Below, in pieces: positions 1 to 64,000 of a stretch of DNA of 64,000 nucleotides. Source of the stretch: a virus. Below the pieces are notes generated by a model. The model was not told where the DNA came from. It worked only from the letters and a program-made list of their open reading frames with translations, and searched no databases. A program made the position numbers and the translations under genes. Position 1 is the first letter of the stretch; the number at the start of each line of letters is the position of its first letter. The DNA lies in the IMG/VR virus record IMGVR_UViG_3300008954_003312, positions 1 to 64,000 of that record. The stretch is one strand, 5' to 3'.

Positions 1-375
1 GCTGGAGATAAAAAGGCTCTTGAGGCATACGAAAGCTGGATTAATAATTGCTGTCACAGCTTGCCCTCAATTCAGCATTTTTCTTGGTTTAATATAGGAA
101 GAAAGATTAGAACCTATAGAGACTATTGGTCAAATCACTGGCAAAGCTTATATAACATCAAACAAGAAGACATTGCAGAAAATAATATGTTTTTTGACAA
201 GCCGTGGGAAGAGGTCTCTGAAAAAGAAATTGATGACCTATCAGAAAAGCTTTCTTCAGAAATGGGAGGCTGGGTTTTTCATTCCAGGGTTGACTTTAAT
301 AATGTTACTCCTTATGTTGATGTTGAATTAGAAATACCTGAAGTAATGACAGACTGGGTCAAGGAGAAATCTTGA
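1..375 (+). CDS. C-terminal part of a gene starting before the window; possibly a glycosyltransferase
   Basis: Frame is open from base 1 (AGDKKALEAYESWINNCCHSLPSIQHFSWF...), so the 61 start is an artefact; sits at the head of the GT cluster; no diagnostic motif in the visible part. Confidence 0.4.
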   Translation, partial: AGDKKALEAYESWINNCCHSLPSIQHFSWFNIGRKIRTYRDYWSNHWQSLYNIKQEDIAENNMFFDKPWEEVSEKEIDDLSEKLSSEMGGWVFHSRVDFNNVTPYVDVELEIPEVMTDWVKEKS

Positions 376-1088
376 AAGTCGTCTTTATAGTTCCGTGCTT
401 TAATGCTGGTCCAAATCTAAGGACGCTTATAGATTCTATTTTGTGTCAAAATGATAAAAGATGGGAGTGTATTCTTATTGATGATTTGTCAGAAGATGAT
501 ACATCAAAAAAGATGAAAGAAGCCTGTAATTCAAATGATAAATTTAAATGTATTATTAATAAAGAAAAGAAATATGCTCTTAGAAATATAGTTGAAAATT
601 CTAGAAAGTTTCAAAATGATAGTGATACAGTTGTAGCTGTTATTGATGGTGATGATTCTCTTTGTAATCCAGACACAGTTAGTCTTTTAATAAGAGAATA
701 TGAGAAAGGATTAGATGTTGTCTGGACTGGTCATCGCTGGGATATTAACGGAATCAACATATCAAAAGAGATGCCAAATAATGTAAATCCATACTTTTGG
801 CCCTGGTCTTCTTCTCATTTAAGAACGTTTAGATCAAGCATGCTTTCTAATGTTCATGATGATAATTTTAAAAATATTCTTGGTGAATGGTTTAAGAGAG
901 GATATGATCAAGCCCTTATGCTTCCAGTTCTGTACTTAACAGAAAATAGAAAATATATTGATGAGATATGTTATCTTTATAATATAGATTCTTCGTCCAT
1001 ACCTGCTGATCAAAGAGAGTGGTCAGAGATGGAGCAGATATCAACAATCAATCTTGTTAGAGCAAGAGGGTTCATAGATAAAAAATGA
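372..1088 (+). CDS. GT2-family glycosyltransferase (GT-A fold)
   Basis: IVPCFNA, ILIDDLSED, DGDD (DxD) motifs; TTG start behind AAGGAG, overlapping the upstream stop. Confidence 0.9.
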   Translation: MKVVFIVPCFNAGPNLRTLIDSILCQNDKRWECILIDDLSEDDTSKKMKEACNSNDKFKCIINKEKKYALRNIVENSRKFQNDSDTVVAVIDGDDSLCNPDTVSLLIREYEKGLDVVWTGHRWDINGINISKEMPNNVNPYFWPWSSSHLRTFRSSMLSNVHDDNFKNILGEWFKRGYDQALMLPVLYLTENRKYIDEICYLYNIDSSSIPADQREWSEMEQISTINLVRARGFIDKK

Positions 1089-2086
1089 GTGTTTTAATAA
1101 CAGGTGTAGCGGGATTGATGGGCTCCAGGTTGGCAACTTGGATATTAGACAATACAGACTATGAAGTGATTGGAATTGATGATTTATCTGGAGGATATAT
1201 TGAAAATGTTGATGATAGGGTTAGGTTTTATAGACTAAATTTAATCAACCAGGTAGATGATATTTCTAATATATTTAAGTCCCATAACGTAGAAATAATA
1301 TATCATATGGCAGCATACGCTGCTGAGGGGCTTTCACCCTTTATAAGAAGTTTTAATTATAAGAATAATCTAGTTGCTTCTTCTAATTTAATAAATCAGG
1401 CTATTGAGAATGATATTAGTCGATTTGTTTTTACCAGTACTATGGCTGTCTATGGAGAAAAATATTCACCTCCGTTTGATGAATCTATGCTGCCATCTCC
1501 GATAGATCCGTATGGAATTGCAAAGTATGCTGTTGAACAAGACTTAGCTTGTGCACTTAGCCAGTTTGGCTTAGAATATACAATAATAAGGCCTCACAAT
1601 GTCTATGGAGTCAATCAGAATATCTGGGATAAGTATAGAAATGTCTTAGGTATCTGGATGTATCAGATACTGGAGGGTCAAAGACCGACAATATTTGGAG
1701 ACGGCGAGCAAAAGCGGGCATTTAGTTATATTGATGATTGCCTAGAACCATTGTGGAAGGCATCTCAGCTAGACCAATGTGTCGGAGAGATTATTAATCT
1801 TGGAGGCATAAAAGAGCACTCAATCAAAGATGCTTGTGATATTGTTATCAAGGCAACTGAAAGTGAAATTAAGCCTGCTTATCTTGAACCAAGACATGAA
1901 GTTAAAAATGCCTGGTCGACTTGGAAAAAATCCGTTGATATTTTGGACTTTAATCACACTATTGATCTCGAAGAGGGGGTTTCAAGAATGTGGAAATGGG
2001 CAAAGTCTCAGCCTAGAAGAAGTAGGTTTGTCTGGAGTGAATATGAGATTAATAAGGGAATATACACTTTTTGGAAGAACAAATGA
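1085..2086 (+). CDS. NAD-dependent NDP-sugar epimerase/dehydratase (GalE-like SDR)
   Basis: TGVAGLMG Rossmann motif, DDLSGG, YGIAK (YxxxK), RPHNVYG, GDGEQKR. Confidence 0.92.
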   Translation: MSVLITGVAGLMGSRLATWILDNTDYEVIGIDDLSGGYIENVDDRVRFYRLNLINQVDDISNIFKSHNVEIIYHMAAYAAEGLSPFIRSFNYKNNLVASSNLINQAIENDISRFVFTSTMAVYGEKYSPPFDESMLPSPIDPYGIAKYAVEQDLACALSQFGLEYTIIRPHNVYGVNQNIWDKYRNVLGIWMYQILEGQRPTIFGDGEQKRAFSYIDDCLEPLWKASQLDQCVGEIINLGGIKEHSIKDACDIVIKATESEIKPAYLEPRHEVKNAWSTWKKSVDILDFNHTIDLEEGVSRMWKWAKSQPRRSRFVWSEYEINKGIYTFWKNK

Positions 2087-2928
2087 TTGAAATAAAGACA
2101 GATGTTGGAGACTTTACAGTTGAAGCATTTTTAAAAGATGACATCAATAAGGATGCTATATCAATTGCCATGGTTACTCACCTTTCTCCGGAGATGACAA
2201 GAAACTCTGTTGCTTCTTTTAAAAAATTCTCTGAACATCCGATTGAGATTTATCTTGTTGATAATTTTTCTCCGCCTGATGTTGTTGAAGAGCTAAAGAA
2301 GATAGAAGGAATCAATTTAATACTAAATAGAGGTCAATTTAAATCAATACTAAATGGATATCCCGATAGTGTCCTTAACGGTGTGGGAATTGATATTGCA
2401 TCTAGATTCATAAAAACAAGATACATGTTTACTTGTCACAACGATGTCCTAGCCTACAAGAAGGGGTGGCTAACGTATCTTAAGTCAAAACTATCTGACA
2501 GCGTTGCAGGTGCAGCTTTCGGAGAAGATAACAGCAGAATTAAAGCATTGCACATATCTGGCTGCTTAATAGATCTAGAGCTTTATGAGGAAAATAGAAG
2601 AAACTGGTACCCAAACTGGAATTCAAAAAAAGAGATGCTTTGGGATGTTGGTGATCACTATACAAAATTTTTAAGAGATCAAGATTTTAGTTACTATGTG
2701 TGTGGAAATTCACATAATGATCCTAGTGTTTTAGAAAGAATCAATGATGAGCTAATTGAGAAGCACAAGATTCACGCTGATAAAGCAATCTCAGAGGAGG
2801 GTGATGTCTTATACCTTCACTTAGGAAGAGGAATTACTAAGTTTGCTGGAATCTATAATAAGCCAGGAAGAACAACCTATAAGGGCTGGATTGATTTTGG
2901 AAATGAATTATTAGACAGTGAAAAGTAG
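2083..2928 (+). CDS. GT2-like glycosyltransferase
   Basis: IYLVDNFS and CHND motifs, HLGRG near the C-terminus; ATG at 2083 forms an ATGA overlap with the upstream stop. Confidence 0.75.
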   Translation: MIEIKTDVGDFTVEAFLKDDINKDAISIAMVTHLSPEMTRNSVASFKKFSEHPIEIYLVDNFSPPDVVEELKKIEGINLILNRGQFKSILNGYPDSVLNGVGIDIASRFIKTRYMFTCHNDVLAYKKGWLTYLKSKLSDSVAGAAFGEDNSRIKALHISGCLIDLELYEENRRNWYPNWNSKKEMLWDVGDHYTKFLRDQDFSYYVCGNSHNDPSVLERINDELIEKHKIHADKAISEEGDVLYLHLGRGITKFAGIYNKPGRTTYKGWIDFGNELLDSEK

Positions 2929-2933
2929 ATAGA

Positions 2934-3710
2934 ATGAATTTAAATAATGTCGGATATCAGGAGTTTAAAAAGCTTTGTCAGAAAACACTTGATACACTTG
3001 GTGCTGATCAATCTCACCTTCCTTTCATGACTGGTATTTACTGGTCTGATATTTCAAAAAGAGATCCAGAAGATCCAGATCAACCCACTGGTAACGTGAT
3101 TACTACCTCTGAACCCTCTAAAGAAAATCCTGAACATACAGCCTTTTCTTCAGAGTATGATATAAATAAGTGTGAAAATTTACTTGACTTTGGATCTGGA
3201 ACTGGTACATGCAAGGATGAAAACGGTAATTCATTTCTTATGACTCTGTGTAAAAATTACTATAATCTAGATGCTGATCCTGATGCAAATTGTAATTTTA
3301 AAAGCTTAGAAGAGATACCTGATGATATAAAGTTCGATGCCATTGTTGCACATCACTGTCTTGAACATGTTGATAGAGATAGCATCCAGGGCCTTATGAA
3401 AACTCTATGCTCTAAATTGGACAGAAACGGAATTATAATGATAATAGTTCCAAATATTTTTAACTGGACATCTTACTCATTTAACCTAGATCATGTTCTA
3501 CCTCTTACAGTTGAGTCTATTGGAGCTTTTCTCTACATGAATGATGTTGAACCATTTAAAGCTTATCTTGCATGTAAGAGCCTCGATGAATATTTGAGAA
3601 TTATAGATCACTCTAATGATCCGGATATAGCAAAGATGATGGAGTTTTTAAATAATATCTACAGCATTCACCCTGCAAGCCAGCTAGTTGTTGCAGGCAT
3701 TAAAAGATAA
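2934..3710 (+). CDS. class I SAM-dependent methyltransferase
   Basis: LLDFGSGTG motif I, FDAIVAHHCLEHV, G.IMIIVPN. Confidence 0.85.
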   Translation: MNLNNVGYQEFKKLCQKTLDTLGADQSHLPFMTGIYWSDISKRDPEDPDQPTGNVITTSEPSKENPEHTAFSSEYDINKCENLLDFGSGTGTCKDENGNSFLMTLCKNYYNLDADPDANCNFKSLEEIPDDIKFDAIVAHHCLEHVDRDSIQGLMKTLCSKLDRNGIIMIIVPNIFNWTSYSFNLDHVLPLTVESIGAFLYMNDVEPFKAYLACKSLDEYLRIIDHSNDPDIAKMMEFLNNIYSIHPASQLVVAGIKR

Positions 3711-4615
3711 TGAAGATATTTTTTGACAATGTAAATTTTAATTCAAATTCAGGACCAAACGGATTTGGAAAAAAGCTTTTTAATTGTCTAGAGGGAAAAG
3801 GATATCAGGTCTTTGATACACCGATGAAGGCTATTTCTCCAGATATTCAGCTAAGCTTTATAGCATCAAATTTTAAACTAGCTCCCATAGTACAAAGACT
3901 TGATGGAATTTACTTTAACTCTGATCAAGACTTTAACTCTCTAAACGAACCAATTGAAAAAACCTATCAGGCAGCCAATGGTGTTATATTTCAGTCAGAA
4001 TTTAATAAGCTTCTAACAGAAAAATTCTTTGGGGTTAAGGAGAAGAGCTTTGTGATTCACAACGGAACCTGTCTCGAAGATGTTGAAAATATAGCGCCCC
4101 TGATTTCAAAGGATTTAGAAAGATTTAAAAACATCTGGACATGCGCTTCCTCATGGAGACCTCATAAGCGATTAAGTGAAAATGTAAGATATTTTTCAGA
4201 ACACTCTTCAGAAAATGACTGTCTTATTGTTGCAGGTGCAAATCCTGATTGCAAGCTTGATCATGATAGAGTTTTCTATGCAGGTGTTCTAGACTGGAAG
4301 ACGCTAGTATCTCTTTACAAGGTTTCAAAATACTTTATTCACCTTGCTTGGCTAGATCATTGTCCAAATGTTGTGGTTGATGCTAGGGCAGCTGGATGTC
4401 ATATAATATGCTCCTCTGCCGGTGGAACAAAAGAGATTGCAGGTAAAAATTCTACCATCATAGATGAAGATGATTGGGACTTTACGCCGGTTAGACTGTA
4501 TAATCCGCCTATCATGGATTTTTCTAAAAAAATATATGATGGAGAAGAATCAGATATTGATATTAAAAATACAGCAAATAGCTATCTAGAAGTTTTTACG
4601 GAGTGTCTTATATGA
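3710..4615 (+). CDS. GT4-family glycosyltransferase (GT-B)
   Basis: N-terminal SGPNGF loop, VIHNG, PHKR, DHCPNVVVDARAAG (D-x7-D version of E-x7-E), GGTKEI. Confidence 0.85.
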   Translation: MKIFFDNVNFNSNSGPNGFGKKLFNCLEGKGYQVFDTPMKAISPDIQLSFIASNFKLAPIVQRLDGIYFNSDQDFNSLNEPIEKTYQAANGVIFQSEFNKLLTEKFFGVKEKSFVIHNGTCLEDVENIAPLISKDLERFKNIWTCASSWRPHKRLSENVRYFSEHSSENDCLIVAGANPDCKLDHDRVFYAGVLDWKTLVSLYKVSKYFIHLAWLDHCPNVVVDARAAGCHIICSSAGGTKEIAGKNSTIIDEDDWDFTPVRLYNPPIMDFSKKIYDGEESDIDIKNTANSYLEVFTECLI

Positions 4616-5658
4616 GAGTCTTAGTCACAGGAGCAGGTGGATTAATTGGAAGTGAAGCAGTTAGATACTTTTTAAAAGATCATCTTGTCTGGGGTATTGA
4701 CAATGATATGAGGTCTACATTTTTTGGCAAAGAGGGTAGTGTTATTCCCACTATTGAGAAACTTAAGGTAGAAGATGGGTATACACACTTTCACGCTGAT
4801 ATCACTAGTGAAGACCAGATTGGTAGTATTTTTAAAAATATTAAGCCTGATGTCATAATTCACTGTGCTGCTCAGCCTAGTCATGATAAAGCTGCAGACA
4901 TACCTCTCTTGGACTTTAACGTGAATGCATTTGGAACTATTAATCTTCTGGAAGCAACTAGAAAGTTTTGCTCAAAAGATGCTGTTTTCATTCACATGAG
5001 CACTAATAAGGTCTATGGAGATGGACCAAATAATCTTGAAATTAGTGAGAGTGATGTTAGATATGACTTTGCTTCTATAGAGTTTTCAGAAGGAATCTCT
5101 GAGAGCTTTCAAATAGATCAATGCCTTCACTCTCTATTCGGAGCATCAAAGGTATCTGCTGACATAGTAGCACAGGAATATGGAAGATATTTTAATATGA
5201 ATGTTGGAATATTTAGAGGCGGCTGCTTAACTGGGCCCCAGCACGCAGGTGTGGAGCTTCACGGATTTTTATCATATATTGTCAAATGTGCGATAATTGG
5301 AAGGCCCTACACAGTCTTTGGGTACAAGGGAAAGCAAGTAAGAGATCAAATTCATAGCTACGATGTAATCCAGGCTTTTGAGAGATTTATTGAAAACCCA
5401 AGACAGGGAGCTGTCTACAATATAGGCGGCGGAAGAGAGAATAGTGCTTCAATTCTTGAGATAATACATTATCTGAAACACAATCATGGCTTAGAGTTAA
5501 ATTATTCAGTGTCAGATAAAAATAGATCAGGAGATCATATCTGTTATTATACTGATCTTAGCAAGCTAAAGTCTCACTTTCCCGACTGGTCAATAACAAT
5601 ATCTTTAAACAATATAATAGATGATATTATTTTTAATTCTAAGATAGAAAAGGAATGA
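4612..5658 (+). CDS. RfbE/CDP-tyvelose-epimerase-like NAD-dependent SDR (catalytic Tyr replaced by Phe)
   Basis: TGAGGLIG, AAQPSHD, STNKVYGD, HSLFGASK, GYKGKQVRD; ATGA overlap at 4612. Confidence 0.88.
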   Translation: MRVLVTGAGGLIGSEAVRYFLKDHLVWGIDNDMRSTFFGKEGSVIPTIEKLKVEDGYTHFHADITSEDQIGSIFKNIKPDVIIHCAAQPSHDKAADIPLLDFNVNAFGTINLLEATRKFCSKDAVFIHMSTNKVYGDGPNNLEISESDVRYDFASIEFSEGISESFQIDQCLHSLFGASKVSADIVAQEYGRYFNMNVGIFRGGCLTGPQHAGVELHGFLSYIVKCAIIGRPYTVFGYKGKQVRDQIHSYDVIQAFERFIENPRQGAVYNIGGGRENSASILEIIHYLKHNHGLELNYSVSDKNRSGDHICYYTDLSKLKSHFPDWSITISLNNIIDDIIFNSKIEKE

Positions 5659-5662
5659 GGTA

Positions 5663-6685
5663 ATGAATTTACCCAAGGTAACATTTGGAATAGTAAACTG
5701 TAATAGGCTTTTTTACTTTAAGAGCTGTTTAGAAAGCCTTCTGTACACAACAGAAGACTATGAAAACAAAGAGATAATAGTCGTAGATAATGCTTCAGTC
5801 GAAGAAGGGACAGAGGAATATCTTTCTGAACTTGAGGATCGAGGATTTAAGGTATTTAGACAAAAAGAGAGAGATCCTTCAAATGAATTTGCTAAAGCTT
5901 TGAATATAATCGTCAGAGAATCCACAGGTGATTTTATTTGCCCCCTACAGGGAGATATGCAATTTGTCTTGAAGGGAGCCTGGCTAAAGGGTTATGTTGA
6001 TTTTTATAGCAATAATAAGGATACTATAGGATGTATGCTCTTAGATGCACAAAGAAATGTAACCAATAATTCTCATTCTCCATTTAAACCTGTTAGCAAA
6101 GAGAGTGATAAATATAAATTTTTAATTGACATGAGAAGAAGTCCGATTATGTGCGCAGGAGATGTTCTTTTTAGTAGAGAGGTCCTCGAAAAAATAGCAC
6201 CATGGTCAGAAAATAATAAAAAGCACGAAGGTGGGCAGGATTCTGAGACAGACATGCTAAGTCGTGTTAGAGATGTTATGATTAGTGAAAATCTAAATTG
6301 GCACTGTGCTGTTCCGATTATTCCACCCTCTGTTGCAATTCAGACTGACCCAAGAGGGACAAATGCTCGAGTTAGAGGCAATAAGAGATACGGAAAGTAT
6401 TTTTCTCCAAAAGAAGGATTTCAATATTATGAAATTTTTAAATTTGATGATGTTGCCAATAAACATGATAATTCTTTCCCTATAGGAATTGAAGATATGG
6501 CAGTTTCAATTGGCTGGGAAGCACCGATAGATTCATCAGGAAACTGGAAGAAAAATCCGATAAATCCTGATAATTGTCATCCCTCAGACTACGTTGTTCT
6601 ATACGAAGAGGCTATTCTATCTCAACCTGATACTGTTGTCAATGAAGAAGATGCAGACTATATTAAAGACTGGCTGGAAGAATAG
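5663..6685 (+). CDS. GT2-family glycosyltransferase
   Basis: VTFGIVNCNR, IIVVDNAS, ALN...STGDFI, QGD. Confidence 0.85.
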   Translation: MNLPKVTFGIVNCNRLFYFKSCLESLLYTTEDYENKEIIVVDNASVEEGTEEYLSELEDRGFKVFRQKERDPSNEFAKALNIIVRESTGDFICPLQGDMQFVLKGAWLKGYVDFYSNNKDTIGCMLLDAQRNVTNNSHSPFKPVSKESDKYKFLIDMRRSPIMCAGDVLFSREVLEKIAPWSENNKKHEGGQDSETDMLSRVRDVMISENLNWHCAVPIIPPSVAIQTDPRGTNARVRGNKRYGKYFSPKEGFQYYEIFKFDDVANKHDNSFPIGIEDMAVSIGWEAPIDSSGNWKKNPINPDNCHPSDYVVLYEEAILSQPDTVVNEEDADYIKDWLEE

Positions 6686-7621
6686 ATGAAAGTATTTTGT
6701 CACATACCGAGAGAGAACTGGTTTTGTGATAGATATGGAAAAGAGTATCAGAAATTTTCTTCACACAGCGTTACTTTTAATGATCTAGATTCTGATTTAT
6801 ATTGGCTCTTAGCTGGGTGGTGTTGGAGGCATATTGATCCTAAGCTTTTATCATTAAAAAAAGTTGTTTGCACTATACATCACGAAGTTCCCTGGAAGTT
6901 TGACAATAATAGACTTTCTGAATTTATGGAAAGAGATAAGTTCGTTGATGCTTATCACGTTCCCTGTTTTCAGACAGAAGAGTTTATTAGAAAGATTACA
7001 AAAAAGCCAATTATTCAAATTTCTTATTGGGCTAATAACCACCTTTGGAAGGATCTGGACAGAGTTAGCTGTAAGAAAAAGTATGATGTCAGTGATAAGT
7101 TTGTCATATCTTCTTTTCAAAGAGATACTGAGGGAGGAGATTTAAAATCGCCCAAGCTTGAAAAAGGGCCAGATAGATTTTGTGACTTTGTTAAAAAGTT
7201 TTCAGAAATCTCTGATAAAGAGGTTCATGTTCTGCTAAACGGGTGGAGAAGACAGTATGTAATCTCTAGACTTGAAAGCGCTGGAATTGACTATAGCTAT
7301 TATGAGCTACCAGATTTTAATGAAATTGTGGAGATGTATAATGCAACTGACCTATATGTTGTAGGTTCCAGAGTTGAAGGAGGGCCTCAATCTATAATAG
7401 AATGTGCGCTAACAAAGACACCAATTATTTCAACTGATGTAGGAATAGCTAGAAATATATTACCTGAAAGCTGTATAATCAATATGGATTCTGAGTATGA
7501 TATTTTTGTTCCCGGTGATAATTGCGTTCAAGAGGCATATGAAAATGTTCAGAAAATATTAGTAGAGCCTCATGTTGAAAAGTATGACAAATTTTTTAAA
7601 AAAGTGCTAATGGAGCTATGA
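6686..7621 (+). CDS. GT4-family glycosyltransferase
   Basis: KLEKGPD, MYNATDLY, SRVEGGPQSIIE (E-x7-E), ISTDVG. Confidence 0.88.
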   Translation: MKVFCHIPRENWFCDRYGKEYQKFSSHSVTFNDLDSDLYWLLAGWCWRHIDPKLLSLKKVVCTIHHEVPWKFDNNRLSEFMERDKFVDAYHVPCFQTEEFIRKITKKPIIQISYWANNHLWKDLDRVSCKKKYDVSDKFVISSFQRDTEGGDLKSPKLEKGPDRFCDFVKKFSEISDKEVHVLLNGWRRQYVISRLESAGIDYSYYELPDFNEIVEMYNATDLYVVGSRVEGGPQSIIECALTKTPIISTDVGIARNILPESCIINMDSEYDIFVPGDNCVQEAYENVQKILVEPHVEKYDKFFKKVLMEL

Positions 7622-8682
7622 AATATCTTATAACAGGTGGTGCAGGATTTGTTGGAGGAAACTTAGCAATTAAGCTTGCTTCAGATGGAAATAAAGTTTT
7701 ATGTATTGATAATTTATCAAGAAGGGGAAGTGAGAACAACCTTAGAAGATTTTTAAATCATAAAAATATAACTTTTAAGCATTGTGACATTAGAAATAGA
7801 GAAGATCTATACGATATAAATTTTAATCCGGATGTCGTGCTAGAGTGCTCCGCGCAGACGACTGCTGTTGATGGATACCAAAATCCTCTTTATGATTTTA
7901 CAAATAATACAATAGGCGTTGTCAATATTCTTGAATTCTGTAGAGAAAGAGGTTCTGGAATTATATTCTGGAGCTCTAATAAGGCATACTCTGGCGGGTT
8001 TTGTAATTCTATACCTATGATTGAGAATGATACCAGATTTAAGTGGGATGAGTCTAAAGCCCAGCCTGTTCGAGGGTGGACTTCACTTGGCTTTAATGAA
8101 GAGGGTGATTTAAATGGCGGTGGTCATACAATATACGGTGTAACTAAAAATGCTGCTGACCTTTTAATACAAGAATGGTCTGTGGCTTTTGATATACCCG
8201 CTGTCATAAATAGATTTAGCTGTCTTTACGGTCCTCACCAGTTTGGAAAAGTCTCTCAGGGCTGGATGGTCTGGTTTGCTTTGGCTAAAAAGTTTAACTT
8301 AGATTTATATTATTATGGATTTAACGGAAAGCAGGTTAGAGACTGTCTTCACATTGATGATCTCTATGATCTAGTGTCTAAGCAGTCAACAAATCTATCT
8401 AGACATTATGGAGACTATTATAATGTCGGAGGTGGAGTAAAAAATACTACCTCTATATTAGAGTTTAATACATTCTTAAACAATACGATGTCTGGAAATC
8501 ACAAAGAAGTAAAGCTATCAGAATCTAGAAACTCTGATCAAAAGATATACATTTCTGATATTAGCAAGGTCTCTGGAGATTTTAATTGGTCTCCGAAGAT
8601 TTCAATAAGGGAAGGAATGAAGACAGTAGTAGACTGGATTGAAGATAGTAATGAAGATTTTTCTTGGATGACAAGAGGTTAG
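7618..8682 (+). CDS. RfbE/CDP-paratose 2-epimerase-like NAD-dependent SDR
   Basis: TGGAGFVG, DNLSRRGSENNL, SSNKAY, YGVTK, SCLYGPHQFG..QGW, GKQVRD. Confidence 0.88.
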   Translation: MKYLITGGAGFVGGNLAIKLASDGNKVLCIDNLSRRGSENNLRRFLNHKNITFKHCDIRNREDLYDINFNPDVVLECSAQTTAVDGYQNPLYDFTNNTIGVVNILEFCRERGSGIIFWSSNKAYSGGFCNSIPMIENDTRFKWDESKAQPVRGWTSLGFNEEGDLNGGGHTIYGVTKNAADLLIQEWSVAFDIPAVINRFSCLYGPHQFGKVSQGWMVWFALAKKFNLDLYYYGFNGKQVRDCLHIDDLYDLVSKQSTNLSRHYGDYYNVGGGVKNTTSILEFNTFLNNTMSGNHKEVKLSESRNSDQKIYISDISKVSGDFNWSPKISIREGMKTVVDWIEDSNEDFSWMTRG

Positions 8683-8684
8683 AA

Positions 8685-10313
8685 ATGAAAATATTAGGTG
8701 CGTGGTCTGGACATGACTGTTCTTATTCTGTTATTGATGAGGGGAAACCCGTTGTTCATGATGAATATGAGAGATTTATAAGAGAAAAAGAGCCTGCAGG
8801 AGATTCATTAGGATTTTTTCTTGAAAATTATCCTGATATGCTAGAAGAAATATCACACGTTGCAACTTGCTTTCCTAACTCTAAGTTGTCTCATTATGAT
8901 GAATCATATAAGAAGGTGATGTCTTCTGTAGAGTCAAGAGGTGGAAATATATTTACAATAGGCCACCATAAGTCACATGCTGCAAACGCTTTCTTCTCAA
9001 GTAATCTAGAAGATGCTACAATTTTAACTTTCGACGGAGGTGGTGTTGAAGAAGACAATGTTGTTACAGCATGTACAATATGGCTTGGAAAGGGAAATAA
9101 AATAGCTCATGTTCATACATTTCCAATGTCTTTTGTTAATATTGGAGGTGTCTGGACCCGGACTACTAGATATATTTTCCAGCTTCAGTCGGGATGGCCA
9201 AGAGGTCATCAGGCCGGAAGTGTCATGGCAATGGCATCCATAGGAGATCCATCAAGGTTTCATGATGATTTTTTAAAAATGTTAACTTCAGACATTGCAA
9301 TTGCATCTCATAAGCCAGCTGGTCAGCCTAGAGGGGCTCTAATTCCTGGAAAAGATCCAGTACATCCCTATCTTAACAAGTGGAAGCTCATAGCTGACAA
9401 GGGAGAAAGCGAAAGGTTTGATCTTGCAGCAGGTCTTCAGTCAGCAACAGAGACAGTTATGCGAAGCATCATTGGACAGCTAATTGGTCAAATTCCAACT
9501 AAGAATCTGTGCTTTTCCGGAGGTGTTTCTCTCAACTGTGTTGCAATTGGCAAGATAAGGTCTTGGTTTCCTAGTATAGAAAATGTCTATGTTACACCAA
9601 CACCTCACGATGGCGGACTTCCCATAGGCGCTTCTCAATATGTCTGGCACCAGATATTAGATAAGCCTAGAATTAACTGGAAAGATAACTTTACACCCTA
9701 TCTAGGTAGAAGCTACAGCATTGAAGAAATAGAGGCATCGTTAAAAAATAGATCTGATAAAGTTGAATATAAAAATTCAAATATCTCTAGCCTAATCGGG
9801 CTACTAGCTGATCAAAAGATAGTTTCTGTTTTTGGAGGAGGCTCTGAGTCCGGACGTCGGGCACTTGGTAATAGGAGTATTTTAGCTGACCCTAGAAGCC
9901 CGAATATGAAAAAAATGATAAATGAAAAAGTGAAGCACAGACAGTGGTATAGACCCTTTGCTCCTTCTATTCTTAGAGAAGAGGTCGCTAACTGGTTTGA
10001 AATTGATCAAAGTAGTCCGTATATGAGTTTTGCAATTCCCTTAAAGGAAGATTCATTAGAAAAGGTGCCGGCTGTAGCACATCTAGATGGAACAGCTAGA
10101 TTGCAAACTGTCTCTAAGAACGATAATAAGTGGTATTATAGTCTTCTTTCTAAGTGGAGCAAGAAGACAGGGGTGCCAATTTTACTAAATACTAGCTTTA
10201 ATGATAGAGAGCCAATTTGTGAAAATCCTGATCACGCGATTGATTGCTTCTTAAGAACTAACATAGACTATCTTTACTTTTCTGACTTTGACCTATTGGT
10301 GTCAAAGAAATGA
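8685..10313 (+). CDS. NodU/CmcH/TobZ-family carbamoyltransferase
   Basis: GHD, ERF.REK, HHKSHAA, DGGG, FSGGVSLN, HDGG, GRRALGNRSILADP, KHRQWYRPFAPS, HLDGTARLQTV, LLNTSFN. Confidence 0.95.
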   Translation: MKILGAWSGHDCSYSVIDEGKPVVHDEYERFIREKEPAGDSLGFFLENYPDMLEEISHVATCFPNSKLSHYDESYKKVMSSVESRGGNIFTIGHHKSHAANAFFSSNLEDATILTFDGGGVEEDNVVTACTIWLGKGNKIAHVHTFPMSFVNIGGVWTRTTRYIFQLQSGWPRGHQAGSVMAMASIGDPSRFHDDFLKMLTSDIAIASHKPAGQPRGALIPGKDPVHPYLNKWKLIADKGESERFDLAAGLQSATETVMRSIIGQLIGQIPTKNLCFSGGVSLNCVAIGKIRSWFPSIENVYVTPTPHDGGLPIGASQYVWHQILDKPRINWKDNFTPYLGRSYSIEEIEASLKNRSDKVEYKNSNISSLIGLLADQKIVSVFGGGSESGRRALGNRSILADPRSPNMKKMINEKVKHRQWYRPFAPSILREEVANWFEIDQSSPYMSFAIPLKEDSLEKVPAVAHLDGTARLQTVSKNDNKWYYSLLSKWSKKTGVPILLNTSFNDREPICENPDHAIDCFLRTNIDYLYFSDFDLLVSKK

Positions 10314-10639
10314 AAATTGAAAAGCCGTGGGGCTATGAAGTCATCTGGGCTCAGACAGAAAGCTATATAGGAAAAATTCTATATATAGAGTCAGGTCACA
10401 GGCTTTCTAAGCAATACCACCAGACAAAAGAAGAGACTGTGTATGTTATCGCTGGAGTCTTGTGCAACTATGACAAAGACGATAATCTAATAAAAATTAA
10501 AAAGGGAGAATCTTTTCATGTCAGACCCCACCAAATTCATAGATTTGGTGCCGGTGAAGGTCCAGTTATATTAGTGGAAGTAAGCACGCCTCAGCTAGAT
10601 GATGTTGTTAGAATTGAAGATGACTATGGCAGGGATTAA
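10310..10639 (+). CDS. cupin protein (mannose-6-phosphate isomerase type II C-terminal-like)
   Basis: KPWGYE, LSKQYHQTKEET, IHRF, EVSTP, DVVRIEDDYGR. Confidence 0.85.
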   Translation: MKIEKPWGYEVIWAQTESYIGKILYIESGHRLSKQYHQTKEETVYVIAGVLCNYDKDDNLIKIKKGESFHVRPHQIHRFGAGEGPVILVEVSTPQLDDVVRIEDDYGRD

Positions 10640-10641
10640 CT

Positions 10642-11553
10642 TTGAAAGTATACATTAACAGAAAGCCAAAGTCTGGACCCTGGGGAGGGGGAAATAAGAC
10701 AGTCTGCATACTTTCTAATATGCTTAAAGAGAGATCTCATGATGTAGTTTTTGATCTTGACGATAGTGTTGATGTTATATTTTGTATGGACCCTAGACCA
10801 AATGACACTGGAATCTGGTATAAAGATATGCTAGACCATAAGAATAGGTTTGGATCAAAAATCATTCAAAGGGTCGGTGACATTGGAACACACAGTAAAC
10901 CTGATTTAACAAATCTTGTTTTTCAAACTTTTCAGTTCTCTGATTTCTTTATTTTTCCAAGTGACTGGGCCCGACGCTCGATGAGTTTTTCAGGATCAAA
11001 CTATGCCATAGTTAAAAATCATTCTAGAAAAGTCTTTCATAGATTTAAAAGTGAATCTGTGCTAGGGGTAGATGAAAAAATGAAGATAGTTACACATCAT
11101 TGGTCAACTAATGATAAAAAAGGCTTTCACTTTTATAAATTTTTAGCTGAGTATTCAATTGAAAATAACATTCAATTTACATTTATAGGAAGAATACCTG
11201 ATAATTTTGATACTTCTTTAATCAACTACATAGAGCCGCAAGATGATGAATCACTATCAAGACTTCTTCCACAGAATCATGTCTATCTGACAGCTTCTAT
11301 TGAAGAAGCTGGAGCTAATCACGTAGTTGAGGCTGTTGCATGTGGCCTTCCGATAGTGTATCACGATCTTGGAGGAAGCATCCCAGAGTATGTTTCTGAG
11401 TACGGAGTTTCATTTAATGATCATAATTCACTCCTTAGTTCAATTGACTCTATGAGAGATAGATTTAATATATTTAAATCAAGAGCATTAGGATACAATG
11501 AGTGTCAAGAAGATGTTATAGAAGTCTACGGAAGCATAATTGAAAATGCATAA
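10642..11553 (+). CDS. GT4-family glycosyltransferase
   Basis: GPWGGGN, NDKKG, EAGANHVVEAVACGLP, GGSIPEYV; TTG start. Confidence 0.85.
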   Translation: MKVYINRKPKSGPWGGGNKTVCILSNMLKERSHDVVFDLDDSVDVIFCMDPRPNDTGIWYKDMLDHKNRFGSKIIQRVGDIGTHSKPDLTNLVFQTFQFSDFFIFPSDWARRSMSFSGSNYAIVKNHSRKVFHRFKSESVLGVDEKMKIVTHHWSTNDKKGFHFYKFLAEYSIENNIQFTFIGRIPDNFDTSLINYIEPQDDESLSRLLPQNHVYLTASIEEAGANHVVEAVACGLPIVYHDLGGSIPEYVSEYGVSFNDHNSLLSSIDSMRDRFNIFKSRALGYNECQEDVIEVYGSIIENA

Positions 11554-12271
11554 GATTAACATAAGCATAGACGATGTCTCTCCCCACCCTAGATCGTCTC
11601 TAGATGTTGTTGAACAGTGTAATAGGATAATTACCTTATTCCCTAGCGTCAAGTTCACCCTGTTTGTCCCTGCAGCTTATTGGAGAACAATGAAGCCCGC
11701 CGTTTCTACAAATTTACCACTTCAGCTTCACATGTTTTCTGATTTTTGTGAATCACTTCGATCAATCCCAAAGAAAAACTTTGAAATAGGATATCATGGA
11801 TTTTATCATGGAATTCCAGGAAAGACAGACAATGATGAGATGCGAAACTTAAGCTATGAAGGATGCTGTAATCTACTAGAAGCTATTTTTGAAGTAGTTA
11901 AAAAGGCCAACTTAGAAGATATTTTTTCTCCAATTCTTAGACCCCCGGCCTGGAGAATGTCTCATGAATCATTTGATGCTTGTCGTGACAAGGGAATAGA
12001 AATTCTTGCTTTGTCACCTGATACTTACAGTGATGGATCACTTGACTATGGAGAAAAAGCTAAAGAGTTTAAAAACGTAGTCTATTACAACGTTTGCCCT
12101 CCTCAAAAAGAGCTTAAGCTATTTCCAAAAACTGAGATTGTCTATCACGCCTGTGACTGGGACAAGAACTATCTTAATGAAAGTAAGACAGATGATCTTA
12201 TTGAATTTTTACAAAAAAATAGAGAAGATATTGAATTTTGCTTTATGAGAGAGATGCTTGATGAAAGATAG
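11546..12271 (+). CDS. polysaccharide deacetylase-like protein (NodB/DUF2334 type)
   Basis: SIDDVSP, FTLFV, EIGYHGFYH, RPPAW motifs. Confidence 0.75.
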   Translation: MHKINISIDDVSPHPRSSLDVVEQCNRIITLFPSVKFTLFVPAAYWRTMKPAVSTNLPLQLHMFSDFCESLRSIPKKNFEIGYHGFYHGIPGKTDNDEMRNLSYEGCCNLLEAIFEVVKKANLEDIFSPILRPPAWRMSHESFDACRDKGIEILALSPDTYSDGSLDYGEKAKEFKNVVYYNVCPPQKELKLFPKTEIVYHACDWDKNYLNESKTDDLIEFLQKNREDIEFCFMREMLDER

Positions 12272-13445
12272 AAAAGAAGAAATACTAAGCTTAATTAAGA
12301 TGATTCATTTTGATAATCAAGAGTCAGGAGATTTACAAAAAGACTGGAATAAGTGGAAAGAATCCAATTCTTCTATTGAGTTTCCAACCATACTGGATCA
12401 CAATATCTTTATGAATAGATTGTCACAATACTTTACAAAAGAAGTAATTAGTGAATTTAATCTACTTGCAGATGAAGATTCTGATTTTTTCAAGGAATTT
12501 ATAAATCTATTTGATTTAATAAAAGAAAAATCTAATATCTCTGACAGAGATGACTTTAATAAGATATTTAATGACTTAAATATAGGTAAAACACTGTCAG
12601 AGATTGAAGATGCCGGAATTTCAAAATGTGAAGGTCTTTTTACTGACGATGAGCTTTCTACTCTTTGTAATTTTCAAGATCAGGTTTTTGAAGGACTAAA
12701 GGGTGAAATTGAACATTCTGGATATATCTCAATGAATCAAATTTCTGAAAATAAATTTCAAATCAGACATGACAAGACACTAAAAAATCATGGATTATCC
12801 CGTCTTCAGTCAAAGTCTATGGGATTTTTTCATCCAGGCTCTGATGTTTTAATTAAAAATGATTATCTTAGAGCAGTTTTTAAATCATATTATAGAAATT
12901 TAGATACAGAGTTTCATAGAGCGACGCTAGAGTGGCTTAATCCTTCTCCGTATAATCACAATGGATGGCATTATGACTTACTACGGAATCAATTAAAAGT
13001 TCAAATATTGCTTGATGATGTAACAATAGATAACGGTCCAATGTTCTATGCGATAGGTTCTCATAGAATTTCAAACTCTCTTGAGAGAGATATTAAACAT
13101 AGCATGTTTAAGAATGGAATAAGCAAGAAGTTTTGTTTATTTGGAAAAATGTGGAAAAATCATGAAGCAACTGTAAATGAATGTCATTCAGGATACCTTT
13201 CAGATGATATAGTTGATAACGTTCCTGAGACTATGACATCTGATCCAATTCAAATTTCTGATTTTACATATGATAAATTTATATGCACAGGAAAAAAGGG
13301 AGATTGTGTATTTTTTGAATCTTCAGGGCTTCATTCAGGAAATATAGCAAGATCTGGAATGAGGAAAGATATAGTTTTAACATGTCCTGACAGGCTTCCT
13401 TTTAAAAATAAGTTTTTAGAATTTATCAATAAAAAAGATTGTTAA
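12261..13445 (+). CDS. 2-oxoglutarate/Fe(II) dioxygenase, phytanoyl-CoA hydroxylase-like
   Basis: GWHYD (HxD), LDDVTIDNGP....GSH, GKKGD..FF..SGLH, distal R. Confidence 0.8.
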   Translation: MKDRKEEILSLIKMIHFDNQESGDLQKDWNKWKESNSSIEFPTILDHNIFMNRLSQYFTKEVISEFNLLADEDSDFFKEFINLFDLIKEKSNISDRDDFNKIFNDLNIGKTLSEIEDAGISKCEGLFTDDELSTLCNFQDQVFEGLKGEIEHSGYISMNQISENKFQIRHDKTLKNHGLSRLQSKSMGFFHPGSDVLIKNDYLRAVFKSYYRNLDTEFHRATLEWLNPSPYNHNGWHYDLLRNQLKVQILLDDVTIDNGPMFYAIGSHRISNSLERDIKHSMFKNGISKKFCLFGKMWKNHEATVNECHSGYLSDDIVDNVPETMTSDPIQISDFTYDKFICTGKKGDCVFFESSGLHSGNIARSGMRKDIVLTCPDRLPFKNKFLEFINKKDC

Positions 13446-13446
13446 A

Positions 13447-14085
13447 ATGGGAAAATCAGATCCCTATGTGTATAGAGCATATCTAGATACACTTGATGAT
13501 CAAAAAGAATATGAATCTATAGGATTCTATGGATTTTCTAAAAGTAACCAGTTCACAGACTGGTTTGTTTCAGATGATAAGAATTTTTATGATTTATCTC
13601 TTGGAAACTGGAATATAAACGAATATCCATATGATAATAGTAAGAAATTCGATCTTATAGTCTGTACTAGGTGCGCATATTTTTCTAAGAATCCTGAAAA
13701 AATGATGTCAAACTTTCACAATCTTTTAAAAGATAACGGTGAGATACTAATTGACTGGGGTCTTGGTGATCATTGGAGATATGATAACTATAAGATCGGC
13801 TGGAAGAAGAATGGTGAGCATGAATCTTTTTATAGTAGTGATAACTATCTTTGGTCATGCTTATGGAATGACGATCTTTCCTTTCATCCAGAGTTTAAAG
13901 TATTTGAGAAATGGGTTGAAAAACTTGGATATCCAGATGTTAAGATGGCAATAAGACAAGAGGTTCCTGTTTTGATGGATTTCAATGTGATTTCATCTTT
14001 GCTTGACAGTCCAAGGATAAGCATGCTGGCTTTATGGGAATCAAGCCCACAGCTCTACATAATATTATTTGGAAAGAAGAAATGA
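13447..14085 (+). CDS. SAM-dependent methyltransferase-like protein
   Basis: KFDLIVCTR...F...P....LLKDNGEILID; motif I is degenerate. Confidence 0.6.
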   Translation: MGKSDPYVYRAYLDTLDDQKEYESIGFYGFSKSNQFTDWFVSDDKNFYDLSLGNWNINEYPYDNSKKFDLIVCTRCAYFSKNPEKMMSNFHNLLKDNGEILIDWGLGDHWRYDNYKIGWKKNGEHESFYSSDNYLWSCLWNDDLSFHPEFKVFEKWVEKLGYPDVKMAIRQEVPVLMDFNVISSLLDSPRISMLALWESSPQLYIILFGKKK

Positions 14086-15134
14086 ACATAGCTTTTATTT
14101 GTGAGGGAATGACAGATTTAAGGTATTTTTTACCCTTATATTCTGGACTAAACAGGCATAAGAGCGGAATAAATTTTTATCTTTATTATACTTCAAGTGG
14201 AAAATATAACTCTGTAGACTTAAATTTTAAAAGATTTCTATCGATACTTGAATCAGCTGATTTTTCAGATATTAAGATTTCTCATGCAGAAAATATAGAT
14301 TCATCAATGTTTTTTGATATCTTATTTACCATTGAAAATATTTCTGATTTTAATATAAAGCCCGGTAAGCAAAATAAAAAATCTATTAAAAGTTCATTCA
14401 ACTATGAAAAAAGATTTTGTATTCAGCATGGATTAGATTATTTTAATTTTGCATCAGAGTCTAGTGACTATATTGTTACTGATAAGTGCTATCAAGATGA
14501 TCTCAAGAATAGATTTAATTCTAGCTCTATAGTGTCTAAAGTCCCAGTTTCATTTTGGAATATAGATGATCAAATAAATCTAATTCCTAAAATATTTAAA
14601 GACTATATGGATAAAAAATCAGCTTTTATATTTTATCCTGAAAACGGGTATCATAAAGAGGTTCTGGGTATTGTTAATTTTTTAATTAACAAAGACTATA
14701 ACATTGTAATAAAGCAAAGAAGAAAAAATCAAGGGATTCCAAGGCCTTATTATGATCATTCTAATATTTCTGTTTTCTTTGATGATATGTGGTATCCTAG
14801 TGAAGCTGTGGTTCTTCCAGCAATTTCTACATTTGCGATGGGATTTGGAACTTCAGCCTATTTTGATCTTATTCCTGTCGGAATACCCTATATCGACTTT
14901 GCTCTTCCTGAATATTCAAAGAATATTCAAAAATACAATGGTGATGAATCAATTCCAATAAATAGAAGAGGATATGTTAAGCCTAGTTCTAAGATATTTT
15001 CTTATATAGAAGAATATACAGAAGATTGTTTTTCTGAAATTGAGAGAATTGAGAAAGATTCTCCTGATAGGAGTTTTAAAGATTTTAATCAATATGTTGA
15101 TAAATTCTTAAAAAATTTATTAAAATCTTATTGA
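14082..15134 (+). CDS. hypothetical protein, possibly a GT-B fold transferase/hydrolase
   Basis: Two alternating beta/alpha halves, CIQHG, IVIKQR, TSAYFDLIPVGIP resemble GT-B C-terminal elements; directly upstream of pseB; ATGA overlap at 14082. Confidence 0.4.
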   Translation: MNIAFICEGMTDLRYFLPLYSGLNRHKSGINFYLYYTSSGKYNSVDLNFKRFLSILESADFSDIKISHAENIDSSMFFDILFTIENISDFNIKPGKQNKKSIKSSFNYEKRFCIQHGLDYFNFASESSDYIVTDKCYQDDLKNRFNSSSIVSKVPVSFWNIDDQINLIPKIFKDYMDKKSAFIFYPENGYHKEVLGIVNFLINKDYNIVIKQRRKNQGIPRPYYDHSNISVFFDDMWYPSEAVVLPAISTFAMGFGTSAYFDLIPVGIPYIDFALPEYSKNIQKYNGDESIPINRRGYVKPSSKIFSYIEEYTEDCFSEIERIEKDSPDRSFKDFNQYVDKFLKNLLKSY

Positions 15135-15152
15135 ATACTATCTGAGGAACTA

Positions 15153-16169
15153 ATGTCAAAAAAATCAATTCTTATAACCGGAGGAACCGGGACCTTTGGA
15201 AAGGCTTTTGTAAACTTCTGTCTTGAGTCAGACATTTATGAAAAAATTGTTATCCTTAGCAGAGATGAGTACAAACAGCACAACTTAAAGGGGTATCTTC
15301 ATAATAAAATAGGTGTCAATCAGACTAATAAGAAATTTAGATTCTTTCTAGGCGACATTAGAGATAGAGAAAGACTTGCAGTTGCATTTAAAGGTGTTGA
15401 CTATGTGATTCACGCCGCCGCTCTAAAGCATGTACCTTTTTGTGAATATAATCCAGGTGAAGCAATAAAGACCAATGTCAATGGAACAAAAAATGTTTGT
15501 GATATTGCAATACAGGAAGAGATTGAAAAGGTTGTAGTTCTTTCAACAGATAAGGCAGTTGAACCTATTAACTTCTACGGTTCAACAAAAATGCTTGCAG
15601 AAAAATATTCTATCTTTAGTAACTCTTATAGCAAGACTGATGGAGATTCAAATAAAAAGACTAAGATTTCTTGTGTTAGATACGGTAACGTTATAGGATC
15701 AAGAGGTAGCATAGTAGAGGTCTTTAATAGCATGATTTCACAATCTCACTTTAAGATTACAGATGACAAGATGACAAGATTTTGGATGGATATTAAGGAT
15801 TGTGTTGAAATGGTCCAGTGGTCAATTGACAACATGGTAGGCGGAGAGATTGTTGTTCCTAAGATCAAGGCTTCAAGGGTGGTAGATATAGCAAAGTGTG
15901 TTGACCCTAGAAAGCCTATTGAGATTATTGGAATTAGACCTGGAGAAAAGATTCACGAACAGCTTTTAAATAGAAGGGAAAGTGAGAGAGCATTCGGTGT
16001 AGGAAGATACTTTATAATCACACCTGAAAGCTCAGAGTGGATGAATATAAATGACTACTATTCCACTCATTTTAAACCAATAGATCGAGAGAGGTATTTT
16101 TCAGATGATGAAGATATTCAAATGGAAATTGCAGAAATTAAAGAAATTATTAAGTCACATTCATCCTAA
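15153..16169 (+). CDS. pseB: UDP-N-acetylglucosamine 4,6-dehydratase (inverting), PseB/FlaA1 family
   Basis: TGGTGTFG, SRDEYKQ, GDIRD, HAAALKHVP.CEYNP.EAIKTN, LSTDKAV.P.N.YG.TK, RYGNVIGSRGS, MTRFW, GIRPGEKIHE. Confidence 0.92.
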   Translation: MSKKSILITGGTGTFGKAFVNFCLESDIYEKIVILSRDEYKQHNLKGYLHNKIGVNQTNKKFRFFLGDIRDRERLAVAFKGVDYVIHAAALKHVPFCEYNPGEAIKTNVNGTKNVCDIAIQEEIEKVVVLSTDKAVEPINFYGSTKMLAEKYSIFSNSYSKTDGDSNKKTKISCVRYGNVIGSRGSIVEVFNSMISQSHFKITDDKMTRFWMDIKDCVEMVQWSIDNMVGGEIVVPKIKASRVVDIAKCVDPRKPIEIIGIRPGEKIHEQLLNRRESERAFGVGRYFIITPESSEWMNINDYYSTHFKPIDRERYFSDDEDIQMEIAEIKEIIKSHSS

Positions 16170-17223
16170 AAAAGATAGCCATGAAGAGAGATCTTCTGAT
16201 GTTTTTCACTGTTTTGAAGATATAAAGAATGATAACTGGAGAAAGTGGGAATCTCAGCACTCTAAAGAGTATAAGAACTATAGAAAAGAGTGGGTTAAGT
16301 ATCCAAAAGAGCTTAAAGTTGCTGACAGCCCTCTCCACCTAGATATTGAAGTTTCAAGTCATTGCAATCTAAAGTGCCCATTTTGCTCAAGAACACAGAG
16401 AATAGAAAAAGGGACATGGAGAAAGCCTGGAAATATTGATTTTGAACTTTATAAAAAAATCGTAGATGATATGTCAAAAAATGGGGTCTATGCTTTAAAT
16501 TTAAATGTTATAGGTGAACCCCTTCTTCATAAGAATCTTGGAGAGATGGTTGCGTATGCTAAGTTAAAAGGAATCATTGATATATTCTTTCACACAAACG
16601 GTGTCCTATTAAATGAGAAAAGATCAAGAGACCTAATCTCTTCAGGTCTTGATAAGCTTATTATATCATTTGACTCTCCTTATAAGGAAAAATATGAAAA
16701 AGTTAGAACGGGCGCTAAGTATGAACAGGTCCTTGAAAACGTAAAGAGGTTTAAAGATATCCGAGAGGAGATGGGTTCTATTACGCCTGTCACAAGAATA
16801 AACTTTATAAAGCTTCCGGGTGTAACAGAGAAAGAGATAAGGGATATGGTAGATCTTTTTTCTCCCATAGTTGACTCAATAGGTCTTCTTGATTACATTG
16901 AGTCTGACAATAGCATCAGACAGACTGGAAGATTTAAAAAAGGGTATAAGTCTAATTTTGTCTGCTCTCAGCTCCTTACTAGGCTGACAGTTTATGATGA
17001 TGGAAGAGTTTTTCCGTGCTGCAGTGATTATGATGATGAGCTACCTCTAGGTGATATAAACAATCAGACATTACAAGAAATATGGAATTCTGATGAGCTT
17101 AATCATATTAGAAAAAAGCATTTTGAAGGTAAGTTTTATGAGCTTTCAGCTTGCGCTAAGTGTGATTATGCACTACAGGCAGATGGTGAGTTTAAAGATA
17201 GAAAGACTGCTGATGAGTATTGA
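16105..17223 (+). CDS. radical SAM enzyme with SPASM/twitch domain
   Basis: CNLKCPFC (CxxxCxxC), GEPLL, TNG, C..., DGRVFPCC.D, EIWNS, CAKC; start uncertain (65-nt overlap with pseB). Confidence 0.9.
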   Translation: MMKIFKWKLQKLKKLLSHIHPKKDSHEERSSDVFHCFEDIKNDNWRKWESQHSKEYKNYRKEWVKYPKELKVADSPLHLDIEVSSHCNLKCPFCSRTQRIEKGTWRKPGNIDFELYKKIVDDMSKNGVYALNLNVIGEPLLHKNLGEMVAYAKLKGIIDIFFHTNGVLLNEKRSRDLISSGLDKLIISFDSPYKEKYEKVRTGAKYEQVLENVKRFKDIREEMGSITPVTRINFIKLPGVTEKEIRDMVDLFSPIVDSIGLLDYIESDNSIRQTGRFKKGYKSNFVCSQLLTRLTVYDDGRVFPCCSDYDDELPLGDINNQTLQEIWNSDELNHIRKKHFEGKFYELSACAKCDYALQADGEFKDRKTADEY

Positions 17224-17229
17224 TTTAAA

Positions 17230-18240
17230 ATGTCTCTAGACTATCTTAATTTAGAGATACCAGAAAATTTTAATGAGTATTGTCTTATTTTTAAAAATAA
17301 TCATAGTAAGATTTATGCTAATTTAATGCCTAAGTGCGGTACAATGTATGTTAGACAGGCAATGTATAATTCAGGAATCTGGAAAACAAATCACCTTCAA
17401 CCGGGAACAGATTCATTTTTAGTAAGGAAAAATAATCATCCAGGTGTCTCAATCTTATTATCTCAGGAGCAAGAAGACTTTGCCAACAAGTCAGAGATGA
17501 GAGTTGATCAGATTAAGGGGCTAATAGATAAAGGACATCTTTGCCCGACTGAAGGTCCGATTCTAAGGGGAGATCACTATATATGCTCTGACTTAAACGG
17601 ACCTTCTTCAGTTATATCTGATAGTGGTGTTGCAAGAGCCTGGAATAGAGATCAAACTAAAATATTTAAAAAAAGACTATTTTGGTTTTCTGTTTTAAGA
17701 AATCCATTTAATTTACTTGTAACTTACTTTACCTTTGGATGGCCGTGGAATAGAAATAGTAATCAAAAAATATTTAGTAGTTTTGATTATTTTATTGAAT
17801 CATATTGTGATCTAGATTATAAATGGCCTGTTGCAAATAATAAGAATTTTTTATTTTTTCCAATATTTGACAACAAGGACACCTGCAGGTGTCCAATTTT
17901 ATTTAGACTAGAGTTTATAGATTTTTGTCTGGAGGCTCTTTCTTTACAGTTTGGTTATAAATTTATAAAACCAGAATTGACTAAATCTTCTAGACCGCCT
18001 GGGTCTAGTATAGACAAGTGGAAGTCGTACTATAGTGAAAAGCTTTTTGATCTTGTTTCTAAAAAATGCAAAAGAGAACTATTGGCATTTGGATATGATT
18101 TTGACGGAATCAAAAAAAATGATAAGAGAAAGATTATTGACTCTTCAAATATAAAATACAGTATTAAAGAAGATAAATTATCTATATTGCCCTATAGAAG
18201 GGAATTAATCTTTAAATCACTGGAGGGATTTCATGAGTAA
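17230..18240 (+). CDS. sulfotransferase-like protein (HNK-1/Sulfotransfer_2 type)
   Basis: MPKCGT (5'-PSB loop), FSVLRNPF..LV(T/S) (3'-PB), FRLE, W.SYYS....LV......EL..FGY. Confidence 0.7.
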   Translation: MSLDYLNLEIPENFNEYCLIFKNNHSKIYANLMPKCGTMYVRQAMYNSGIWKTNHLQPGTDSFLVRKNNHPGVSILLSQEQEDFANKSEMRVDQIKGLIDKGHLCPTEGPILRGDHYICSDLNGPSSVISDSGVARAWNRDQTKIFKKRLFWFSVLRNPFNLLVTYFTFGWPWNRNSNQKIFSSFDYFIESYCDLDYKWPVANNKNFLFFPIFDNKDTCRCPILFRLEFIDFCLEALSLQFGYKFIKPELTKSSRPPGSSIDKWKSYYSEKLFDLVSKKCKRELLAFGYDFDGIKKNDKRKIIDSSNIKYSIKEDKLSILPYRRELIFKSLEGFHE

Positions 18241-18937
18241 GATTTTTTGTGTTATACAGGCTCGATTGACTTCGAAAAGATTTCCAAATAAAATATTTCA
18301 AAAAATAGGAAAAAGATTAGCCATAGAGCATGTTCTTAGTTCTTGTAAAGATTCTATTTCAGAAAAGGTTCTACTTGTAGTTCCAAAAGATCAAAAAGAA
18401 ATATTTGAAAACCAGCTAAGTTCAATCTATAATAGTAAAAAGATTTCTATACACGGGGGATCTGAAGACAATGTTTTAGACAGGTATCAGACAAGCCTAG
18501 AAGAAGAAGGCTGTCAAGAAGAAGATATAGTTGTTAGAATAACATCAGATTGCTTTTTAATAAGCCCTATCTTTATTGATAGATCAGTAAGCTATTTTAA
18601 AGAAAAGACTTTCGACTATATTAACAATAGCACGGTTACAAGAGTTTTATCTGCAGACAATCCCGATGATTATCAGACTGATACAGACACGCCGGATGGA
18701 TTTAATGTAGAAGTTTTTAACTTTAGATCTCTAATCGAAGCTCACAATAATGCTACCAGCCAATACGATATTGAGCATGTCACACCCTGGATTAAGAGAA
18801 ATAAGAAGTGTAGTGTCTTTAATACTGGAAAGATATCATTAACTGGGAAGTTTTCTGTTGATACTCCAGAAGATCTTGAAATAGTCAGGGCTCTCCACAC
18901 TCTCATAGAGAACAATAGAATATCTTTTGAGGTATAG
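18233..18937 (+). CDS. SpsF/PseF-like cytidylyltransferase (CMP-nonulosonate synthetase family)
   Basis: IQARLTSKRFPNK, GSEDNVLDRY, VRITSDC, PDG..VEV, EHVTPWI, SVDTPEDL. Confidence 0.88.
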   Translation: MSKIFCVIQARLTSKRFPNKIFQKIGKRLAIEHVLSSCKDSISEKVLLVVPKDQKEIFENQLSSIYNSKKISIHGGSEDNVLDRYQTSLEEEGCQEEDIVVRITSDCFLISPIFIDRSVSYFKEKTFDYINNSTVTRVLSADNPDDYQTDTDTPDGFNVEVFNFRSLIEAHNNATSQYDIEHVTPWIKRNKKCSVFNTGKISLTGKFSVDTPEDLEIVRALHTLIENNRISFEV

Positions 18938-18938
18938 C

Positions 18939-19748
18939 GTGAGATTTTGCATTGTTGGATACGGAAGCATAGGAAGGCGACATCACTCAGTACTTTCTTC
19001 TATTTTTTCTAATTCCTCTTTTGATATAGTTGATTTAAACACAGAGCTAAAAATAGAAGATTGTATCCATAGTGAGTATGATGTTTTAATAATTACAACT
19101 CCCACTTCTTCTCACCTGGATGTTCTTTCTAGATTTTCTAAAATCAATAGATTAATCTTTATTGAAAAGCCTTTAGATATTTCATCTAAAAAAATTAAAA
19201 AATTTATGGGAGATGTTGATCACAGAAAAGTTCATGTTGGATGTAACCTTAGATTTACTAATGCTTACAGAGATCTTCAAGACATATCACATAGAGTAAA
19301 AATCGCTAATATTATATCAATGTCGTATCTGCCAGATTGGAGAAAGGGAGATCACAGAGAGCAATATAGCTCTATAGTATCGCAGGGCGGCGGTGCTCTT
19401 TTGGATTTTATTCATGAGCCTGATTATGCTTTCTCTTTATTTGGGATGCCTAGTTCTTGTCATGTGTTAGAAAATAGGCTATTTGATATAACAGTTGACT
19501 CTAATGACACTTGCTCTATGGTCTGGGAATACAATGATAAAATTATTAATTTTTTACTTTCTTATGGAAGTAAAAAATACACTAGAAGTTGCCAGGTCGT
19601 ATTAGACGACAGTGAATTGACTAGTATCAATTTTTCTTTAGAAGATATTAATAAATCCTATGAAAATCAGTGGAGGCATATTTTAAAAAACGGTCCTGTA
19701 AATACATACGAAGACTGTTTAAGATTATATCATAAAATAGGATTATAG
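18939..19748 (+). CDS. Gfo/Idh/MocA-family oxidoreductase (PtmF-like)
   Basis: VGYGSIGRRH, TPT..H, IEKP, VGCNLRF, SYLPDWR, GGGALLD.IHE.D; GTG start after GAGGT. Confidence 0.85.
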   Translation: MRFCIVGYGSIGRRHHSVLSSIFSNSSFDIVDLNTELKIEDCIHSEYDVLIITTPTSSHLDVLSRFSKINRLIFIEKPLDISSKKIKKFMGDVDHRKVHVGCNLRFTNAYRDLQDISHRVKIANIISMSYLPDWRKGDHREQYSSIVSQGGGALLDFIHEPDYAFSLFGMPSSCHVLENRLFDITVDSNDTCSMVWEYNDKIINFLLSYGSKKYTRSCQVVLDDSELTSINFSLEDINKSYENQWRHILKNGPVNTYEDCLRLYHKIGL

Positions 19749-19750
19749 AT

Positions 19751-21001
19751 ATGAAACAAGAAGATCTCTGGGCTAACGCTTTATCACTTATGCCTCGCGG
19801 AACCCAGACAATGAGTAAGTGCCCAGATCAATTTGTTGACGGGGTTTATCCAAAATTTGCAGCCAGGGCTGAGGGTGCCTATATTTGGGATCATAAAGGT
19901 AATAAGTATTTAGACTTTATGTGCGGCCTCGGCCCAATTATACTAGGATATAATCACAAACCAACAAACAAGGCTGTAAGAGCTCAGCTAGAAAAGGGAA
20001 TTATATTTTCTTTACCGACAGTCCTTGAGCAAGAGCTTGCTAGTCTTATGGTTGAATCAATACCTTGTGCTGAGCAGGTCAGATTTGGAAAAAATGGAAC
20101 TGATGTTGATCTTGCTGCTGTTAGAATTGCTAGATCATACACTGGAAGAGAGCATATTGCCAAGTGCGGATATCACGGCTGGGGAGATTGGCATGCAATT
20201 AGCCTTAGATCGTATGGAGTCCCTAAGTCGCTAGGAGAAATAATTCATGAATTTGAATATAATAATCTCGAAAGCTTAGAGAGAGTATTAAAAAATCATG
20301 AGTGTGCTGCAGTTATAATGGAAGCTCAGGCCCTTACACCGCCAGATCCTGGTTTTCTTCAAGGAGTTAAGGATCTTTGCGGTTCATACGGCGCTCTTCT
20401 CATCTTTGATGAGGTTGTGACGGGTTTTAGATGGGATCTCGGAGGTGCTCAGTCTCACTATGGAGTAACACCTGACTTGGCATGTTTTGGAAAGGCAATG
20501 GCAAACGGATTACCAATATCAGCCATAGCTGGAAAGAGAGAGTTTATGAAAGAACTTGATCACATCTTCTTTTCAATGACATTTGGCGGTGAGTGTCTTT
20601 CACTTGCTGCTGCTATAGCAACTATTAAAGAACTTAAGAATAAAGACTATAGCCACATTTGGAATCTAGGAAGAAGGTTTGAAGAGGGAATGAACCTACT
20701 TTCAAGACAGTATGATCTTTCTATAAGCTTTTCAGGATCTGGACCAAGACATAATCTTACATTTTCAGAAGAATATAGAGATCCATCAGGAATGAAAGAT
20801 CTTTTTTATCAAGAAATGGTAAAGAGGGGCGTTTTGTTTTCTAATGTTCTTTATATAAGCTTTGCTCATACAAAGCTAGATATAGAATTTACACTAAACG
20901 CTGCTGAAGAATCTTTTAAAGTTGTTAAAGAAAATATCGATAATATTGACGCTGTTCTTGAAGGAAAGAGATCAGTTTCTGTTTTTAGGAAAAACACGTG
21001 A
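19751..21001 (+). CDS. class-III PLP aminotransferase (glutamate-semialdehyde aminomutase-like, sugar-locus subtype)
   Basis: QTMSK, GAYIWD.KGN.YLD, FGKNGTD, GYHGW, LIFDEVVTGFR, FGKAMANG (PLP lysine), TFGGE. Confidence 0.92.
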   Translation: MKQEDLWANALSLMPRGTQTMSKCPDQFVDGVYPKFAARAEGAYIWDHKGNKYLDFMCGLGPIILGYNHKPTNKAVRAQLEKGIIFSLPTVLEQELASLMVESIPCAEQVRFGKNGTDVDLAAVRIARSYTGREHIAKCGYHGWGDWHAISLRSYGVPKSLGEIIHEFEYNNLESLERVLKNHECAAVIMEAQALTPPDPGFLQGVKDLCGSYGALLIFDEVVTGFRWDLGGAQSHYGVTPDLACFGKAMANGLPISAIAGKREFMKELDHIFFSMTFGGECLSLAAAIATIKELKNKDYSHIWNLGRRFEEGMNLLSRQYDLSISFSGSGPRHNLTFSEEYRDPSGMKDLFYQEMVKRGVLFSNVLYISFAHTKLDIEFTLNAAEESFKVVKENIDNIDAVLEGKRSVSVFRKNT

Positions 21002-22023
21002 AATCATTTGTCATAGCTGAAGCAGGAGCTAATCACAATAGAGATTGGAAAATTGCCAAAAGCCTTATAAGAAGTGCAGCTAGATCAGGTTCAGATGCTG
21101 TAAAATTTCAAACATACACTTCAGAGACTCTTTACGCTAAAAATACACCTGACTTTGCAGGTTATAAAAATATTAATCAGCTAATAAAAGATATTGAGCT
21201 TCCTAGATCTTGGCAAAAAGACTTAAAGTTATTTTGTGATGATTGCGGAATAGAGTTTATGTCTACTCCCTTTGATGAAAAGGCTGTCGATGAGCTTTAT
21301 GACATCGGAGTTAAGCGATTTAAGATTTCCGGATTCGAAGCTACAGATCCAAGAATTGTTCAGCATGTTGCTAGAACTGGACTACCTATGATAATAACAA
21401 CCGGAATTAAGTGTGATATTTCTATGATGAAAAGTATTTTAGAATGGATCCAGGATGTTAATTCAGAACCAGACGTAACATTCCTGCATGGCAATCATGC
21501 CTATCCAACACCGATTTCACAGATATGTCTAGGACAGATAGGAGTTCTTAAAGATGCTTCTTTTTCTATTCCTGTTAAGATTGGAATTTCTGATCACACT
21601 AGGGGAATATTAATTCCACCTGTTGCTGTTTCTCTCGGCGCAGAAGTTGTTGAGAAACATTTTACTCTAGATAGAAATATGGAAGGCCCAGATCATCCAT
21701 TCGCTATAGAGCCCTTTGAGCTGTCTCTAATGGTTCAGAATATTAGATCAGTGGAAAAATCCATGGGTATTAGAGAAAATAAAGTTTCTGAGAGTGAATC
21801 TAGCTTTATTCATGCAACAAGATCAGTAGTAGCAAAAAGTCCACTAAAGAAAGGTGATCTGCTTTCAAGAGAAAATATAACAACAATGAGACCGTGGTTT
21901 GAAGACTCTATTCCAGCTTCAAGCTATCTAAAGATAATAAATGGAAATATTTTTATTCAGAAAGACATAGATGCTGGGACTATTTTAAAACTGTCTGATA
22001 TTTGTGAGAATAGAAATGGATAA
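20998..22023 (+). CDS. neuB: nonulosonic acid synthase, NeuB/PseI/LegI family with C-terminal SAF domain
   Basis: IAEAGANHN, AVKFQ, STPFD, KIS, YPT, SDHT, EKHFTLDR..GPDH, RSVVA...KKGD. Confidence 0.93.
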   Translation: MKSFVIAEAGANHNRDWKIAKSLIRSAARSGSDAVKFQTYTSETLYAKNTPDFAGYKNINQLIKDIELPRSWQKDLKLFCDDCGIEFMSTPFDEKAVDELYDIGVKRFKISGFEATDPRIVQHVARTGLPMIITTGIKCDISMMKSILEWIQDVNSEPDVTFLHGNHAYPTPISQICLGQIGVLKDASFSIPVKIGISDHTRGILIPPVAVSLGAEVVEKHFTLDRNMEGPDHPFAIEPFELSLMVQNIRSVEKSMGIRENKVSESESSFIHATRSVVAKSPLKKGDLLSRENITTMRPWFEDSIPASSYLKIINGNIFIQKDIDAGTILKLSDICENRNG

Positions 22024-22693
22024 ATGTGTATTTGCTTCTAAGGACAATGAATGGTCTAATGCTCTTTATGATCGTCTAATATCAAAAAATAAAGATATTT
22101 CTTGGATGAGAATCTCTAAAGAAGCAGATTTAAATGCTATTCATAGTTTTGATCCTGACTGGGTTTTCTTTTTTCACTGGTCCCAAATAGTTGACAAGGA
22201 TATTTGGGATAAACATCGATGTGTAGTTTTACATACATCAAACTTACCACATGGAAAAGGAGGAAGCCCAATACAGAACCAAATTTTAGATAATGTCATT
22301 CAAACTAAGGTCAATGCTATTGAAATGACTGATAAAGTAGATTCTGGAAAGATTTATTGTAATAGGCTGATTACTCTTCAAGGAACTTTAAGGGATATAT
22401 GGATGACTATAGCGATTCAGTCATATGGATTGATTATAAAATGCATAAAAGAAAATCCCAGACCTGAAGAACAAAAAAAAGAATCTGTCATAAAAACTTA
22501 CAAGAGAAGAAGAAGTAGCAATATTGATCTTAACTGTACTTTAAATCAAGCTTATAATCAAATTAGAATGCTTGACGGTGAGGGATATCCAAGATCAAAT
22601 ATAAAGATGGGAAATTTTATTATAGAGTTTTCTAGAGCTGGATTTGATAATAGTGGTAATCTAATTTGTGATGCAAGATTTAAAAAAGTATAA
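22016..22693 (+). CDS. N10-formyl-THF-dependent formyltransferase (sugar N-formyltransferase, Fmt-like)
   Basis: FFFHWS, HTSNLP.GKGGSP.QNQI, VDSGKIY, IRMLDGEGYP. Confidence 0.85.
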   Translation: MDKCVFASKDNEWSNALYDRLISKNKDISWMRISKEADLNAIHSFDPDWVFFFHWSQIVDKDIWDKHRCVVLHTSNLPHGKGGSPIQNQILDNVIQTKVNAIEMTDKVDSGKIYCNRLITLQGTLRDIWMTIAIQSYGLIIKCIKENPRPEEQKKESVIKTYKRRRSSNIDLNCTLNQAYNQIRMLDGEGYPRSNIKMGNFIIEFSRAGFDNSGNLICDARFKKV

Positions 22694-23342
22694 AAATGTC
22701 TTAGTCCTGGCAGCGCATCCTGATGACGAGACGCTGGGGTGTGGAGGCACTATTTCAAAACTTTCATCCCTGGGCTCTATAGTTAGGCTTTTAACATTTA
22801 CTGACGGGATAAGCGCAAGAGAGCCCGGTCAGAGAGTTTCTCATCTTTCTCAAGTTTCTCAAAGATTGGGAATATTTCAATATAAGTCTTTTGATTTTCC
22901 TGATAATAAGATGGATTCCATACCCATTTTAGATGTTGTAAAGAAAATAGAAAAATACATGGATGATGAATCTTTTAGGCCTGATTTAGTTCTAACACAT
23001 TCTCCGTTTTGCTTGAACATTGATCATAAAGTTGTATATAATGCAACTATAACTGTATTTAGAGGTTTAGATATTTTTAGCCCTATAAAGATTATGTCCT
23101 ATGAAGTTCCATCTTCTTCTGAGTGGAACTCACTTTCTAGCTTTGTTCCAAATTGCTATATTGACATCAAGTCTCAGCTAGAAGATAAGCTTGAAGCACT
23201 TTCTTTTTATAAAGATGAAATGAGAAATCATCCTCACCCTAGGTCATTTGAGAATATTAAAAGGCTTGCATCTGTCTATGGATCTCAATGTGGATTAGAG
23301 CTAGCTGAAAGATTTATGATTATTAGAGAGGTAATTAAGTGA
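22671..23342 (+). CDS. PIG-L/LmbE-family N-acetylsugar deacetylase
   Basis: AAHPDDETLGCGG, TDG, FPDNKMD, NIDH, YEVPSS.EW, HPRS, AERF. Confidence 0.9.
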   Translation: MQDLKKYKNVLVLAAHPDDETLGCGGTISKLSSLGSIVRLLTFTDGISAREPGQRVSHLSQVSQRLGIFQYKSFDFPDNKMDSIPILDVVKKIEKYMDDESFRPDLVLTHSPFCLNIDHKVVYNATITVFRGLDIFSPIKIMSYEVPSSSEWNSLSSFVPNCYIDIKSQLEDKLEALSFYKDEMRNHPHPRSFENIKRLASVYGSQCGLELAERFMIIREVIK

Positions 23343-23872
23343 TTAAGGGAGAAAAATGTTTTCTTACAGCAGTTAATCCAGATTCAATAGAGACTTTAAG
23401 GAACTGGAGAAACAATCCTAAGCTAAGAAGATACTTTAGGGAATTTAGAGAGATTAGCAAGCCTATGCAGGAATCCTGGTATAGAGATAGAGTTCTAAAC
23501 AATCCAAATCAATTTGATTTTGAAATACGAGATAAAGAAACAGGAAGCCTAATCGGACATTGTGGTCTTTATTACGTTAACTGGGTTAGTCGATCAGCAG
23601 AGTTTACTATATACATTGGTGACTTTAGCTTTAGGGGACAGGGAATAGGAAGTGATGCGCTTAGATCACTAATAAGATATGGATTTGATGATTTAAACCT
23701 TAATAGGATATGGTGCGAGGTTTATTCTAACAATGATGCTATTCACATTTATGAAAAAATTGGATTTATTAAAGAGGGTGTTATGAGAGATCAGTACTAT
23801 AGTGAAGGAAAGTATTGGGATAGTACAATCTTATCAATGCTTAGCAGTGATTGGAAAAAAGAGCTTTCTTAG
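23339..23872 (+). CDS. RimJ/RimL-type GNAT N-acetyltransferase, PseH-like
   Basis: WRN.P, RGQGIG (acetyl-CoA loop), YGF..LNLNRI..EV...N..AI..YEKIGF..EG. Confidence 0.88.
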   Translation: MIKGEKCFLTAVNPDSIETLRNWRNNPKLRRYFREFREISKPMQESWYRDRVLNNPNQFDFEIRDKETGSLIGHCGLYYVNWVSRSAEFTIYIGDFSFRGQGIGSDALRSLIRYGFDDLNLNRIWCEVYSNNDAIHIYEKIGFIKEGVMRDQYYSEGKYWDSTILSMLSSDWKKELS

Positions 23873-23881
23873 GATGTTAAA

Positions 23882-24748
23882 ATGAGTTTTAAATATAATA
23901 TAGGAATTATTGGAAATGGATTTGTGGGATCATCGATCACTGCTGGATTTGGCTTACATGCAAATATAAAGATATATGATAAGAATCCATCTAAGTCTAT
24001 GAATTCAATTGAAGACACAGTAAATAATTCTGATTTCATATTTGTATCAGTTCCGACTCCCATGAGAAATGTAACAGGTGGAAAGATTGATTTATTGATA
24101 ATGGATTCTGTTTTTGAGGAGATAAGCAGAGTTAATAAAAGAGATGATAATATCTTTATAGTTAAGTCTACTGTTGTTCCTGGGACTGTTGAAAGATATG
24201 TTGAGATGTATCCGAAAATGAATATTATATTTAGTCCTGAATTCTTAACGGAAAGAGCAGCTAGACTTGACTTTATTAATACAGCTAGAATAGTCCTAGG
24301 GGGAGACATGGCGCTTCTCGATAGGGCTGAGAGTTTATTTAGAGAAAGATTTCCTCACACTAAGATTATAAAAACAGATCTTGCCACAGCGCAATTTATA
24401 AAGTACATGGCGAACTGTTTCTTCTCAGTTAAGCTTTCTTTTATGAATGAGATGCTTCAAGCTGCAGAGGCATTTCAAGTAGACTGGGCTAGAGCGATTG
24501 AGGGATTTATTACAGACGGCAGAATTGGAAATTCGCATATTGACATTCCGGGACATGATGGATCGAGAGGTTTCGGTGGCAAATGCTTTCCAAAAGATCT
24601 TAATGCATTTATTGGCTTTTTTGAAGATGTGGGTGTTGATCCTACGGTTATGAAAGCTGCCTGGAGAAAAAATTTGGAAGTTAGAGATGATCACGACTGG
24701 GCTACAATAGAGGGCGCTGTAAGTGAAAATACTAAAGAAGGAGACTAG
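23882..24748 (+). CDS. short UDP-glucose/GDP-mannose 6-dehydrogenase-family protein
   Basis: GNGFVG, VPTP, KSTVVPGT, SPEFL, KYMAN, GFGGKCFPKD; ends before the usual C-terminal domain. Confidence 0.88.
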   Translation: MSFKYNIGIIGNGFVGSSITAGFGLHANIKIYDKNPSKSMNSIEDTVNNSDFIFVSVPTPMRNVTGGKIDLLIMDSVFEEISRVNKRDDNIFIVKSTVVPGTVERYVEMYPKMNIIFSPEFLTERAARLDFINTARIVLGGDMALLDRAESLFRERFPHTKIIKTDLATAQFIKYMANCFFSVKLSFMNEMLQAAEAFQVDWARAIEGFITDGRIGNSHIDIPGHDGSRGFGGKCFPKDLNAFIGFFEDVGVDPTVMKAAWRKNLEVRDDHDWATIEGAVSENTKEGD

Positions 24749-24753
24749 AACTT

Positions 24754-25554
24754 ATGAATAATTTTCCAACTGGAAAGCCTCACATTTCTTTTTCTGAGAT
24801 AAAACAGTGGAAGGAATGCCCGTGGAGGCACAAGCTTTTGTATATTGATAAGATTGATCTATTTGAACCCTCACCCCATCTTGACTATGGGACTAGCGTT
24901 CACAATGCCTGTGAAAGCTATTTAAAGACTGGTCAGATGATAACTGAATCAGCAGAAATAGAAATTCGAGAAGCATTTGAAAAAAATGGAAAAACATGGT
25001 ATGAACAAGGTCATCCTCATGTTGACACCTGGGTAGATTGGGCCAAGGTTAGCCTTGATGCTCTCCCAGCATATTTTGATGAGATGTTCGGAGATTGGCA
25101 AGCAGTCGAGGCTGAAGAGTATCTTTATGAAGAGATCGAGGGTAAAGAGATAAAGTTTAAAGGTTTTATTGATGCCATTATTAAAACTAAGAACAAAAAA
25201 GGAAAAGAAATCTATTGGATTCTTGACTATAAGACAGCACCTAAATATGGCTGGCGTCGAGAGAAAAAGCAGAGCATTCTTATGACAGCCCAGTTAATTC
25301 TATATAAGCACTTTTGGGCTAGAAAGCACTCTGTGGCCCTCGAAGACATTCGATGCGGTTTTATATTAATGAAGAGAGGAAGTAAGCCAGAGAAGTCCTG
25401 TGAGCTTGTAGCAGTATCTGTGGGACCAAAGACACTAGAGCGAGGAATAAAAATGATGAATAACATGATATATTCTGTTAAGACAAGAATGTTTCTAAAA
25501 AATAGAGATTCTTGTAAGTGGTGTCAGTATAAGAATACTAATCATTGTACTTGA
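24754..25554 (+). CDS. PD-(D/E)XK exonuclease, Cas4/AddB-like with four-Cys Fe-S staple
   Basis: ISFS......CP, GT.VH, E, GFID, ILDYKT, QL..Y, terminal CKWCQY....HC. Confidence 0.88.
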   Translation: MNNFPTGKPHISFSEIKQWKECPWRHKLLYIDKIDLFEPSPHLDYGTSVHNACESYLKTGQMITESAEIEIREAFEKNGKTWYEQGHPHVDTWVDWAKVSLDALPAYFDEMFGDWQAVEAEEYLYEEIEGKEIKFKGFIDAIIKTKNKKGKEIYWILDYKTAPKYGWRREKKQSILMTAQLILYKHFWARKHSVALEDIRCGFILMKRGSKPEKSCELVAVSVGPKTLERGIKMMNNMIYSVKTRMFLKNRDSCKWCQYKNTNHCT

Positions 25555-25599
25555 TTTACTGGATGTTATCTAAGGGTAATATTTCCTATAGGAGAATAC

Positions 25600-26844
25600 A
25601 TGGAAAAGAAAAAGGTTTTAATTCTATCTGATCATGCTCTTTCAACATCAGGTGTTGGAACTCAGACAAGACATTTAGTCTCAGGGCTATTAGAAAAAGA
25701 ATTTTGGACTTTTAGACAGTTTGGAGCTGCATTAAAGCATTCAGACTATAGAACTGTTGTTGTTAATGATGATTTTATAATTAAGCCCATTGACGGATTT
25801 GGAAATAGAGATCTAATAAGGATTACTCTTGCTACAGAGAGGCCTGAAATTCTTTTTATATTTACTGATCCAAGATTCTTTATTTGGCTTTTTGAAATGG
25901 AGGACGAAGTTCATCAGGTATGTCCCGTTGCTTGGTGGCATGTCTGGGACAATCTTCCCTATCCTAATTACAATCAGGAGCTTTATGACTCAACTGATCT
26001 AATAAATTGTCATTCATATCTAACATATCAGATGTGCAATGATCATTTTTCTGAAAAGACAAACTTTATTCCACATTCAATTCCAGAAAATATATTTTTT
26101 CCGCTACCAGATGTTCAAAAGAAACAGTTTAAAGAACAGATACTTGGAAAAGATAGAGTAGATCATTTCGTTGGTATCTGGGTAAATAGAAATGCAAAAA
26201 GAAAAAGACCCAGTGATGTCATCGAGTCCTGGAAGATATTTTTAGATGACATTGAAAAGAAGCACGGTCATAGAAATGCAACACTTATAATGCATACAGA
26301 CCCACAGGATCCAGAAGGCCCAAATCTTTTTATGGTTACAGAGCTATTTGGAGTTCAGAATAACATATTCTTTTCAAAGGAAAGACTTGACTTTGACAAG
26401 ATGAATATTCTTTACAATATTTCAGATTTTTGTCTAAATGTAAGCTACGCTGAGGGATTCGGGCTTACTACACTAGAAGCTATGCAGTCTGGAATACCAA
26501 TAGTTGCTGCCAAGACTGGTGGGCTGACTAGGCAAGTCGTTGATCATAGGGATGGTTCAGAAAATGGAATTGCTCTTGATATAGAGTTGCAAACACTAGT
26601 AGGATCTCAGCAGGTTCCATACATCTATGAAGATTATGTTTCTTGTCAGTCTATTGCAAATGGAATACAGTCGCTTTATGAAATGCCTGAAAAAAAGAAA
26701 AAGAAGCTAGGAGAGAAAGCAAGAAACTATGTTCTCTCTGAGTTTGCATATCAGGATACAGTTGATAAGTGGCACAGTACCATGAAAGATCTTGTTGAAA
26801 ATTGGAAAGATGAATACAAGAGCTGGGAATGCATAGAGATTTAA
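25600..26844 (+). CDS. GT4-family glycosyltransferase
   Basis: LSDH...TSGVG, IPHS, NRN.KRKR, EGFGLTTLEAMQSGIP, TGGL; AGGAG RBS. Confidence 0.92.
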   Translation: MEKKKVLILSDHALSTSGVGTQTRHLVSGLLEKEFWTFRQFGAALKHSDYRTVVVNDDFIIKPIDGFGNRDLIRITLATERPEILFIFTDPRFFIWLFEMEDEVHQVCPVAWWHVWDNLPYPNYNQELYDSTDLINCHSYLTYQMCNDHFSEKTNFIPHSIPENIFFPLPDVQKKQFKEQILGKDRVDHFVGIWVNRNAKRKRPSDVIESWKIFLDDIEKKHGHRNATLIMHTDPQDPEGPNLFMVTELFGVQNNIFFSKERLDFDKMNILYNISDFCLNVSYAEGFGLTTLEAMQSGIPIVAAKTGGLTRQVVDHRDGSENGIALDIELQTLVGSQQVPYIYEDYVSCQSIANGIQSLYEMPEKKKKKLGEKARNYVLSEFAYQDTVDKWHSTMKDLVENWKDEYKSWECIEI

Positions 26845-26860
26845 TTTGGAGATATGATAA

Positions 26861-28024
26861 TTGATTAAGGTTTTATTAAGAGCACCCGTTTTAACTGTAA
26901 GCGGCTATGGAATTCACTCAAGACAGGTTTTTAAGTGGCTAGAGTCTAGAAAGAATGTAGACTTGTATGTCCAGCCGTTAAACTGGGGAAATACAACGTG
27001 GCTTATTAATCCAGACATAGAAGATGGTCTAGTGAGTAGAATAATGGAAAAGTCAAGAGAGCACAATGGAAAGTATGACATCTCTTTCCAAGTCCAGCTC
27101 CCAGATGAGTGGGACACCTCTCTAGCTAAAAAGAATGTTGGAATTTCTGCTTTTGTTGAGACAGATAGATGTAATCCAAAATGGATAGATTCAATTAATA
27201 GCATGGATGCTGTTATTGTGCCAACAACACACACAAGAGATATTATTAAAAACACTGGATCTACAAGAACACCTATACATGTAATTCCCGAGTCTTATTT
27301 GGATAAAATAGATGACAGTGAAATTTTACCACTTGACCTTCCTATAAAGACAGATTTTAACTTTTTAGTTGTTGGTCAGTTTACTGGAAATGATCCGTGG
27401 AATGATAGAAAAAATATTTTTTATACAATTAAATGGTTTTGCGAAGCGTTTAGAGATGATCCTGATGTAGGCTTGATAGTAAAATCTAATCACGGCAGGA
27501 GTACAAGAATCGATAGAAGGATAACAAAATCTGCACTAAAGGGGATATTAGATGAAGTAAGGATCGGTCCATTTCCAAGAGTCCATCTTCTACATGGTCT
27601 AATGAGTGAAGAGGACATGACTGGTCTATATAGAAGAGACGATGTTAAGTGTCTTATAAGTTTGACAAGAGGAGAGGGATTTGGACTCCCGATGCTAGAA
27701 GCAGCTGCCTCTGGGATTCCTGTAATTGCAACTAACTGGTCAGGTCATTTAGACTTTCTTGGTCTTGGAAAGTTCTTACCTATAAACTATTCTCTTGGTG
27801 AGATACCGGAAAATAAGCCCGATGATAGAATATTTTTTAAGGGAATGAGATGGGCACAGCCCAGTGAGGAAGATTTTAAGAAAAAGGTCGTTAAATTCAG
27901 ACAAAAGCCCAGTCTTCCTACTAAGTGGGCAGATGATCTATCTAAAAAGATCAAGAATAAGTTCTCTATCAGTGAAATCTGTAGAGAATATGATAGGTTT
28001 CTACATCGGGAATTTAACATATGA
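26861..28024 (+). CDS. GT4-family glycosyltransferase
   Basis: APV.TVSGYG.HSR, ET, RKN, RGEGFGLPMLEAAASG.PVIAT.WSGH.DF; TTG start. Confidence 0.92.
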   Translation: MIKVLLRAPVLTVSGYGIHSRQVFKWLESRKNVDLYVQPLNWGNTTWLINPDIEDGLVSRIMEKSREHNGKYDISFQVQLPDEWDTSLAKKNVGISAFVETDRCNPKWIDSINSMDAVIVPTTHTRDIIKNTGSTRTPIHVIPESYLDKIDDSEILPLDLPIKTDFNFLVVGQFTGNDPWNDRKNIFYTIKWFCEAFRDDPDVGLIVKSNHGRSTRIDRRITKSALKGILDEVRIGPFPRVHLLHGLMSEEDMTGLYRRDDVKCLISLTRGEGFGLPMLEAAASGIPVIATNWSGHLDFLGLGKFLPINYSLGEIPENKPDDRIFFKGMRWAQPSEEDFKKKVVKFRQKPSLPTKWADDLSKKIKNKFSISEICREYDRFLHREFNI

Positions 28025-28317
28025 CATCTCTTGAGATAATTCTGATTGTAGTTTGTCTCTTTCTTCTAGTTTTGACTCTCGTTTCTTTTTATTTTAATTT
28101 AAAGTTTGGTAAATTAATTTTAGATTTACAGGATTCAATAGAGGGATCTCTTGACGTTCTTGACAGAGGGTATTTATCAATGTCTAAAGTTCTTGAAAAG
28201 CCTATTTTTTTTGACTCTTTAGAGATTAGACAGGTAGTTTCAGAAATTAAGAAATGTCGTGACTCTATATTGCTTGTTGCAAATAATATGACATCTAATT
28301 TTGAAAACAATAATTAA
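28021..28317 (+). CDS. small single-pass membrane protein with a C-terminal helical/coiled-coil tail
   Basis: Hydrophobic stretch IILIVVCLFLLVLTLVSFYF; ATGA overlap with the upstream stop. Confidence 0.6.
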   Translation: MTSLEIILIVVCLFLLVLTLVSFYFNLKFGKLILDLQDSIEGSLDVLDRGYLSMSKVLEKPIFFDSLEIRQVVSEIKKCRDSILLVANNMTSNFENNN

Positions 28318-28326
28318 AATCTATTA

Positions 28327-29058
28327 ATGAAAAAAAAATTTAAAAGAATTAGAAGAAAGAAAGGGTCAAAGTCTAATCTGTACTTTGATTTAAATACTCA
28401 TAATGCTATAGTTAAATTTCAAAATAATGAATGTGAAAAAGAAAGATCTAAAATATATATAAATGAAATATTTCCAGCATTTGATAAGCTAGTTGAGAAT
28501 CTTATTTTTATTCACGGTTTTTCAAAGCCGTTTGGAGACCATGTTAGTCTAAAAAGTGACTGTGTGACATTTCTATATGAGACATTAGAAAAATTTGATC
28601 CATCTAGAGGGACTAAGGCTTTTTCTTATTTTAATGTAGTAGCAAAAAACTGGCTAATAATTCAAAGTAAAAAGAGAATCAAGAGCAACAGAAGGCATGT
28701 TAGCATTGATGATATCCTATCTCTAAGTCATGGAGATAAAATTGCAATTGAGACTCATAAGACTGTTCCAGCACAAGATAGTAAAATTATAAAAAGAGAG
28801 TCAATTGAAAGTTTATTTCAATTGATGGAAAATATTAGACACCGGCTTAAGAATGAAAATGAAATTGCTTGCATGGAAGCCATTATAACATTATTTAAAA
28901 ATATAGAAGATCTAGATCTTTTAAATAAGCGAGCTGTTTTTGTCTACATGAGAGATCTTTCTAACCTTAATCCAAAACAGCTTTCTGTTGCTATGTCTGT
29001 GATAAGAAAGCACTATAAGGACCTACTTAAGACTGGAGATTTTGACGTATTTTTTTAG
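28327..29058 (+). CDS. divergent sigma70-family factor, T4 gp55-like late sigma
   Basis: LEKFDPSRGTKAFSYFNVVAKN resembles sigma region 2.3-2.4; small size; precedes structural genes. Confidence 0.65.
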   Translation: MKKKFKRIRRKKGSKSNLYFDLNTHNAIVKFQNNECEKERSKIYINEIFPAFDKLVENLIFIHGFSKPFGDHVSLKSDCVTFLYETLEKFDPSRGTKAFSYFNVVAKNWLIIQSKKRIKSNRRHVSIDDILSLSHGDKIAIETHKTVPAQDSKIIKRESIESLFQLMENIRHRLKNENEIACMEAIITLFKNIEDLDLLNKRAVFVYMRDLSNLNPKQLSVAMSVIRKHYKDLLKTGDFDVFF

Positions 29059-29070
29059 GATTTAAAAAAA

Positions 29071-29439
29071 ATGAGTAAGGCAATTGAAAAACAGATAGAC
29101 AGGCTAAAAGAAAAAGAGCAAAAGATAGAGAGATTTTCAGACATACTTGACTCTCTGACTAGCACAGAAGATAGAAAGAAACTTTTATGGAAAGAAGTCT
29201 ATGAAAATGCAATCAATGATAGAGAGAGTGCTAATACACTCTTTACTGACTTATTAATTCAATGTAAGGGCAACGCATCAAATCACAGCCTATTTGGCCA
29301 GCTTATGTCAAAGTATCTTGAGAGAATGTCAAAAAGCAATGATCAAATCTTAAGACTCGCTGAGATTATATCTAAAGAGGATCAGGTTACTGTAGATCCA
29401 AACGCAATTTTTGATCAAATAAGAGAAGAGAATGCGTAG
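29071..29439 (+). CDS. hypothetical helical protein
   Basis: Open ORF with AGGA RBS, coiled-coil character, between the sigma and gp5-like genes. Confidence 0.6.
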   Translation: MSKAIEKQIDRLKEKEQKIERFSDILDSLTSTEDRKKLLWKEVYENAINDRESANTLFTDLLIQCKGNASNHSLFGQLMSKYLERMSKSNDQILRLAEIISKEDQVTVDPNAIFDQIREENA

Positions 29440-30934
29440 AAGACCTGACGGAACATCACACAACGATGCATCAGAGCAATTTGGTGATCTTAGACGAAGA
29501 CTGTCTCGATCACGGAGGATTTTATATTCTGCTGTTGTGACAGAGTTTATAACTAATCCTGGAATTTTTAGTGATGATGAGGCAGAGTCTCTTAAGGTGG
29601 GAGAAATGAGTGTACAAAACCCACAGTATGTGGACAAGATGCCTAGAAATTCAATACTTGCTAGATTAATCTCTGATGGAAAAGGAAGATCACAAAAAAA
29701 ACCCCAGATATTTTATCCATTTTTTTCTCCTCATCTCTCGATGCCAGTTAAGACAGGAGAGCAGGTCTGGGTTATATTTGAGACACCCGATGCTTCTCTT
29801 GGATATTGGATTAGTAGAAAGGCAACAAATCTCTCTGTTGATGATCTAAACTATACACACCTAGATAGAGTCACAGTATCTCGCCCGACAGGCGAGCTGA
29901 CAACAAAGGAAAAATATGACAGCTCTAGCGACACTGATTCTTCTGACTTAGACGCTGTTCTTGCAGAAGCATACGGCTATCCTATGGGCGGTCGTGGTCG
30001 ACAGGCTAACAATACACTTTGGTCCAGAACTGGAGATGAAAATCCGTATGATGTGATAGTTGATTCTTCTATTTCATATAACAATTACTTTGTCGGAGAG
30101 CCAGTCCCAAGATTCACGAAGGCACCTGCGGGTCTCACACTACAGGGATCAAATAATACACTTATATCACTGGATAGAGATAGATCAGCTGGGCTAGAAG
30201 AGATCTCTAGCACAGAAGATTATGGGAGGGGAACAATTGATATAGTTGCTGGTCGAGGACAGACAGATTCTACAGATGCTGTAGGAGATCCGTATATGAA
30301 TACTAGAGGATATCACGAAATAGATAAGACGCCTGCTCTAAGTGGAGCTTCTAGCAGCGCTAGTTCTGATGAAGTAGATAGATACGGAAATTTTAATGCT
30401 GAGGGAGACTTAGACTTTGAAAATGATCTATCAAGAATTTATGTTTCAATGAAGACAGATGGAGATGCTAACTTTGGAATTAGCGAGCTAACAGATGTAT
30501 CAGACGGAGCTGCTGTGGTAGCAGACTCTGGTGATGACGCTTATTGTATAATAAATTCTAATCACACGAGAATAATATCTGAAACTGACGGATCTATTAA
30601 GATAGTCAAGAAAGGTGATAATGAGGCATCAGTCGTTATTAGCTCAGATGGAAAGATAACAATTATGGGATCTGAGATCTATATGGGTAAGTCATCAGGC
30701 GGAGCGGTGCATCCATTTACCTGGGCTGATACCCTCGAAGATCTCTTGGAAGCCTGGCAGGCTTCAATTGAATCTACTATAACAAGTGCAGGAAATGCTC
30801 TTCTGGGATCTTTTGTCACTCCGGTTGTGGGTGGGCCAGATGCTGCATGTTTAACAGCCGGCGCGGAGATGATTGGTTTTACTCTAGATACACCGGTAGG
30901 TGTTTTTAAATCGGAAGTTATAAAAGGAGAGTGA
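29432..30934 (+). CDS. baseplate hub/spike protein, gp5/VgrG-like (N-terminal OB-fold, C-terminal beta-repeats)
   Basis: P.K.GEQVWVIFE....GYW OB-fold signature; LQGSNNT.I; C-terminal IKI/VVI.SDGKITI beta-strands; upstream of the gp25-like gene. Confidence 0.6.
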   Translation: MRRRPDGTSHNDASEQFGDLRRRLSRSRRILYSAVVTEFITNPGIFSDDEAESLKVGEMSVQNPQYVDKMPRNSILARLISDGKGRSQKKPQIFYPFFSPHLSMPVKTGEQVWVIFETPDASLGYWISRKATNLSVDDLNYTHLDRVTVSRPTGELTTKEKYDSSSDTDSSDLDAVLAEAYGYPMGGRGRQANNTLWSRTGDENPYDVIVDSSISYNNYFVGEPVPRFTKAPAGLTLQGSNNTLISLDRDRSAGLEEISSTEDYGRGTIDIVAGRGQTDSTDAVGDPYMNTRGYHEIDKTPALSGASSSASSDEVDRYGNFNAEGDLDFENDLSRIYVSMKTDGDANFGISELTDVSDGAAVVADSGDDAYCIINSNHTRIISETDGSIKIVKKGDNEASVVISSDGKITIMGSEIYMGKSSGGAVHPFTWADTLEDLLEAWQASIESTITSAGNALLGSFVTPVVGGPDAACLTAGAEMIGFTLDTPVGVFKSEVIKGE

Positions 30935-30935
30935 C

Positions 30936-31334
30936 ATGGCATTAGACATAGAATTGCTCAAAACTAACATCCTGGAAGCTTTTGATGCGGCTAGTGATAT
31001 TGACATAAAAGAATATACAGATGAAATTACAGGCGATATTGATATCCCATCATTCTCTGCTGCAGCAATGGGAGCAATGGCATCAGCATTTGCTGAGGCT
31101 ATAAACACCTTTGTCACAAGCGCTGAGGTTGAAATAACAGGTGCTAGCTTTGATAATGGTACACTCAATGGAAATATAGTTGTTTTTGATGATAAGAATG
31201 AAAATACTGATGGAGTTAAGTACTATCTATCACGGCCAACTAGCTTGAGTGCAATTGATTTTGATACAACAAGATGGCAAGGAGAGGCATATGTTACAGG
31301 TGACGTTACAATTTCAGATGGGAAGTTGAAATAG
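30936..31334 (+). CDS. hypothetical acidic virion protein
   Basis: AGGAG RBS, tight packing in the baseplate block. Confidence 0.55.
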   Translation: MALDIELLKTNILEAFDAASDIDIKEYTDEITGDIDIPSFSAAAMGAMASAFAEAINTFVTSAEVEITGASFDNGTLNGNIVVFDDKNENTDGVKYYLSRPTSLSAIDFDTTRWQGEAYVTGDVTISDGKLK

Positions 31335-31358
31335 TTTTCTTTCATTCTTTCCTTGATT

Positions 31359-31367
31359 ATATTTAAT
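31359..31367 (+). promoter_or_regulatory. candidate late promoter ATATTTAAT upstream of the gp25-like gene
   Basis: Intergenic; ATATTTA core ends 20 nt before the ATG; the same motif recurs in other gaps. Confidence 0.5.
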
Positions 31368-31385
31368 AACTGAAGGAAGATTATC

Positions 31386-31880
31386 ATGGCCACAGATGAA
31401 GTGTATGACTTCAATTCAGTTGGTGTTCAAACCAATGACCCAAGATTCTCTCGGGTTGCTGATTCAAGTCCAATAGGGATACAGACGCCCTTGAGACTAG
31501 ATTCATCTAGGGGCGGCCCGTTTAAGATGAACTTTAATGTCTATGATCAGATTAAGGATAATCTTAGGAATCTGATTTTAACAAATAACGGGGATAGACT
31601 TGGACGCTATATACATGGAGGAAATCTTCTTGAGCTTTGCACTGAGTTTGTGTCTAAGAAGTCTTTTGATTCTGAGGCCATGATAAGAATAAAGACTGCT
31701 GTTGCAAAAAGCATGCCGTATGTCGAACTTTCAACATTTGAGTCTGAAGTTAGATCGATACCTAGGGATCCTGCAAAGCCTGAAGGGATGTCTTTAATCT
31801 CTATTAAAGTTGCATATTCAATTCCAAGATTGAGATCATCAAATAATGCTTTAGAATTTATACTTTATATAATGGGTTAA
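31386..31880 (+). CDS. baseplate wedge protein, gp25/W-like
   Basis: QIKDNLRNLILTN.GDR....GGNL; I..AV...MPYV.L. Confidence 0.85.
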   Translation: MATDEVYDFNSVGVQTNDPRFSRVADSSPIGIQTPLRLDSSRGGPFKMNFNVYDQIKDNLRNLILTNNGDRLGRYIHGGNLLELCTEFVSKKSFDSEAMIRIKTAVAKSMPYVELSTFESEVRSIPRDPAKPEGMSLISIKVAYSIPRLRSSNNALEFILYIMG

Positions 31881-31881
31881 T

Positions 31882-33741
31882 ATGTCTAGAAGAATTCAAA
31901 AAGAAATTAAAAAGAAGAAAGTAAGAAGCTATTTAAATAAAGATTTTGAATCTTTTAAGTCAGACTTGTTGCTGTACGCAAATACATACTTTTCTGATCA
32001 TATATCAGATTTTTCTGATTCATCAGTAGGATCACTTTTTCTTGAAATGGCAGCGTACGTCGGTGATGTCATGTCTTTCTATTTAGATCATCAATTTAAT
32101 GAGCTAGATATTTTAACAGCAGTTGAAAGTAAGAATGTTGAAAGACTAGTTAGAGCAGCTGGTGTTAAAATAAAGGGTGCTGCTCCTGCATTTGTAGATG
32201 TTGATTTTTATATTGAAGTCCCAGCTGAGCAGGTTTCAGTTAATGGTGTTTTAACATCACTTCCAAAAAACAGTGTTTTGCCTGTAATAAAGAAAGGAAC
32301 TACAGTTAGTTCAAAATCTGGTATTGTATTTGAGTTAACAGAAGATATTAACTTTTCTTTAAAGGATGAAAACGATAGTTATGTAGCAACATATTTAGCA
32401 TCAGAGACTAATTCTGATGGTGAGGTGATAAGCCTAATAGGAAAGGCATCAGGCCAATGTACATCCGGTCGAACATCATTGGAAAGTTTTTCTATAGCTG
32501 ATAAGTTCGAACCATTTAGAAAGATTACGCTTACTTCTCAAAACATTTCAGATATAATTTCAGTAAAAGATTTAGATGGTAATGAGTACTATGAGGTTGA
32601 ATCACTTACTCAAGATACAGTATTTAGTAAGGTTGCTAATTTTGGATCTGATTTAATGGAAGTTACAGATAGTATTCAGCTTATTCCTGCACCCTATAGA
32701 TTTATAACGAAATCAAGTAGAAAGACTGGGATGACTACAATTATATTTGGGTCAGGAAGGGCAGAAACCCTAGATAACGATATTATACCAGATCCCAGTG
32801 AGGTCGCACTTCCAATGTATGGAGATAAAAAGACATTTTCAAGAGCTGCAATTGATCCAAATTCTCTCTTAGGAACAAGAACACTTGGAATATCACCCTA
32901 CAATACAAATATTTCAGTCCGGTACAGGGCCGGAGGGGGAATTAGCCATAATGTAGGATCTGGACAGATAACTTCACTGTCAAGTCTTTCTACTTATTTC
33001 GGTTCAGGTGTTCCATCTGTAACAGCAGCTAAGATAAGGGCTTCAGTTCAGGTTAGTAACCCACTTACAGCAGCAGGGGGTGAGGATCCATTGACAGAGA
33101 GTGAGCTAAGAACAACAGCACTTGCATTTAGAAATTCTCAGTCCAGGATAGTTACACGAGATGATCTAGTTGCTAGAATATATACGATGCCATCTAATTT
33201 TGGTAGAGCATTTAGGGTGGGTGTTAGATCTAATCCAAATAACCCACTAGCTTCTATGATTTCAGTTATAAGTAGAAATTCAGCTGGTCACTTAATAATA
33301 TCACCAGACACACTAAAAGAAAACATAAAAGTCTATGTTAATCAATTTAGACTTATATCAGATGCTATTGACATAGTTGATTCACAGATTATAAACATTG
33401 CTATCAACTATTCTATCGTTACAGATTCAACTTCTAATAAAAACTTAGTCATACAAAGAGTTAACACAGCACTTAAAAGCTATTTAAAAATTGAGAACTT
33501 TCAAATCGATCAGCCAATAGTAATATCAGATCTAACTAATCTTATTCTTAATGAAGATGGTGTTGTATCTTTGATAGATATAAATATAGAAAATAGAACT
33601 GGAACTATTGATGATAGAGTGTATGGAGAAAGTACTTTCGATGTCAATTCAAATTTAAAAAATAATATTTTATTTCCAGTCGAAGGTGGAATTTTTGAAC
33701 TTAAGTTTCCACAGGACGATATAGCTGGTAGCACAGTTTAG
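31882..33741 (+). CDS. baseplate wedge protein, gp6/J-like
   Basis: YLNKDF, DFSDSS.G..FLEMAAYVGDVMSFYLD.Q, FGSG, Y..GGG..HN, GG.D..T, Q.RIVT..D...R. Confidence 0.88.
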   Translation: MSRRIQKEIKKKKVRSYLNKDFESFKSDLLLYANTYFSDHISDFSDSSVGSLFLEMAAYVGDVMSFYLDHQFNELDILTAVESKNVERLVRAAGVKIKGAAPAFVDVDFYIEVPAEQVSVNGVLTSLPKNSVLPVIKKGTTVSSKSGIVFELTEDINFSLKDENDSYVATYLASETNSDGEVISLIGKASGQCTSGRTSLESFSIADKFEPFRKITLTSQNISDIISVKDLDGNEYYEVESLTQDTVFSKVANFGSDLMEVTDSIQLIPAPYRFITKSSRKTGMTTIIFGSGRAETLDNDIIPDPSEVALPMYGDKKTFSRAAIDPNSLLGTRTLGISPYNTNISVRYRAGGGISHNVGSGQITSLSSLSTYFGSGVPSVTAAKIRASVQVSNPLTAAGGEDPLTESELRTTALAFRNSQSRIVTRDDLVARIYTMPSNFGRAFRVGVRSNPNNPLASMISVISRNSAGHLIISPDTLKENIKVYVNQFRLISDAIDIVDSQIINIAINYSIVTDSTSNKNLVIQRVNTALKSYLKIENFQIDQPIVISDLTNLILNEDGVVSLIDINIENRTGTIDDRVYGESTFDVNSNLKNNILFPVEGGIFELKFPQDDIAGSTV

Positions 33742-33749
33742 AGGAAAAT

Positions 33750-35288
33750 ATGCATAGAATCCTTACATGTAGTTCAGATACCTACATTACTAATAAGATT
33801 ATTAATAATAAATTCAGAGCAGAAGATGCCAATGTCGGCCAAGCAGGAACAATTGATATATTTAAACTTTATAATGAAAATTCTAGTGGGTCAATTACGG
33901 GAACTATTGAGGTCTCAAGGGGTCTGTTAAAGTTTGATCTAAATCCGCTTAGACAGCTTACGGGATCTTCTTTAGATACAAATCACTCATCTTTTAAATG
34001 TATGCTAAAGATGTATGATGTTTATGGTGGTCAAACTACTCCTTCAAGCTTTAAGCTAATAGTATTTCCGCTTTCTAAGTCTTTTGACGAAGGTATCGGC
34101 AGAGATATAGTTAATTTTTCTGATCTTGACTCTTCTAATTTTGTAACAGCATCAGTTATTGATGATACTGCAACGCTTTGGGAGCATACGGGTGCAGCCA
34201 AAGAGGGTCTGCTCGGGTCAAATGATCTCGATATTATATCTAGCGGAAATCTTTCTGATGGCAGTGGTGTTGTAAACATCTGGAAATCACAGACATTTTC
34301 AAAAGGAAACGAAGATCTTTCAATTGACATAACAACTATGGTATCTGCTACACTTGCTAGTCAAATACCGGACTGCGGGTTTAGAATCTCTTTTTCAGGC
34401 ACACAGGAGTCTGATGACAGGACAAGATTTGTTAAGAGGTTTGCTTCTAAGAATTCTACTAGATTTTCAAAAAGACCTAAGATAGTTGTGACCTACGATG
34501 ATTCAGTTCAAGACCATCATGGTGTATTCTTTTTTGATGTAACTGGGTCTATATTTTTAAATAACTTTCATAGAGGTAATCCTACAAATATACTTTCTGG
34601 AACAAGAAGAAGGGGAATATCTGGATCTAACTGCATAGTTTTTAAGATATTTTCTGGAGTTAATGGATCTGGATCTTACTTTGCTAAACAGCTATCAGCT
34701 TCTCAGCACCAAGTTGGTATTAATTTTATAACAGGTGTATACTCAGCAACATTTGCAATTTCAGAATTTGAGAGCTCTAGCCTAAGAGAGGAGATAAAAA
34801 GCGCTGGATCAGCTACATTTACTACAGTCTGGTCTTCTGTTGACGATACAGTCGGATATCATACTGGATCACTTGTAATTAATACAGTAAAAAGAACATC
34901 ATTTGAAAATTCTCCTCGCAGGCTTTTTATAAATGTAACAAATCTAAAGCCAACGTATGTATCTTCAGAGAAGTCTAGATTTAGAGTGTTTGTTCAGGAC
35001 GTTGCAAAGCAGATTGTTGCCTATAAGCTTCCATTTGAGACAGTAAGCGAAATATTCACAGACATGTACTATAGAATTAGAGACTTTGAGACAGATGATA
35101 TTATAGTTCCTTTTGACCCTGAGTCAAAAGGAACGCTTCTCTCTACAGATACCAAGGGAATGTATTTTGATTTTTATATGGACTCTTTGGCTCCAGGAAG
35201 AACTTATATATTTGACTTTTTAATAAAGGACGAAGGAACAGACCTGGTATTTTCAAATGTTGCTGCTAAGTTTGATATTACCAGGTAG
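33750..35288 (+). CDS. virion structural protein (DNRLRE-like N-terminal domain plus Ig-like C-terminus)
   Basis: DTYI, SRGLLKFD, GF.I, F.S......RPKIVV.YDD pattern; baseplate block context. Confidence 0.55.
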   Translation: MHRILTCSSDTYITNKIINNKFRAEDANVGQAGTIDIFKLYNENSSGSITGTIEVSRGLLKFDLNPLRQLTGSSLDTNHSSFKCMLKMYDVYGGQTTPSSFKLIVFPLSKSFDEGIGRDIVNFSDLDSSNFVTASVIDDTATLWEHTGAAKEGLLGSNDLDIISSGNLSDGSGVVNIWKSQTFSKGNEDLSIDITTMVSATLASQIPDCGFRISFSGTQESDDRTRFVKRFASKNSTRFSKRPKIVVTYDDSVQDHHGVFFFDVTGSIFLNNFHRGNPTNILSGTRRRGISGSNCIVFKIFSGVNGSGSYFAKQLSASQHQVGINFITGVYSATFAISEFESSSLREEIKSAGSATFTTVWSSVDDTVGYHTGSLVINTVKRTSFENSPRRLFINVTNLKPTYVSSEKSRFRVFVQDVAKQIVAYKLPFETVSEIFTDMYYRIRDFETDDIIVPFDPESKGTLLSTDTKGMYFDFYMDSLAPGRTYIFDFLIKDEGTDLVFSNVAAKFDITR

Positions 35289-35297
35289 GCGATTAGA

Positions 35298-38200
35298 ATG
35301 AAGAAGAAAAGAGTACTAAATCTTAGACAGCCTCATCTATTTAAGCCCTCTACTGTTAGAAGGACAGCTAAGCCAGGAGCTACTTTTAATAGAGATATAA
35401 AGCTTAGCAGTCTATCAAATACAAACATTGAAAGCACTTCTTCTTTTAGATACGACAATCCAGGCTCAGGGCTAAAGTCTACACAAGAAGTCTCAGTTGA
35501 CTATAGCAGATTTGAAAAACATACATTTTTTAACTCTGCTGTCTCAAAAGTAAATATTGCATTTGATAGAATTATTAATGAATTTCCTTTTGATGGAGCA
35601 GAAAGAGAAATAGAGGGATTTATTGACTCTTTGACAGGATATGAGAAGCACATTTTTGATACCTTTCCTAAAAACACAGGCTACCTTATATTTTCAGGAA
35701 CTGTGTCAGGTGAAGACTATCACGAAGGGACTTATCTTAAGGTAAATGATAAGGCAGGAACAAGTTATCCTGAATTTTCTAAAAATAGAACTGGAAATAG
35801 TGTTATAAATCCTGGATTAAGCACATTTTCTATTGAGATGCAAATATTTCCACCTGATATAGTCAATGACAATCAGGTCATATGTCAGATGCTAAGCGGG
35901 ACTAATGGTAGCTTCGGCGATGGCGGATTTACTTTGGGTCTATCATCCTCAACAAGCACAAGTGAATCAACTTTGATATTTGCTGTTGCTTCGGGAACAA
36001 CTCACCTTCATGCCACAGGAACTATTAACAAGGGACAGTGGAATCATATATGCGCTACTTTTAATAGATCTCCAGGCGCTGGAAATTTACTTCTTTACGC
36101 CAGCGGAAACCTAATAGCTTCATCTTCAGATTCTGCAGATGAAATGGGGACTCTATCTTTTAATTCACTTATGCCGCTCTATATCGGTTCTGGTTCTGCC
36201 CAAGATCTTTCTTTAGGCATGGAGAATCCTGCACATTCAGCTCAGACTCTCTGGACACCTCGTCAGACATTTTCTGGATCGATTGATGAGTTTAGATTTT
36301 TTCATAAGACAAGGAGTATTATTGATCAAAAAGAGACAGCTCTAAGTGAAATATATCCAGATGATGAAGGTTCACTGCGACTTTATTTTAGATTCAATGA
36401 GCCGTCTGGCTCTTATAGTATTCCAGATGTTGCTCTTGATAGCTCAGGAAACTCTCTTCATACTAATATTACAAATTTTGATTCTACTAATTCGAGACTG
36501 ACTGGGTCAAATACAGACTGGGGTGTTTGTATGACGGCTGAGAATAAATCGTTGTCACCAATTCTATTTCCATCTTTTAAAAATGTAAGGGGATTAAATG
36601 CAGATCTTTTACTCTCTGCTAGCTTGTTTGATGGTCAAAATCCAAATCTAATAACAAGACTAATACCTCCACATTATCTTGAAATGGGATCTGAGGACCA
36701 GGGATTTAATTCTATAACAGGAAGCATGGGAGATATGATTAAGCCCAATAGCATTCCGGGATCTTCTGTCATAGGATCACCTCAGATTATGACAGCATTC
36801 TTATTAATATGGGCAAAATATTTTGATGAGATAAAGATATTCATAGATCACTTTTCTAACTTAGTTCACATTGACTATGATGACATAGATACAGCAGCAG
36901 ATAAATTTTTACCTTTTGTTGCTAAATATTACGGATTTGAGCTTCCTGGAATTTTCTCTAACACTAGCCCAGAGCAATTTATTAAAGGTAGAAATATTGA
37001 CGGTTCTTACTCTATATCCGCTGAGTCTCTTAGATTTGTTCAAAATCAAATATGGAAGAGAATTTTAATAAACATTAGTGACATAAGGGCATCTAAGGGA
37101 ACAAAGCATTCTGTAGAATCAGTGTTTAGAGCTGCTGGAATTGATCCTGATTCATTTTTTACAATTAGAGAGTACGGAGGTCCGACTAAACGATCACTAG
37201 TTGGATTGCGACAGTCTAGAAAAGAAGTCTCAACAGCCTTAAGTTTTACGGGAAGTCTAGCACCGTGGCCAGAAGCGACTCTTGCGACAACATCTTCTGA
37301 TGGTCTCAATAGCTTAATGCCCATCCTTAGATCACCGTTTCTATCCGGATCCAGGGTTGAGGTAGGGTACCCTCTTGCCCGAGGTGGGTTTAATAATGCA
37401 AAATATGTTGCAGGAGAGATAGTTACCCACGGAACATCTACTGATAGGTCTGACGGATTATTTACATCTGGCTGCTTTACATACGAGGGAACTTATATAT
37501 TTCCAAGGCTTGTTACTGGCTCCTATCCAGTAAGTCAAAGTCTCGTTAGATTTCAAGTGACTGGGTCTGCTTCTCCTTCTGATAGAAACGGAGTTGTTGC
37601 AAACCTTATTGCAGTCTCTGGAGCTAATAACTCTCTTACAGGAAGCGGATCAGATTTAAAGCTATTTGTTAGACCTTCATATGCATCAACATCAGAGAAG
37701 ACACTTGAGATTGCTTTAACTGGTGCTAATATCTTTAACGGTGAGCAGTGGAATATTTCTTTTGGAAGAATTCGATCTGACTCACCTCAGCTTGATTTAG
37801 ATTCTGAAAATGCTGTCTCTTCATCGTATTTCCTTAGATGTGGGCATCAATCAGCTGGAGAGATTACTAGCGTCTATCAGACGTCTTCATTTTTTATGGA
37901 AGTTTCAAATAGGGGTGTAACAACTAATAAGAATGTATTCTCATCGAAAGTTACAACTTACAATGCCAGTGGTGTGTTTTTCGTAGTAGGCTCACAAAGT
38001 TTAGGAGATCCTACTGGAAACTACTTTTTAAACGATGAATCAGTAGCAGCTGACAGTGCAGCTCGTGTAACAGATTTTGCTGGTCGAATATCACGTATAA
38101 GATTCTGGTCCAAAGCACTTGAGTCAGGTGAGTGGAAAGAGCATGTAAGAAATTTTAAATCTCTTGGGGTCAAAGATCCACTAGTTAATTTTAATTTTAA

Positions 38201-39032
38201 CACTCTTTCATCTGGCTCATTCGAGAGGCTGCGGATTGATGCTACAACAGATCAGAGAGTTACAGCTTCAAATAGTCAAGGTGAGATAGAGATATTTGAT
38301 TTTTCAAAGAATAGCACAATAAACTCAGAAGGCTCTGCTGCACCGTGGATTGCAGCAGACCAGGCTGGCTCAGTTACATACTATCACCTTTCAGGAACAG
38401 GATTTGAAGCTGACAAGTCTGTGATAAGGCCTGAAGAATTTTATTATAGCTTTTTATCACCGAGATTTGATATCGGACAGACAGATGATAAAGTAAGAAT
38501 AAGAAGCTTTAAAGATGCTGATAAGATAAAGAATAGCAACTATGCAGGAAGTGCACCAGTCTACGAGGTCCCACCAAGCGAGCAGCCCGATGATGATACC
38601 AGGTTTAGCATTGACTACTCTGCTGTCAAAGCATTAGATGAAGATATAATGAATATTTTTTCATCTCTTGAGTTTTTTGATGATGCTCTTGGGCAGCCAA
38701 ATATGATGTTTGATGAATACTATCCCGATATTGATCAGGTAAGAAAAATTTATTTTAATAGGCTTATTGATAAGATAAATGTTAAAAAATTCTTTGAGAT
38801 ATTTAAATGGTTTGATACATCATTTACTGCCTTTATTGAGCAACTTATCCCTAGAAAGACAAAATTTCTAGGCATAAACTATGTTATAGAGTCTCATGTT
38901 CTTGAACGGCATAGACACAGATATTTATTTGATGAAATTTATCAACCAGCCGGCGAAAGAGAGCGGACATTTGATGTTGCTACACTTATTGATATCGATG
39001 TAACCATAGATGGACATGGAGGAGATTTGTGA
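35298..39032 (+). CDS. large baseplate/tail protein with two LamG (ConA-like) domains and a P2-gpI/gp7-like segment
   Basis: QWNHI.ATF, LYIG, FSGSIDEFRF, LY.RFNE; FLP.VAKYYG and KGT.HS motif; second LamG-like unit FAGRISRIRFWSKAL. Confidence 0.65.
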   Translation: MKKKRVLNLRQPHLFKPSTVRRTAKPGATFNRDIKLSSLSNTNIESTSSFRYDNPGSGLKSTQEVSVDYSRFEKHTFFNSAVSKVNIAFDRIINEFPFDGAEREIEGFIDSLTGYEKHIFDTFPKNTGYLIFSGTVSGEDYHEGTYLKVNDKAGTSYPEFSKNRTGNSVINPGLSTFSIEMQIFPPDIVNDNQVICQMLSGTNGSFGDGGFTLGLSSSTSTSESTLIFAVASGTTHLHATGTINKGQWNHICATFNRSPGAGNLLLYASGNLIASSSDSADEMGTLSFNSLMPLYIGSGSAQDLSLGMENPAHSAQTLWTPRQTFSGSIDEFRFFHKTRSIIDQKETALSEIYPDDEGSLRLYFRFNEPSGSYSIPDVALDSSGNSLHTNITNFDSTNSRLTGSNTDWGVCMTAENKSLSPILFPSFKNVRGLNADLLLSASLFDGQNPNLITRLIPPHYLEMGSEDQGFNSITGSMGDMIKPNSIPGSSVIGSPQIMTAFLLIWAKYFDEIKIFIDHFSNLVHIDYDDIDTAADKFLPFVAKYYGFELPGIFSNTSPEQFIKGRNIDGSYSISAESLRFVQNQIWKRILINISDIRASKGTKHSVESVFRAAGIDPDSFFTIREYGGPTKRSLVGLRQSRKEVSTALSFTGSLAPWPEATLATTSSDGLNSLMPILRSPFLSGSRVEVGYPLARGGFNNAKYVAGEIVTHGTSTDRSDGLFTSGCFTYEGTYIFPRLVTGSYPVSQSLVRFQVTGSASPSDRNGVVANLIAVSGANNSLTGSGSDLKLFVRPSYASTSEKTLEIALTGANIFNGEQWNISFGRIRSDSPQLDLDSENAVSSSYFLRCGHQSAGEITSVYQTSSFFMEVSNRGVTTNKNVFSSKVTTYNASGVFFVVGSQSLGDPTGNYFLNDESVAADSAARVTDFAGRISRIRFWSKALESGEWKEHVRNFKSLGVKDPLVNFNFNTLSSGSFERLRIDATTDQRVTASNSQGEIEIFDFSKNSTINSEGSAAPWIAADQAGSVTYYHLSGTGFEADKSVIRPEEFYYSFLSPRFDIGQTDDKVRIRSFKDADKIKNSNYAGSAPVYEVPPSEQPDDDTRFSIDYSAVKALDEDIMNIFSSLEFFDDALGQPNMMFDEYYPDIDQVRKIYFNRLIDKINVKKFFEIFKWFDTSFTAFIEQLIPRKTKFLGINYVIESHVLERHRHRYLFDEIYQPAGERERTFDVATLIDIDVTIDGHGGDL

Positions 39033-39922
39033 TGGCAATAAAACCCTTTGAAGATAGAGGCATTGTTGATCTTGGTAAGAATGTCAATAAGTACACTATA
39101 GGATCTCAAACCGGCTCTAGCGCAACTCAAACAACAGTTCTTGATAGACTGAGACAGGGAGTGAGCATTAGGAGTGTAAGCCAGCAATACAATAGAAACC
39201 TACCGATATTGAGAAGCGCTGACCCACCAACTTTCACTGATCGTCCAACTGTGCCATATCTTGAAAAGTGTAACTATGGACAGCCGAAGCATTTTAATGA
39301 TCCCTCACCAGATGGAACCCCGTCCCCCTTTGAAGATATTGTCGGAAGGTTTACTGGAAAGGAATACATAGAGGACGCTGGTGGGACACAGATATATCCG
39401 ATAATACTTCTCAATCCAACACTCAGGGACCCGGGTCAGATGGATGGTGTGATCGAACCTCTCGATATTAGAAATACAGTCGTTAATAGCTCACTAGGCG
39501 AGCCCTATATTTTCCATTCAGTCAAGGGTGCGCTCATGTCAGGTCACAGAGACCACAGTGCAAAAGGTGCAGAGGTCATGTCTCAAATTAGGTACTTTAA
39601 AAACTCAAAAAATATTGATTTTTTTGAGGATAACAGCGAGAGATCTTTAGGTAATGTGGCAGCACCTGGATTTGTTTCTAATTTTGAAACAAAGATAAAT
39701 CCATTTATAGACTCTCAGATTTCTACTAATCCGACTGCATCTTTTTCCTTTCTTTCTGGCTCGTACAGAGATAGAGGTAAATTTGGTGTAACGTATAAGT
39801 CTGCTCATTCTGGGTTTATATTTAATCCGTCAGGTGTAGGTAATACAGATGATGAAAATGGAAGAGTTGTGTCCACAGTTCTTGGGACAGATTCCATAGC
39901 ATTCGGAGGTCTAAAGAAGTAA
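39032..39922 (+). CDS. hypothetical virion protein
   Basis: GGAGG RBS, TGATG coupling, DGVIEPLDIR and GTDSIAFGGL segments. Confidence 0.55.
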   Translation: MAIKPFEDRGIVDLGKNVNKYTIGSQTGSSATQTTVLDRLRQGVSIRSVSQQYNRNLPILRSADPPTFTDRPTVPYLEKCNYGQPKHFNDPSPDGTPSPFEDIVGRFTGKEYIEDAGGTQIYPIILLNPTLRDPGQMDGVIEPLDIRNTVVNSSLGEPYIFHSVKGALMSGHRDHSAKGAEVMSQIRYFKNSKNIDFFEDNSERSLGNVAAPGFVSNFETKINPFIDSQISTNPTASFSFLSGSYRDRGKFGVTYKSAHSGFIFNPSGVGNTDDENGRVVSTVLGTDSIAFGGLKK

Positions 39923-42675
39923 TGCCAGTTTCAGGATCAGACGGAAAGCTTAGATCAGGATTTATATCACTACCTCCTCGTGTTGTTTTACGATTTTTTG
40001 ATAACATGACCGGCTCTTACCCCACAATTGCCAGAACAGGAGACAAGGACAGACTTGGAAACTTTAGGACTTACTTTGATGATACAGATACGATAGTATT
40101 TGGAAATAGTGAAAATTTTGAATATCCAACGCTTCTTCACTCTAGATCATTTGCTTATATTGGCAGAAGAGTTGCAACTCCTCACCCTAGAAGTAGCATA
40201 ACAACTGCAGCAACCGGTGCAGCCGGAGTCAGCGATTCTGGAATCTATATTCCTGTAAAGGGTCCGCTTGTTCCTGCTTCTTCATCTTTTGACACCTTTT
40301 CACCTTTTGATGAGAGCAGGATTTTTATAAACAGATCTTCAAACTTTTGGGCAACAGGCACCAAAGAAGAAGTTAAGCCAGGATTCTCTACACCCCTCTG
40401 GAGTAAGACTCAGATATCAATTGATATATCCCCTAGGGAAAGAACTAGATTGACAAGAGCATCAGGCCATCGGAATGATCGAGGTCCGTTTATGAGCCAG
40501 AGTTTTACAGGCTTTTGCTATTACAACTTTGTAGAAAAGAGATGGGAGGAAAAAGGAATACTTGACCCAGTGAGTGATGGCTCATCTTTACATAGGCTGC
40601 AAATGTTTGACTGGGCAGCTAGGATAAATGGAGCTGTTGGAACACTAACCTCCGGAACAAGCAACTATCCTTTGCAATTCTTTCCTAGCCCGCAAAGATG
40701 GCCAGACGCCAAAGCCGATCCATCAGCATTTGGGTATAGCCGCATAGGTACACCTACCTGTACAAGCTTTGCTCCATTTGCTACGAAATATCATGCTTCT
40801 GCTAGTCAGGTTCTAAAGATGTCTGACTATATCACCAGCCCATTTCTTCTTGAAAAAATAACGCTCCAGTTGCCGATTGAGGCTCAGAAGGCTTGGAATA
40901 CAAACTCTTCTCGTGCTAGAGACATGGACAATTATACGTTTTTTCTATATCGTCAGCAGAGAAAGCCAATTGTCTCAGGGTCAGGAAATTCCTATGGATC
41001 ACCGCCTGACTCAAAGGGAGCAATTACAGGATCTCAGAGATTTTTAATTGGTAGTGGCTGTATTTGCTTTTACAATACACACGTTGAAAATGAGAGTGGA
41101 CAGGTCGTAACACCTAATTTTCAACCTATTCACACACCTGCCTTTAAGCATGCGATGGGAGCACTAAGCCCTACAGCCACAGCAATTAATAGCTTTACTG
41201 GATCAATAATAGTTCCAATAGTTCCAGCAGTTGCTAATAGGTGCTATCATGGATTTTACTATGTTGAAGACTCTACTAATGGAAAGGGTGTCGGAGTGAC
41301 TGATAGAAAGGCATATGCTCAGATCTTTAATTACTGGCCAGGTGGAAATTCAACTGAGACATTTCATGGTAGAAATTATACAGGAAAGCATCCGGTTCAA
41401 ATTGCAGCCTATGGTGCTGCAACCATACCAGAGATTGGAATATCAACAGGAAAATTTTCCACTTCAATACAAAACTTTAAGGTTGAAAAATTTGATCCAA
41501 GATCTCATAGACCATTTGGTGCAGCTTCAAGCTCAAGCTTTGATAGCACATATTATGTTACAGTTGGAGGAAAACAGTCCATTGAATCTCCATATCTTTT
41601 GTTTCCAGAAGATGAGCTAATTTTAGGGATTGATGCAGGTCTTTCAAATAATGGAACACTTGATGGAACCTCAAAGAATGCATGGAATGAACTTACGGGT
41701 TCAATGCTGACAATGATCTCTAGTGGTTCAAAAATGACTCTATTTGGATCTATGATAAGAGACGGTGTTCAGTTTCATAACGGATTAAATCAAAACTTAA
41801 CTTCTAATGCAATACATGAGTCTCTTCACTATGACAATCCCACACTTGATCAGTTTAATATTGAGAGCAGAGAGTCATATATTGGAACTTACATAGACGA
41901 CGGAATCACAGGGTCCTTTACAGAAGCGGGTATTCATGCAAGGGGAGTAATGGGCAGTTTCGCTTCAGGCACTGCCGGACCGATGACTGGATCACTTTTG
42001 AGAGGCTTAAGGACGGCCGATTCCTCTGAAAGATATTACGATACTTTAATGCCCAGTATAGAATCTATTGGAAATTCGCTTGGTCTAACTAAGTATGCAA
42101 GGTATAATGGCTCTGCTTACCCAGTTATTAATTTTGCCACTGCAGCATTTAGAAGATCTATGCCATGGCCTTACGCTGAGGGAAGAGGCGATAATAGACA
42201 AATATCTGATAATATTGGAATTCTTTTATTGAATATTGATGGATCTGCTATGCTTTCACGAGCGACTTTTAGTCATAAGCCCGTTAGAAGAATATTATTT
42301 TCAAAATATAAGTTTCTTGATCCAGAGAATGGATTGACTGCTACCTCTAGATACCAGTCAAGTGCTAATGTAACAGGCGCACTATCTTTTAACTATGGTA
42401 TCTATAATATAGATCCAAAAAATTCATCAGCTGTTTTTAGATATGATAGATACGGCCAGTTTAGAGATATGCTTGAGCAAAGACAGGACTCTAAGTTCTA
42501 TAAGCCCTTTACAGTCAGCAAGGATGGCAGATCAATATCTAAGAGAGCAATTGCCCAGTCACCAGTTTTTATAAAGTTTGTCAGTAGATCATCAGAAATA
42601 GAAATAAGCCCGTATGAGACATCACTCTTCAATAAGAGTATTGAATCCACATCTTCATATCCGTACTCTGGATAG
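39922..42675 (+). CDS. large S/T/G-rich hypothetical virion protein
   Basis: 917 aa ORF, TAATG coupling, C-terminal FRYDRYGQFRDMLEQR block. Confidence 0.55.
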   Translation: MPVSGSDGKLRSGFISLPPRVVLRFFDNMTGSYPTIARTGDKDRLGNFRTYFDDTDTIVFGNSENFEYPTLLHSRSFAYIGRRVATPHPRSSITTAATGAAGVSDSGIYIPVKGPLVPASSSFDTFSPFDESRIFINRSSNFWATGTKEEVKPGFSTPLWSKTQISIDISPRERTRLTRASGHRNDRGPFMSQSFTGFCYYNFVEKRWEEKGILDPVSDGSSLHRLQMFDWAARINGAVGTLTSGTSNYPLQFFPSPQRWPDAKADPSAFGYSRIGTPTCTSFAPFATKYHASASQVLKMSDYITSPFLLEKITLQLPIEAQKAWNTNSSRARDMDNYTFFLYRQQRKPIVSGSGNSYGSPPDSKGAITGSQRFLIGSGCICFYNTHVENESGQVVTPNFQPIHTPAFKHAMGALSPTATAINSFTGSIIVPIVPAVANRCYHGFYYVEDSTNGKGVGVTDRKAYAQIFNYWPGGNSTETFHGRNYTGKHPVQIAAYGAATIPEIGISTGKFSTSIQNFKVEKFDPRSHRPFGAASSSSFDSTYYVTVGGKQSIESPYLLFPEDELILGIDAGLSNNGTLDGTSKNAWNELTGSMLTMISSGSKMTLFGSMIRDGVQFHNGLNQNLTSNAIHESLHYDNPTLDQFNIESRESYIGTYIDDGITGSFTEAGIHARGVMGSFASGTAGPMTGSLLRGLRTADSSERYYDTLMPSIESIGNSLGLTKYARYNGSAYPVINFATAAFRRSMPWPYAEGRGDNRQISDNIGILLLNIDGSAMLSRATFSHKPVRRILFSKYKFLDPENGLTATSRYQSSANVTGALSFNYGIYNIDPKNSSAVFRYDRYGQFRDMLEQRQDSKFYKPFTVSKDGRSISKRAIAQSPVFIKFVSRSSEIEISPYETSLFNKSIESTSSYPYSG

Positions 42676-42687
42676 TTTGAGTTTGTA

Positions 42688-42694
42688 ATATTTA
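42688..42694 (+). promoter_or_regulatory. candidate late promoter ATATTTA
   Basis: Intergenic; 24 nt before ATG 42719. Confidence 0.5.
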
Positions 42695-42718
42695 TATTTG
42701 TAAAGATAAGAAAATAAA

Positions 42719-43687
42719 ATGGCCGGAATCCTAGATAAGAAAACAAGAATAATGGATAACATTATAACGCTTGCTGGAAAAAAACAAATGGCATCCGGCA
42801 GATTGCGATTTGAATTTATTTCATTCACAGATTCTGATACTTTTTACAAAGGCGATATCGTTAGTGGGTCAGCTGATGCTTCAAAGAGAATTTTCTTTGA
42901 AGCGACAAGTAAAAATCAAGACTCTATTACATTTGAAACTGATGATTCAGGAAAGCTAATTCCAAATAGCAGAATTTATGAAGGCGCATCCCTTACAACT
43001 GATGCAATTTTTTCAAAAACCACTTCAACAGAAAAATATGGAGACTATGTATATACTTCAGGTTCTGGAGATTTTGCTAGCTTATCTGGCGGAATAATTA
43101 CTGGATCTTTGGATAATTTTAAAAATCTTAGAATGCTTGGGACCAGGCTAGGAAAAGATGCTTTTAAAAATCTAAGACTTTCTACAACTGAGCTTTACTA
43201 TGAGATGACATCAGATGTTCCTTTCCCAGGAGGTACCGGTGAGGAAATAAACATAGATGCTGTCGAACCTCTCTTTATAGATAAGCGTCTTTCTCATATT
43301 GATAATTTTAAATTTCTACCCCCAGTCTTTCCGCCTGTTCCTGGATTTGATGACGGTGGTGAGCTTGGAGAATATATTAATCTAAATGAAAATGATGAGC
43401 TAACATATTCAGAAATATTGTCTGACCTATCAGACAAAGAGGCTTTTTCTATTGATTTTGAATCCACATCTGATGCTAACAATATTGTTATGCAAATGTT
43501 TGAAACAGGAAATGGAAAATTTATAAAGCTTGATGTTATAGACTTTGGAGAAGTTTACCATTCTCCGCTCACTCACGGTCTCTCTGAGGGCAGCAGCCAA
43601 AAGAGAATCTTTTTTATTGGAAAGGTTTTTCTTGATTCTCTAAAGATGCCGACATTTGTTAACTTATTTACAATGGTAATAGACTAA
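42719..43687 (+). CDS. virion protein, paralogous N-terminus to 53055..53756
   Basis: MAGILDKK...D.IIT..GKK.MA.G......SF.D....Y...FEA resembles MGFLDNS...DAVLT..GRE.LA......FALGD...Y...FEA. Confidence 0.55.
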   Translation: MAGILDKKTRIMDNIITLAGKKQMASGRLRFEFISFTDSDTFYKGDIVSGSADASKRIFFEATSKNQDSITFETDDSGKLIPNSRIYEGASLTTDAIFSKTTSTEKYGDYVYTSGSGDFASLSGGIITGSLDNFKNLRMLGTRLGKDAFKNLRLSTTELYYEMTSDVPFPGGTGEEINIDAVEPLFIDKRLSHIDNFKFLPPVFPPVPGFDDGGELGEYINLNENDELTYSEILSDLSDKEAFSIDFESTSDANNIVMQMFETGNGKFIKLDVIDFGEVYHSPLTHGLSEGSSQKRIFFIGKVFLDSLKMPTFVNLFTMVID

Positions 43688-46398
43688 TGAAAGTAAAAGA
43701 TTCAGGAATAACAGGTGTCTTGCTTGACACAGATTCAACATTGGTTTCTGATATCAGCTCAGTTAGTGTCGGAGAAGATGGAATAAGACTATTCAACTAT
43801 ACCTTCAGAGTAAGGGTTGATATGAGAGGAGGTGTTCTTTTTAATAGACTTCGATTCTCTTTATACTCACAATCTCCTAAAAAATCAGCAAGATCAGTAG
43901 CTAGAATTGGAACCCAAAGCCCATCTGATGTCATTGATGCTATCAACACAGAGACCAAGAGAAGAAGAGTATCTATAACGTCAAACTTTAATAAATTTTT
44001 AATAGCTCATAGAGAAGTAGACTTAATTTCTAGCATTAGTAATACTACTGTTGGACGTGTTCCTGTTTTGACTGATGATCAGGCATTTGGATTTCGAAGA
44101 AAGAGTGAGCTAGTTACACCTAAAAGTGTTTCATTAAATTCATCTCTTTCAAACATTCCTGTTTTAGAAGAGATTGTACCAGAAAAGATAACATCCAAAA
44201 ATAATCTAGGTGTTAAAGATAATTTTTTTAAAATACTAAGAAATGGAAGAGATCCCGCTGAGGCATTTTTAGAATCTAGTTTTAGATCTAGAGTTCATAC
44301 AACTAAAGAAAGAATGCAAGGATATTCAAATAAATCACAAAATATTTTATTTGATCAAACACTTGAGATTGCTGCTCGATCTCTTCGAAGATCTTTTGAG
44401 ACAAATGAGAAAGTCATTAACAAGATTGAAAATGAATCAGGAAGTGAGGAGAGACAGATTTATCAAAAAGATAATAGCTTTTCTCAGTTCAAGTCAAGTG
44501 ATTTGATTCCTGTAGAATCTAAAGAGATAGATAGAGAGAAATTAGTTGATGTTAATTTTGTAATTTCTGAATCTAAAATACCAGTTTCAAGAAAGCTCTT
44601 TCTCAAGGCAGAGATTGTTGATAGCAATAATCTAATACAGCAGACTAAAACTTTTTTAATTGATCACGGTAGTAATATTTCTATTTTTGAAATGCCCCGC
44701 GAAGAACCTGAGATCAAAGTAAAGAATCTAGGAAATGGAAAATACTCTATAGAATGCTATACATCAGATCAAAATATTAATTCTATAAAAGTGTATGCCA
44801 AAATCTTGAATGAAACTACTAATACTAATTTTTCATTTTTTGAAATTGCAGATCTTAGCTTGAAGCCTAGTAGATATAAAGTCAAGGCTGATTCAAATCA
44901 AAAGGGCGGATTTGTACCAGCTGCCTGTGTTGAAAAAAAGAATAGAGCTACATCAAGGGAATATTCTCAAAAAATGGCTTCTTTTTCTTATAACACATCA
45001 ACACTTTCACCAGTTTTGTTTCGAGCAGTAGGTGTAAATAAGTCTGGCACACCTATGTCTAATTTTAGTAGCTCAAGCTGCTCTCTATCCAAATACACAG
45101 CTAGACATGTTTGTATTTTTGGTAGAATTATGAGAGAAGGTATTAATATCTCTGTTTCAAATATACCCTCTGGCGTTGTTTTGATTGAATTTTTAAGAAA
45201 GAATTTATCGAGACACGAAAGAGAATTTTATCCTATACCAATTATAAATGACATTCCTACAACGGAGTCTACAACACAAAAGGATTCTATTGGATCAGAC
45301 ATAGTTACATTTTTCGATGAAAATGTTATTGAAGATCATTTGTATGAATATGGTGTTATGATGACGTATTTAAACGGAGATAGAGTTTTATCTACAGGAA
45401 CATTTATTGATACATTTAAGCCTCCATCTGGTATATCTGAAGTTAGAGTCACAAATACGTCTATGGGATCCAGGGCAGGAAAAAAGAAAAAAGCTTCTAT
45501 TTCTATGAATATTGATCTAGTAAATTCTGATAGTCTTTTTGATTTCATTATATCTGGAATGGATGAATATCAAAAATCATTATTCTCAAATGAAATCAAT
45601 CAAATTAAAGATGTTTTAGGAAGATCATCTAGAATAGAGGTTGTTAGGACAAATTTAACAACTGGTGAAATAAGTCTAGAAATGATAACACCAGGTGAGT
45701 TTGTAGATGATGGAACTAAGTTCGGAGGCTCGGGCCCCAATCAATTAAATTCATATTCTTATAGGTTTGAGCCTTTAATAATATCTCCTACAGAAATTAT
45801 TAAAGATATTGAGATAAGTCAAGATATTGATCAAAATTCAAATATGAAAGATCCAAGAAATAGAACTGCTGCAGCTAGAAAGTCTGAGGCTAACAAAAGA
45901 GAGCATTCAACAGCTCAGAAAAATCAAGATACCAAATCTTCTGGAAAAAACTACACTGATAAATTTTACTCTGAAAAAGCTCTTCTTGAGGGAACACTTG
46001 ACTACGGAATCAAGAGAAGTGGGTTTGATGCCGGGAGAACAGGAGACTTTACATATGTTAGTATTCCTGGTAAGTATTCAAATCCCACTATGGGTAACAT
46101 CAATGTTAGACAGATCTCTCTAAACGGATTGAATGATATTGCTTTGACATGGAGAGGAAGAAGTACAGAATTAATTGATCACTTTATCATAGCAGCTGAG
46201 GTCTTGGGTGCTAAGCTGGTGATCGGAGCTGCTCATAATGTATCAAAATCAGGGACTTATACGTACATATCAAAAGATTTTAGAGACTTTATTGGAGGTG
46301 TGAAGTTTCACATAACACCAATTTTAAATAGTGGACTACCTTTAAGCACAATTTCAACAGAAACAATAGTTATCAATGAGGTTCCAATTGACAATTAA
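43687..46398 (+). CDS. large hypothetical structural protein with FN3/Ig-like segments
   Basis: RKNL...FFDENV....YEYGV and LTW....IDHFII segments; TAATG coupling. Confidence 0.5.
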   Translation: MKVKDSGITGVLLDTDSTLVSDISSVSVGEDGIRLFNYTFRVRVDMRGGVLFNRLRFSLYSQSPKKSARSVARIGTQSPSDVIDAINTETKRRRVSITSNFNKFLIAHREVDLISSISNTTVGRVPVLTDDQAFGFRRKSELVTPKSVSLNSSLSNIPVLEEIVPEKITSKNNLGVKDNFFKILRNGRDPAEAFLESSFRSRVHTTKERMQGYSNKSQNILFDQTLEIAARSLRRSFETNEKVINKIENESGSEERQIYQKDNSFSQFKSSDLIPVESKEIDREKLVDVNFVISESKIPVSRKLFLKAEIVDSNNLIQQTKTFLIDHGSNISIFEMPREEPEIKVKNLGNGKYSIECYTSDQNINSIKVYAKILNETTNTNFSFFEIADLSLKPSRYKVKADSNQKGGFVPAACVEKKNRATSREYSQKMASFSYNTSTLSPVLFRAVGVNKSGTPMSNFSSSSCSLSKYTARHVCIFGRIMREGINISVSNIPSGVVLIEFLRKNLSRHEREFYPIPIINDIPTTESTTQKDSIGSDIVTFFDENVIEDHLYEYGVMMTYLNGDRVLSTGTFIDTFKPPSGISEVRVTNTSMGSRAGKKKKASISMNIDLVNSDSLFDFIISGMDEYQKSLFSNEINQIKDVLGRSSRIEVVRTNLTTGEISLEMITPGEFVDDGTKFGGSGPNQLNSYSYRFEPLIISPTEIIKDIEISQDIDQNSNMKDPRNRTAAARKSEANKREHSTAQKNQDTKSSGKNYTDKFYSEKALLEGTLDYGIKRSGFDAGRTGDFTYVSIPGKYSNPTMGNINVRQISLNGLNDIALTWRGRSTELIDHFIIAAEVLGAKLVIGAAHNVSKSGTYTYISKDFRDFIGGVKFHITPILNSGLPLSTISTETIVINEVPIDN

Positions 46399-47110
46399 AA
46401 CCATTGACTATGCCGGATCTAAGCTCTCTGTCCAGTCTGCAACAAGGACATCAGGAGCTCAGAGATCAGGTGGCTCGTCTGCTACAGTTCAAACTAGTGT
46501 ATTAACAAATTTAGAAAAATATACATCTAATGCAGTACAGTCGTCTCTTTTAATCAATGAATCAACACTTGATTCAGGAAAGATTAGTACATCAGGAAAA
46601 GTTAATTCTCTTGCAAATTTTTCAAGAATGACCCCCTCAGGTGATTTGATGTCATCTGTTCTTGCTGCTGGTGGAATGAATTCTCTTTATGATCAGATGA
46701 GACTTGAGTACGCCTCTTCAGGAAGATCGATTTCTCAGATTGAAATAGGGGATGTTCAGACGGTATCTAGTGATACTTCTGACACAGCTGCTTCAGATGT
46801 GACAACGATCTATCAAGATGTTATATCTTCTAATATGCTAATGAATAGAGGCTTTGATCCTACAAGATCATCTATTATAGGATCATTTGAATTTATTCCC
46901 ATAGCAGATGAGATCGAGACAAATGATCAAACACTGCTTTACGATTTTACACCTACAACATGTCTTCTATTAGTTGATATGCAATCCATAACACAGCAAA
47001 CTAGATTATTTACTGTAAGCACGATTATCTATAGCCTCGGAGGTCTTGCAGATGATGATTCAGCACAGTCCTCCAGTAGTGCAGATTACTCAGGTTATAG
47101 CACAGATTAG
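46388..47110 (+). CDS. S/T-rich hypothetical protein
   Basis: Open ORF; start TTG 46388 or ATG 46376, GAGGT upstream. Confidence 0.5.
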   Translation: MTIKTIDYAGSKLSVQSATRTSGAQRSGGSSATVQTSVLTNLEKYTSNAVQSSLLINESTLDSGKISTSGKVNSLANFSRMTPSGDLMSSVLAAGGMNSLYDQMRLEYASSGRSISQIEIGDVQTVSSDTSDTAASDVTTIYQDVISSNMLMNRGFDPTRSSIIGSFEFIPIADEIETNDQTLLYDFTPTTCLLLVDMQSITQQTRLFTVSTIIYSLGGLADDDSAQSSSSADYSGYSTD

Positions 47111-47124
47111 GAGACTATATTATA

Positions 47125-47337
47125 ATGCCATCCAAAGATAGCCCAGGAAGAAGAAGAAGGCAGACTGATTTTAAAGAAAACGTTCGAAATGCATCCAAGA
47201 GACTGAACTTTAAGAGACAAAATGGTCAAAAATCTAAATCATCTTCTCAAAATATTAAAAAGTCTTTGAGAAGATTATCAAAAAGCGCAATCTCAATTAA
47301 TAGCTCAGTTAAAAATCAGCTGAATAGGAGAAAATAG
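47125..47337 (+). CDS. small, very basic protein
   Basis: AGGAG upstream; fills the gap between neighbours exactly; about 22 K/R versus 3 D/E in 70 aa. Confidence 0.5.
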   Translation: MPSKDSPGRRRRQTDFKENVRNASKRLNFKRQNGQKSKSSSQNIKKSLRRLSKSAISINSSVKNQLNRRK

Positions 47338-47339
47338 AC

Positions 47340-50300
47340 ATGGCTGTAAAAACATCATTTGATGATGCTTTAATTGATGATTCTTTAGCAGGTGAGTCAT
47401 TTGATAATGAAATACAGTCTCTAATAGCAGAAAATTCTGTGCTACGGGCAGATACAGATCAAGTTTTAGATAATTTAACAAACATTCTTAGTTCAATTAA
47501 CGCTATTCTTAACTCTCTAAATATAAAGTTTGGTTCTTACATAACAAGCTCTTCATTAGTTGATGAGATGTATTCTAATCTAGGGGTTGATGAAGAATTA
47601 TACACTAATGCCAGTGACTCTTTGACATTGCAAGAGTATTTTACTCAAGTAATGGGTTTCTCTGAGGAAAAAATTGGATATATGTCTTGTACAGCAATGT
47701 TTATCCAGCTTTTAAATGATCTAAGAAACTCAATATCGACTTGCTCACCTGGGCTTGTTACAGCTGATGGTAGCTCGAGTGACTATACGCAGCATGGAGA
47801 AAGAGATGCAGCTTTTACTGATCGGACTGGTACCAGTGTCGCCGGTGTTGAGCATACATATTCAGAGAGAGTCATAGGAAATCTTAAGTCACATCTAGTA
47901 CAGAGCCCTTCTGGTCTCTATGATGGGCTATCACGTGTCAGTGCAGTCATAGAGGGCATCTTTGAATCAGGCCAGTGGCAGACTGGCGGATCACCCTCTA
48001 TCGGCAGCGAATCTGGAGAGTCTTCTGTTTCTGATATCCAAGAGGGTCTTTCTGATATTGGAGATGATCCAACGGGAATCGCAGCTTATCTTTTATATGT
48101 TACTAGAGACTTTATTAAGCATGTATCGCTTCAGTCGACTGGAATCAGGTCTGCTTTAAAGAGCTATATAAGTGTAACTGATAACACAACGATTGAAGAG
48201 ATACATACTGCAGTATTTGGAGATACTGGAGGAGAATCTGGTAAGCGTATTTTAGGTTACGGTCTTGAGACAACAGAGGGTGCTTCTGGTCAGCCTGAAA
48301 CAGCAATATATAGTGATATTATTATGCAAAGCTGGTCTTCTGAGATGAAGTCTTCAGAGTCTACTAATCCGGTTAATTATCTTCCGTTTGATAGATATTC
48401 TCTGATCACTGCAGATTCAGCTTATCTTCCAGCTATTCAAATCTTTATTAATCATATGCTTACAGAGTCTGGGACATCGGGATCTACGCTTTTAAATCCA
48501 AGAAGATTTGTTGCTTTTTCTAATAGAATTTCAAAAAAAATCTCTAATATAACAACATATGTTAAGAATATTATCTTAGCCAGAGGTGCATCAGAGTATA
48601 ACTCTGCTAAGCTTTTTGAGATTTGTGTTAAAAAATTTCAAGGTGTGCTTGAGTCTAGATATACTGGATCTGGTGAAGAAATCAATAAAACAGATCTAAC
48701 TAGAATGTTTATACTCTTACTTGCAGAAAAAGATGAAGATGTTGATAACGCTCTTTTAGATTTCTTGCTAATCCGAAGCACATTTAAGCGAAAGTGGAGT
48801 TCGGGAACAGGATACCCTACAGCTGAAGGCAAAGAGAATGACACTAGCCTGCTCGGTTCCGATGAGCGATTCCGAGCCGGGGTTGCTTCTATTACAGATG
48901 ACAGCATCACCTGGAGTGATTTGGAAACAGCTTATTATACAGCTGCTGCAACACTTGCAAATGCTGTTAGGGAATCTGCTGCATTCGGCGCACTTCATAG
49001 TTCCGGCGGGACAGTTCCGGCTGGAACAGAGATATTTGATGACTTAGCTATTGTAAAAAGAACCTTCAGCTCAGCAGATCCCTTTAGAGAGGGTGGCATA
49101 GATATTGGTGAAGATGATTCTTCCGCCTTGCAGAATGATCTTGAGTATGATTCTATTATTCGTGCAATAGCCTACGATCATGGTGAAGGTAATGATCTTT
49201 TTGATATTCTTTGGGTTTGTGTTAATGCCTTTCAAAGTGCAATTATGAATAGGTACCAGACATTAAGTGGATTTGATTCACCCATAGAGAATGGCGATAT
49301 TTTGACATATCAGTCAGATGAAATAAACAGATATGGTCGTGAGACTGCAGTATACATTTTCTTTAAGAAGTTTCTTTCAGAAACTATTCGAATAACTTTT
49401 AATAGGGGTGTTGATAACGAGTATAATGAAGAGCCATCGGGTGCCGATGCCCATGGCGATAATGAACCGGCTTACTACACATTTAGAGAGGGTGTATTTA
49501 TCTTTCTAAGCAATGTAATTTTAGAAAGCTATGAATCTATAGATAGTGTTAGTCAAAATCTTGACTACTGGGAATCGGAATGGCTCGGCGGTGGTGAAGG
49601 ACAAATAGAAGGAGATAGATCAGAGTTATTAAGCGCTGCTACTGATAGAGCATCTTACTTAGGATCAATCTATAGCTCATTAGTCAATGAAGATGCAAAG
49701 TGCATTAATCTTTTGCATTACTTAAACTCCATTTCAGATGAAATGGCGTCTGCCTCTAATCAGGTTCAGACAATGGTGGGGCTGCTCCCAACACCTGGGT
49801 TTAATGTTTCAGACGACGTCCTTGCCTTTTTAAAGCAACATCCCCAGGGTCAAAATATGCTTCTCACACTAACTAGAGATTCTCTAATGACTTCAAAGTA
49901 TCTTCACAAGGGGTTTCAAGATCACAGGCAGTACGATTATCAGGTTGCTATAAAGAACTTTGACGCTGAACAGATTTCAAACATGGTCCAGGCACTTTCC
50001 AATGATCTATCATCATACTTACCGAATGTAGGTATCCAATATGATTTTGTACCATCTGCATCTCAAGATAGAAAGAAGATCCTAGTTGTTGGTATCCCAG
50101 CCGGTGTTGCTGAATACCTTAGATATAAGGGTGCGTGGCTGGGAAATGATAGCAGATATCTTGACAGCACATATTTAAAGATTACAGTCTATAGGCGAAA
50201 TCTTCAGGATGATTCGGAGACTTCTATTCCTAAGGAGTTTTACTTTGATATGTCATCATATCTTCTTGAAGGCCTAGCAGGTGTTGATGATTCTGCGTCA

Positions 50301-50945
50301 CTTAGATCAGATGATCAATCTGTTACACACATATTCGCTAATATGCTAAGTGCTATGACAATATTTGACCCACTTATATTTGACGATATAGGTTCCCCAT
50401 CTACTTTTGAAACAGATCTCATTAAATGGGATGGAGAAAGCGTAAGTCTATCGCCTTCCGGAGAGATAGTTTTACAAAATCACTTTTTTGATTATTACCT
50501 CAAGATGTATCTTAGGATTGTTCTTGGAATTGATGTCTTTGAGGATTCTTTTCCTTTTAATGAGTCCGAGACAATATCTTCAACCTGCGATGCAGACAAG
50601 CAAGAGATTTTTAACTCCTTTGAGGAGGGCTTAGTGACTCTATATGCTAGCTCGGATGAGCTCGCTGAAGATTCTCAGGAGCTAGAGTTCAATAAGACAA
50701 GATCAGTCATTGCACAGTCTACAATCTTCAGCTCTATTAAGTACAGAAACAGGGTGTTGTTTTCAAGAATATTTGATAGAGTTTTCTGTATATACGTTGA
50801 TATTGATGATTTTGAGCTAGAGAGCGGAGAAGCTGATACATCTGAAAGTGTTCCATCTTTTTATCAGCTATATACAACCTATGAGATTGTTCCAGCAATT
50901 GGAGATGCCCCTGATCGATCAGGCAGTGAAGAGCAGGGCATGTGA
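47340..50945 (+). CDS. large acidic hypothetical virion protein
   Basis: 1201 aa ORF, AGGAG RBS, D/E/S-rich, mostly helical; C-terminal ILVVGIP and FDRVF blocks. Confidence 0.55.
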   Translation: MAVKTSFDDALIDDSLAGESFDNEIQSLIAENSVLRADTDQVLDNLTNILSSINAILNSLNIKFGSYITSSSLVDEMYSNLGVDEELYTNASDSLTLQEYFTQVMGFSEEKIGYMSCTAMFIQLLNDLRNSISTCSPGLVTADGSSSDYTQHGERDAAFTDRTGTSVAGVEHTYSERVIGNLKSHLVQSPSGLYDGLSRVSAVIEGIFESGQWQTGGSPSIGSESGESSVSDIQEGLSDIGDDPTGIAAYLLYVTRDFIKHVSLQSTGIRSALKSYISVTDNTTIEEIHTAVFGDTGGESGKRILGYGLETTEGASGQPETAIYSDIIMQSWSSEMKSSESTNPVNYLPFDRYSLITADSAYLPAIQIFINHMLTESGTSGSTLLNPRRFVAFSNRISKKISNITTYVKNIILARGASEYNSAKLFEICVKKFQGVLESRYTGSGEEINKTDLTRMFILLLAEKDEDVDNALLDFLLIRSTFKRKWSSGTGYPTAEGKENDTSLLGSDERFRAGVASITDDSITWSDLETAYYTAAATLANAVRESAAFGALHSSGGTVPAGTEIFDDLAIVKRTFSSADPFREGGIDIGEDDSSALQNDLEYDSIIRAIAYDHGEGNDLFDILWVCVNAFQSAIMNRYQTLSGFDSPIENGDILTYQSDEINRYGRETAVYIFFKKFLSETIRITFNRGVDNEYNEEPSGADAHGDNEPAYYTFREGVFIFLSNVILESYESIDSVSQNLDYWESEWLGGGEGQIEGDRSELLSAATDRASYLGSIYSSLVNEDAKCINLLHYLNSISDEMASASNQVQTMVGLLPTPGFNVSDDVLAFLKQHPQGQNMLLTLTRDSLMTSKYLHKGFQDHRQYDYQVAIKNFDAEQISNMVQALSNDLSSYLPNVGIQYDFVPSASQDRKKILVVGIPAGVAEYLRYKGAWLGNDSRYLDSTYLKITVYRRNLQDDSETSIPKEFYFDMSSYLLEGLAGVDDSASLRSDDQSVTHIFANMLSAMTIFDPLIFDDIGSPSTFETDLIKWDGESVSLSPSGEIVLQNHFFDYYLKMYLRIVLGIDVFEDSFPFNESETISSTCDADKQEIFNSFEEGLVTLYASSDELAEDSQELEFNKTRSVIAQSTIFSSIKYRNRVLFSRIFDRVFCIYVDIDDFELESGEADTSESVPSFYQLYTTYEIVPAIGDAPDRSGSEEQGM

Positions 50946-51017
50946 TGAAAATTATCAATTGGATATTACGAGAGGGTTTTATGATTTATTTTTATTTATT
51001 AACTAGAGGGGCTAGCG

Positions 51018-52949
51018 ATGTCAAGTGAAATAGACGGTCAGCTTCCCACCTATCCAAGCAGACCTGTCGCATTTATTGATATTCCTGAGCCCACTGATTT
51101 TTCTGCAGATTTTCAATATAATTTTTTTACATCAGATGAGAGAGTCAGCGGTGATGCGACTACAGTATTGATCGATATGGGAATTACAAGAACAGATCAG
51201 CTCCTTACTACTAATCAGGCTTCGAGGCTTCCAAGATATATTGAGCTTCAATGGTCAATGGTTGACTTTAATAACTTTGAGGACGGCTCTTATAGGGAAA
51301 ATCTATATAACACATATAATCTTGACGATTACGGAATAAGTGAAAGTGATATCATGGACGAGGAGGCTATTTCAAATGCTTTCTTTAGTGCTGCTGCAAT
51401 GCAAGATACCGGTGCAGATGTGTCATTTTATAGACTTTCTGCTGGCTCAGCAGCTGTTCTTGGAATAGACTTCGATACAACATCAGGAAATACAGTTGGT
51501 GCCAGCCTTGCAAGAATGATTGGATCGACATCTATTGTTGATTCTAGCGGAAAGAAGCTCTTGATGGAGACGTTGTCCAATCTACAGTCGCAAGGGGTCA
51601 CCTTTGCTAGTTCAGATGTTAACACATCTATTGATTCATTTTTATGGACACCTGCTAGAAATTTAAAATTTAATTTTAATATCAATAATTTAATTATCTC
51701 TTCTTTGTTAAAATCATCTTCTGAAAACAGCTTGAGCTTATTTGAAGATGAGCTTAGATCAGGGCTCTTAGCAGCAAAAAAGATTCAAAATAGTGCAATA
51801 ACAAATTCAAATCCGGGAGCAGTAGATATATCTGGAGATTATGATTTTGAAATAACACCTATTCACATGACTGAACAGCCTACGACTGATGGAAATCTAG
51901 AATATTTTAATGAAGGTGCAGTTCTTGCTGGATATGTGATTGAAAAACAGGAGCTATTGCCTGATGGGTCGCTTATTCAAAGAGATTCTATTTTAGTCTC
52001 CTCTAAAGGTATCAAGAGTGTTAAAGATCCTCACGTTAGATATGGGGCTGCATATATCTATACTGTTAAAGCTGTTGCTATAGCTAGATTTGAGGCAATG
52101 AGAGGTGATCCAGAGTCTTCTAACGCTGATCAGATTGTTATAGCTGATGTCCTAATTAAGTCAAAAGGTACATCTCTGACTGTTAACTGCTTTGAGAGTG
52201 TCCCGCCACCACCTCCTAACAATCTAAGATTTCATTACAACTTTGAAACCGAAGATTTGGTTATTTTTTGGGACTTTCCTGTAAATACCCAGCGAGATAT
52301 TAAGAGATTTCAAATATTTAGAAGAAAGAGTGTTCATGATCCTTTTACTATTCTTAAAGAGTACGACTTTGATGACTCCGAGTCAAAGTCAAATACACTA
52401 GAGAAAACACCTAGAACTCTAATTGAGACCATGACATATCCTTCAACATATTTCATAGATGAAGAATTTAAAAAATCAAGTAGCTATATCTATGCTGTTT
52501 GCTCGGTTGATGCACGGGGTCTTACATCAAACTATTCAAGTCAGTTCTTAGTTAGCTTTGATTCTTTTAAGCAGTCAGTTAAAGTTACTACAGTCTCTGC
52601 AAAAGAGGCACCTAAGTCTTATCCAAATCTATACCTAACACAGGATCTTTTTGTTGATACCATGAAAGATAGCGGCCACAGCCGAATTAATCTTTATTTT
52701 GACCCTGAGTATATTGATGTTCTTTCAGGTGAGACAGGAACAGAAGAGTCTTTATCTCTATTTTCAAAAGATGGAACAACAGAAAATCCAGACTATAGAT
52801 TGCAGATTATAAATACAGACCTTCAACAAGGCGAGGTTGTCAATATTTATATTGGAGGAAGTATACCTAGTGAGTATTTTAGTTATACCAGGGCATCTAG
52901 TATTGAGCTTGCATCTATGGGCGGTCTTGACTTTGGATCAGATTCTTAG
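51018..52949 (+). CDS. virion protein with fibronectin type III repeats
   Basis: PPPPPNNL...IFWD.P...DIKRFQIFRR...F.D......YIYAV.SVD..G..S..S; preceding unit GYVIEK...D..V.YG..Y.Y.V.AV. Confidence 0.65.
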   Translation: MSSEIDGQLPTYPSRPVAFIDIPEPTDFSADFQYNFFTSDERVSGDATTVLIDMGITRTDQLLTTNQASRLPRYIELQWSMVDFNNFEDGSYRENLYNTYNLDDYGISESDIMDEEAISNAFFSAAAMQDTGADVSFYRLSAGSAAVLGIDFDTTSGNTVGASLARMIGSTSIVDSSGKKLLMETLSNLQSQGVTFASSDVNTSIDSFLWTPARNLKFNFNINNLIISSLLKSSSENSLSLFEDELRSGLLAAKKIQNSAITNSNPGAVDISGDYDFEITPIHMTEQPTTDGNLEYFNEGAVLAGYVIEKQELLPDGSLIQRDSILVSSKGIKSVKDPHVRYGAAYIYTVKAVAIARFEAMRGDPESSNADQIVIADVLIKSKGTSLTVNCFESVPPPPPNNLRFHYNFETEDLVIFWDFPVNTQRDIKRFQIFRRKSVHDPFTILKEYDFDDSESKSNTLEKTPRTLIETMTYPSTYFIDEEFKKSSSYIYAVCSVDARGLTSNYSSQFLVSFDSFKQSVKVTTVSAKEAPKSYPNLYLTQDLFVDTMKDSGHSRINLYFDPEYIDVLSGETGTEESLSLFSKDGTTENPDYRLQIINTDLQQGEVVNIYIGGSIPSEYFSYTRASSIELASMGGLDFGSDS

Positions 52950-52994
52950 AAGGAATTTAATATTTTTAGTCTAAAAGATAAGTTAATGGCTATA

Positions 52995-53003
52995 ATATTT
53001 AAT
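52995..53003 (+). promoter_or_regulatory. candidate late promoter ATATTTAAT
   Basis: In the 105-nt AT-rich gap before 53055; variant ATAATTA at 53032-53038. Confidence 0.45.
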
Positions 53004-53054
53004 CTAGGTTAACTTTAAATTTTATAAATCTATAATTAGATGTAGGAGGAAAAA

Positions 53055-53756
53055 ATGGGATTCTTAGACAATTCTACAAATAACATTATTATTGATGCTG
53101 TTTTAACAAATCTCGGTAGAGAGTTCTTAGCTAGAAACGATGGATCTTTTTCTATTTCAAAGTTTGCGCTAGGAGATGATGAAGTAGATTACTCAATAAT
53201 TCAAAAATTTGGTAGAACAGTTGGTGTTGAAAAAATTGAGAAGAATACACCAATATTTGAGGCACTAACCTCAGGAAATCAAGCAATCAAGAGCAAGCTA
53301 GTCAGTGCAAGCGATCCCACACTCACGAGGCTTCCAAGCATTGTTATTACTGGGCCAGATGCAAATAACACTGTTGAGCTTACAAGGACAACGACAGCCT
53401 CTTCGACAACCAATGAAAAGACGCTAATTGTTGAACAGTCACAATCAGGAGGGGGTACAGTTCCCACAGACTTGCAGGATCCTGCAATACTTCTTGAATG
53501 TAATAACTTATTTGTAAGTGTCAAGGGAAAAGTTCCAGAATCTATAAATTCTGATAATATAGCTACATACCTTATAGTCAAGAATCCTACTACACTTTCT
53601 GGAAATAGATCACAGTTTACACTAACGATATCTGCTAAGAATGTTTCATCTTCTTTGTTTAATGCATACGGAGATGATTCAACCGTTATTTTACCGGTTA
53701 CAGTAACCGGAATTTCATCTGGTGCTAGCAGCACGTTTACTGTACAGATTACATGA
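53055..53756 (+). CDS. tail/baseplate protein with a tail-collar-fibre-like (DUF3751-type) N-terminus
   Basis: LT..GRE.LA.......I.KFALGD motif; strong AGGAGG RBS; Ig-like C-terminus. Confidence 0.6.
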   Translation: MGFLDNSTNNIIIDAVLTNLGREFLARNDGSFSISKFALGDDEVDYSIIQKFGRTVGVEKIEKNTPIFEALTSGNQAIKSKLVSASDPTLTRLPSIVITGPDANNTVELTRTTTASSTTNEKTLIVEQSQSGGGTVPTDLQDPAILLECNNLFVSVKGKVPESINSDNIATYLIVKNPTTLSGNRSQFTLTISAKNVSSSLFNAYGDDSTVILPVTVTGISSGASSTFTVQIT

Positions 53757-53775
53757 TAATTGGAGTTAATAAAAA

Positions 53776-55041
53776 TTGGGTACCTATAAATCTATAAGCG
53801 CAGCTGATATTAAGACAAGCAGATCTTCTTTAAATCAGCTTGTTGATATTATTCAAGAGGACATTTCAGGCTCTGTAACAAGAAAGACATTTCAGGTTTT
53901 TGTCACAGGAGGTGTCGCCTCCTGTCCCGGTGTGACGTCTTCTCAGTACCACACTGTCTTTGATCAAAATTACAGTTTCCAGACTGCTAATGAAATTTGT
54001 GACATGACTATCGGACTTTGGGAATCTGGGTCTACAGTCGCGAGCTGTAGCACAGGAGAAGATAGCGCCGGTAAGCTTCTATTCACATCAGAGACGCTGA
54101 TGATGAGAGAAAAAGTGGACCTCTACAGGCAATACTCTCAGACTCTCTTAGGCTCTGACACTGTTTTCCAGATTCCGTATAAGGGAAGCAGTCAGAAGAA
54201 TATCGATAATGCAATGTTTATTAACTTTAAGAGACTTTTTGCTCGAGATGCTATTAAGAAAGAGACATTTGCTATGCGAATGTATGCCACAGCGGTCATT
54301 GATTTTAATGACACGACAACAAGAGGGGGTAGCACAGCAGGAACACCTTATTCAAATCTCGATAGAACCACAACTACAGGCAGCAAGATCTGGACAGATG
54401 TAGGTGCTTCAAGCTTGACACATGTAGCCTATGGTGGCACAGTTGCAAATATTGTTGACTCTGCAGATACAAGCAACTATGGCGGACTGATATTCTATGA
54501 TCAGGGAATAATTGTCATGGATCTTGAAAGGTGCATATCAGGATCTCAGCATGTTTCAGGTGTTATAAGCAGCATGTCTCCTAATTCTCGTGCTGATGCA
54601 GCAGCAGGTCAATCTATAATTGGAAGCGGGACATCTGACACAGCTACAGATCCAAACTACAGGGCTACATTTATTCCCTCGCTTATGAGATGTGGATCAA
54701 TAGACGATATTGTTAATCATCTTGCATCTTGTAGATTCCAGTCAGGGTCTTTAACAGCCATAACATTTCAAAATGTTACAGAGATCAACTCTACGCTGAT
54801 ATTCTGTCGTGCAACAGCAGATGAGTTTAATTACTCAGGAAATCCAACATTTACTGATGCTGATGATAGGCTAGTTGTAATTGATACCGGGGAAGAAAGC
54901 ACACAGAGAACATTTAGCTTTATTACCTCTGTAGGTCTTTATGATAATAATAATAACCTGCTAGCTGTCGCAAAGCTGTCTAGGCCAGTTCAGAAAAGCG
55001 ATGAGAAGGATCTGACAGTCAGAATCAGGCTAGACTTCTAA
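53776..55041 (+). CDS. tail/baseplate protein
   Basis: C-terminal EFNYS.NPTF...FITSVGLYD....LLAVAKLSRP..K......RIRLDF; TTG start after GGAG. Confidence 0.6.
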   Translation: MGTYKSISAADIKTSRSSLNQLVDIIQEDISGSVTRKTFQVFVTGGVASCPGVTSSQYHTVFDQNYSFQTANEICDMTIGLWESGSTVASCSTGEDSAGKLLFTSETLMMREKVDLYRQYSQTLLGSDTVFQIPYKGSSQKNIDNAMFINFKRLFARDAIKKETFAMRMYATAVIDFNDTTTRGGSTAGTPYSNLDRTTTTGSKIWTDVGASSLTHVAYGGTVANIVDSADTSNYGGLIFYDQGIIVMDLERCISGSQHVSGVISSMSPNSRADAAAGQSIIGSGTSDTATDPNYRATFIPSLMRCGSIDDIVNHLASCRFQSGSLTAITFQNVTEINSTLIFCRATADEFNYSGNPTFTDADDRLVVIDTGEESTQRTFSFITSVGLYDNNNNLLAVAKLSRPVQKSDEKDLTVRIRLDF

Positions 55042-55051
55042 AGGAGACATC

Positions 55052-57829
55052 ATGTCTCTAATAAAGATCTTACCAGAATATCTTGAGACCTTTACCCTAA
55101 CACTACACCCTAACAGGAGGTTTGTTTCTTCTTCTGCGGAGGGTGTAACGACTGGTTCACTGTCGCTATCAGCGAGACCTAGCACATCTGTAAAGAGCAT
55201 AGTTAAGATGTCAACCGGATCTGACACGTCTGGCTTTGAGGGCTCAGTCTTTGATTTATCAAACTACTACCCTAGCAATATACTCGAAAGTGTAAATAGG
55301 GATTATTTAGATAATTACAGAGACTCATCGTGGGATGGAACAGCTAGCTATACATCTAATATGGTCGCATATTTATCAGGTGTTCATGAGACGACTGGGT
55401 CTCATAGAAACGCTAGGACATTTGAAATCACTAGATTTGATGCTCCTTTTGAACTATCTAAAGAGAATGGTGTTAAGAACTTTGTTAGAAACGGTCTAAT
55501 GTCATCATATAGATCAAGATATACCGGTTGTGACTTTACCTATACAAATTATAGCTCATTAAACTTTTTTACCTCTTCTGACGTTCCTTCAGGCTCAGCA
55601 CTAATTTATCCAAACTTTAGCGGTGCAACACCAGGTCTTCTTCCCGTTGGAAGCAGTGAAGTTGCCGAGAGGGGTTACGGTCTTCAGCAACCCAGGCCTT
55701 ACACACCCTATAAGGGATTTACTCTTCAGTTTTACATAAATCCAAGGTATACAACTGATGATCCAGTTCAGCACGGAGGGGCTAGCAGCCCGACTTCAGG
55801 AAGTGTCTTTAGAGCTGGAACTATTATGCACCTATCTTCAACTTTTGCTGTCTCTCTTGTGACTGGGAGTGGAGTTGATGAAAGCGGATATCCCAATGGA
55901 TACCGAATCATGCTTCAGTTAAGTCATAGTTGTGACACTAAGCCCTCTGATGTTGATCTAAGCATAACAAACAGCAGAAGAGATGTTCCAAATGATCTGA
56001 TCTTTCTATCAGATGATAATGTCCTGACAAGAAATCACTGGCATCATGTCTCTATACGATGGGATGCTGCGACTAATAATAGAGGCACAGGATCTTTTTA
56101 TGTGGACGGATCAGAGAGAGGCAGCTTTGCTGTTCAGTCTGCTTCAATTGCTGCAACAGAACCGTTTAAGTCTCGACCTAGCGGAAATGATCCAAGGATT
56201 ACATGGGGATCAGATGCTCTTGTGATTGGAAACTTTTTTGAGGGATCACACATCGGTCAGCTTTTTAACGGACCTGCTACTGGTAGTGAGGGATGTGCGA
56301 GAAAGGTTTTTTCTGATGGAGCCGACAATCCCTATCACAGCAGCATTGATCCTGCTGTGGGATTCCATCACCCATTAAATGCTGAGATCCACGAGGTGCA
56401 GATCTGGAAGAGGTCCCTGGCAAATGACGAGGTAAGCACTTTAATGAAAAAAGGTGTCGGATCTATAGACGCACCGTGGTCTGAGAATAACTTTTCAACA
56501 AATAAAGCCTCTCTCATAGCTCATAATGATCTTTGCTTTTATCTTCCTCCTTTCTTTGTCAAGGAGTCCAATCCCAGAAAAGTTACTGCGACACCTTTCC
56601 TATTTTCTGAAGGGACAAACGGATTTTCTGCTGTAGACCTCGACGGCGGCCAGACTCTGGGAACATTCTCTTCTACAACTACTTCACAGACAGATACACC
56701 ATTTCATCTAACAGCATCACTTTCTGTTGGAGGACACATTGTTAGTCTTGAGAACTATGTTAGAGACTTTGTTACCGGGTACTATCCTAGACTTTTTCAC
56801 CTAACAGCAACTATTATTGACACAGCTGGATTTACAGCTAGCCCTAGCAGTTATATCAAGCTAGATCCCGACGGAGAAAAGTGGAGTGCTAATAGATATT
56901 TTTATTCTCAGATGTTTGGAGCATCTGGGTCCCAGATAGCAAAGAGAAATTTAACTATCTTGCCAAACGATAATGGAAAGTTTCAACCTAACTTTGATCT
57001 TCTTGAAACTGGATCCGGCTATGGTCTTTCTAATGAACCTGACAGCATCTTTAAGACTTCACTGGGTGCAATTGATAGATCGATTGTAAGTCTCAATGAG
57101 ATGATATTGACAGGTGCCCTGGGCACTCCGCCTCTTCCTGGTGATTTTGATGTTGATGACAAGAGCTTTATGACAGACATCTGCGGAGCAGCTCCCTCTT
57201 CTGGCTCAACAATAACCCCTCCTGATTCTTGTAACATTAGTAGAAATTACATACATTATTTCTCTGTCTATAATCAAATAAGAGATCCTAGTTCTAATCA
57301 GCTTACATTTTTTAATATTCCAAATCTGTACTATGGTCAAAGAATATTGCCTGAAACATTTAAGATAATTGACCCTAGCATGACTGGATCTGGAGGAAAG
57401 GTCAAGATCACCCTTAAGGACAATGGAAAAGGGGGACTCTATAGAGCAGACTGTACAGGATCTCACCCTACTTGGTCAAATGTTGGAAATGTTTTTTATG
57501 AAGAGGGCGTTGCGATTATTAAATCTCCAAATCTTCCCTTGTTTGCAACAGGAGCATTTGAGACATCCTTCCAGGGAGAGCAGAGTACACATGTTTTGAC
57601 AATCAATGCTCCCTGTGAAACTGGAATGTTTATGTCATCTTCTAACCCATCGTTCAAAGTTCTATCAGCTTCCCTTGATCCGAATGAATACGACCCTGAG
57701 TTTGTATACATTACGGGCTTTAATCTTCATGATGATAATCTTAATGTTATTGGAAGGTCAAATCTTGCTCAGCCCTTAATCAAGAGGTCTAGCGATGAAT
57801 TTCTTTTTAAATTTAAAATGGATTTTTAA
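55052..57829 (+). CDS. tail/baseplate protein with a LamG domain; C-terminus paralogous to 53776..55041
   Basis: WHHVSIRW, YVDG, LVIG, EIHEVQIW; C-terminal SSNPSF...YITGFNLHDDNLNVIG..NLAQP..KR....FK.KMDF. Confidence 0.62.
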   Translation: MSLIKILPEYLETFTLTLHPNRRFVSSSAEGVTTGSLSLSARPSTSVKSIVKMSTGSDTSGFEGSVFDLSNYYPSNILESVNRDYLDNYRDSSWDGTASYTSNMVAYLSGVHETTGSHRNARTFEITRFDAPFELSKENGVKNFVRNGLMSSYRSRYTGCDFTYTNYSSLNFFTSSDVPSGSALIYPNFSGATPGLLPVGSSEVAERGYGLQQPRPYTPYKGFTLQFYINPRYTTDDPVQHGGASSPTSGSVFRAGTIMHLSSTFAVSLVTGSGVDESGYPNGYRIMLQLSHSCDTKPSDVDLSITNSRRDVPNDLIFLSDDNVLTRNHWHHVSIRWDAATNNRGTGSFYVDGSERGSFAVQSASIAATEPFKSRPSGNDPRITWGSDALVIGNFFEGSHIGQLFNGPATGSEGCARKVFSDGADNPYHSSIDPAVGFHHPLNAEIHEVQIWKRSLANDEVSTLMKKGVGSIDAPWSENNFSTNKASLIAHNDLCFYLPPFFVKESNPRKVTATPFLFSEGTNGFSAVDLDGGQTLGTFSSTTTSQTDTPFHLTASLSVGGHIVSLENYVRDFVTGYYPRLFHLTATIIDTAGFTASPSSYIKLDPDGEKWSANRYFYSQMFGASGSQIAKRNLTILPNDNGKFQPNFDLLETGSGYGLSNEPDSIFKTSLGAIDRSIVSLNEMILTGALGTPPLPGDFDVDDKSFMTDICGAAPSSGSTITPPDSCNISRNYIHYFSVYNQIRDPSSNQLTFFNIPNLYYGQRILPETFKIIDPSMTGSGGKVKITLKDNGKGGLYRADCTGSHPTWSNVGNVFYEEGVAIIKSPNLPLFATGAFETSFQGEQSTHVLTINAPCETGMFMSSSNPSFKVLSASLDPNEYDPEFVYITGFNLHDDNLNVIGRSNLAQPLIKRSSDEFLFKFKMDF

Positions 57830-58371
57830 TGATTTTAGGGCTGGATATATCTACTAGCTGTACTGGCTGGTGTATTGTTGGACCAAGTGGTAATTTAATT
57901 GACATGGATTCGATTGTCTTATCAAAGGATAAGACAATATTTAAGAAAGCTCAAAAGGTTAGGAGAGAATTATCCAGGCTGAATATTGAATATGGAATTG
58001 AAAAGGTGTGCATTGAGGAAAATTTGCAGGCATTTAGACCAGGACTCTCTTCTGCAAGGACACTTCTAACCCTTGCGAGATTCAATGGAATCGTGAGCTA
58101 TCTTGCACAAGAGGAGTTTTACTTTTCTCCAACATTTATAAATGTAAACACAGCTAGAAAGGCGCTTGGAATAAAAATTAAAAGAAAAAAAGATGGAGGA
58201 AAGCCAACAAAAGACCAGATTATAGAATGGGCATCTGGTGAACTAAATAATTTTAAGTGGCCAACAAAGGTTTTAAAAAGCGGACCTCGTAAAGATCAGT
58301 GTATTTTGGATCCAGTAAGCTATGACATGGCAGATGCATATGTGATTTCAAGAGCGGGATTAATTATTTAA
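57829..58371 (+). CDS. RuvC-like Holliday junction resolvase
   Basis: ILGLDISTSCTG (catalytic D), IEE, L.RFNG, DMADA. Confidence 0.85.
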   Translation: MILGLDISTSCTGWCIVGPSGNLIDMDSIVLSKDKTIFKKAQKVRRELSRLNIEYGIEKVCIEENLQAFRPGLSSARTLLTLARFNGIVSYLAQEEFYFSPTFINVNTARKALGIKIKRKKDGGKPTKDQIIEWASGELNNFKWPTKVLKSGPRKDQCILDPVSYDMADAYVISRAGLII

Positions 58372-58374
58372 AAA

Positions 58375-58383
58375 ATATTTAAT
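58375..58383 (+). promoter_or_regulatory. candidate promoter ATATTTAAT upstream of the primase
   Basis: Intergenic; core ends 21 nt before ATG 58403. Confidence 0.4.
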
Positions 58384-58402
58384 CTTACAGTATTATTTAG
58401 AC

Positions 58403-59359
58403 ATGAAGTCTATAACAGAAAGACTTAGATTTGTTAGATCAGTTTTTGGAAAATCTCATCTTGCAAATAATGGAGTTGATGTTGCTGTTAGATGCCCAAG
58501 CTGTAATAGTAAGTCGAAGAAGAAACTATCTATAAATCTTGAGACTTGGCAGTATCACTGCTGGGTATGTGGAATAAAGGGAAAGGATTTATCTTTTATT
58601 TTAAAAAAGTTTTCTAATCCAGAAGACTTATCACTATACAGTTCTGAATTTTTAGATCAAAAAAATACTGATTTAATAGTAGAAGAATCCATTGAAACAC
58701 CCAGCCTTCCAGATGACTTTATTTTACTTGCTGACAATTTAAAAACAAGAGATCCCGATCTTAGATCATGCCTTCTTTACTTAAAGAAAAGAGGGATTAC
58801 AAAAAAAGACTTATGGTACTTTAAATTAGGTACATGCAGATCTGGTACACATCGTAGAAGGGTTATTACTCCATCTTTTGATGCAGATGGATATTTAAAT
58901 TTTTACTCTTCTAGGACTATCGACGATGGAAGAATAAAATATCTAAATTCTAAGTTTGACAAGAGAGACATTGCATTCAATGAGATAAACATTGACTGGA
59001 AAAGAGAGTTAACAGTTGTTGAAGGACCATTTGATTTATTTAAATGCAATGATAATTCTACTTGTCTGCTTGGTTCAAGTCTAGGTGAGGGTCATTTTCT
59101 TTTTAGACGAATTGTTGCCAGCGCAACACCCGTTTTACTTGCTTTAGATAGTGATATGATTCAAAAATCATTTAAGATTGCTAGACTTTTATCAGAATAC
59201 GGAAGCCAGGTTAGAATTCTTAACTTAGAGGGAAATGAAGATGTTGGTAGCTTGACAAAAGAAGCTTTCTTAAAGCTAAGAGAAAGAGCAGCTCCATACG
59301 ATAGAAATATTGATTTAATCAGTAGAATTGGATCACTTAGAAGTGGATCAATTATCTGA
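58403..59359 (+). CDS. DnaG-type phage DNA primase
   Basis: Zn finger CPSC...HCWVC, YL..RGI, R...P, KYLN, TOPRIM VVEGPFD and LDSD, EDVG. Confidence 0.88.
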   Translation: MKSITERLRFVRSVFGKSHLANNGVDVAVRCPSCNSKSKKKLSINLETWQYHCWVCGIKGKDLSFILKKFSNPEDLSLYSSEFLDQKNTDLIVEESIETPSLPDDFILLADNLKTRDPDLRSCLLYLKKRGITKKDLWYFKLGTCRSGTHRRRVITPSFDADGYLNFYSSRTIDDGRIKYLNSKFDKRDIAFNEINIDWKRELTVVEGPFDLFKCNDNSTCLLGSSLGEGHFLFRRIVASATPVLLALDSDMIQKSFKIARLLSEYGSQVRILNLEGNEDVGSLTKEAFLKLRERAAPYDRNIDLISRIGSLRSGSII

Positions 59360-59470
59360 GATATAATACTTATGACTATAACAGAATTATAAGATTGCAA
59401 GAATGAAAAAATGATCTGTTGTACAAATTGCAATTTTAGTGTTGAATTAATAGATAGACATGGTTAATAT

Positions 59471-62400
59471 ATGAGAATAATACATCTCGCTGATATTCAC
59501 TGGCGCGGACTTTCTAGGCACGAAGAATATCGTGAGTCTTTTTCAAAGTTTTTTAAGATTGCGAGAGAGCTAAATCCAGACGTTATCTATGTTGGCGGTG
59601 ATATTGTTCATAGCAAGACACAGGGAATATCTCCAGAGCTGATAGACAGCCTTTCTTGGTGGTTTTCTGGCATGGCACAGATATGTCCAGTTCATGTTAT
59701 ACTTGGAAACCATGATGGGCTGATTCACAACAAGGGAAGACAGGATGCAATTACACCTATTCTTTCTGCTTTAGACAATTCTAATATCCACCTTTATAAG
59801 GAATCAGGAACGTATCCTACTGGCGTTCCAGGATTTAATTGGTGCGTTTTTTCTTGTTTTGATGAAGCAGGTTGGAGAAATGTATATCCTGTTAATGATG
59901 AAATTAATCTTGCGCTATTTCACGGAGGTGTTCTGGGGTCGAAAACAGATATTAACTGGGACATCGAGGGTGAAGTTACAGTTGATTTTTTTGATAAATA
60001 CGATTTTTCTCTCTTAGGTGACATACATAGACTTCAATATCTAGATGATAGGAAGACAATAGCTTATCCAGGTTCTACAATACAACAAAACTACGGTGAA
60101 GATCCTGGTAAGGGATTTTTATTTTGGGAGATAGAAAGTAAAGATAAGTTTACTAGCAAATTTTATGAAATACCTCATGATAGACCCTTTATTACAGTTG
60201 ACTGGAAGGGTGATTTAAATAAAACATTGCTAAGCGCAAAAAAGTATTCTGACAAAACGAGATTTAGAATCAGATCAGAAAATCCAATTTCTCAAGAAGA
60301 TATACGGTCTCTTCAGAGAGACTTAAAAAGTATTAAAGACGCCACAGAGGTCGTCTTTAAGTGTGAGAGTAGCTTTGATTCTTCTAGAATAAGAATGAAA
60401 AAAGGTGAGATTAAGAAGAGAGATCTCCGTGATGCTGCTACACAAAAAAGATTAATTCGTGAGTACTATCTTAACAATGAAATATCTGATGATATGCTTT
60501 CTGAATTTGATTCACTTGTTGCAAGATACCTTTCTCAAATAGCTGAGACAGATTCTGTGGTTAGAAATACAAGATGGAATATCAATAAATTGAAATTTGA
60601 TAACACGTTTGCATACGGAAATAACAATATTATTAATTTTGATCATCTACCTGGAATAACTGGAATATTTGGAAAGAACGCCAGGGGAAAGTCAGCAATT
60701 GTCGGATCTTTGATGTATGGACTTTTTAATACAACCGATAGAGGGTCTATTAAAAATATTCATATTATAAACAATAGAAAAGATAGCTGCTGTGTAGAGA
60801 CAGAGATTACAGTCAATGGAGATAGGCACAAAGTAGAAAGAAAGACAATAAAGCATCAGACCAGAAAAGGCGAAGTCTATGCTTCTACATCAATGTCTTT
60901 TTTAAGGCTGGGTGCAGAAGGTGAAGCTGATAAAGATCTTTCTGACGAGCAGAGAAGAAAAACAGAAAAAATATTAAAAAGATCAATTGGTTCATCTGAA
61001 GATTTTCTAATGACTGCCTTAGCATCTCAGGGTCAGATGAATACCTTTATTAAAGAAAGGGCAACTTCAAGAAAGATGATTTTATCAAAATTTTTAGACC
61101 TAGAGGTCTTTGATAAGATGCATGAAAAAGCCAAGGAAGATTCATCTGAGCTTAGAAGCCAGATTAGAAATGTTCCTGATATTGACTGGGACGCAAAGAT
61201 AGATGATTTAAAATTTAAATTAATAAATAAGAAAAAAGATATTGAGACAACAAATGAAAGACTGGGCTTAATTAGAGAAAAATTACAGCAGATTAAGATT
61301 GAGCTTGCTGTTTCTGATAATCCAAATGTAGTGACAACATCAGAGATAGAAAGACAAGTGTCCAGCATAGAAGCTCTAAAAGTCAGTCTAGATAGTCTTC
61401 TAGAAGAAAAAGAATTATTATTAAAAGATATTAATGAAAAGAATGGATTAATTTTAAAGATAAGGCTTGCCAAATCTGACTTTTCAATTGAAGACTTTAA
61501 GAAAAAGCTTGAGTTTCACAGAGAGTTAGAGAAGAAAATACTTTCTATAAGCTATGAATATGAAAAAGAAAAGATCACACTAGATGATCAGAAAAAGTCC
61601 ATTAAGATACTTTCTGAAGTCCCGTGCGGAGATCAGTTTCTAAGCTGCAAGTTTATTAAAAATTCTCATAAAAATAAGTCTTTAATAGAAGATCAGAGAA
61701 AAAAAGTTAAGTCCCTAGGGAGTGATCTAAGAAAAAATAGAAGATTTCTAAAAGACATGAATCTAGATGAGATCGAGAAGAGCATGTCTAAGTTTGAAAG
61801 TCTAGAGAAAAAGCAAGTTGAATCATCCCTTCAGGTTTCTAGATTGCGTGTTTTATTGGGAAATAAAGAAAATGAAATAGAGTCTCTTAACAATATGCTA
61901 ATTACAAGCTCAGAAAGACTTGAGGATATGAATGCTAGAGTAGTTGATGATGATTCTAAGGATATATCTTCAAAATTAAAATCAAGAATTGTGACTCTAG
62001 AATCACAAATAGAAAAATTAGATAAAAATAGAACAAGTCAAATTGATAAGATTACCAGAATTAAGGTTGAAATTTCCAGGATAGTAGATCAAAAATCTGA
62101 ATATGAAAAGATAAAAAATCAACTAAAAATTTATGATATGTTTATACAGGCAGTCTCTAAGAAAGGAATTCCTCTACAGATCATGATGTCCCAGCTTCCT
62201 ATCATTAATTCTGAAATTGAAAAGATATTACAGGGTGTTGTTGGATTTACAGTATCTCTTGAGGCTGACGATGAATCAAATTCTATGGATGTCTATATAG
62301 ACTATGGTGATTCTAAGAGAATTATCGAGCTTGCTTCTGGCATGGAAAAAATGATGGCTTCACTTGCCATCCGCGTTGCATTGATTAATGTTTCAACACT

Positions 62401-62608
62401 GCCTAAGACAAACATGCTCATTATTGATGAGGGATTTGGTGCTCTAGATGAAAATAACATAGAGGCTTGTGGTCGTCTTCTTATTTCATTAAAAAAGTGG
62501 TTTAGAAATATTCTAATAATATCACACGTTGATGCTATTAAAGATGTTGTTGATAATTCACTTGATATTATAAAAAAAGAAAAGGACTCCTATGTGATCC
62601 ATGAGTAA
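59471..62608 (+). CDS. Mre11-Rad50 (SbcD-SbcC; gp47-gp46) fusion nuclease/ATPase
   Basis: DIH, GGD, GNHD, FHG, GDIH, YPGS phosphoesterase motifs; Walker A GKNARGKS, Q-loop SQG, long coiled coil, signature ASGMEK, Walker B/D-loop IIDEGFGALD, H-loop ISH; one uninterrupted ORF. Confidence 0.93.
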   Translation: MRIIHLADIHWRGLSRHEEYRESFSKFFKIARELNPDVIYVGGDIVHSKTQGISPELIDSLSWWFSGMAQICPVHVILGNHDGLIHNKGRQDAITPILSALDNSNIHLYKESGTYPTGVPGFNWCVFSCFDEAGWRNVYPVNDEINLALFHGGVLGSKTDINWDIEGEVTVDFFDKYDFSLLGDIHRLQYLDDRKTIAYPGSTIQQNYGEDPGKGFLFWEIESKDKFTSKFYEIPHDRPFITVDWKGDLNKTLLSAKKYSDKTRFRIRSENPISQEDIRSLQRDLKSIKDATEVVFKCESSFDSSRIRMKKGEIKKRDLRDAATQKRLIREYYLNNEISDDMLSEFDSLVARYLSQIAETDSVVRNTRWNINKLKFDNTFAYGNNNIINFDHLPGITGIFGKNARGKSAIVGSLMYGLFNTTDRGSIKNIHIINNRKDSCCVETEITVNGDRHKVERKTIKHQTRKGEVYASTSMSFLRLGAEGEADKDLSDEQRRKTEKILKRSIGSSEDFLMTALASQGQMNTFIKERATSRKMILSKFLDLEVFDKMHEKAKEDSSELRSQIRNVPDIDWDAKIDDLKFKLINKKKDIETTNERLGLIREKLQQIKIELAVSDNPNVVTTSEIERQVSSIEALKVSLDSLLEEKELLLKDINEKNGLILKIRLAKSDFSIEDFKKKLEFHRELEKKILSISYEYEKEKITLDDQKKSIKILSEVPCGDQFLSCKFIKNSHKNKSLIEDQRKKVKSLGSDLRKNRRFLKDMNLDEIEKSMSKFESLEKKQVESSLQVSRLRVLLGNKENEIESLNNMLITSSERLEDMNARVVDDDSKDISSKLKSRIVTLESQIEKLDKNRTSQIDKITRIKVEISRIVDQKSEYEKIKNQLKIYDMFIQAVSKKGIPLQIMMSQLPIINSEIEKILQGVVGFTVSLEADDESNSMDVYIDYGDSKRIIELASGMEKMMASLAIRVALINVSTLPKTNMLIIDEGFGALDENNIEACGRLLISLKKWFRNILIISHVDAIKDVVDNSLDIIKKEKDSYVIHE

Positions 62609-62888
62609 TCATAAAATAGTTGAAGAAAATGAAAGATTTAATATAGTATCTATTTATTTTAAAAATAGAGACGGATTTGTTCCTGTGTTTTGTCCTGTGT
62701 GCAGCTTCTTGATGAGAGGGTCTAGTGATTCTGAATCTTATTTTAAATTTAAATGCTGCTTTGATTGCGGAATGAGGTGGGCACAGTCCAGAAAGAGGGA
62801 ATGGAATGACGGCTGGAGACCCGAAGATGATGAAATTCAACAAGAGATTTCTCAAAGGAAGAAAATTCCGCCAGCATTCCATCTATGA
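62601..62888 (+). CDS. small zinc-finger protein
   Basis: CPVC...CCFDC, W..GWRP; AAGGA RBS. Confidence 0.65.
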   Translation: MSNHKIVEENERFNIVSIYFKNRDGFVPVFCPVCSFLMRGSSDSESYFKFKCCFDCGMRWAQSRKREWNDGWRPEDDEIQQEISQRKKIPPAFHL

Positions 62889-62893
62889 GCGTC

Positions 62894-62902
62894 ATATTTA
62901 AT
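62894..62902 (+). promoter_or_regulatory. candidate late promoter ATATTTAAT for the terminase operon
   Basis: Intergenic; core ends 22 nt before ATG 62923. Confidence 0.5.
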
Positions 62903-62922
62903 ATTACTTTTAGGAGTTATTC

Positions 62923-63303
62923 ATGCTTTCTATTGAAGAAATTAGAGCTATAGGACAAATTTGTGATACAACCTGGGGAAGATATTCGACTGCTTCTTCT
63001 CCGACAATGTCGATTAAAGCGACACTTCAGGGTGATAAATTAACAATTAGATATCTAACAGTCTGTCATCTTGCATCTGAGAGAGAGCTCAGAGGTCAGG
63101 TTGATTCAGTATCAGACGAGTCTATTCAGATTACAAATGACTATATGAAAAATTTGAGAAAAGAATTTAAGAGCATATCCGGTCGAGCGATTAAGACAAA
63201 GAAGGAGTCAACACAGGACAGTATTGAAATGCTGACCACGTCTCCGTACACACCTAGAAAAACAGCGTACTATAGAAGATTTACAACATTTACGATTGAA
63301 TAA
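62923..63303 (+). CDS. hypothetical protein
   Basis: AGGAG RBS, TAATG coupling to the terminase gene. Confidence 0.6.
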   Translation: MLSIEEIRAIGQICDTTWGRYSTASSPTMSIKATLQGDKLTIRYLTVCHLASERELRGQVDSVSDESIQITNDYMKNLRKEFKSISGRAIKTKKESTQDSIEMLTTSPYTPRKTAYYRRFTTFTIE

Positions 63304-64000
63304 TGGCTATAATCAATAAGTCAAATCAGATAAAGGAAATAATAAAGTGTGGAAAAGATCCTACTTATTTTTTTAATAGCTACCTAAGAATTCAACACCC
63401 TGTAAGGGGGCTGATTCCGTTTGACACATATCAGTTTCAAGATGAGTGTGTTGATACATTTATAGAAAATAGATTTTCAATAGTTCTTAAATCCAGGCAG
63501 CTAGGAATGTCAACACTGGCTGCAGCATACGCTGTCTGGCTAGCACTATTTCAAAAAGATAAAAATATTCTCATTATTGCTACTAAGCTTAGTGTGGCAC
63601 AAAACTTTATATCTAAAGTCAAGATAATGATACGAAGCCTTCCAGCCTGGCTTGTCCTACCTCAGATTGTAACAAACAATAAACAGCTTTTAGAATTTAG
63701 TCATGGATCTTCAATCAAGGCTGTTCCAACTTCAGAAGATGCAGGTAGGTCAGAAGCACTTTCACTTTTGATTATTGATGAGGCAGCGTTTGTTCGTAAT
63801 TTTGATGAACTGTGGATGGGACTCTATCCTACAATCTCAACAGGTGGACGAGTTATTATATTGTCTACGCCTAACGGTGTAGGTGGGCAGTATTATAAGC
63901 TTTATACAGATGCTGAAGCAGGATTAAATGAGTTTAAGTCAATTAAGATACCATGGGACGCTCACCCAGAACGAGATCAAGACTGGTTTGATAAGACAAC
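63303..64000 (+). CDS. terL: terminase large subunit, T4 gp17-like (5' part; runs off the window)
   Basis: Translated by hand, absent from the ORF track: KCGKDP.YF, YQFQ, KSRQLGMST (Walker A), LIIDEAAF (Walker B), LSTPNG (motif III), W.AHP.RD. Confidence 0.93.
   Translation, partial: MAIINKSNQIKEIIKCGKDPTYFFNSYLRIQHPVRGLIPFDTYQFQDECVDTFIENRFSIVLKSRQLGMSTLAAAYAVWLALFQKDKNILIIATKLSVAQNFISKVKIMIRSLPAWLVLPQIVTNNKQLLEFSHGSSIKAVPTSEDAGRSEALSLLIIDEAAFVRNFDELWMGLYPTISTGGRVIILSTPNGVGGQYYKLYTDAEAGLNEFKSIKIPWDAHPERDQDWFDKT

Follow-up and report, generated by a model that had tools for sequence, protein, structure and literature searches.

A phage-encoded, putatively cytoplasmic glycosylation locus beside the baseplate genes of an uncultured marine jumbo phage, with outer baseplate and fibre proteins as candidate targets

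What would a phage build with some 28 kb of glycan genes, and to what would it attach the product? The window analysed here (64,000 nucleotides, positions 1 to 64,000 of IMG/VR record IMGVR_UViG_3300008954_003312) has its left edge at the terminus of a linear contig of 76,234 bp, which by the CheckV estimate holds about 15 % of the genome of this T4-related, uncultured marine jumbo phage. Positions 1-28024 carry 31 ORFs, 100 % of them on the plus strand and tightly packed (widest intergenic gap 45 nt), which bears out the roughly 30 co-oriented, coupled genes of the first-pass annotation, and the run leads into gp25- and gp6-like baseplate genes. By Pfam, NCBIfam and Atlas, the island contains 7-10 glycosyltransferases (GTs) and about 20 sugar-modifying enzymes, with four SDR epimerase/dehydratases and two methyltransferases amongst the other enzyme classes. 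Where at least eight GTs had been claimed, seven score over the curated Pfam cut-offs (GT2 at 372 and 5663; GT4/GT1-fold at 3710, 6686, 10642, 25600 and 26861), and weaker candidates bring the total up to 10. The single glycan factory of more than 28 kb proposed earlier holds as a gene run but not as one unit, being a conserved GT core and a hypervariable cassette. The left flank and the first half of the cassette comprise the following.

1..375, +, GT2-domain protein, C-terminal 124 aa of ~647 aa, truncated at the contig end; conserved left flank of the cassette
372..1088, +, GT2 glycosyltransferase (PF00535, 68 bits; 62 % identical in G002)
1085..2086, +, SDR NDP-sugar epimerase/dehydratase (PF01370, 146 bits)
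2071..2928, +, weak GT2-like protein (PF00535, 20.8 bits, below the cut-off of 23.3)
2934..3710, +, SAM methyltransferase (PF13489)
3710..4615, +, GT4/GT1-fold glycosyltransferase (PF00534, PF13692)
4603..5658, +, SDR epimerase/dehydratase (PF01370)
5663..6685, +, GT2 glycosyltransferase (PF00535, 61 bits)
6686..7621, +, GT4/GT1-fold glycosyltransferase (PF13692, PF00534)
7618..8682, +, SDR epimerase/dehydratase (PF01370, PF16363)
8664..10313, +, O-carbamoyltransferase (PF16861, 210 bits; PF02543)
10310..10639, +, cupin, sugar isomerase/epimerase-like (PF01050, PF07883)
10642..11553, +, GT4/GT1-fold glycosyltransferase (PF00534)
11540..12271, +, DUF2334 protein, polysaccharide-deacetylase-like (PF10096)
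12258..13445, +, PhyH-type Fe/2-oxoglutarate dioxygenase (PF05721)
13447..14085, +, SAM methyltransferase (PF13489)
14034..15134, +, possibly GT-B-like protein, a lead only, without Pfam match (nearest Atlas clusters viral and unnamed; weak Glyphos_transf lead)

Full-length homologs of the truncated first gene, 52-57 % identical, occur in the related loci G002, G003, L036 and L192, with the Pfam GT2 domain at residues ~333-447. In L192 (91-96 % nucleotide identity) this 647-aa GT2 protein is the single additional sugar gene to the left, followed further leftward by a fibre-like protein, PhoH and UvdE, exporter genes being absent there, so that the suggested continuation off the left edge amounts to one more sugar gene and does not reach far. 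The cassette is bounded by conserved genes and ranges overall from 0 to 24 kb among relatives (0.05 kb in L036, 13.4 kb in G003, 22.7 kb in G002 and 24.4 kb in this phage). L036, where it is absent, retains the conserved GT2 and the GT4 pair. Close relatives also differ at the cassette by an indel at 5671/5675, carrying an additional methyltransferase gene directly after the SDR gene 4603..5658. The remaining half of the cassette and the conserved right flank are listed below.

15153..16169, +, PseB-like UDP-GlcNAc 4,6-dehydratase (PF02719, 300 bits; TIGR03589 PseB, 366 bits against a cut-off of 408)
16105..17223, +, radical-SAM/SPASM enzyme (PF04055, PF13186)
17230..18240, +, sulfotransferase-like protein, a lead only, without Pfam or NCBIfam match (Atlas score 0.96 to Sulfotransfer_2 clusters; structure TM 0.53)
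18233..18937, +, CMP-sugar (nonulosonate/Kdo-type) cytidylyltransferase (PF02348; weak KdsB-type NCBIfam matches)
18927..19748, +, GFO/IDH/MocA oxidoreductase (PF01408)
19751..21001, +, class-III (GSA-aminomutase-like) aminotransferase (PF00202, 162 bits; NF004856, 357 bits)
20998..22023, +, nonulosonic-acid synthase, NeuB/PseI-like (PF03102, 225 bits; NCBIfam NeuB 275 bits and PseI 239 bits, each under its cut-off)
22004..22693, +, formyltransferase (PF21553, PF00551)
22668..23342, +, PIG-L/LmbE-type de-N-acetylase (PF02585)
23339..23872, +, PseH-like GNAT N-acetyltransferase (PF13302; TIGR03585, 79 bits against a cut-off of 93)
23882..24748, +, short UDP-sugar-dehydrogenase-like protein (PF00984, PF03721), semi-conserved right end of the cassette (homologs in 13 related loci, 37-89 % identity)
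24754..25554, +, PD-(D/E)XK (Cas4/RecB-like) nuclease (PF12705), conserved right flank and sole non-sugar gene of the run; synteny conserved across 19 loci and Flavobacterium phage immuto
25600..26844, +, lineage-core GT4 glycosyltransferase (PF00534, 54 bits)
26861..28024, +, second lineage-core GT4 (PF00534; PHROG 2170)
28021..28317, +, conserved protein of 98 aa with a single hydrophobic stretch near the N-terminus (hydropathy 3.07 over residues 7-25), its start overlapping the stop of the second GT4; homologs in 24 loci

As judged from these profile matches, the cassette is predicted to encode a divergent pseudaminic-like nonulosonic-acid pathway, every Pse model of NCBIfam scoring under its curated cut-off. 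Flagellin glycosylation islands of Campylobacter, Aeromonas and Clostridium, which depend on Maf for the transfer of pseudaminic or legionaminic acid (PMC9298399, PMC13317340), likewise combine a soluble PseB-, PseH-, PseI- and CMP-transferase-like pathway with adjacent hypervariable tailoring genes, and decorate an exposed protein polymer before it exits the cell. In this phage, however, no Maf/PF01973 is detectable, a class-III aminotransferase replaces PseC and no PseG is recognisable.

A chimeric join of host and phage DNA, against which the first-pass annotation had cautioned, is excluded by two independent contigs, G001 (88-92 % nucleotide identity) and L192, both colinear across the locus; the locus is genuine phage DNA. 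The same architecture is seen in more than 20 relatives, including 20/20 near-clade loci, and in cultured phage immuto. The T4-type terminase reported earlier was found together with portal, prohead protease and major capsid protein at contig positions 63303-74061. Amongst the genes named just downstream of the run, the gp25- and gp6-like assignments stand, whereas the sigma reading of 28327 and the gp5 reading of 29432 find no support in profile searches.

31386..31880, +, gp25-like baseplate wedge protein, motif-free (PDB profile E 3e-9, gp25-like proteins of contractile systems)
31882..33741, +, gp6-like baseplate wedge protein, motif-free (PHROG 6, E 2e-18; PF04865, Baseplate_J)

Large 'LPS' or cell-wall clusters of cyanomyoviruses are usually read as changing the host surface. 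By analogy, the present genes might build or modify a glycan on a lipid carrier (LPS, capsule or protein O-glycan), for export by the priming enzyme, flippase and ligase of the host, and so alter the surface of the infected cell, for example blocking superinfection or keeping progeny off debris. O-antigen and capsule loci draw on the same enzyme families, surface-polysaccharide loci typically show hypervariable cassettes inside conserved flanks, and such remodelling is the published reading for the clusters of cyanophages S-SCSM2R (13 GTs, 22 genes), S-SCSM1 and P-SSM2 (PMC12801897). Like our phage, these are marine myoviruses, and their clusters, of putative function, hold at least a dozen GTs, epimerases and Kdo/nonulosonate-type genes; they belong, however, to another family, Kyanoviridae, and no match to the GT4 at 25600 was found in cyanomyovirus records. 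Their description tempers the earlier claim of a scale well beyond known systems.

Against host remodelling, no initiating transferase, flippase, polymerase or multi-pass membrane protein was found in the island, its flanks or the related records searched. A hydropathy scan of the real ORFs of the 76-kb contig agrees with the first reading in finding no multi-pass membrane protein, the sole strong hydrophobic segment being that of the 98-aa protein at 28021. Ten related records, one complete and the others incomplete, were searched for export genes: G000 and G002-G005 contain no multi-pass membrane protein, Wzx, Wzy_C, Bac_transf or WecA-type transferase, and no Wzx was found in G006-G010, which include one complete 200-kb genome. 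Exporters just upstream, considered earlier as a possible refutation, are likewise missing from the 9.6 kb upstream of the locus in L192. It is possible that an exporter is encoded elsewhere in the genome of this phage, given the fraction in hand, and host export machinery could in principle be used.

The conservation of the core also bears on this question. The GT4 at 25600 is 60-71 % identical across loci where gp6 is 44-60 % identical, a conservation matching that of capsid protein and terminase, and it has full-length matches in a distant clade (E 1e-114 to 1e-125); over 4157 metagenomic clusters match it as well. Phages infecting Flavobacterium, Microcystis and Rhodothermus carry it, and such conservation across phages whose hosts, from different phyla, differ in surface glycans argues for a phage-intrinsic acceptor over a host glycan. 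Host remodelling would, moreover, leave unexplained a motif excess confined to tail proteins (below), and we consider it rather unlikely. The second GT4 is syntenic in 20/20 near-clade loci and 33 % identical in immuto. The AF2 model of the first is a retaining GT-B, with MshA, chlorovirus B736L and BshA as nearest PDB entries; at the sequence level, B736L of chlorovirus NY-2A scores best in the PDB (E 3e-11; 16 % identity in the structural alignment). The modelled fold is generic and does not reveal the acceptor, and it is proposed that this enzyme primes or extends on a phage-encoded one.

DNA is another conceivable acceptor: some or all of the GTs might glycosylate modified phage bases against restriction, with the PD-(D/E)XK nuclease cutting unmodified DNA. 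The conserved order nuclease-GT4-GT4 and the partial match of both GT4s to Pfam GT4-conflict (PF20706) would suit such a role, and phage GTs adding varied glycans to DNA are known (Pyle et al. 2024, as related in PMC12619734). This target, named as an alternative in the first-pass annotation, is nevertheless disfavoured: nine related records, the complete 200-kb genome among them, yielded no thymidylate-synthase-type hydroxymethylase. Nonulosonic-acid, carbamoyl and sulfate chemistry with 7-10 GTs far exceeds the needs of known DNA glycans, and the protein motif would be left unexplained; DNA hypermodification thus appears highly improbable.

The motif in question is [S/T]-G-S, which occurs 54 times in the baseplate/fibre block against 16.6 expected (z 9.4; 0/300 shuffles as high) and matches the expected count in enzymes, replication proteins and head proteins. 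In this phage and all its relatives the excess, ~3-5x, is limited to outer baseplate/fibre proteins. TGS is the highest-ranked tripeptide in an unbiased scan, permuted triplets stay at ~1x, the motif is coded by 40 distinct 9-mers, and the sequences flanking it show no relation to one another across at least six different proteins. Enrichment is ~5x in all 45 related loci, 4.2x in L036, 4.6x in immuto and 7.4x in Microcystis phage Mel-JY01; T4 (0.83x) and cyanophage P-RSM4 (1.3x) neither show an excess nor match the GT4 at 25600. The excess tracks the lineage carrying the conserved GT4 pair, and this co-occurrence throughout one lineage is inseparable from shared ancestry. The motif-rich proteins, the first two of them candidate acceptors, are as follows.

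33750..35288, +, multi-domain Ig/FN3-like protein (6 [S/T]-G-S sites against 1.0 expected)
35298..39032, +, 1244-aa virion protein with ConA-like lectin domain (PF13385; 12 sites against 2.3 expected)
39922..43687, +, two motif-rich tail-region proteins of 917 aa (9 sites) and 322 aa (3 sites), without family match
53776..57829, +, two motif-rich proteins of 421 aa (5 sites) and 925 aa, the latter ConA-like (13 sites); the 53776 protein has partial homologs within the baseplate/fibre block of immuto

For the 33750 protein, the AF2 model (pLDDT 80.5) returns beta-sandwich domain chains in Foldseek; Ig/FN3-like domains are typically exposed. Its sites turn over among 45 orthologs, falling in 41 distinct columns of which only 4 are filled in more than 50 % of the 46 sequences, with density maintained.

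The motif could also be a structural turn peculiar to the tail proteins of this lineage and the glycan genes unrelated to it, the island then making some other cytoplasmic or released glycoconjugate, be it a host protein that it modifies, a glycan serving as decoy or store, or a small glycoside. The nearest solved GT4s (MshA, BshA) act on small molecules, the motif is found throughout the lineage at any cassette size, even in cassette-less L036, and in the model of the 33750 protein one site out of six sits within a beta-strand. A purely structural role, however, accords poorly with positions that turn over at constant density and with dissimilar flanks; L036 keeps the conserved GTs, and GT genes pack against virion genes on both sides. 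We regard this alternative as improbable.

The best explanation, which on sequence evidence we hold with about even confidence, is a phage-encoded, wholly cytoplasmic glycosylation system whose likeliest target would be the phage's own outer baseplate/fibre proteins. The proposal that the glycan is placed on phage particles is thereby partly supported, for tail, baseplate and fibres and not for the capsid, the head proteins having no motif excess. The locus has two tiers: a lineage-wide core (the ~647-aa GT2 on the left; on the right the nuclease and the two GT4s abutting the baseplate operon) and, between these flanks, the 24.4-kb cassette of GTs, nucleotide-sugar and tailoring enzymes, a repertoire that covers a pseudaminic-like route to nonulosonic acid and the transfer of carbamoyl, methyl, formyl, acetyl and probably sulfate groups. 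Late in infection, the conserved GTs would transfer the initial sugars to the Ser/Thr of [S/T]-G-S sites scattered over tail proteins that are already folded or still folding, although no recognised protein O-glycosyltransferase family (Maf/PF01973, GT41 or PglL type) is present. Cassette enzymes would then extend and decorate the glycan from host UDP-, GDP- and CMP-sugar precursors, and the result may be a strain-specific virion coat, a viral counterpart of the O-antigen serotype.

Virion O-glycosylation is described for mycobacteriophages Che8, Corndog and Myrna (Freeman et al. 2023 Cell Host Microbe, as related in PMC12619734 and PMC12801897). Similarly, soluble phage GTs lie in or beside the structural operon there, and virions are glycosylated in the cytoplasm without export machinery. 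As far as those accounts extend, however, one to few GTs without sugar-nucleotide pathways modify the C-termini of capsid and tail-tube subunits, whereas our phage, known from sequence alone, adds to its 7-10 GTs some 20 pathway and tailoring enzymes as well as a hypervariable cassette, and its candidate sites are dispersed on baseplate/fibre proteins. Autonomous glycosylation by giant viruses (chlorovirus Vp54 N-glycans and Mimivirus fibril glycans; PMC9614988) also combines cytoplasmic viral GTs, nucleotide-sugar and methyl/acetyl tailoring enzymes in strain-variable clusters; these are, however, eukaryotic viruses with capsid or fibril proteins as targets, and chlorovirus B736L, without known acceptor, resembles the core GT4 at the GT4 family level only.

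The nearest cultured relatives are Flavobacterium phage vB_FspM_immuto (NC_055915) and Mel-JY01 (PP395634), with 40-42 % identity in portal, 32 % in gp6 and 31-33 % in both GT4s. Both show the motif excess in smaller genomes of 160-190 kb. Immuto carries nuclease-GT-GT and then a glycan island of ~11 kb, which, unlike that of our phage, lies after the GT pair rather than before it and distant from the baseplate genes.

The glycan gene run at window positions 1-28024 (hereafter the island) comprises 31 ORFs, named here by their start coordinates, and all 31 lie on the + strand, overlapping or at most 45 nt apart; the first-pass annotation had described about 30 co-oriented, coupled genes. That annotation had also counted at least eight glycosyltransferases (GTs); seven were found above cut-off, and a further GT2 at 2071 was matched weakly by Pfam.

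Genes of the island
372, 5663, +: GT2 glycosyltransferases above cut-off (Pfam)
3710, 6686, 10642, 25600, 26861, +: GT4-type glycosyltransferases above cut-off (Pfam)
2071, +: weak GT2
within the island, +: four SDR sugar epimerase/dehydratases (Pfam/NCBIfam)
within the island, +: carbamoyltransferase, cupin, DUF2334, PhyH dioxygenase, two methyltransferases, radical-SAM/SPASM enzyme
15153-23872 block, +: PseB-like, cytidylyltransferase, GFO oxidoreductase, class-III aminotransferase, NeuB/PseI-like, formyltransferase, PIG-L deacetylase, PseH-like (Pfam/NCBIfam)
24754, +: PD-(D/E)XK nuclease, a non-sugar gene

The block at 15153-23872 is predicted to be a divergent pseudaminic-like nonulosonic-acid route. 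A nonulosonic-acid synthase and a CMP-activating enzyme are both present (NeuB PF03102, 225 bits; CTP_transf_3, 62 bits), the Pse models match under their curated cut-offs (PseB 366 vs 408, PseH 79 vs 93, PseI 239 vs 340), the cytidylyltransferase matches only Kdo-type models, and these weakly, and neither a DegT-type PseC nor PseG was recognisable in the island with NCBIfam or Pfam. ORF 17230 is a sulfotransferase-like candidate, to be taken as a lead only (Atlas 0.96, TM 0.53), and ORF 14034 has no family assignment. The PseB-like gene was uninformative about host or donor, since its best matches to genomes go no higher than 47 % identity and are spread over Pelagibacter, Peregrinibacteria and Kiritimatiellales.

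The window covers bases 1-64,000 of one linear virus contig, 76,234 bp long and without terminal overlap, and the left edge of the island is therefore an assembly end. CheckV completeness is 15 % for this record and 40-70 % for relatives of 136-236 kb, which points to a jumbo phage. By portal protein, the closest cultured phages are Microcystis phage Mel-JY01 (42 %), Flavobacterium phage vB_FspM_immuto (immuto, 40 %) and Rhodothermus phage RM378 (33 %); when 24 kb were compared with INPHARED (50,697 phage records) by megablast, no nucleotide-level match appeared, and no paper on immuto or Mel-JY01 was found. The public sequencing runs containing the stretch are marine metagenomes, with no RNA run among those listed. 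Read depth over window 1-20000 is low and even; in two metagenome runs a 5-10 fold spike is seen at 1335-2001, in a conserved SDR epimerase gene, presumably owing to recruited homologs from other organisms rather than to a change in copy number.

Downstream, the gp25-like and gp6-like genes named at first pass were recovered, as was the T4-type terminase on the same contig.

Virion genes of the contig
31386: gp25-like protein (PDB profile E 3e-9)
31882: gp6-like baseplate wedge protein
contig 63303-74061: T4-type large terminase, portal, prohead protease, major capsid protein

Two other names did not hold up: the 'sigma' at 28327 and the 'gp5' at 29432 have no Pfam, PHROG or PDB-profile support, and their homologs in the cultured relatives are annotated as hypothetical. 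The product of 28327-29058 is a well conserved, basic protein of 243 aa (net +14), lineage-restricted and with no detectable family; a role as late transcription factor is possible but unsupported. Matches to the T4 late promoter TATAAATA numbered 5 against 7.3 expected, and hence give no signal.

The join between island and baseplate genes is not a chimera of host and phage DNA. Window 767-38701 is matched colinearly by the IMG/VR contig G001 (38.8 kb; 88-92 % nucleotide identity), and window 4-10219 by L192, a metagenome contig of 60.9 kb (91-96 %); as these are different genomes, the junction is independently confirmed, its 24-31 kb stretch resting on the colinear contigs G001 and L002. Additionally, a Logan contig of 15,262 nt spans window 10187 to about 25448.

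L192 reaches 9.6 kb to the left of the window, where ORF 1-375 proves to be the C-terminus of a 647-aa GT2-domain protein. The suggestion that the locus continues past the left edge thus holds for this one gene, and not for the fibre-like, PhoH/PIN and UvdE genes that lie beyond it to the left. In listed order, the L192 genes preceding the 647-aa protein encode a 1298-aa protein, a 127-aa protein, PhoH/PIN, UvdE and an unknown, and no hydrophobic segment was found in any of them. The relative G002 has PhoH/PIN, a nucleotidyltransferase and PrkA-SpoVR-DUF444 upstream of its large GT2 protein. Taken together, the two upstream regions place no exporter genes just outside the island.

The 1298-aa protein (L192:4113-8009) is rich in Ala, Gly, Thr and Ser and without a family match, with patches homologous to G002 fibre-region proteins; it carries nine copies of the tripeptide [S/T]-G-S against 3.6 expected. 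Since it lies directly left of the L192 locus, the island is there flanked by virion-type genes on both sides. The UvdE gene, a UV-damage endonuclease (L192:887-1855; Pfam, 187 bits), lies upstream of PhoH, and the PrkA/SpoVR/DUF444 trio (L084:8053-12510, equivalent to G002 26353-30813) lies upstream of the glycan island in this 236-kb relative; the trio are homologs of the bacterial YeaG-YeaH-YcgB stress module. Within the 647-aa GT2 gene, three assemblies of this phage or its close kin break less than about 800 bases apart: the window contig at position 1, G001 at window 767, and Logan's contig from run X1. Logan's contig of the likely source run begins at window position 1 as well; the shared break could stem from microdiversity or from a leftward repeat.

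Within the reach of these data, export genes are lacking. A Kyte-Doolittle scan of all contig ORFs of at least 40 aa agrees with the earlier observation of no multi-pass membrane protein, none being found in real genes, and the sole strong hydrophobic segment on the contig belongs to a 98-aa protein at 28021. By hydropathy, G000, G002, G003 and L192, which include the 236-kb and 176-kb relatives, likewise have no genuine multi-pass ORF within or close to the island. Neither Bac_transf (PF02397) nor WecA-type (PF00953) matches exceeded cut-off in G000 and G002-G005, and no initiating polyprenyl-phosphate transferase appeared in Pfam scans of window ORFs 1-57829. Wzx (PF01943) is absent from ten records (G000, G002-G010), one of them a complete 200-kb genome, and Wzy_C (PF04932) from five (G000, G002-G005). 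The island therefore differs from a Wzx/Wzy- or ABC-dependent polysaccharide locus, whose initiating transferase and flippase, polymerase or multi-pass components were not found here.

Like Maf-dependent flagellin-type systems, the island has a nonulosonate synthase and CMP activation, but the Maf transferase (PF01973) matched no scanned window ORF at E 0.01, and ORFs 14034 and 17230 point elsewhere. Glycosylation of DNA by the island GTs would, in the T4 manner, call for hydroxymethyl-pyrimidine synthesis; the thymidylate-synthase-family hydroxymethylase (PF00303) is absent from nine relatives (G002-G010, including the complete G006), which weakens this reading. Virion glycosylation is known in mycobacteriophages, with few GTs, and there, as here, the GT genes lie within or against the structural operon. 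Giant viruses are known to glycosylate their virions autonomously, and the island likewise combines virus-encoded soluble GTs with nucleotide-sugar and tailoring enzymes. Large glycan clusters are also known in marine cyanophages. Moraphages are reported to have DnaK/DnaJ heat-shock genes in all members and several core GT orthogroups (PMC12619734); core GTs are present in this lineage, compared with moraphages by description only, and HSP70/DnaK was not found in G002-G005, genomes 36-70 % complete.

For a wider comparison, 80 related loci were retrieved with gp6, those with gp6 at least 44 % identical being taken as the near clade. In 20 of 20 near-clade loci with enough flank the order nuclease, GT4, GT4, 98-aa protein, three conserved genes, gp25, gp6 is kept, the two core GT4s being GT4-25600 (25600-26844) and that at 26861-28024. 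The large GT2 protein forms the opposite conserved flank, and the cassette between the flanks varies widely, only few of its genes being common to related records; the architecture is thus two-tiered.

Size of the cassette
L036 (related locus): 0.05 kb
G003: 13.4 kb
G002: 22.7 kb
window: 24.4 kb

Single-gene turnover was also seen: at window 5671-5675 a methyltransferase gene (288 aa, DUF268/Methyltransf_11; L192:15304-16170, G001 4907-5776), present in the two closest relatives and missing from the window contig, separates genomes about 90 % identical.

At the baseplate side, soluble GT genes abut the virion operon, the stop of the GT4 at 26861-28024 overlapping the start of the next gene in the baseplate block. 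This gene, translationally coupled to the second core GT4, encodes the 98-aa protein (28021-28317), which has one strong N-terminal hydrophobic helix and recurs in 24 related loci; its possible roles include membrane anchor, signal-like segment and assembly factor.

No gene of the block is better conserved than GT4-25600 (60-71 % where gp6 shows 44-60 %), which is level with the capsid protein and terminase. It was found full-length in five distant-clade genomes (E 1e-114 to 1e-125), 19-33 kb from gp6; a 106,479-bp contig encodes an identical GT4, and among cultured phages it occurs in immuto, Mel-JY01 and RM378 only, besides one 484-kb uncultured phage. In immuto the order nuclease-GT-GT is followed by a glycan island of about 11 kb. 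The family abounds in metagenomes (more than 4157 clusters). Its acceptor could not be read from the fold, as the AF2 model (pLDDT 84) predicts a generic retaining GT-B. The closest PDB entry by sequence is chlorovirus B736L, for which no acceptor is known (PMC9614988).

The tail proteins supply a candidate acceptor motif. In the baseplate/fibre block (28327-57829), 54 copies of [S/T]-G-S were counted where per-protein shuffles predict 16.6 (z 9.4; reached by 0 of 300 shuffles), whereas other proteins of the phage stay at expectation.

[S/T]-G-S in other protein classes, observed and expected
island enzymes: 5, 5.2
head proteins: 4, 4.2
replication proteins: 1, 1.0

An unbiased scan of all tripeptides ranks TGS first (28 vs 6.3) and SGS third, while the permuted triplets STG, GST, GSS and SSG remain at about 1x and the motif flanks are unrelated. 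As 40 different 9-mers encode the sites, selection acts at the protein level. Six proteins (33750, 35298, 39922, 42719, 53776, 55052) hold most of the copies, and gp6, gp25 and 29432 hold none. Neither G-S-P nor D-S-[A/D] nor the Bacteroidota sequon D-[ST]-[AILVMT] departs from expectation in this phage, and no Ser/Thr-rich linkers or tails were found on virion proteins.

Enrichment is about 5x in 45 of 45 related loci, 4.6x in immuto and 7.4x in Mel-JY01, against 0.83x in T4 (gp7-12/wac/gp34-37) and 1.3x in cyanophage P-RSM4, neither of which has a match to GT4-25600. The core GT4 thus co-occurs with the tail-protein motif throughout the lineage, the negatives for this association being the outgroups T4 and P-RSM4 only; a phylogenetic profile of motif against GT4 failed as a discriminator within the lineage, because the distant clade has the GT4 as well. 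The 33750 protein is modelled as a chain of Ig/FN3-like domains. Its orthologs (n = 46) have 3-9 sites each against about 1 expected, spread over 41 alignment columns of which just 4 are common to more than half of the sequences. Such steady density with shifting positions would fit a selected modification site better than a fixed structural turn, though it is not proof.

On the best-supported reading, the phage would glycosylate its own outer tail proteins in the cytoplasm. Priming of Ser/Thr in [S/T]-G-S on outer baseplate and fibre proteins would fall to the conserved GT4 and GT2 enzymes, and a cassette of up to about 24 kb would elaborate the glycan strain by strain into a heavily decorated structure, possibly with nonulosonate, carbamoyl, methyl, formyl and sulfate groups. 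We infer that [S/T]-G-S is the glycan attachment site, as we do the choice of priming enzyme, the timing and the biological role. The main rival, still plausible, is that the phage glycan remodels the host surface via host exporters, the published reading of similar cyanomyovirus clusters (PMC12801897); it accounts neither for a GT4 conserved between phages whose hosts belong to different phyla nor for the motif on the tail proteins. Modification of the phage's own tail proteins extends to a broader proposal, which we put forward tentatively and at somewhat less than even confidence: that abundant, worldwide T4-related aquatic phages carry their own sequon-directed protein O-glycosylation, in which the core primes and the cassette varies, giving virion 'serotypes'.

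No paper was found on this lineage's system, on such a phage-encoded nonulosonate route or on the motif, nor on glycosylated virions of marine phages. Tailed phages of the ocean would, if the virion carries the glycan, wear a variable sugar coat of cellular complexity, with bearing on adsorption to hosts and marine particles, on survival against proteases and grazers, and on host recognition of phages. It would also affect the interpretation of viral 'auxiliary metabolic' sugar genes in metagenomes, at present mostly put down to host LPS modification, and a short defined acceptor motif with soluble enzymes would make a useful tool for cytoplasmic glyco-engineering. As two relatives are in culture, the idea is directly testable.

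Beyond the window, a galactose-3-O-sulfotransferase-like gene (PHROG 3347, E 1e-11) lies directly 3' of the major capsid gene, at contig 74131-75045 (L001:12131-13045), and has no counterpart at this position in G002 or G003; taken with ORF 17230, it is a hint of glycan sulfation.

What the first reader, a model, noticed from the sequence alone, without database searches (positions are those of the whole stretch)
33750..57829. Recurring [S/T]-G-S tripeptide in a specific subset of tail/baseplate proteins: candidate O-glycosylation sequon
Seen (approximate hand counts of TGS/SGS): 6 in 33750 (512 aa), 12 in 35298 (1244), 2 in 39032, 9 in 39922 (917), 3 in 42719, 5 in 53776 and 13 in 55052 (925). 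That is about 50 in about 4600 aa, often as hydrophobic-TGS (ITGS, VTGS, LTGS, FTGS, MTGS), with related SGT/SAS/TAS variants. By contrast I find about 5 in all enzymes of the first 28 kb, none in the gp5-like, gp6-like and FN3 proteins, and only about 3 in the similarly Ser-rich 1201-aa protein. The sites are dispersed in otherwise unrelated sequence with varied codons, so this is not a DNA repeat. Inference: a short motif repeatedly gained in unrelated proteins beside a large GT locus looks like an enzyme recognition signal marking surface loops for glycosylation.
Basis: partly seen in the sequence, partly recalled or inferred. Interest (0 to 1): 0.88.

Follow-up and report, generated by a model that had tools for sequence, protein, structure and literature searches.

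The report
Ser/Thr-Gly-Ser tag on phage tails
The outer tail, baseplate and fibre proteins of this uncultured marine jumbo phage and its whole clade carry the ordered tripeptide Ser/Thr-Gly-Ser five to six times more often than chance. It behaves like a tag read by a phage factor, most plausibly a conserved pair of sugar-transferases, but no chemistry shows a sugar there yet.

Summary
[ST]GS occurs 6, 12, 2, 9, 3, 5 and 13 times in the seven named proteins: 50 seen against about 9 expected. TGS and SGS are the two most enriched of all 8000 tripeptides there, and nothing comparable appears in the other structural proteins or the enzymes. Permuted tripeptides, block shuffles and a dipeptide model all leave the excess standing, and the codons vary. 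The excess is kept in the same orthologues of hundreds of relatives, including cultured Flavobacterium phage immuto, Microcystis phage Mel-JY01 and Rhodothermus phage RM378. It is absent from T4. The proteins that carry it share no detectable homology. In the one family common to all these phages, the tail sheath, the motif follows the genome rather than the fold. That points to a factor acting in trans. The GT4 pair at 25600-28024 is conserved and syntenic across the clade. The one relative with a weak or absent excess (LR756508) lacks GT4b. Glycosylation is therefore the best reading (about 0.45), but it is circumstantial. Most sites are old, with an invariant Gly at strand edges, so a purely structural turn motif remains a strong rival. 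The large sugar island next door is not conserved across the lineage. This scan has reported the same motif before on other DNA (at least 24 genomes).

The parts
33750..35288 (+). 512-aa protein directly after the gp6-like baseplate protein; 6 [ST]GS sites against 0.98 expected
   Evidence: p 0.0005. Orthologues are also enriched in G004 (7 against 1.08) and G001 (5 against 0.81).
35298..39032 (+). 1244-aa LamG-domain tail/baseplate protein; 12 sites against 2.3 expected
   Evidence: Laminin_G_3, E 1.3e-12. Orthologues: 13 against 1.73 in G004, 10 against 1.17 in G001, 8 against 2.51 in G003.
39029..39922 (+). 297-aa protein; 2 sites against 0.49 expected, not significant alone
   Evidence: p 0.07.
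39922..42675 (+). 917-aa tail protein; 9 sites against 2.0 expected
   Evidence: p 0.0005. Partial orthologues are enriched in G004 (12 against 2.69), G001 (8 against 1.83) and G003 (8 against 2.18).
42719..43687 (+). 322-aa protein; 3 sites against 0.49 expected
   Evidence: p 0.01. The G003 orthologue has 3 against 0.24.
53776..55041 (+). 421-aa tail protein; 5 sites against 0.84 expected, four of them positionally conserved
   Evidence: 70 orthologues give O/E 5.7. Alignment A2 has S31-G32-S33 invariant. In the AlphaFold model (pLDDT 73.9) all five sites lie in loops or at element ends.
55052..57829 (+). 925-aa LamG-domain tail protein; 13 sites against 2.1 expected, five of them conserved across the family
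   Evidence: 120 homologues hold 871 sites against 141 expected. Conserved sites lie at residues 34, 271, 346, about 626 and 778. AlphaFold model, pLDDT 68.8.
25600..26844 (+). GT4a: GT4-family glycosyltransferase with an intact EX7E motif; candidate writer of the tag
   Evidence: Pfam Glycos_transf_1, E 2.3e-14. EX7E present. 50-60% identical in five 189-324 kb relatives. Among 50,697 phage records it hits only immuto, Mel-JY01, LR756508 and RM378.
26861..28024 (+). GT4b: second GT4-family glycosyltransferase with an intact EX7E motif, always next to GT4a
   Evidence: 42-53% identical and adjacent in G001-G005. Present in immuto, Mel-JY01, RM378 and G009. Not found in LR756508. It is one of only 6 of 34 shared genes missing from LR756508.
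372..24748 (+). Variable sugar-building island, the likely donor supply; not conserved across the lineage
   Evidence: GT2 and GT4 genes, three or four epimerase/dehydratases, methyltransferases, a carbamoyltransferase, a PseB-like dehydratase, radical SAM/SPASM, a CMP-sugar cytidylyltransferase, an aminotransferase, NeuB, a formyltransferase, PIG-L, GNAT and UDP-glucose dehydrogenase. G004 matches this island only weakly.

Best explanation
[ST]-G-S, usually preceded by a hydrophobic residue, is a short linear tag kept by selection in the outward-facing tail parts of a large phage clade. Those parts are the proteins after gp6, the fibres or spikes and, in relatives, the sheath. The clade runs from Rhodothermus phage RM378 through Flavobacterium phage immuto and Microcystis phage Mel-JY01 to these marine jumbo phages. 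The tag is read in trans by a phage-encoded factor. The most likely reader is the conserved GT4a/GT4b pair, which would put a first sugar on a hydroxyl of the tag in the cytoplasm. Variable sugar islands, here including a nonulosonic-acid pathway, would then extend it into a lineage-specific glycan coat on the tail. What is shown: the excess, its conservation, its restriction to particular proteins and genomes, and the co-inheritance of the GT4 pair. What is inferred: that the tag is modified at all, that the modification is a sugar, and that the GT4 pair writes it.
For: (1) The excess survives every composition control. (2) It is inherited by orthologues. 120 homologues of w55052 have O/E 3-11. 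In 80 related loci, w53776 orthologues have O/E 5.7 and w55052 orthologues 6.1, their neighbours 0.5-1.2, and all other ORFs 300 against 326. In 49 further loci, proteins downstream of gp6 have 750 against 128.5, while gp6 and upstream have 70 against 67. (3) In near-complete genomes only a handful of ORFs are enriched, mostly the tail set: G004 103 against 21.8 in 8 of 317 ORFs, and likewise G001, G003 and G009. (4) Cultured relatives show it: immuto 52 against 11.2, Mel-JY01 45 against 5.9, an RM378 cluster 21 against 3.8. T4 gp7-12 and gp34-37 have 7 against 7.5. (5) The carriers are not paralogues. Profile-profile comparison links only w53776 and w55052, through a C-terminal domain of about 90 aa that holds no site. 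(6) Within one homologous family, the tail sheath, genomes with the GT4 pair have 31 against 9.1 (p 1e-8). LR756508 and T4 have 0 against 1.6 (P 0.005 at the positive rate). (7) The GT4 pair is as conserved as core genes, and the order PD-(D/E)XK nuclease, GT4a, GT4b, w28327 holds in G001-G005. The 6 phage records that tblastn with the gp6-like protein finds are all among the 7 that GT4a finds. (8) LR756508 sits with immuto and Mel-JY01 in the gp6 tree. It has no GT4b and no genome-wide excess: TGS 43 against 28-52 for the permutations. GT4b is the only transferase among the 6 genes with that distribution. (9) Immuto DNA contains only dA, dC, dT and fdPreQ1 (PMC10516641). This argues against DNA as the sugar acceptor in that relative. 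(10) The clade infects hosts of three phyla yet keeps the pair, which suggests a phage-encoded acceptor (inference). (11) 17 of the 18 sites in the two AlphaFold models lie in coil or at the ends of strands and helices (one is inside a helix), and several of them fall in low-confidence loops.
Against: No chemistry exists. Most of the excess comes from old sites with an invariant Gly inside well-conserved blocks next to hydrophobic strands. Structural constraint would look the same. Rare positions are only about 1.5 times more common than for permuted controls. Co-occurrence with the GT4 pair is essentially one clade and so one event. The single negative, LR756508, has low power: 5 against 2.1 in its post-gp6 ORFs, where the lowest of 49 positive loci has O/E 2.3. 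Its distal tail proteins are also largely different proteins. It still carries a GT4a-like gene. Exposure could not be computed. GT4 enzymes have many kinds of acceptor, and sequence gives no hint of a protein acceptor.
Confidence: 0.45

Rival explanations
1. The motif is purely structural. Phi-[ST]-G-S-Phi is a preferred tight turn or strand cap in the beta-rich outer tail proteins of this clade. From my own knowledge of turn statistics, Gly followed by Ser, Thr or Asn is the classic type II' two-residue hairpin. It would be kept for folding or packing, with no modification.
For: Gly is invariant at the conserved sites, and both flanks tolerate only Ser/Thr exchange. Sites sit at strand starts and ends or between strands. 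Hydrophobic residues are enriched at -1 and +3. Most of the excess is ancient and positionally conserved. Two sites in 35298 fall on positions where I recall the LamG_3 consensus already having a Gly (own reading).
Against: NG and DG turns are not enriched, and SGT and TGT much less so, so the motif is directional and very specific. T4 outer baseplate and fibres show none. It recurs in six or more unrelated families yet is missing from inner baseplate proteins of similar composition. In sheath homologues it follows the genome rather than the fold. Several lineage-specific sites lie in low-confidence insertions.
Confidence: 0.3
2. The tag is read by a different trans-acting factor. This could be another modifying enzyme (kinase, acyl or other transferase), or an assembly factor or chaperone. 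Most of these phages encode GroEL. As I recall it, the E. coli GroES mobile loop reads IVLTGS.
For: The genome-level behaviour needs a trans factor but does not name it. GroEL is present in G001-G004 and immuto. Five other genes share GT4b's distribution, among them an AAA_5 ATPase and two unknown proteins in the morphogenesis region.
Against: RM378 has an enriched cluster but no GroEL. No kinase or other protein-modifying enzyme was recognised among the co-distributed genes. Proteins of 900-2400 aa are too large for the GroEL cage (own knowledge).
Confidence: 0.15
3. Hidden paralogy: the carriers are built from copies of one small, fast-evolving domain that holds a TGS at a fixed place, so the motif was inherited rather than gained repeatedly.
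For: Tail proteins evolve by domain shuffling (own knowledge). Site spacings of 20-30 and 60-70 residues are over-represented in the window. w53776 and w55052 share a C-terminal domain.
Against: All-against-all hhalign finds no other relation, and the shared domain holds no site. No extended sequence pattern surrounds the sites. The spacing peaks are not reproduced in G004, immuto or Mel-JY01. The profiles were shallow (4 sequences), so sensitivity is limited.
Confidence: 0.05
4. The excess is a composition or counting artefact.
For: The carriers are rich in Ser, Thr and Gly.
Against: Equally Ser-rich neighbours show no excess. Permutation, block-shuffle and dipeptide controls all fail to explain it. 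It replicates in hundreds of independent sequences.
Confidence: 0.01

Closest known systems
Virion O-glycosylation of mycobacteriophages by phage-encoded glycosyltransferases (Freeman et al. 2023, PMC10527164; known to me through the citation in PMC12619734, and my own knowledge)
   Same: The phage carries its own glycosyltransferases, and structural proteins would be the acceptors in the cytoplasm before or during assembly.
   Different: In the mycobacteriophages the glycans sit on the C-termini of the capsid and tail-tube subunits, and I know of no short sequon reported for them. Here the candidates are dispersed [ST]GS sites in outer baseplate, fibre and sheath proteins, and nothing has been shown chemically.
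GtfA/GtfB O-GlcNAc transferase of serine-rich-repeat adhesins in Gram-positive bacteria (own knowledge)
   Same: Two adjacent GT-B/GT4-type genes act in the cytoplasm on Ser/Thr of a secreted or structural protein.
   Different: As I recall, GtfB lacks catalytic residues and its substrates are low-complexity Ser-rich repeats. Here both proteins keep EX7E, and the sites are single tripeptides in folded proteins. No specific sequence similarity was found.
General O-glycosylation of Bacteroidota with the three-residue sequon D-(S/T)-(A/I/L/V/M/T) (own knowledge)
   Same: A three-residue O-glycosylation sequon marks many unrelated proteins, and Bacteroidota are likely hosts of much of this clade (immuto; PMC12619734).
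   Different: That system is periplasmic, uses a lipid-linked glycan and belongs to the host. The motif here is different, the proteins assemble in the cytoplasm, and the clade also infects a cyanobacterium.
Flagellin O-glycosylation with pseudaminic or legionaminic acids (own knowledge)
   Same: Ser/Thr sites on an exposed filament are glycosylated with a preference for nearby hydrophobic residues. The window encodes NeuB, a PseB-like dehydratase, an aminotransferase, a GNAT and a CMP-sugar synthetase.
   Different: No strict sequon is known for flagellins. No Maf-type transferase was recognised here by Pfam, and the nonulosonic-acid genes are not conserved in relatives.
Virus-encoded glycosylation of chlorovirus and mimivirus structural proteins (own knowledge)
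   Same: Large viral gene sets build unusual glycans and attach them to virion proteins independently of the host machinery, at non-canonical sites. GT4a has a weak hit to the PBCV-1 protein B736L (3oy2, E 5.5e-4).
   Different: Those are eukaryotic viruses, and the glycans I recall for chlorovirus are N-linked. The similarity is generic to GT4.

Membership tests
Protein O-glycosylation sequon | The Ser/Thr of the motif carries a glycan in the mature protein | not testable with these tools
   No proteomic or glycan data exist for this phage or its cultured relatives in the library searched.
Protein O-glycosylation sequon | The motif is over-represented in the substrate set beyond composition and absent from non-substrates | tested here: met
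   replicated.
Protein O-glycosylation sequon | The sites are solvent-exposed in the assembled particle | tested here: inconclusive
   17 of 18 sites lie in coil or at the ends of strands and helices, and several are in low-pLDDT loops. No coordinates or assembly model were available, so accessibility was not computed.
Protein O-glycosylation sequon | The motif co-occurs with the transferase, and is lost when the transferase is lost | tested here: inconclusive
   The GT4 pair is present in all 8 enriched genomes checked. T4 shows no excess and was not among GT4a's tblastn hits; GT4b was not searched in T4. LR756508 lacks GT4b and shows a weak or absent excess. The positives form one clade and the one internal negative has low power.
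Protein O-glycosylation sequon | The transferase recognises the motif-bearing protein | not testable with these tools
   Enzyme-acceptor recognition needs an in vitro or co-expression assay; see Tried and rejected for the one computational attempt.
GT4 retaining glycosyltransferases (the 25600/26861 pair) | GT-B C-terminal domain with the EX7E motif | tested here: met
   Pfam Glycos_transf_1 and Glyco_trans_1_4 are above cut-off for both proteins. The EGFGL...LEA motif is present in both.
GtfA/GtfB-type two-component protein O-glycosyltransferase | One catalytic GT4 subunit plus one non-catalytic GT-B partner that binds the substrate | tested here: not met
   Both proteins keep EX7E, and there is no specific similarity to GtfA or GtfB among solved structures. 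This lowers the membership claim, not the analogy.
DNA-glycosylating phage transferases | Glycosylated bases in virion DNA | tested here: not met
   Only for a cultured relative, from the literature: immuto DNA holds dA, dC, dT and fdPreQ1 (PMC10516641). Not tested for this phage itself.

The most novel reading that the evidence does not exclude
A clade-wide, phage-autonomous cytoplasmic system of protein O-glycosylation with a defined three-residue sequon, [ST]-G-S. A conserved pair of GT4 enzymes would write it onto the outer tail, baseplate, fibre and sheath proteins. Interchangeable sugar islands, here including nonulosonic acids, would diversify it. The system would be conserved from a thermophilic Rhodothermus phage to marine jumbo phages infecting at least three bacterial phyla.
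Probability: 0.4. Interest if true: 0.85.

Novelty: new variant of a known kind. Interest (0 to 1): 0.72.

Why it matters
If the tag is a glycosylation sequon, it would be the first short, predictable sequon for phage virion glycosylation that I know of. It would show that a widespread aquatic phage clade coats its host-recognition apparatus with self-made glycans. Hundreds of relatives appear in public metagenomes and three in culture. The idea is directly testable in Flavobacterium phage immuto and Microcystis phage Mel-JY01. It would also bear on adsorption, on particle stability, and on why large phages carry sugar islands of 25-50 kb. A portable tag-and-writer pair could serve for glyco-engineering. 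If the motif is structural instead, it is still an unusually sharp, convergent sequence signature of outer tail proteins and could help annotate them.

Tried and rejected
- **DNA-level explanation.** The codons at the 50 sites vary and there is no common nucleotide word.
- **Generic turn propensity.** NG and DG triplets are not enriched.
- **Annotation of the carriers.** PHROGs gave no hit for any of the seven carriers. Pfam found only LamG_3 in two of them.
- **Close relatives.** tblastn of w55052 against 50,697 phage records found nothing, and a single-protein scan of IMG/VR found nothing either. An alignment query was needed.
- **Fold searches.** Foldseek on w55052 found only the LamG/pentraxin jelly roll. 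On w53776 it found nothing at E<=0.001. VIA-align wide gave only weak matches (Z 4.6 or less, about 70 residues) to small domains of phage tail proteins.
- **Complex prediction.** GT4a + GT4b + residues 296-421 of w53776 gave no verdict (score 0.00, controls not run). This is no evidence either way.
- **Periodic spacing.** Peaks at 20-30 and 60-70 residues in the window were not reproduced in G004, immuto or Mel-JY01, so I dropped the idea.
- **Hidden paralogy.** Rejected at hhalign sensitivity.
- **Repeated recent gain as the main driver.** Rare positions are only about 1.5 times more common than for permuted controls.
- **T4-type late promoter.** TATAAATA gave 5 matches against 7.3 expected, with none placed to time the GT4 pair.
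- **GroEL-binding mimicry.** RM378 lacks GroEL but has an enriched cluster, so I kept this only as a minor rival.
- **More negative lineages.** Of 24 further records, only one was complete, and it was positive. The rest were fragments in which absence means nothing.
- **Literature.** No paper was found on a TGS motif with glycosylation, on Mel-JY01, or on glycosylated phage tail fibres of this clade.

Full report
**What the window is.** The window is the first 64 kb of a 76-kb IMG/VR virus record that CheckV rates 15% complete, so the phage is very large. All large ORFs run on the + strand.

- Bases 1-24.7 kb form a sugar-building island. It holds GT2 and GT4 transferases, three or four NDP-sugar epimerase/dehydratases, methyltransferases and a carbamoyltransferase. 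It also holds a nonulosonic-acid set: a PseB-like dehydratase, a class-III aminotransferase, NeuB, a CMP-sugar cytidylyltransferase, a GNAT, a formyltransferase, PIG-L and a radical SAM/SPASM protein.
- Next come a PD-(D/E)XK nuclease (24754), two GT4 genes (25600 and 26861) and a tail/baseplate module from 28.3 to 57.8 kb. The module includes a gp6-like Baseplate_J protein at 31882.
- The window ends with a primase, an SbcCD-like fusion and a T4-type large terminase.

- TGS (27 against 3.6) and SGS (23 against 5.5) are the two most enriched of all 8000 tripeptides in these seven proteins. Nothing comparable occurs in the other 5004 aa of structural proteins or in 11268 aa of enzymes.
- The order of the residues matters. 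Every permutation of T, G, S or of S, G, S is at background.
- NG and DG turns are not enriched.
- Shuffles that keep local composition give z about 13, and a dipeptide model still leaves 50 against 28.
- Codons vary.
- The only context signal is a hydrophobic residue at -1 and a milder one at +3.

**It is inherited, and it is specific to certain proteins.**

- All 120 homologues of the 925-aa protein (37-86% identity, from marine metagenomes) are enriched, 871 against 141. Five sites are positionally conserved, with an invariant Gly and only Ser/Thr exchange on either side.
- In 80 related IMG/VR loci, orthologues of w53776 and w55052 have O/E 5.7 and 6.1. Their neighbours have 0.5-1.2, and all other ORFs have 300 against 326.
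- In the 281-kb relative G004, only 8 of 317 ORFs reach p<0.01. They are the orthologues of 33750, 35298, 39922 and 55052, three further giant proteins, and a 1062-aa tail sheath.
- G001, G003 and the complete 197-kb G009 behave alike.
- In 49 more distant loci, proteins downstream of gp6 have 750 against 128.5, while gp6 and the genes upstream have 70 against 67.

**Cultured relatives and controls.**

- tblastn with the gp6-like protein and with GT4a finds almost the same small set among 50,697 phage records: the gp6-like protein finds Flavobacterium phage immuto, Microcystis phage Mel-JY01 and the 484-kb uncultured LR756508, and GT4a finds these plus Rhodothermus phage RM378.
- Immuto tail proteins have 52 against 11.2, one tail spike alone 26 against 5.9. 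Mel-JY01 has 45 against 5.9. An RM378 cluster has 21 against 3.8.
- T4 gp7-12 and gp34-37 have 7 against 7.5. The motif is therefore not a general property of myovirus baseplates and fibres.

**It is not hidden paralogy.** BLAST and profile-profile comparison relate only w53776 and w55052, through a C-terminal domain of about 90 aa that contains no site. No extended pattern surrounds the sites. A spacing signal in the window did not replicate in relatives.

**The motif follows the genome, not the fold.** Tail-sheath homologues exist in all these phages. In genomes with the GT4 pair they hold 31 [ST]GS against 9.1 expected (p 1e-8). In LR756508 and T4 they hold 0 against 1.6, which has probability 0.005 at the positive rate. 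Together with the convergence across unrelated families, this argues for a factor acting in trans.

**The candidate factor.**

- GT4a and GT4b both keep the EX7E motif.
- They are 50-60% and 42-53% identical in relatives whose tail proteins are about 35% identical.
- They keep the order nuclease, GT4a, GT4b, w28327 in G001-G005.
- The pair is also present in immuto, Mel-JY01, RM378 and G009.
- The large island next to it is not conserved; G004 carries different sugar genes there.
- LR756508 groups with immuto and Mel-JY01 in the gp6 tree. It has a GT4a-like gene but no GT4b and no genome-wide TGS or SGS excess.
- Of the 34 G004 genes shared with G001, G003 and Mel-JY01, six are missing from LR756508. 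GT4b is the only transferase among them.
- This negative is weak. LR756508's post-gp6 ORFs have 5 against 2.1, and the lowest of 49 positive loci has O/E 2.3. Its distal tail proteins are also mostly different proteins.
- Immuto DNA holds only dA, dC, dT and fdPreQ1 (PMC10516641). This argues against DNA as the acceptor of these sugars in that relative.

**Structure.** AlphaFold models of w55052 (pLDDT 68.8) and w53776 (pLDDT 73.9) place 17 of 18 sites in coil or at the first or last residues of strands and helices. Several lineage-specific sites fall in low-confidence loops. Accessibility could not be computed because no coordinates were available.

**What weighs against the sequon reading.**

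- Most of the excess is old and positionally conserved, next to hydrophobic strands.
- Rare positions exceed permuted controls only about 1.5-fold.
- Gly followed by Ser is a classic tight-turn pair (own knowledge).
- The positive genomes form one clade, so co-occurrence amounts to about one event.
- No chemistry exists.

**Verdict.** My weights are: glycosylation tag about 0.45, structural motif about 0.30, another trans factor about 0.15. A published lineage of aquatic jumbo phages, the "moraphages" with four core glycosyltransferase groups (PMC12619734), may overlap this clade, but I did not test that. Earlier reports of this scan describe the same motif in at least 24 other genomes and reach similar conclusions. 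I read them only after my own analyses were done.

Noticed in passing
window 31359-31367, 52995-53003, 58375-58383, 62894-62902 (also 12564, 39818): The word ATATTTAAT occurs six times, always on the + strand. Four copies lie in the tiny intergenic gaps 10-30 bases upstream of genes 31386, 53055, 58403 and 62923. It is a candidate phage promoter element. A partial copy (TAATATTTCC) lies upstream of GT4a.
   Followed up: partly
window 15153-23872: This stretch holds an apparently complete nonulosonic-acid (pseudaminic/legionaminic-like) pathway: a PseB-like dehydratase, aminotransferase, NeuB, CMP-sugar synthetase, GNAT, formyltransferase and PIG-L deacetylase, plus a radical SAM/SPASM enzyme. 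That is unusual cargo for a phage, and it is not conserved in the 281-kb relative G004.
   Followed up: partly
window 28327-29058: The gene that always follows the GT4 pair in G001-G005 has a weak match to late sigma transcription factors (phrog_234, E 0.005).
   Followed up: no
G004 116849-123134; G001 137055-143240; G003 65116-71822 and 262399-265743: The jumbo relatives carry two or three paralogous tail-sheath genes of about 1000-1175 aa each, far longer than T4 gp18 (659 aa).
   Followed up: no
window 54757-55041 and 57560-57829: The 421-aa and 925-aa proteins share a C-terminal domain of about 90 aa (hhalign probability 96.8%). It gives weak structural matches to small domains of other phage tail proteins.
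   Followed up: partly
window 58403-59359 and its orthologues in L002-L081: Orthologues of the DnaG-like primase have [ST]GS O/E 3.5 (43 against 12.3). This is probably one conserved site and not part of the tail phenomenon.
   Followed up: no
Mel-JY01 (PP395634) 635-4591: Two proteins at the start of the record also have many [ST]GS: 37 against 19 expected in one rich in Ser, Thr and Gly (high expected count), and 13 against 2.5 in the other. Their identity was not examined.
   Followed up: no
window 59471-62608: A single 1045-aa ORF fuses an SbcD-like Metallophos nuclease domain to an SbcC/Rad50-like ATPase.
   Followed up: no
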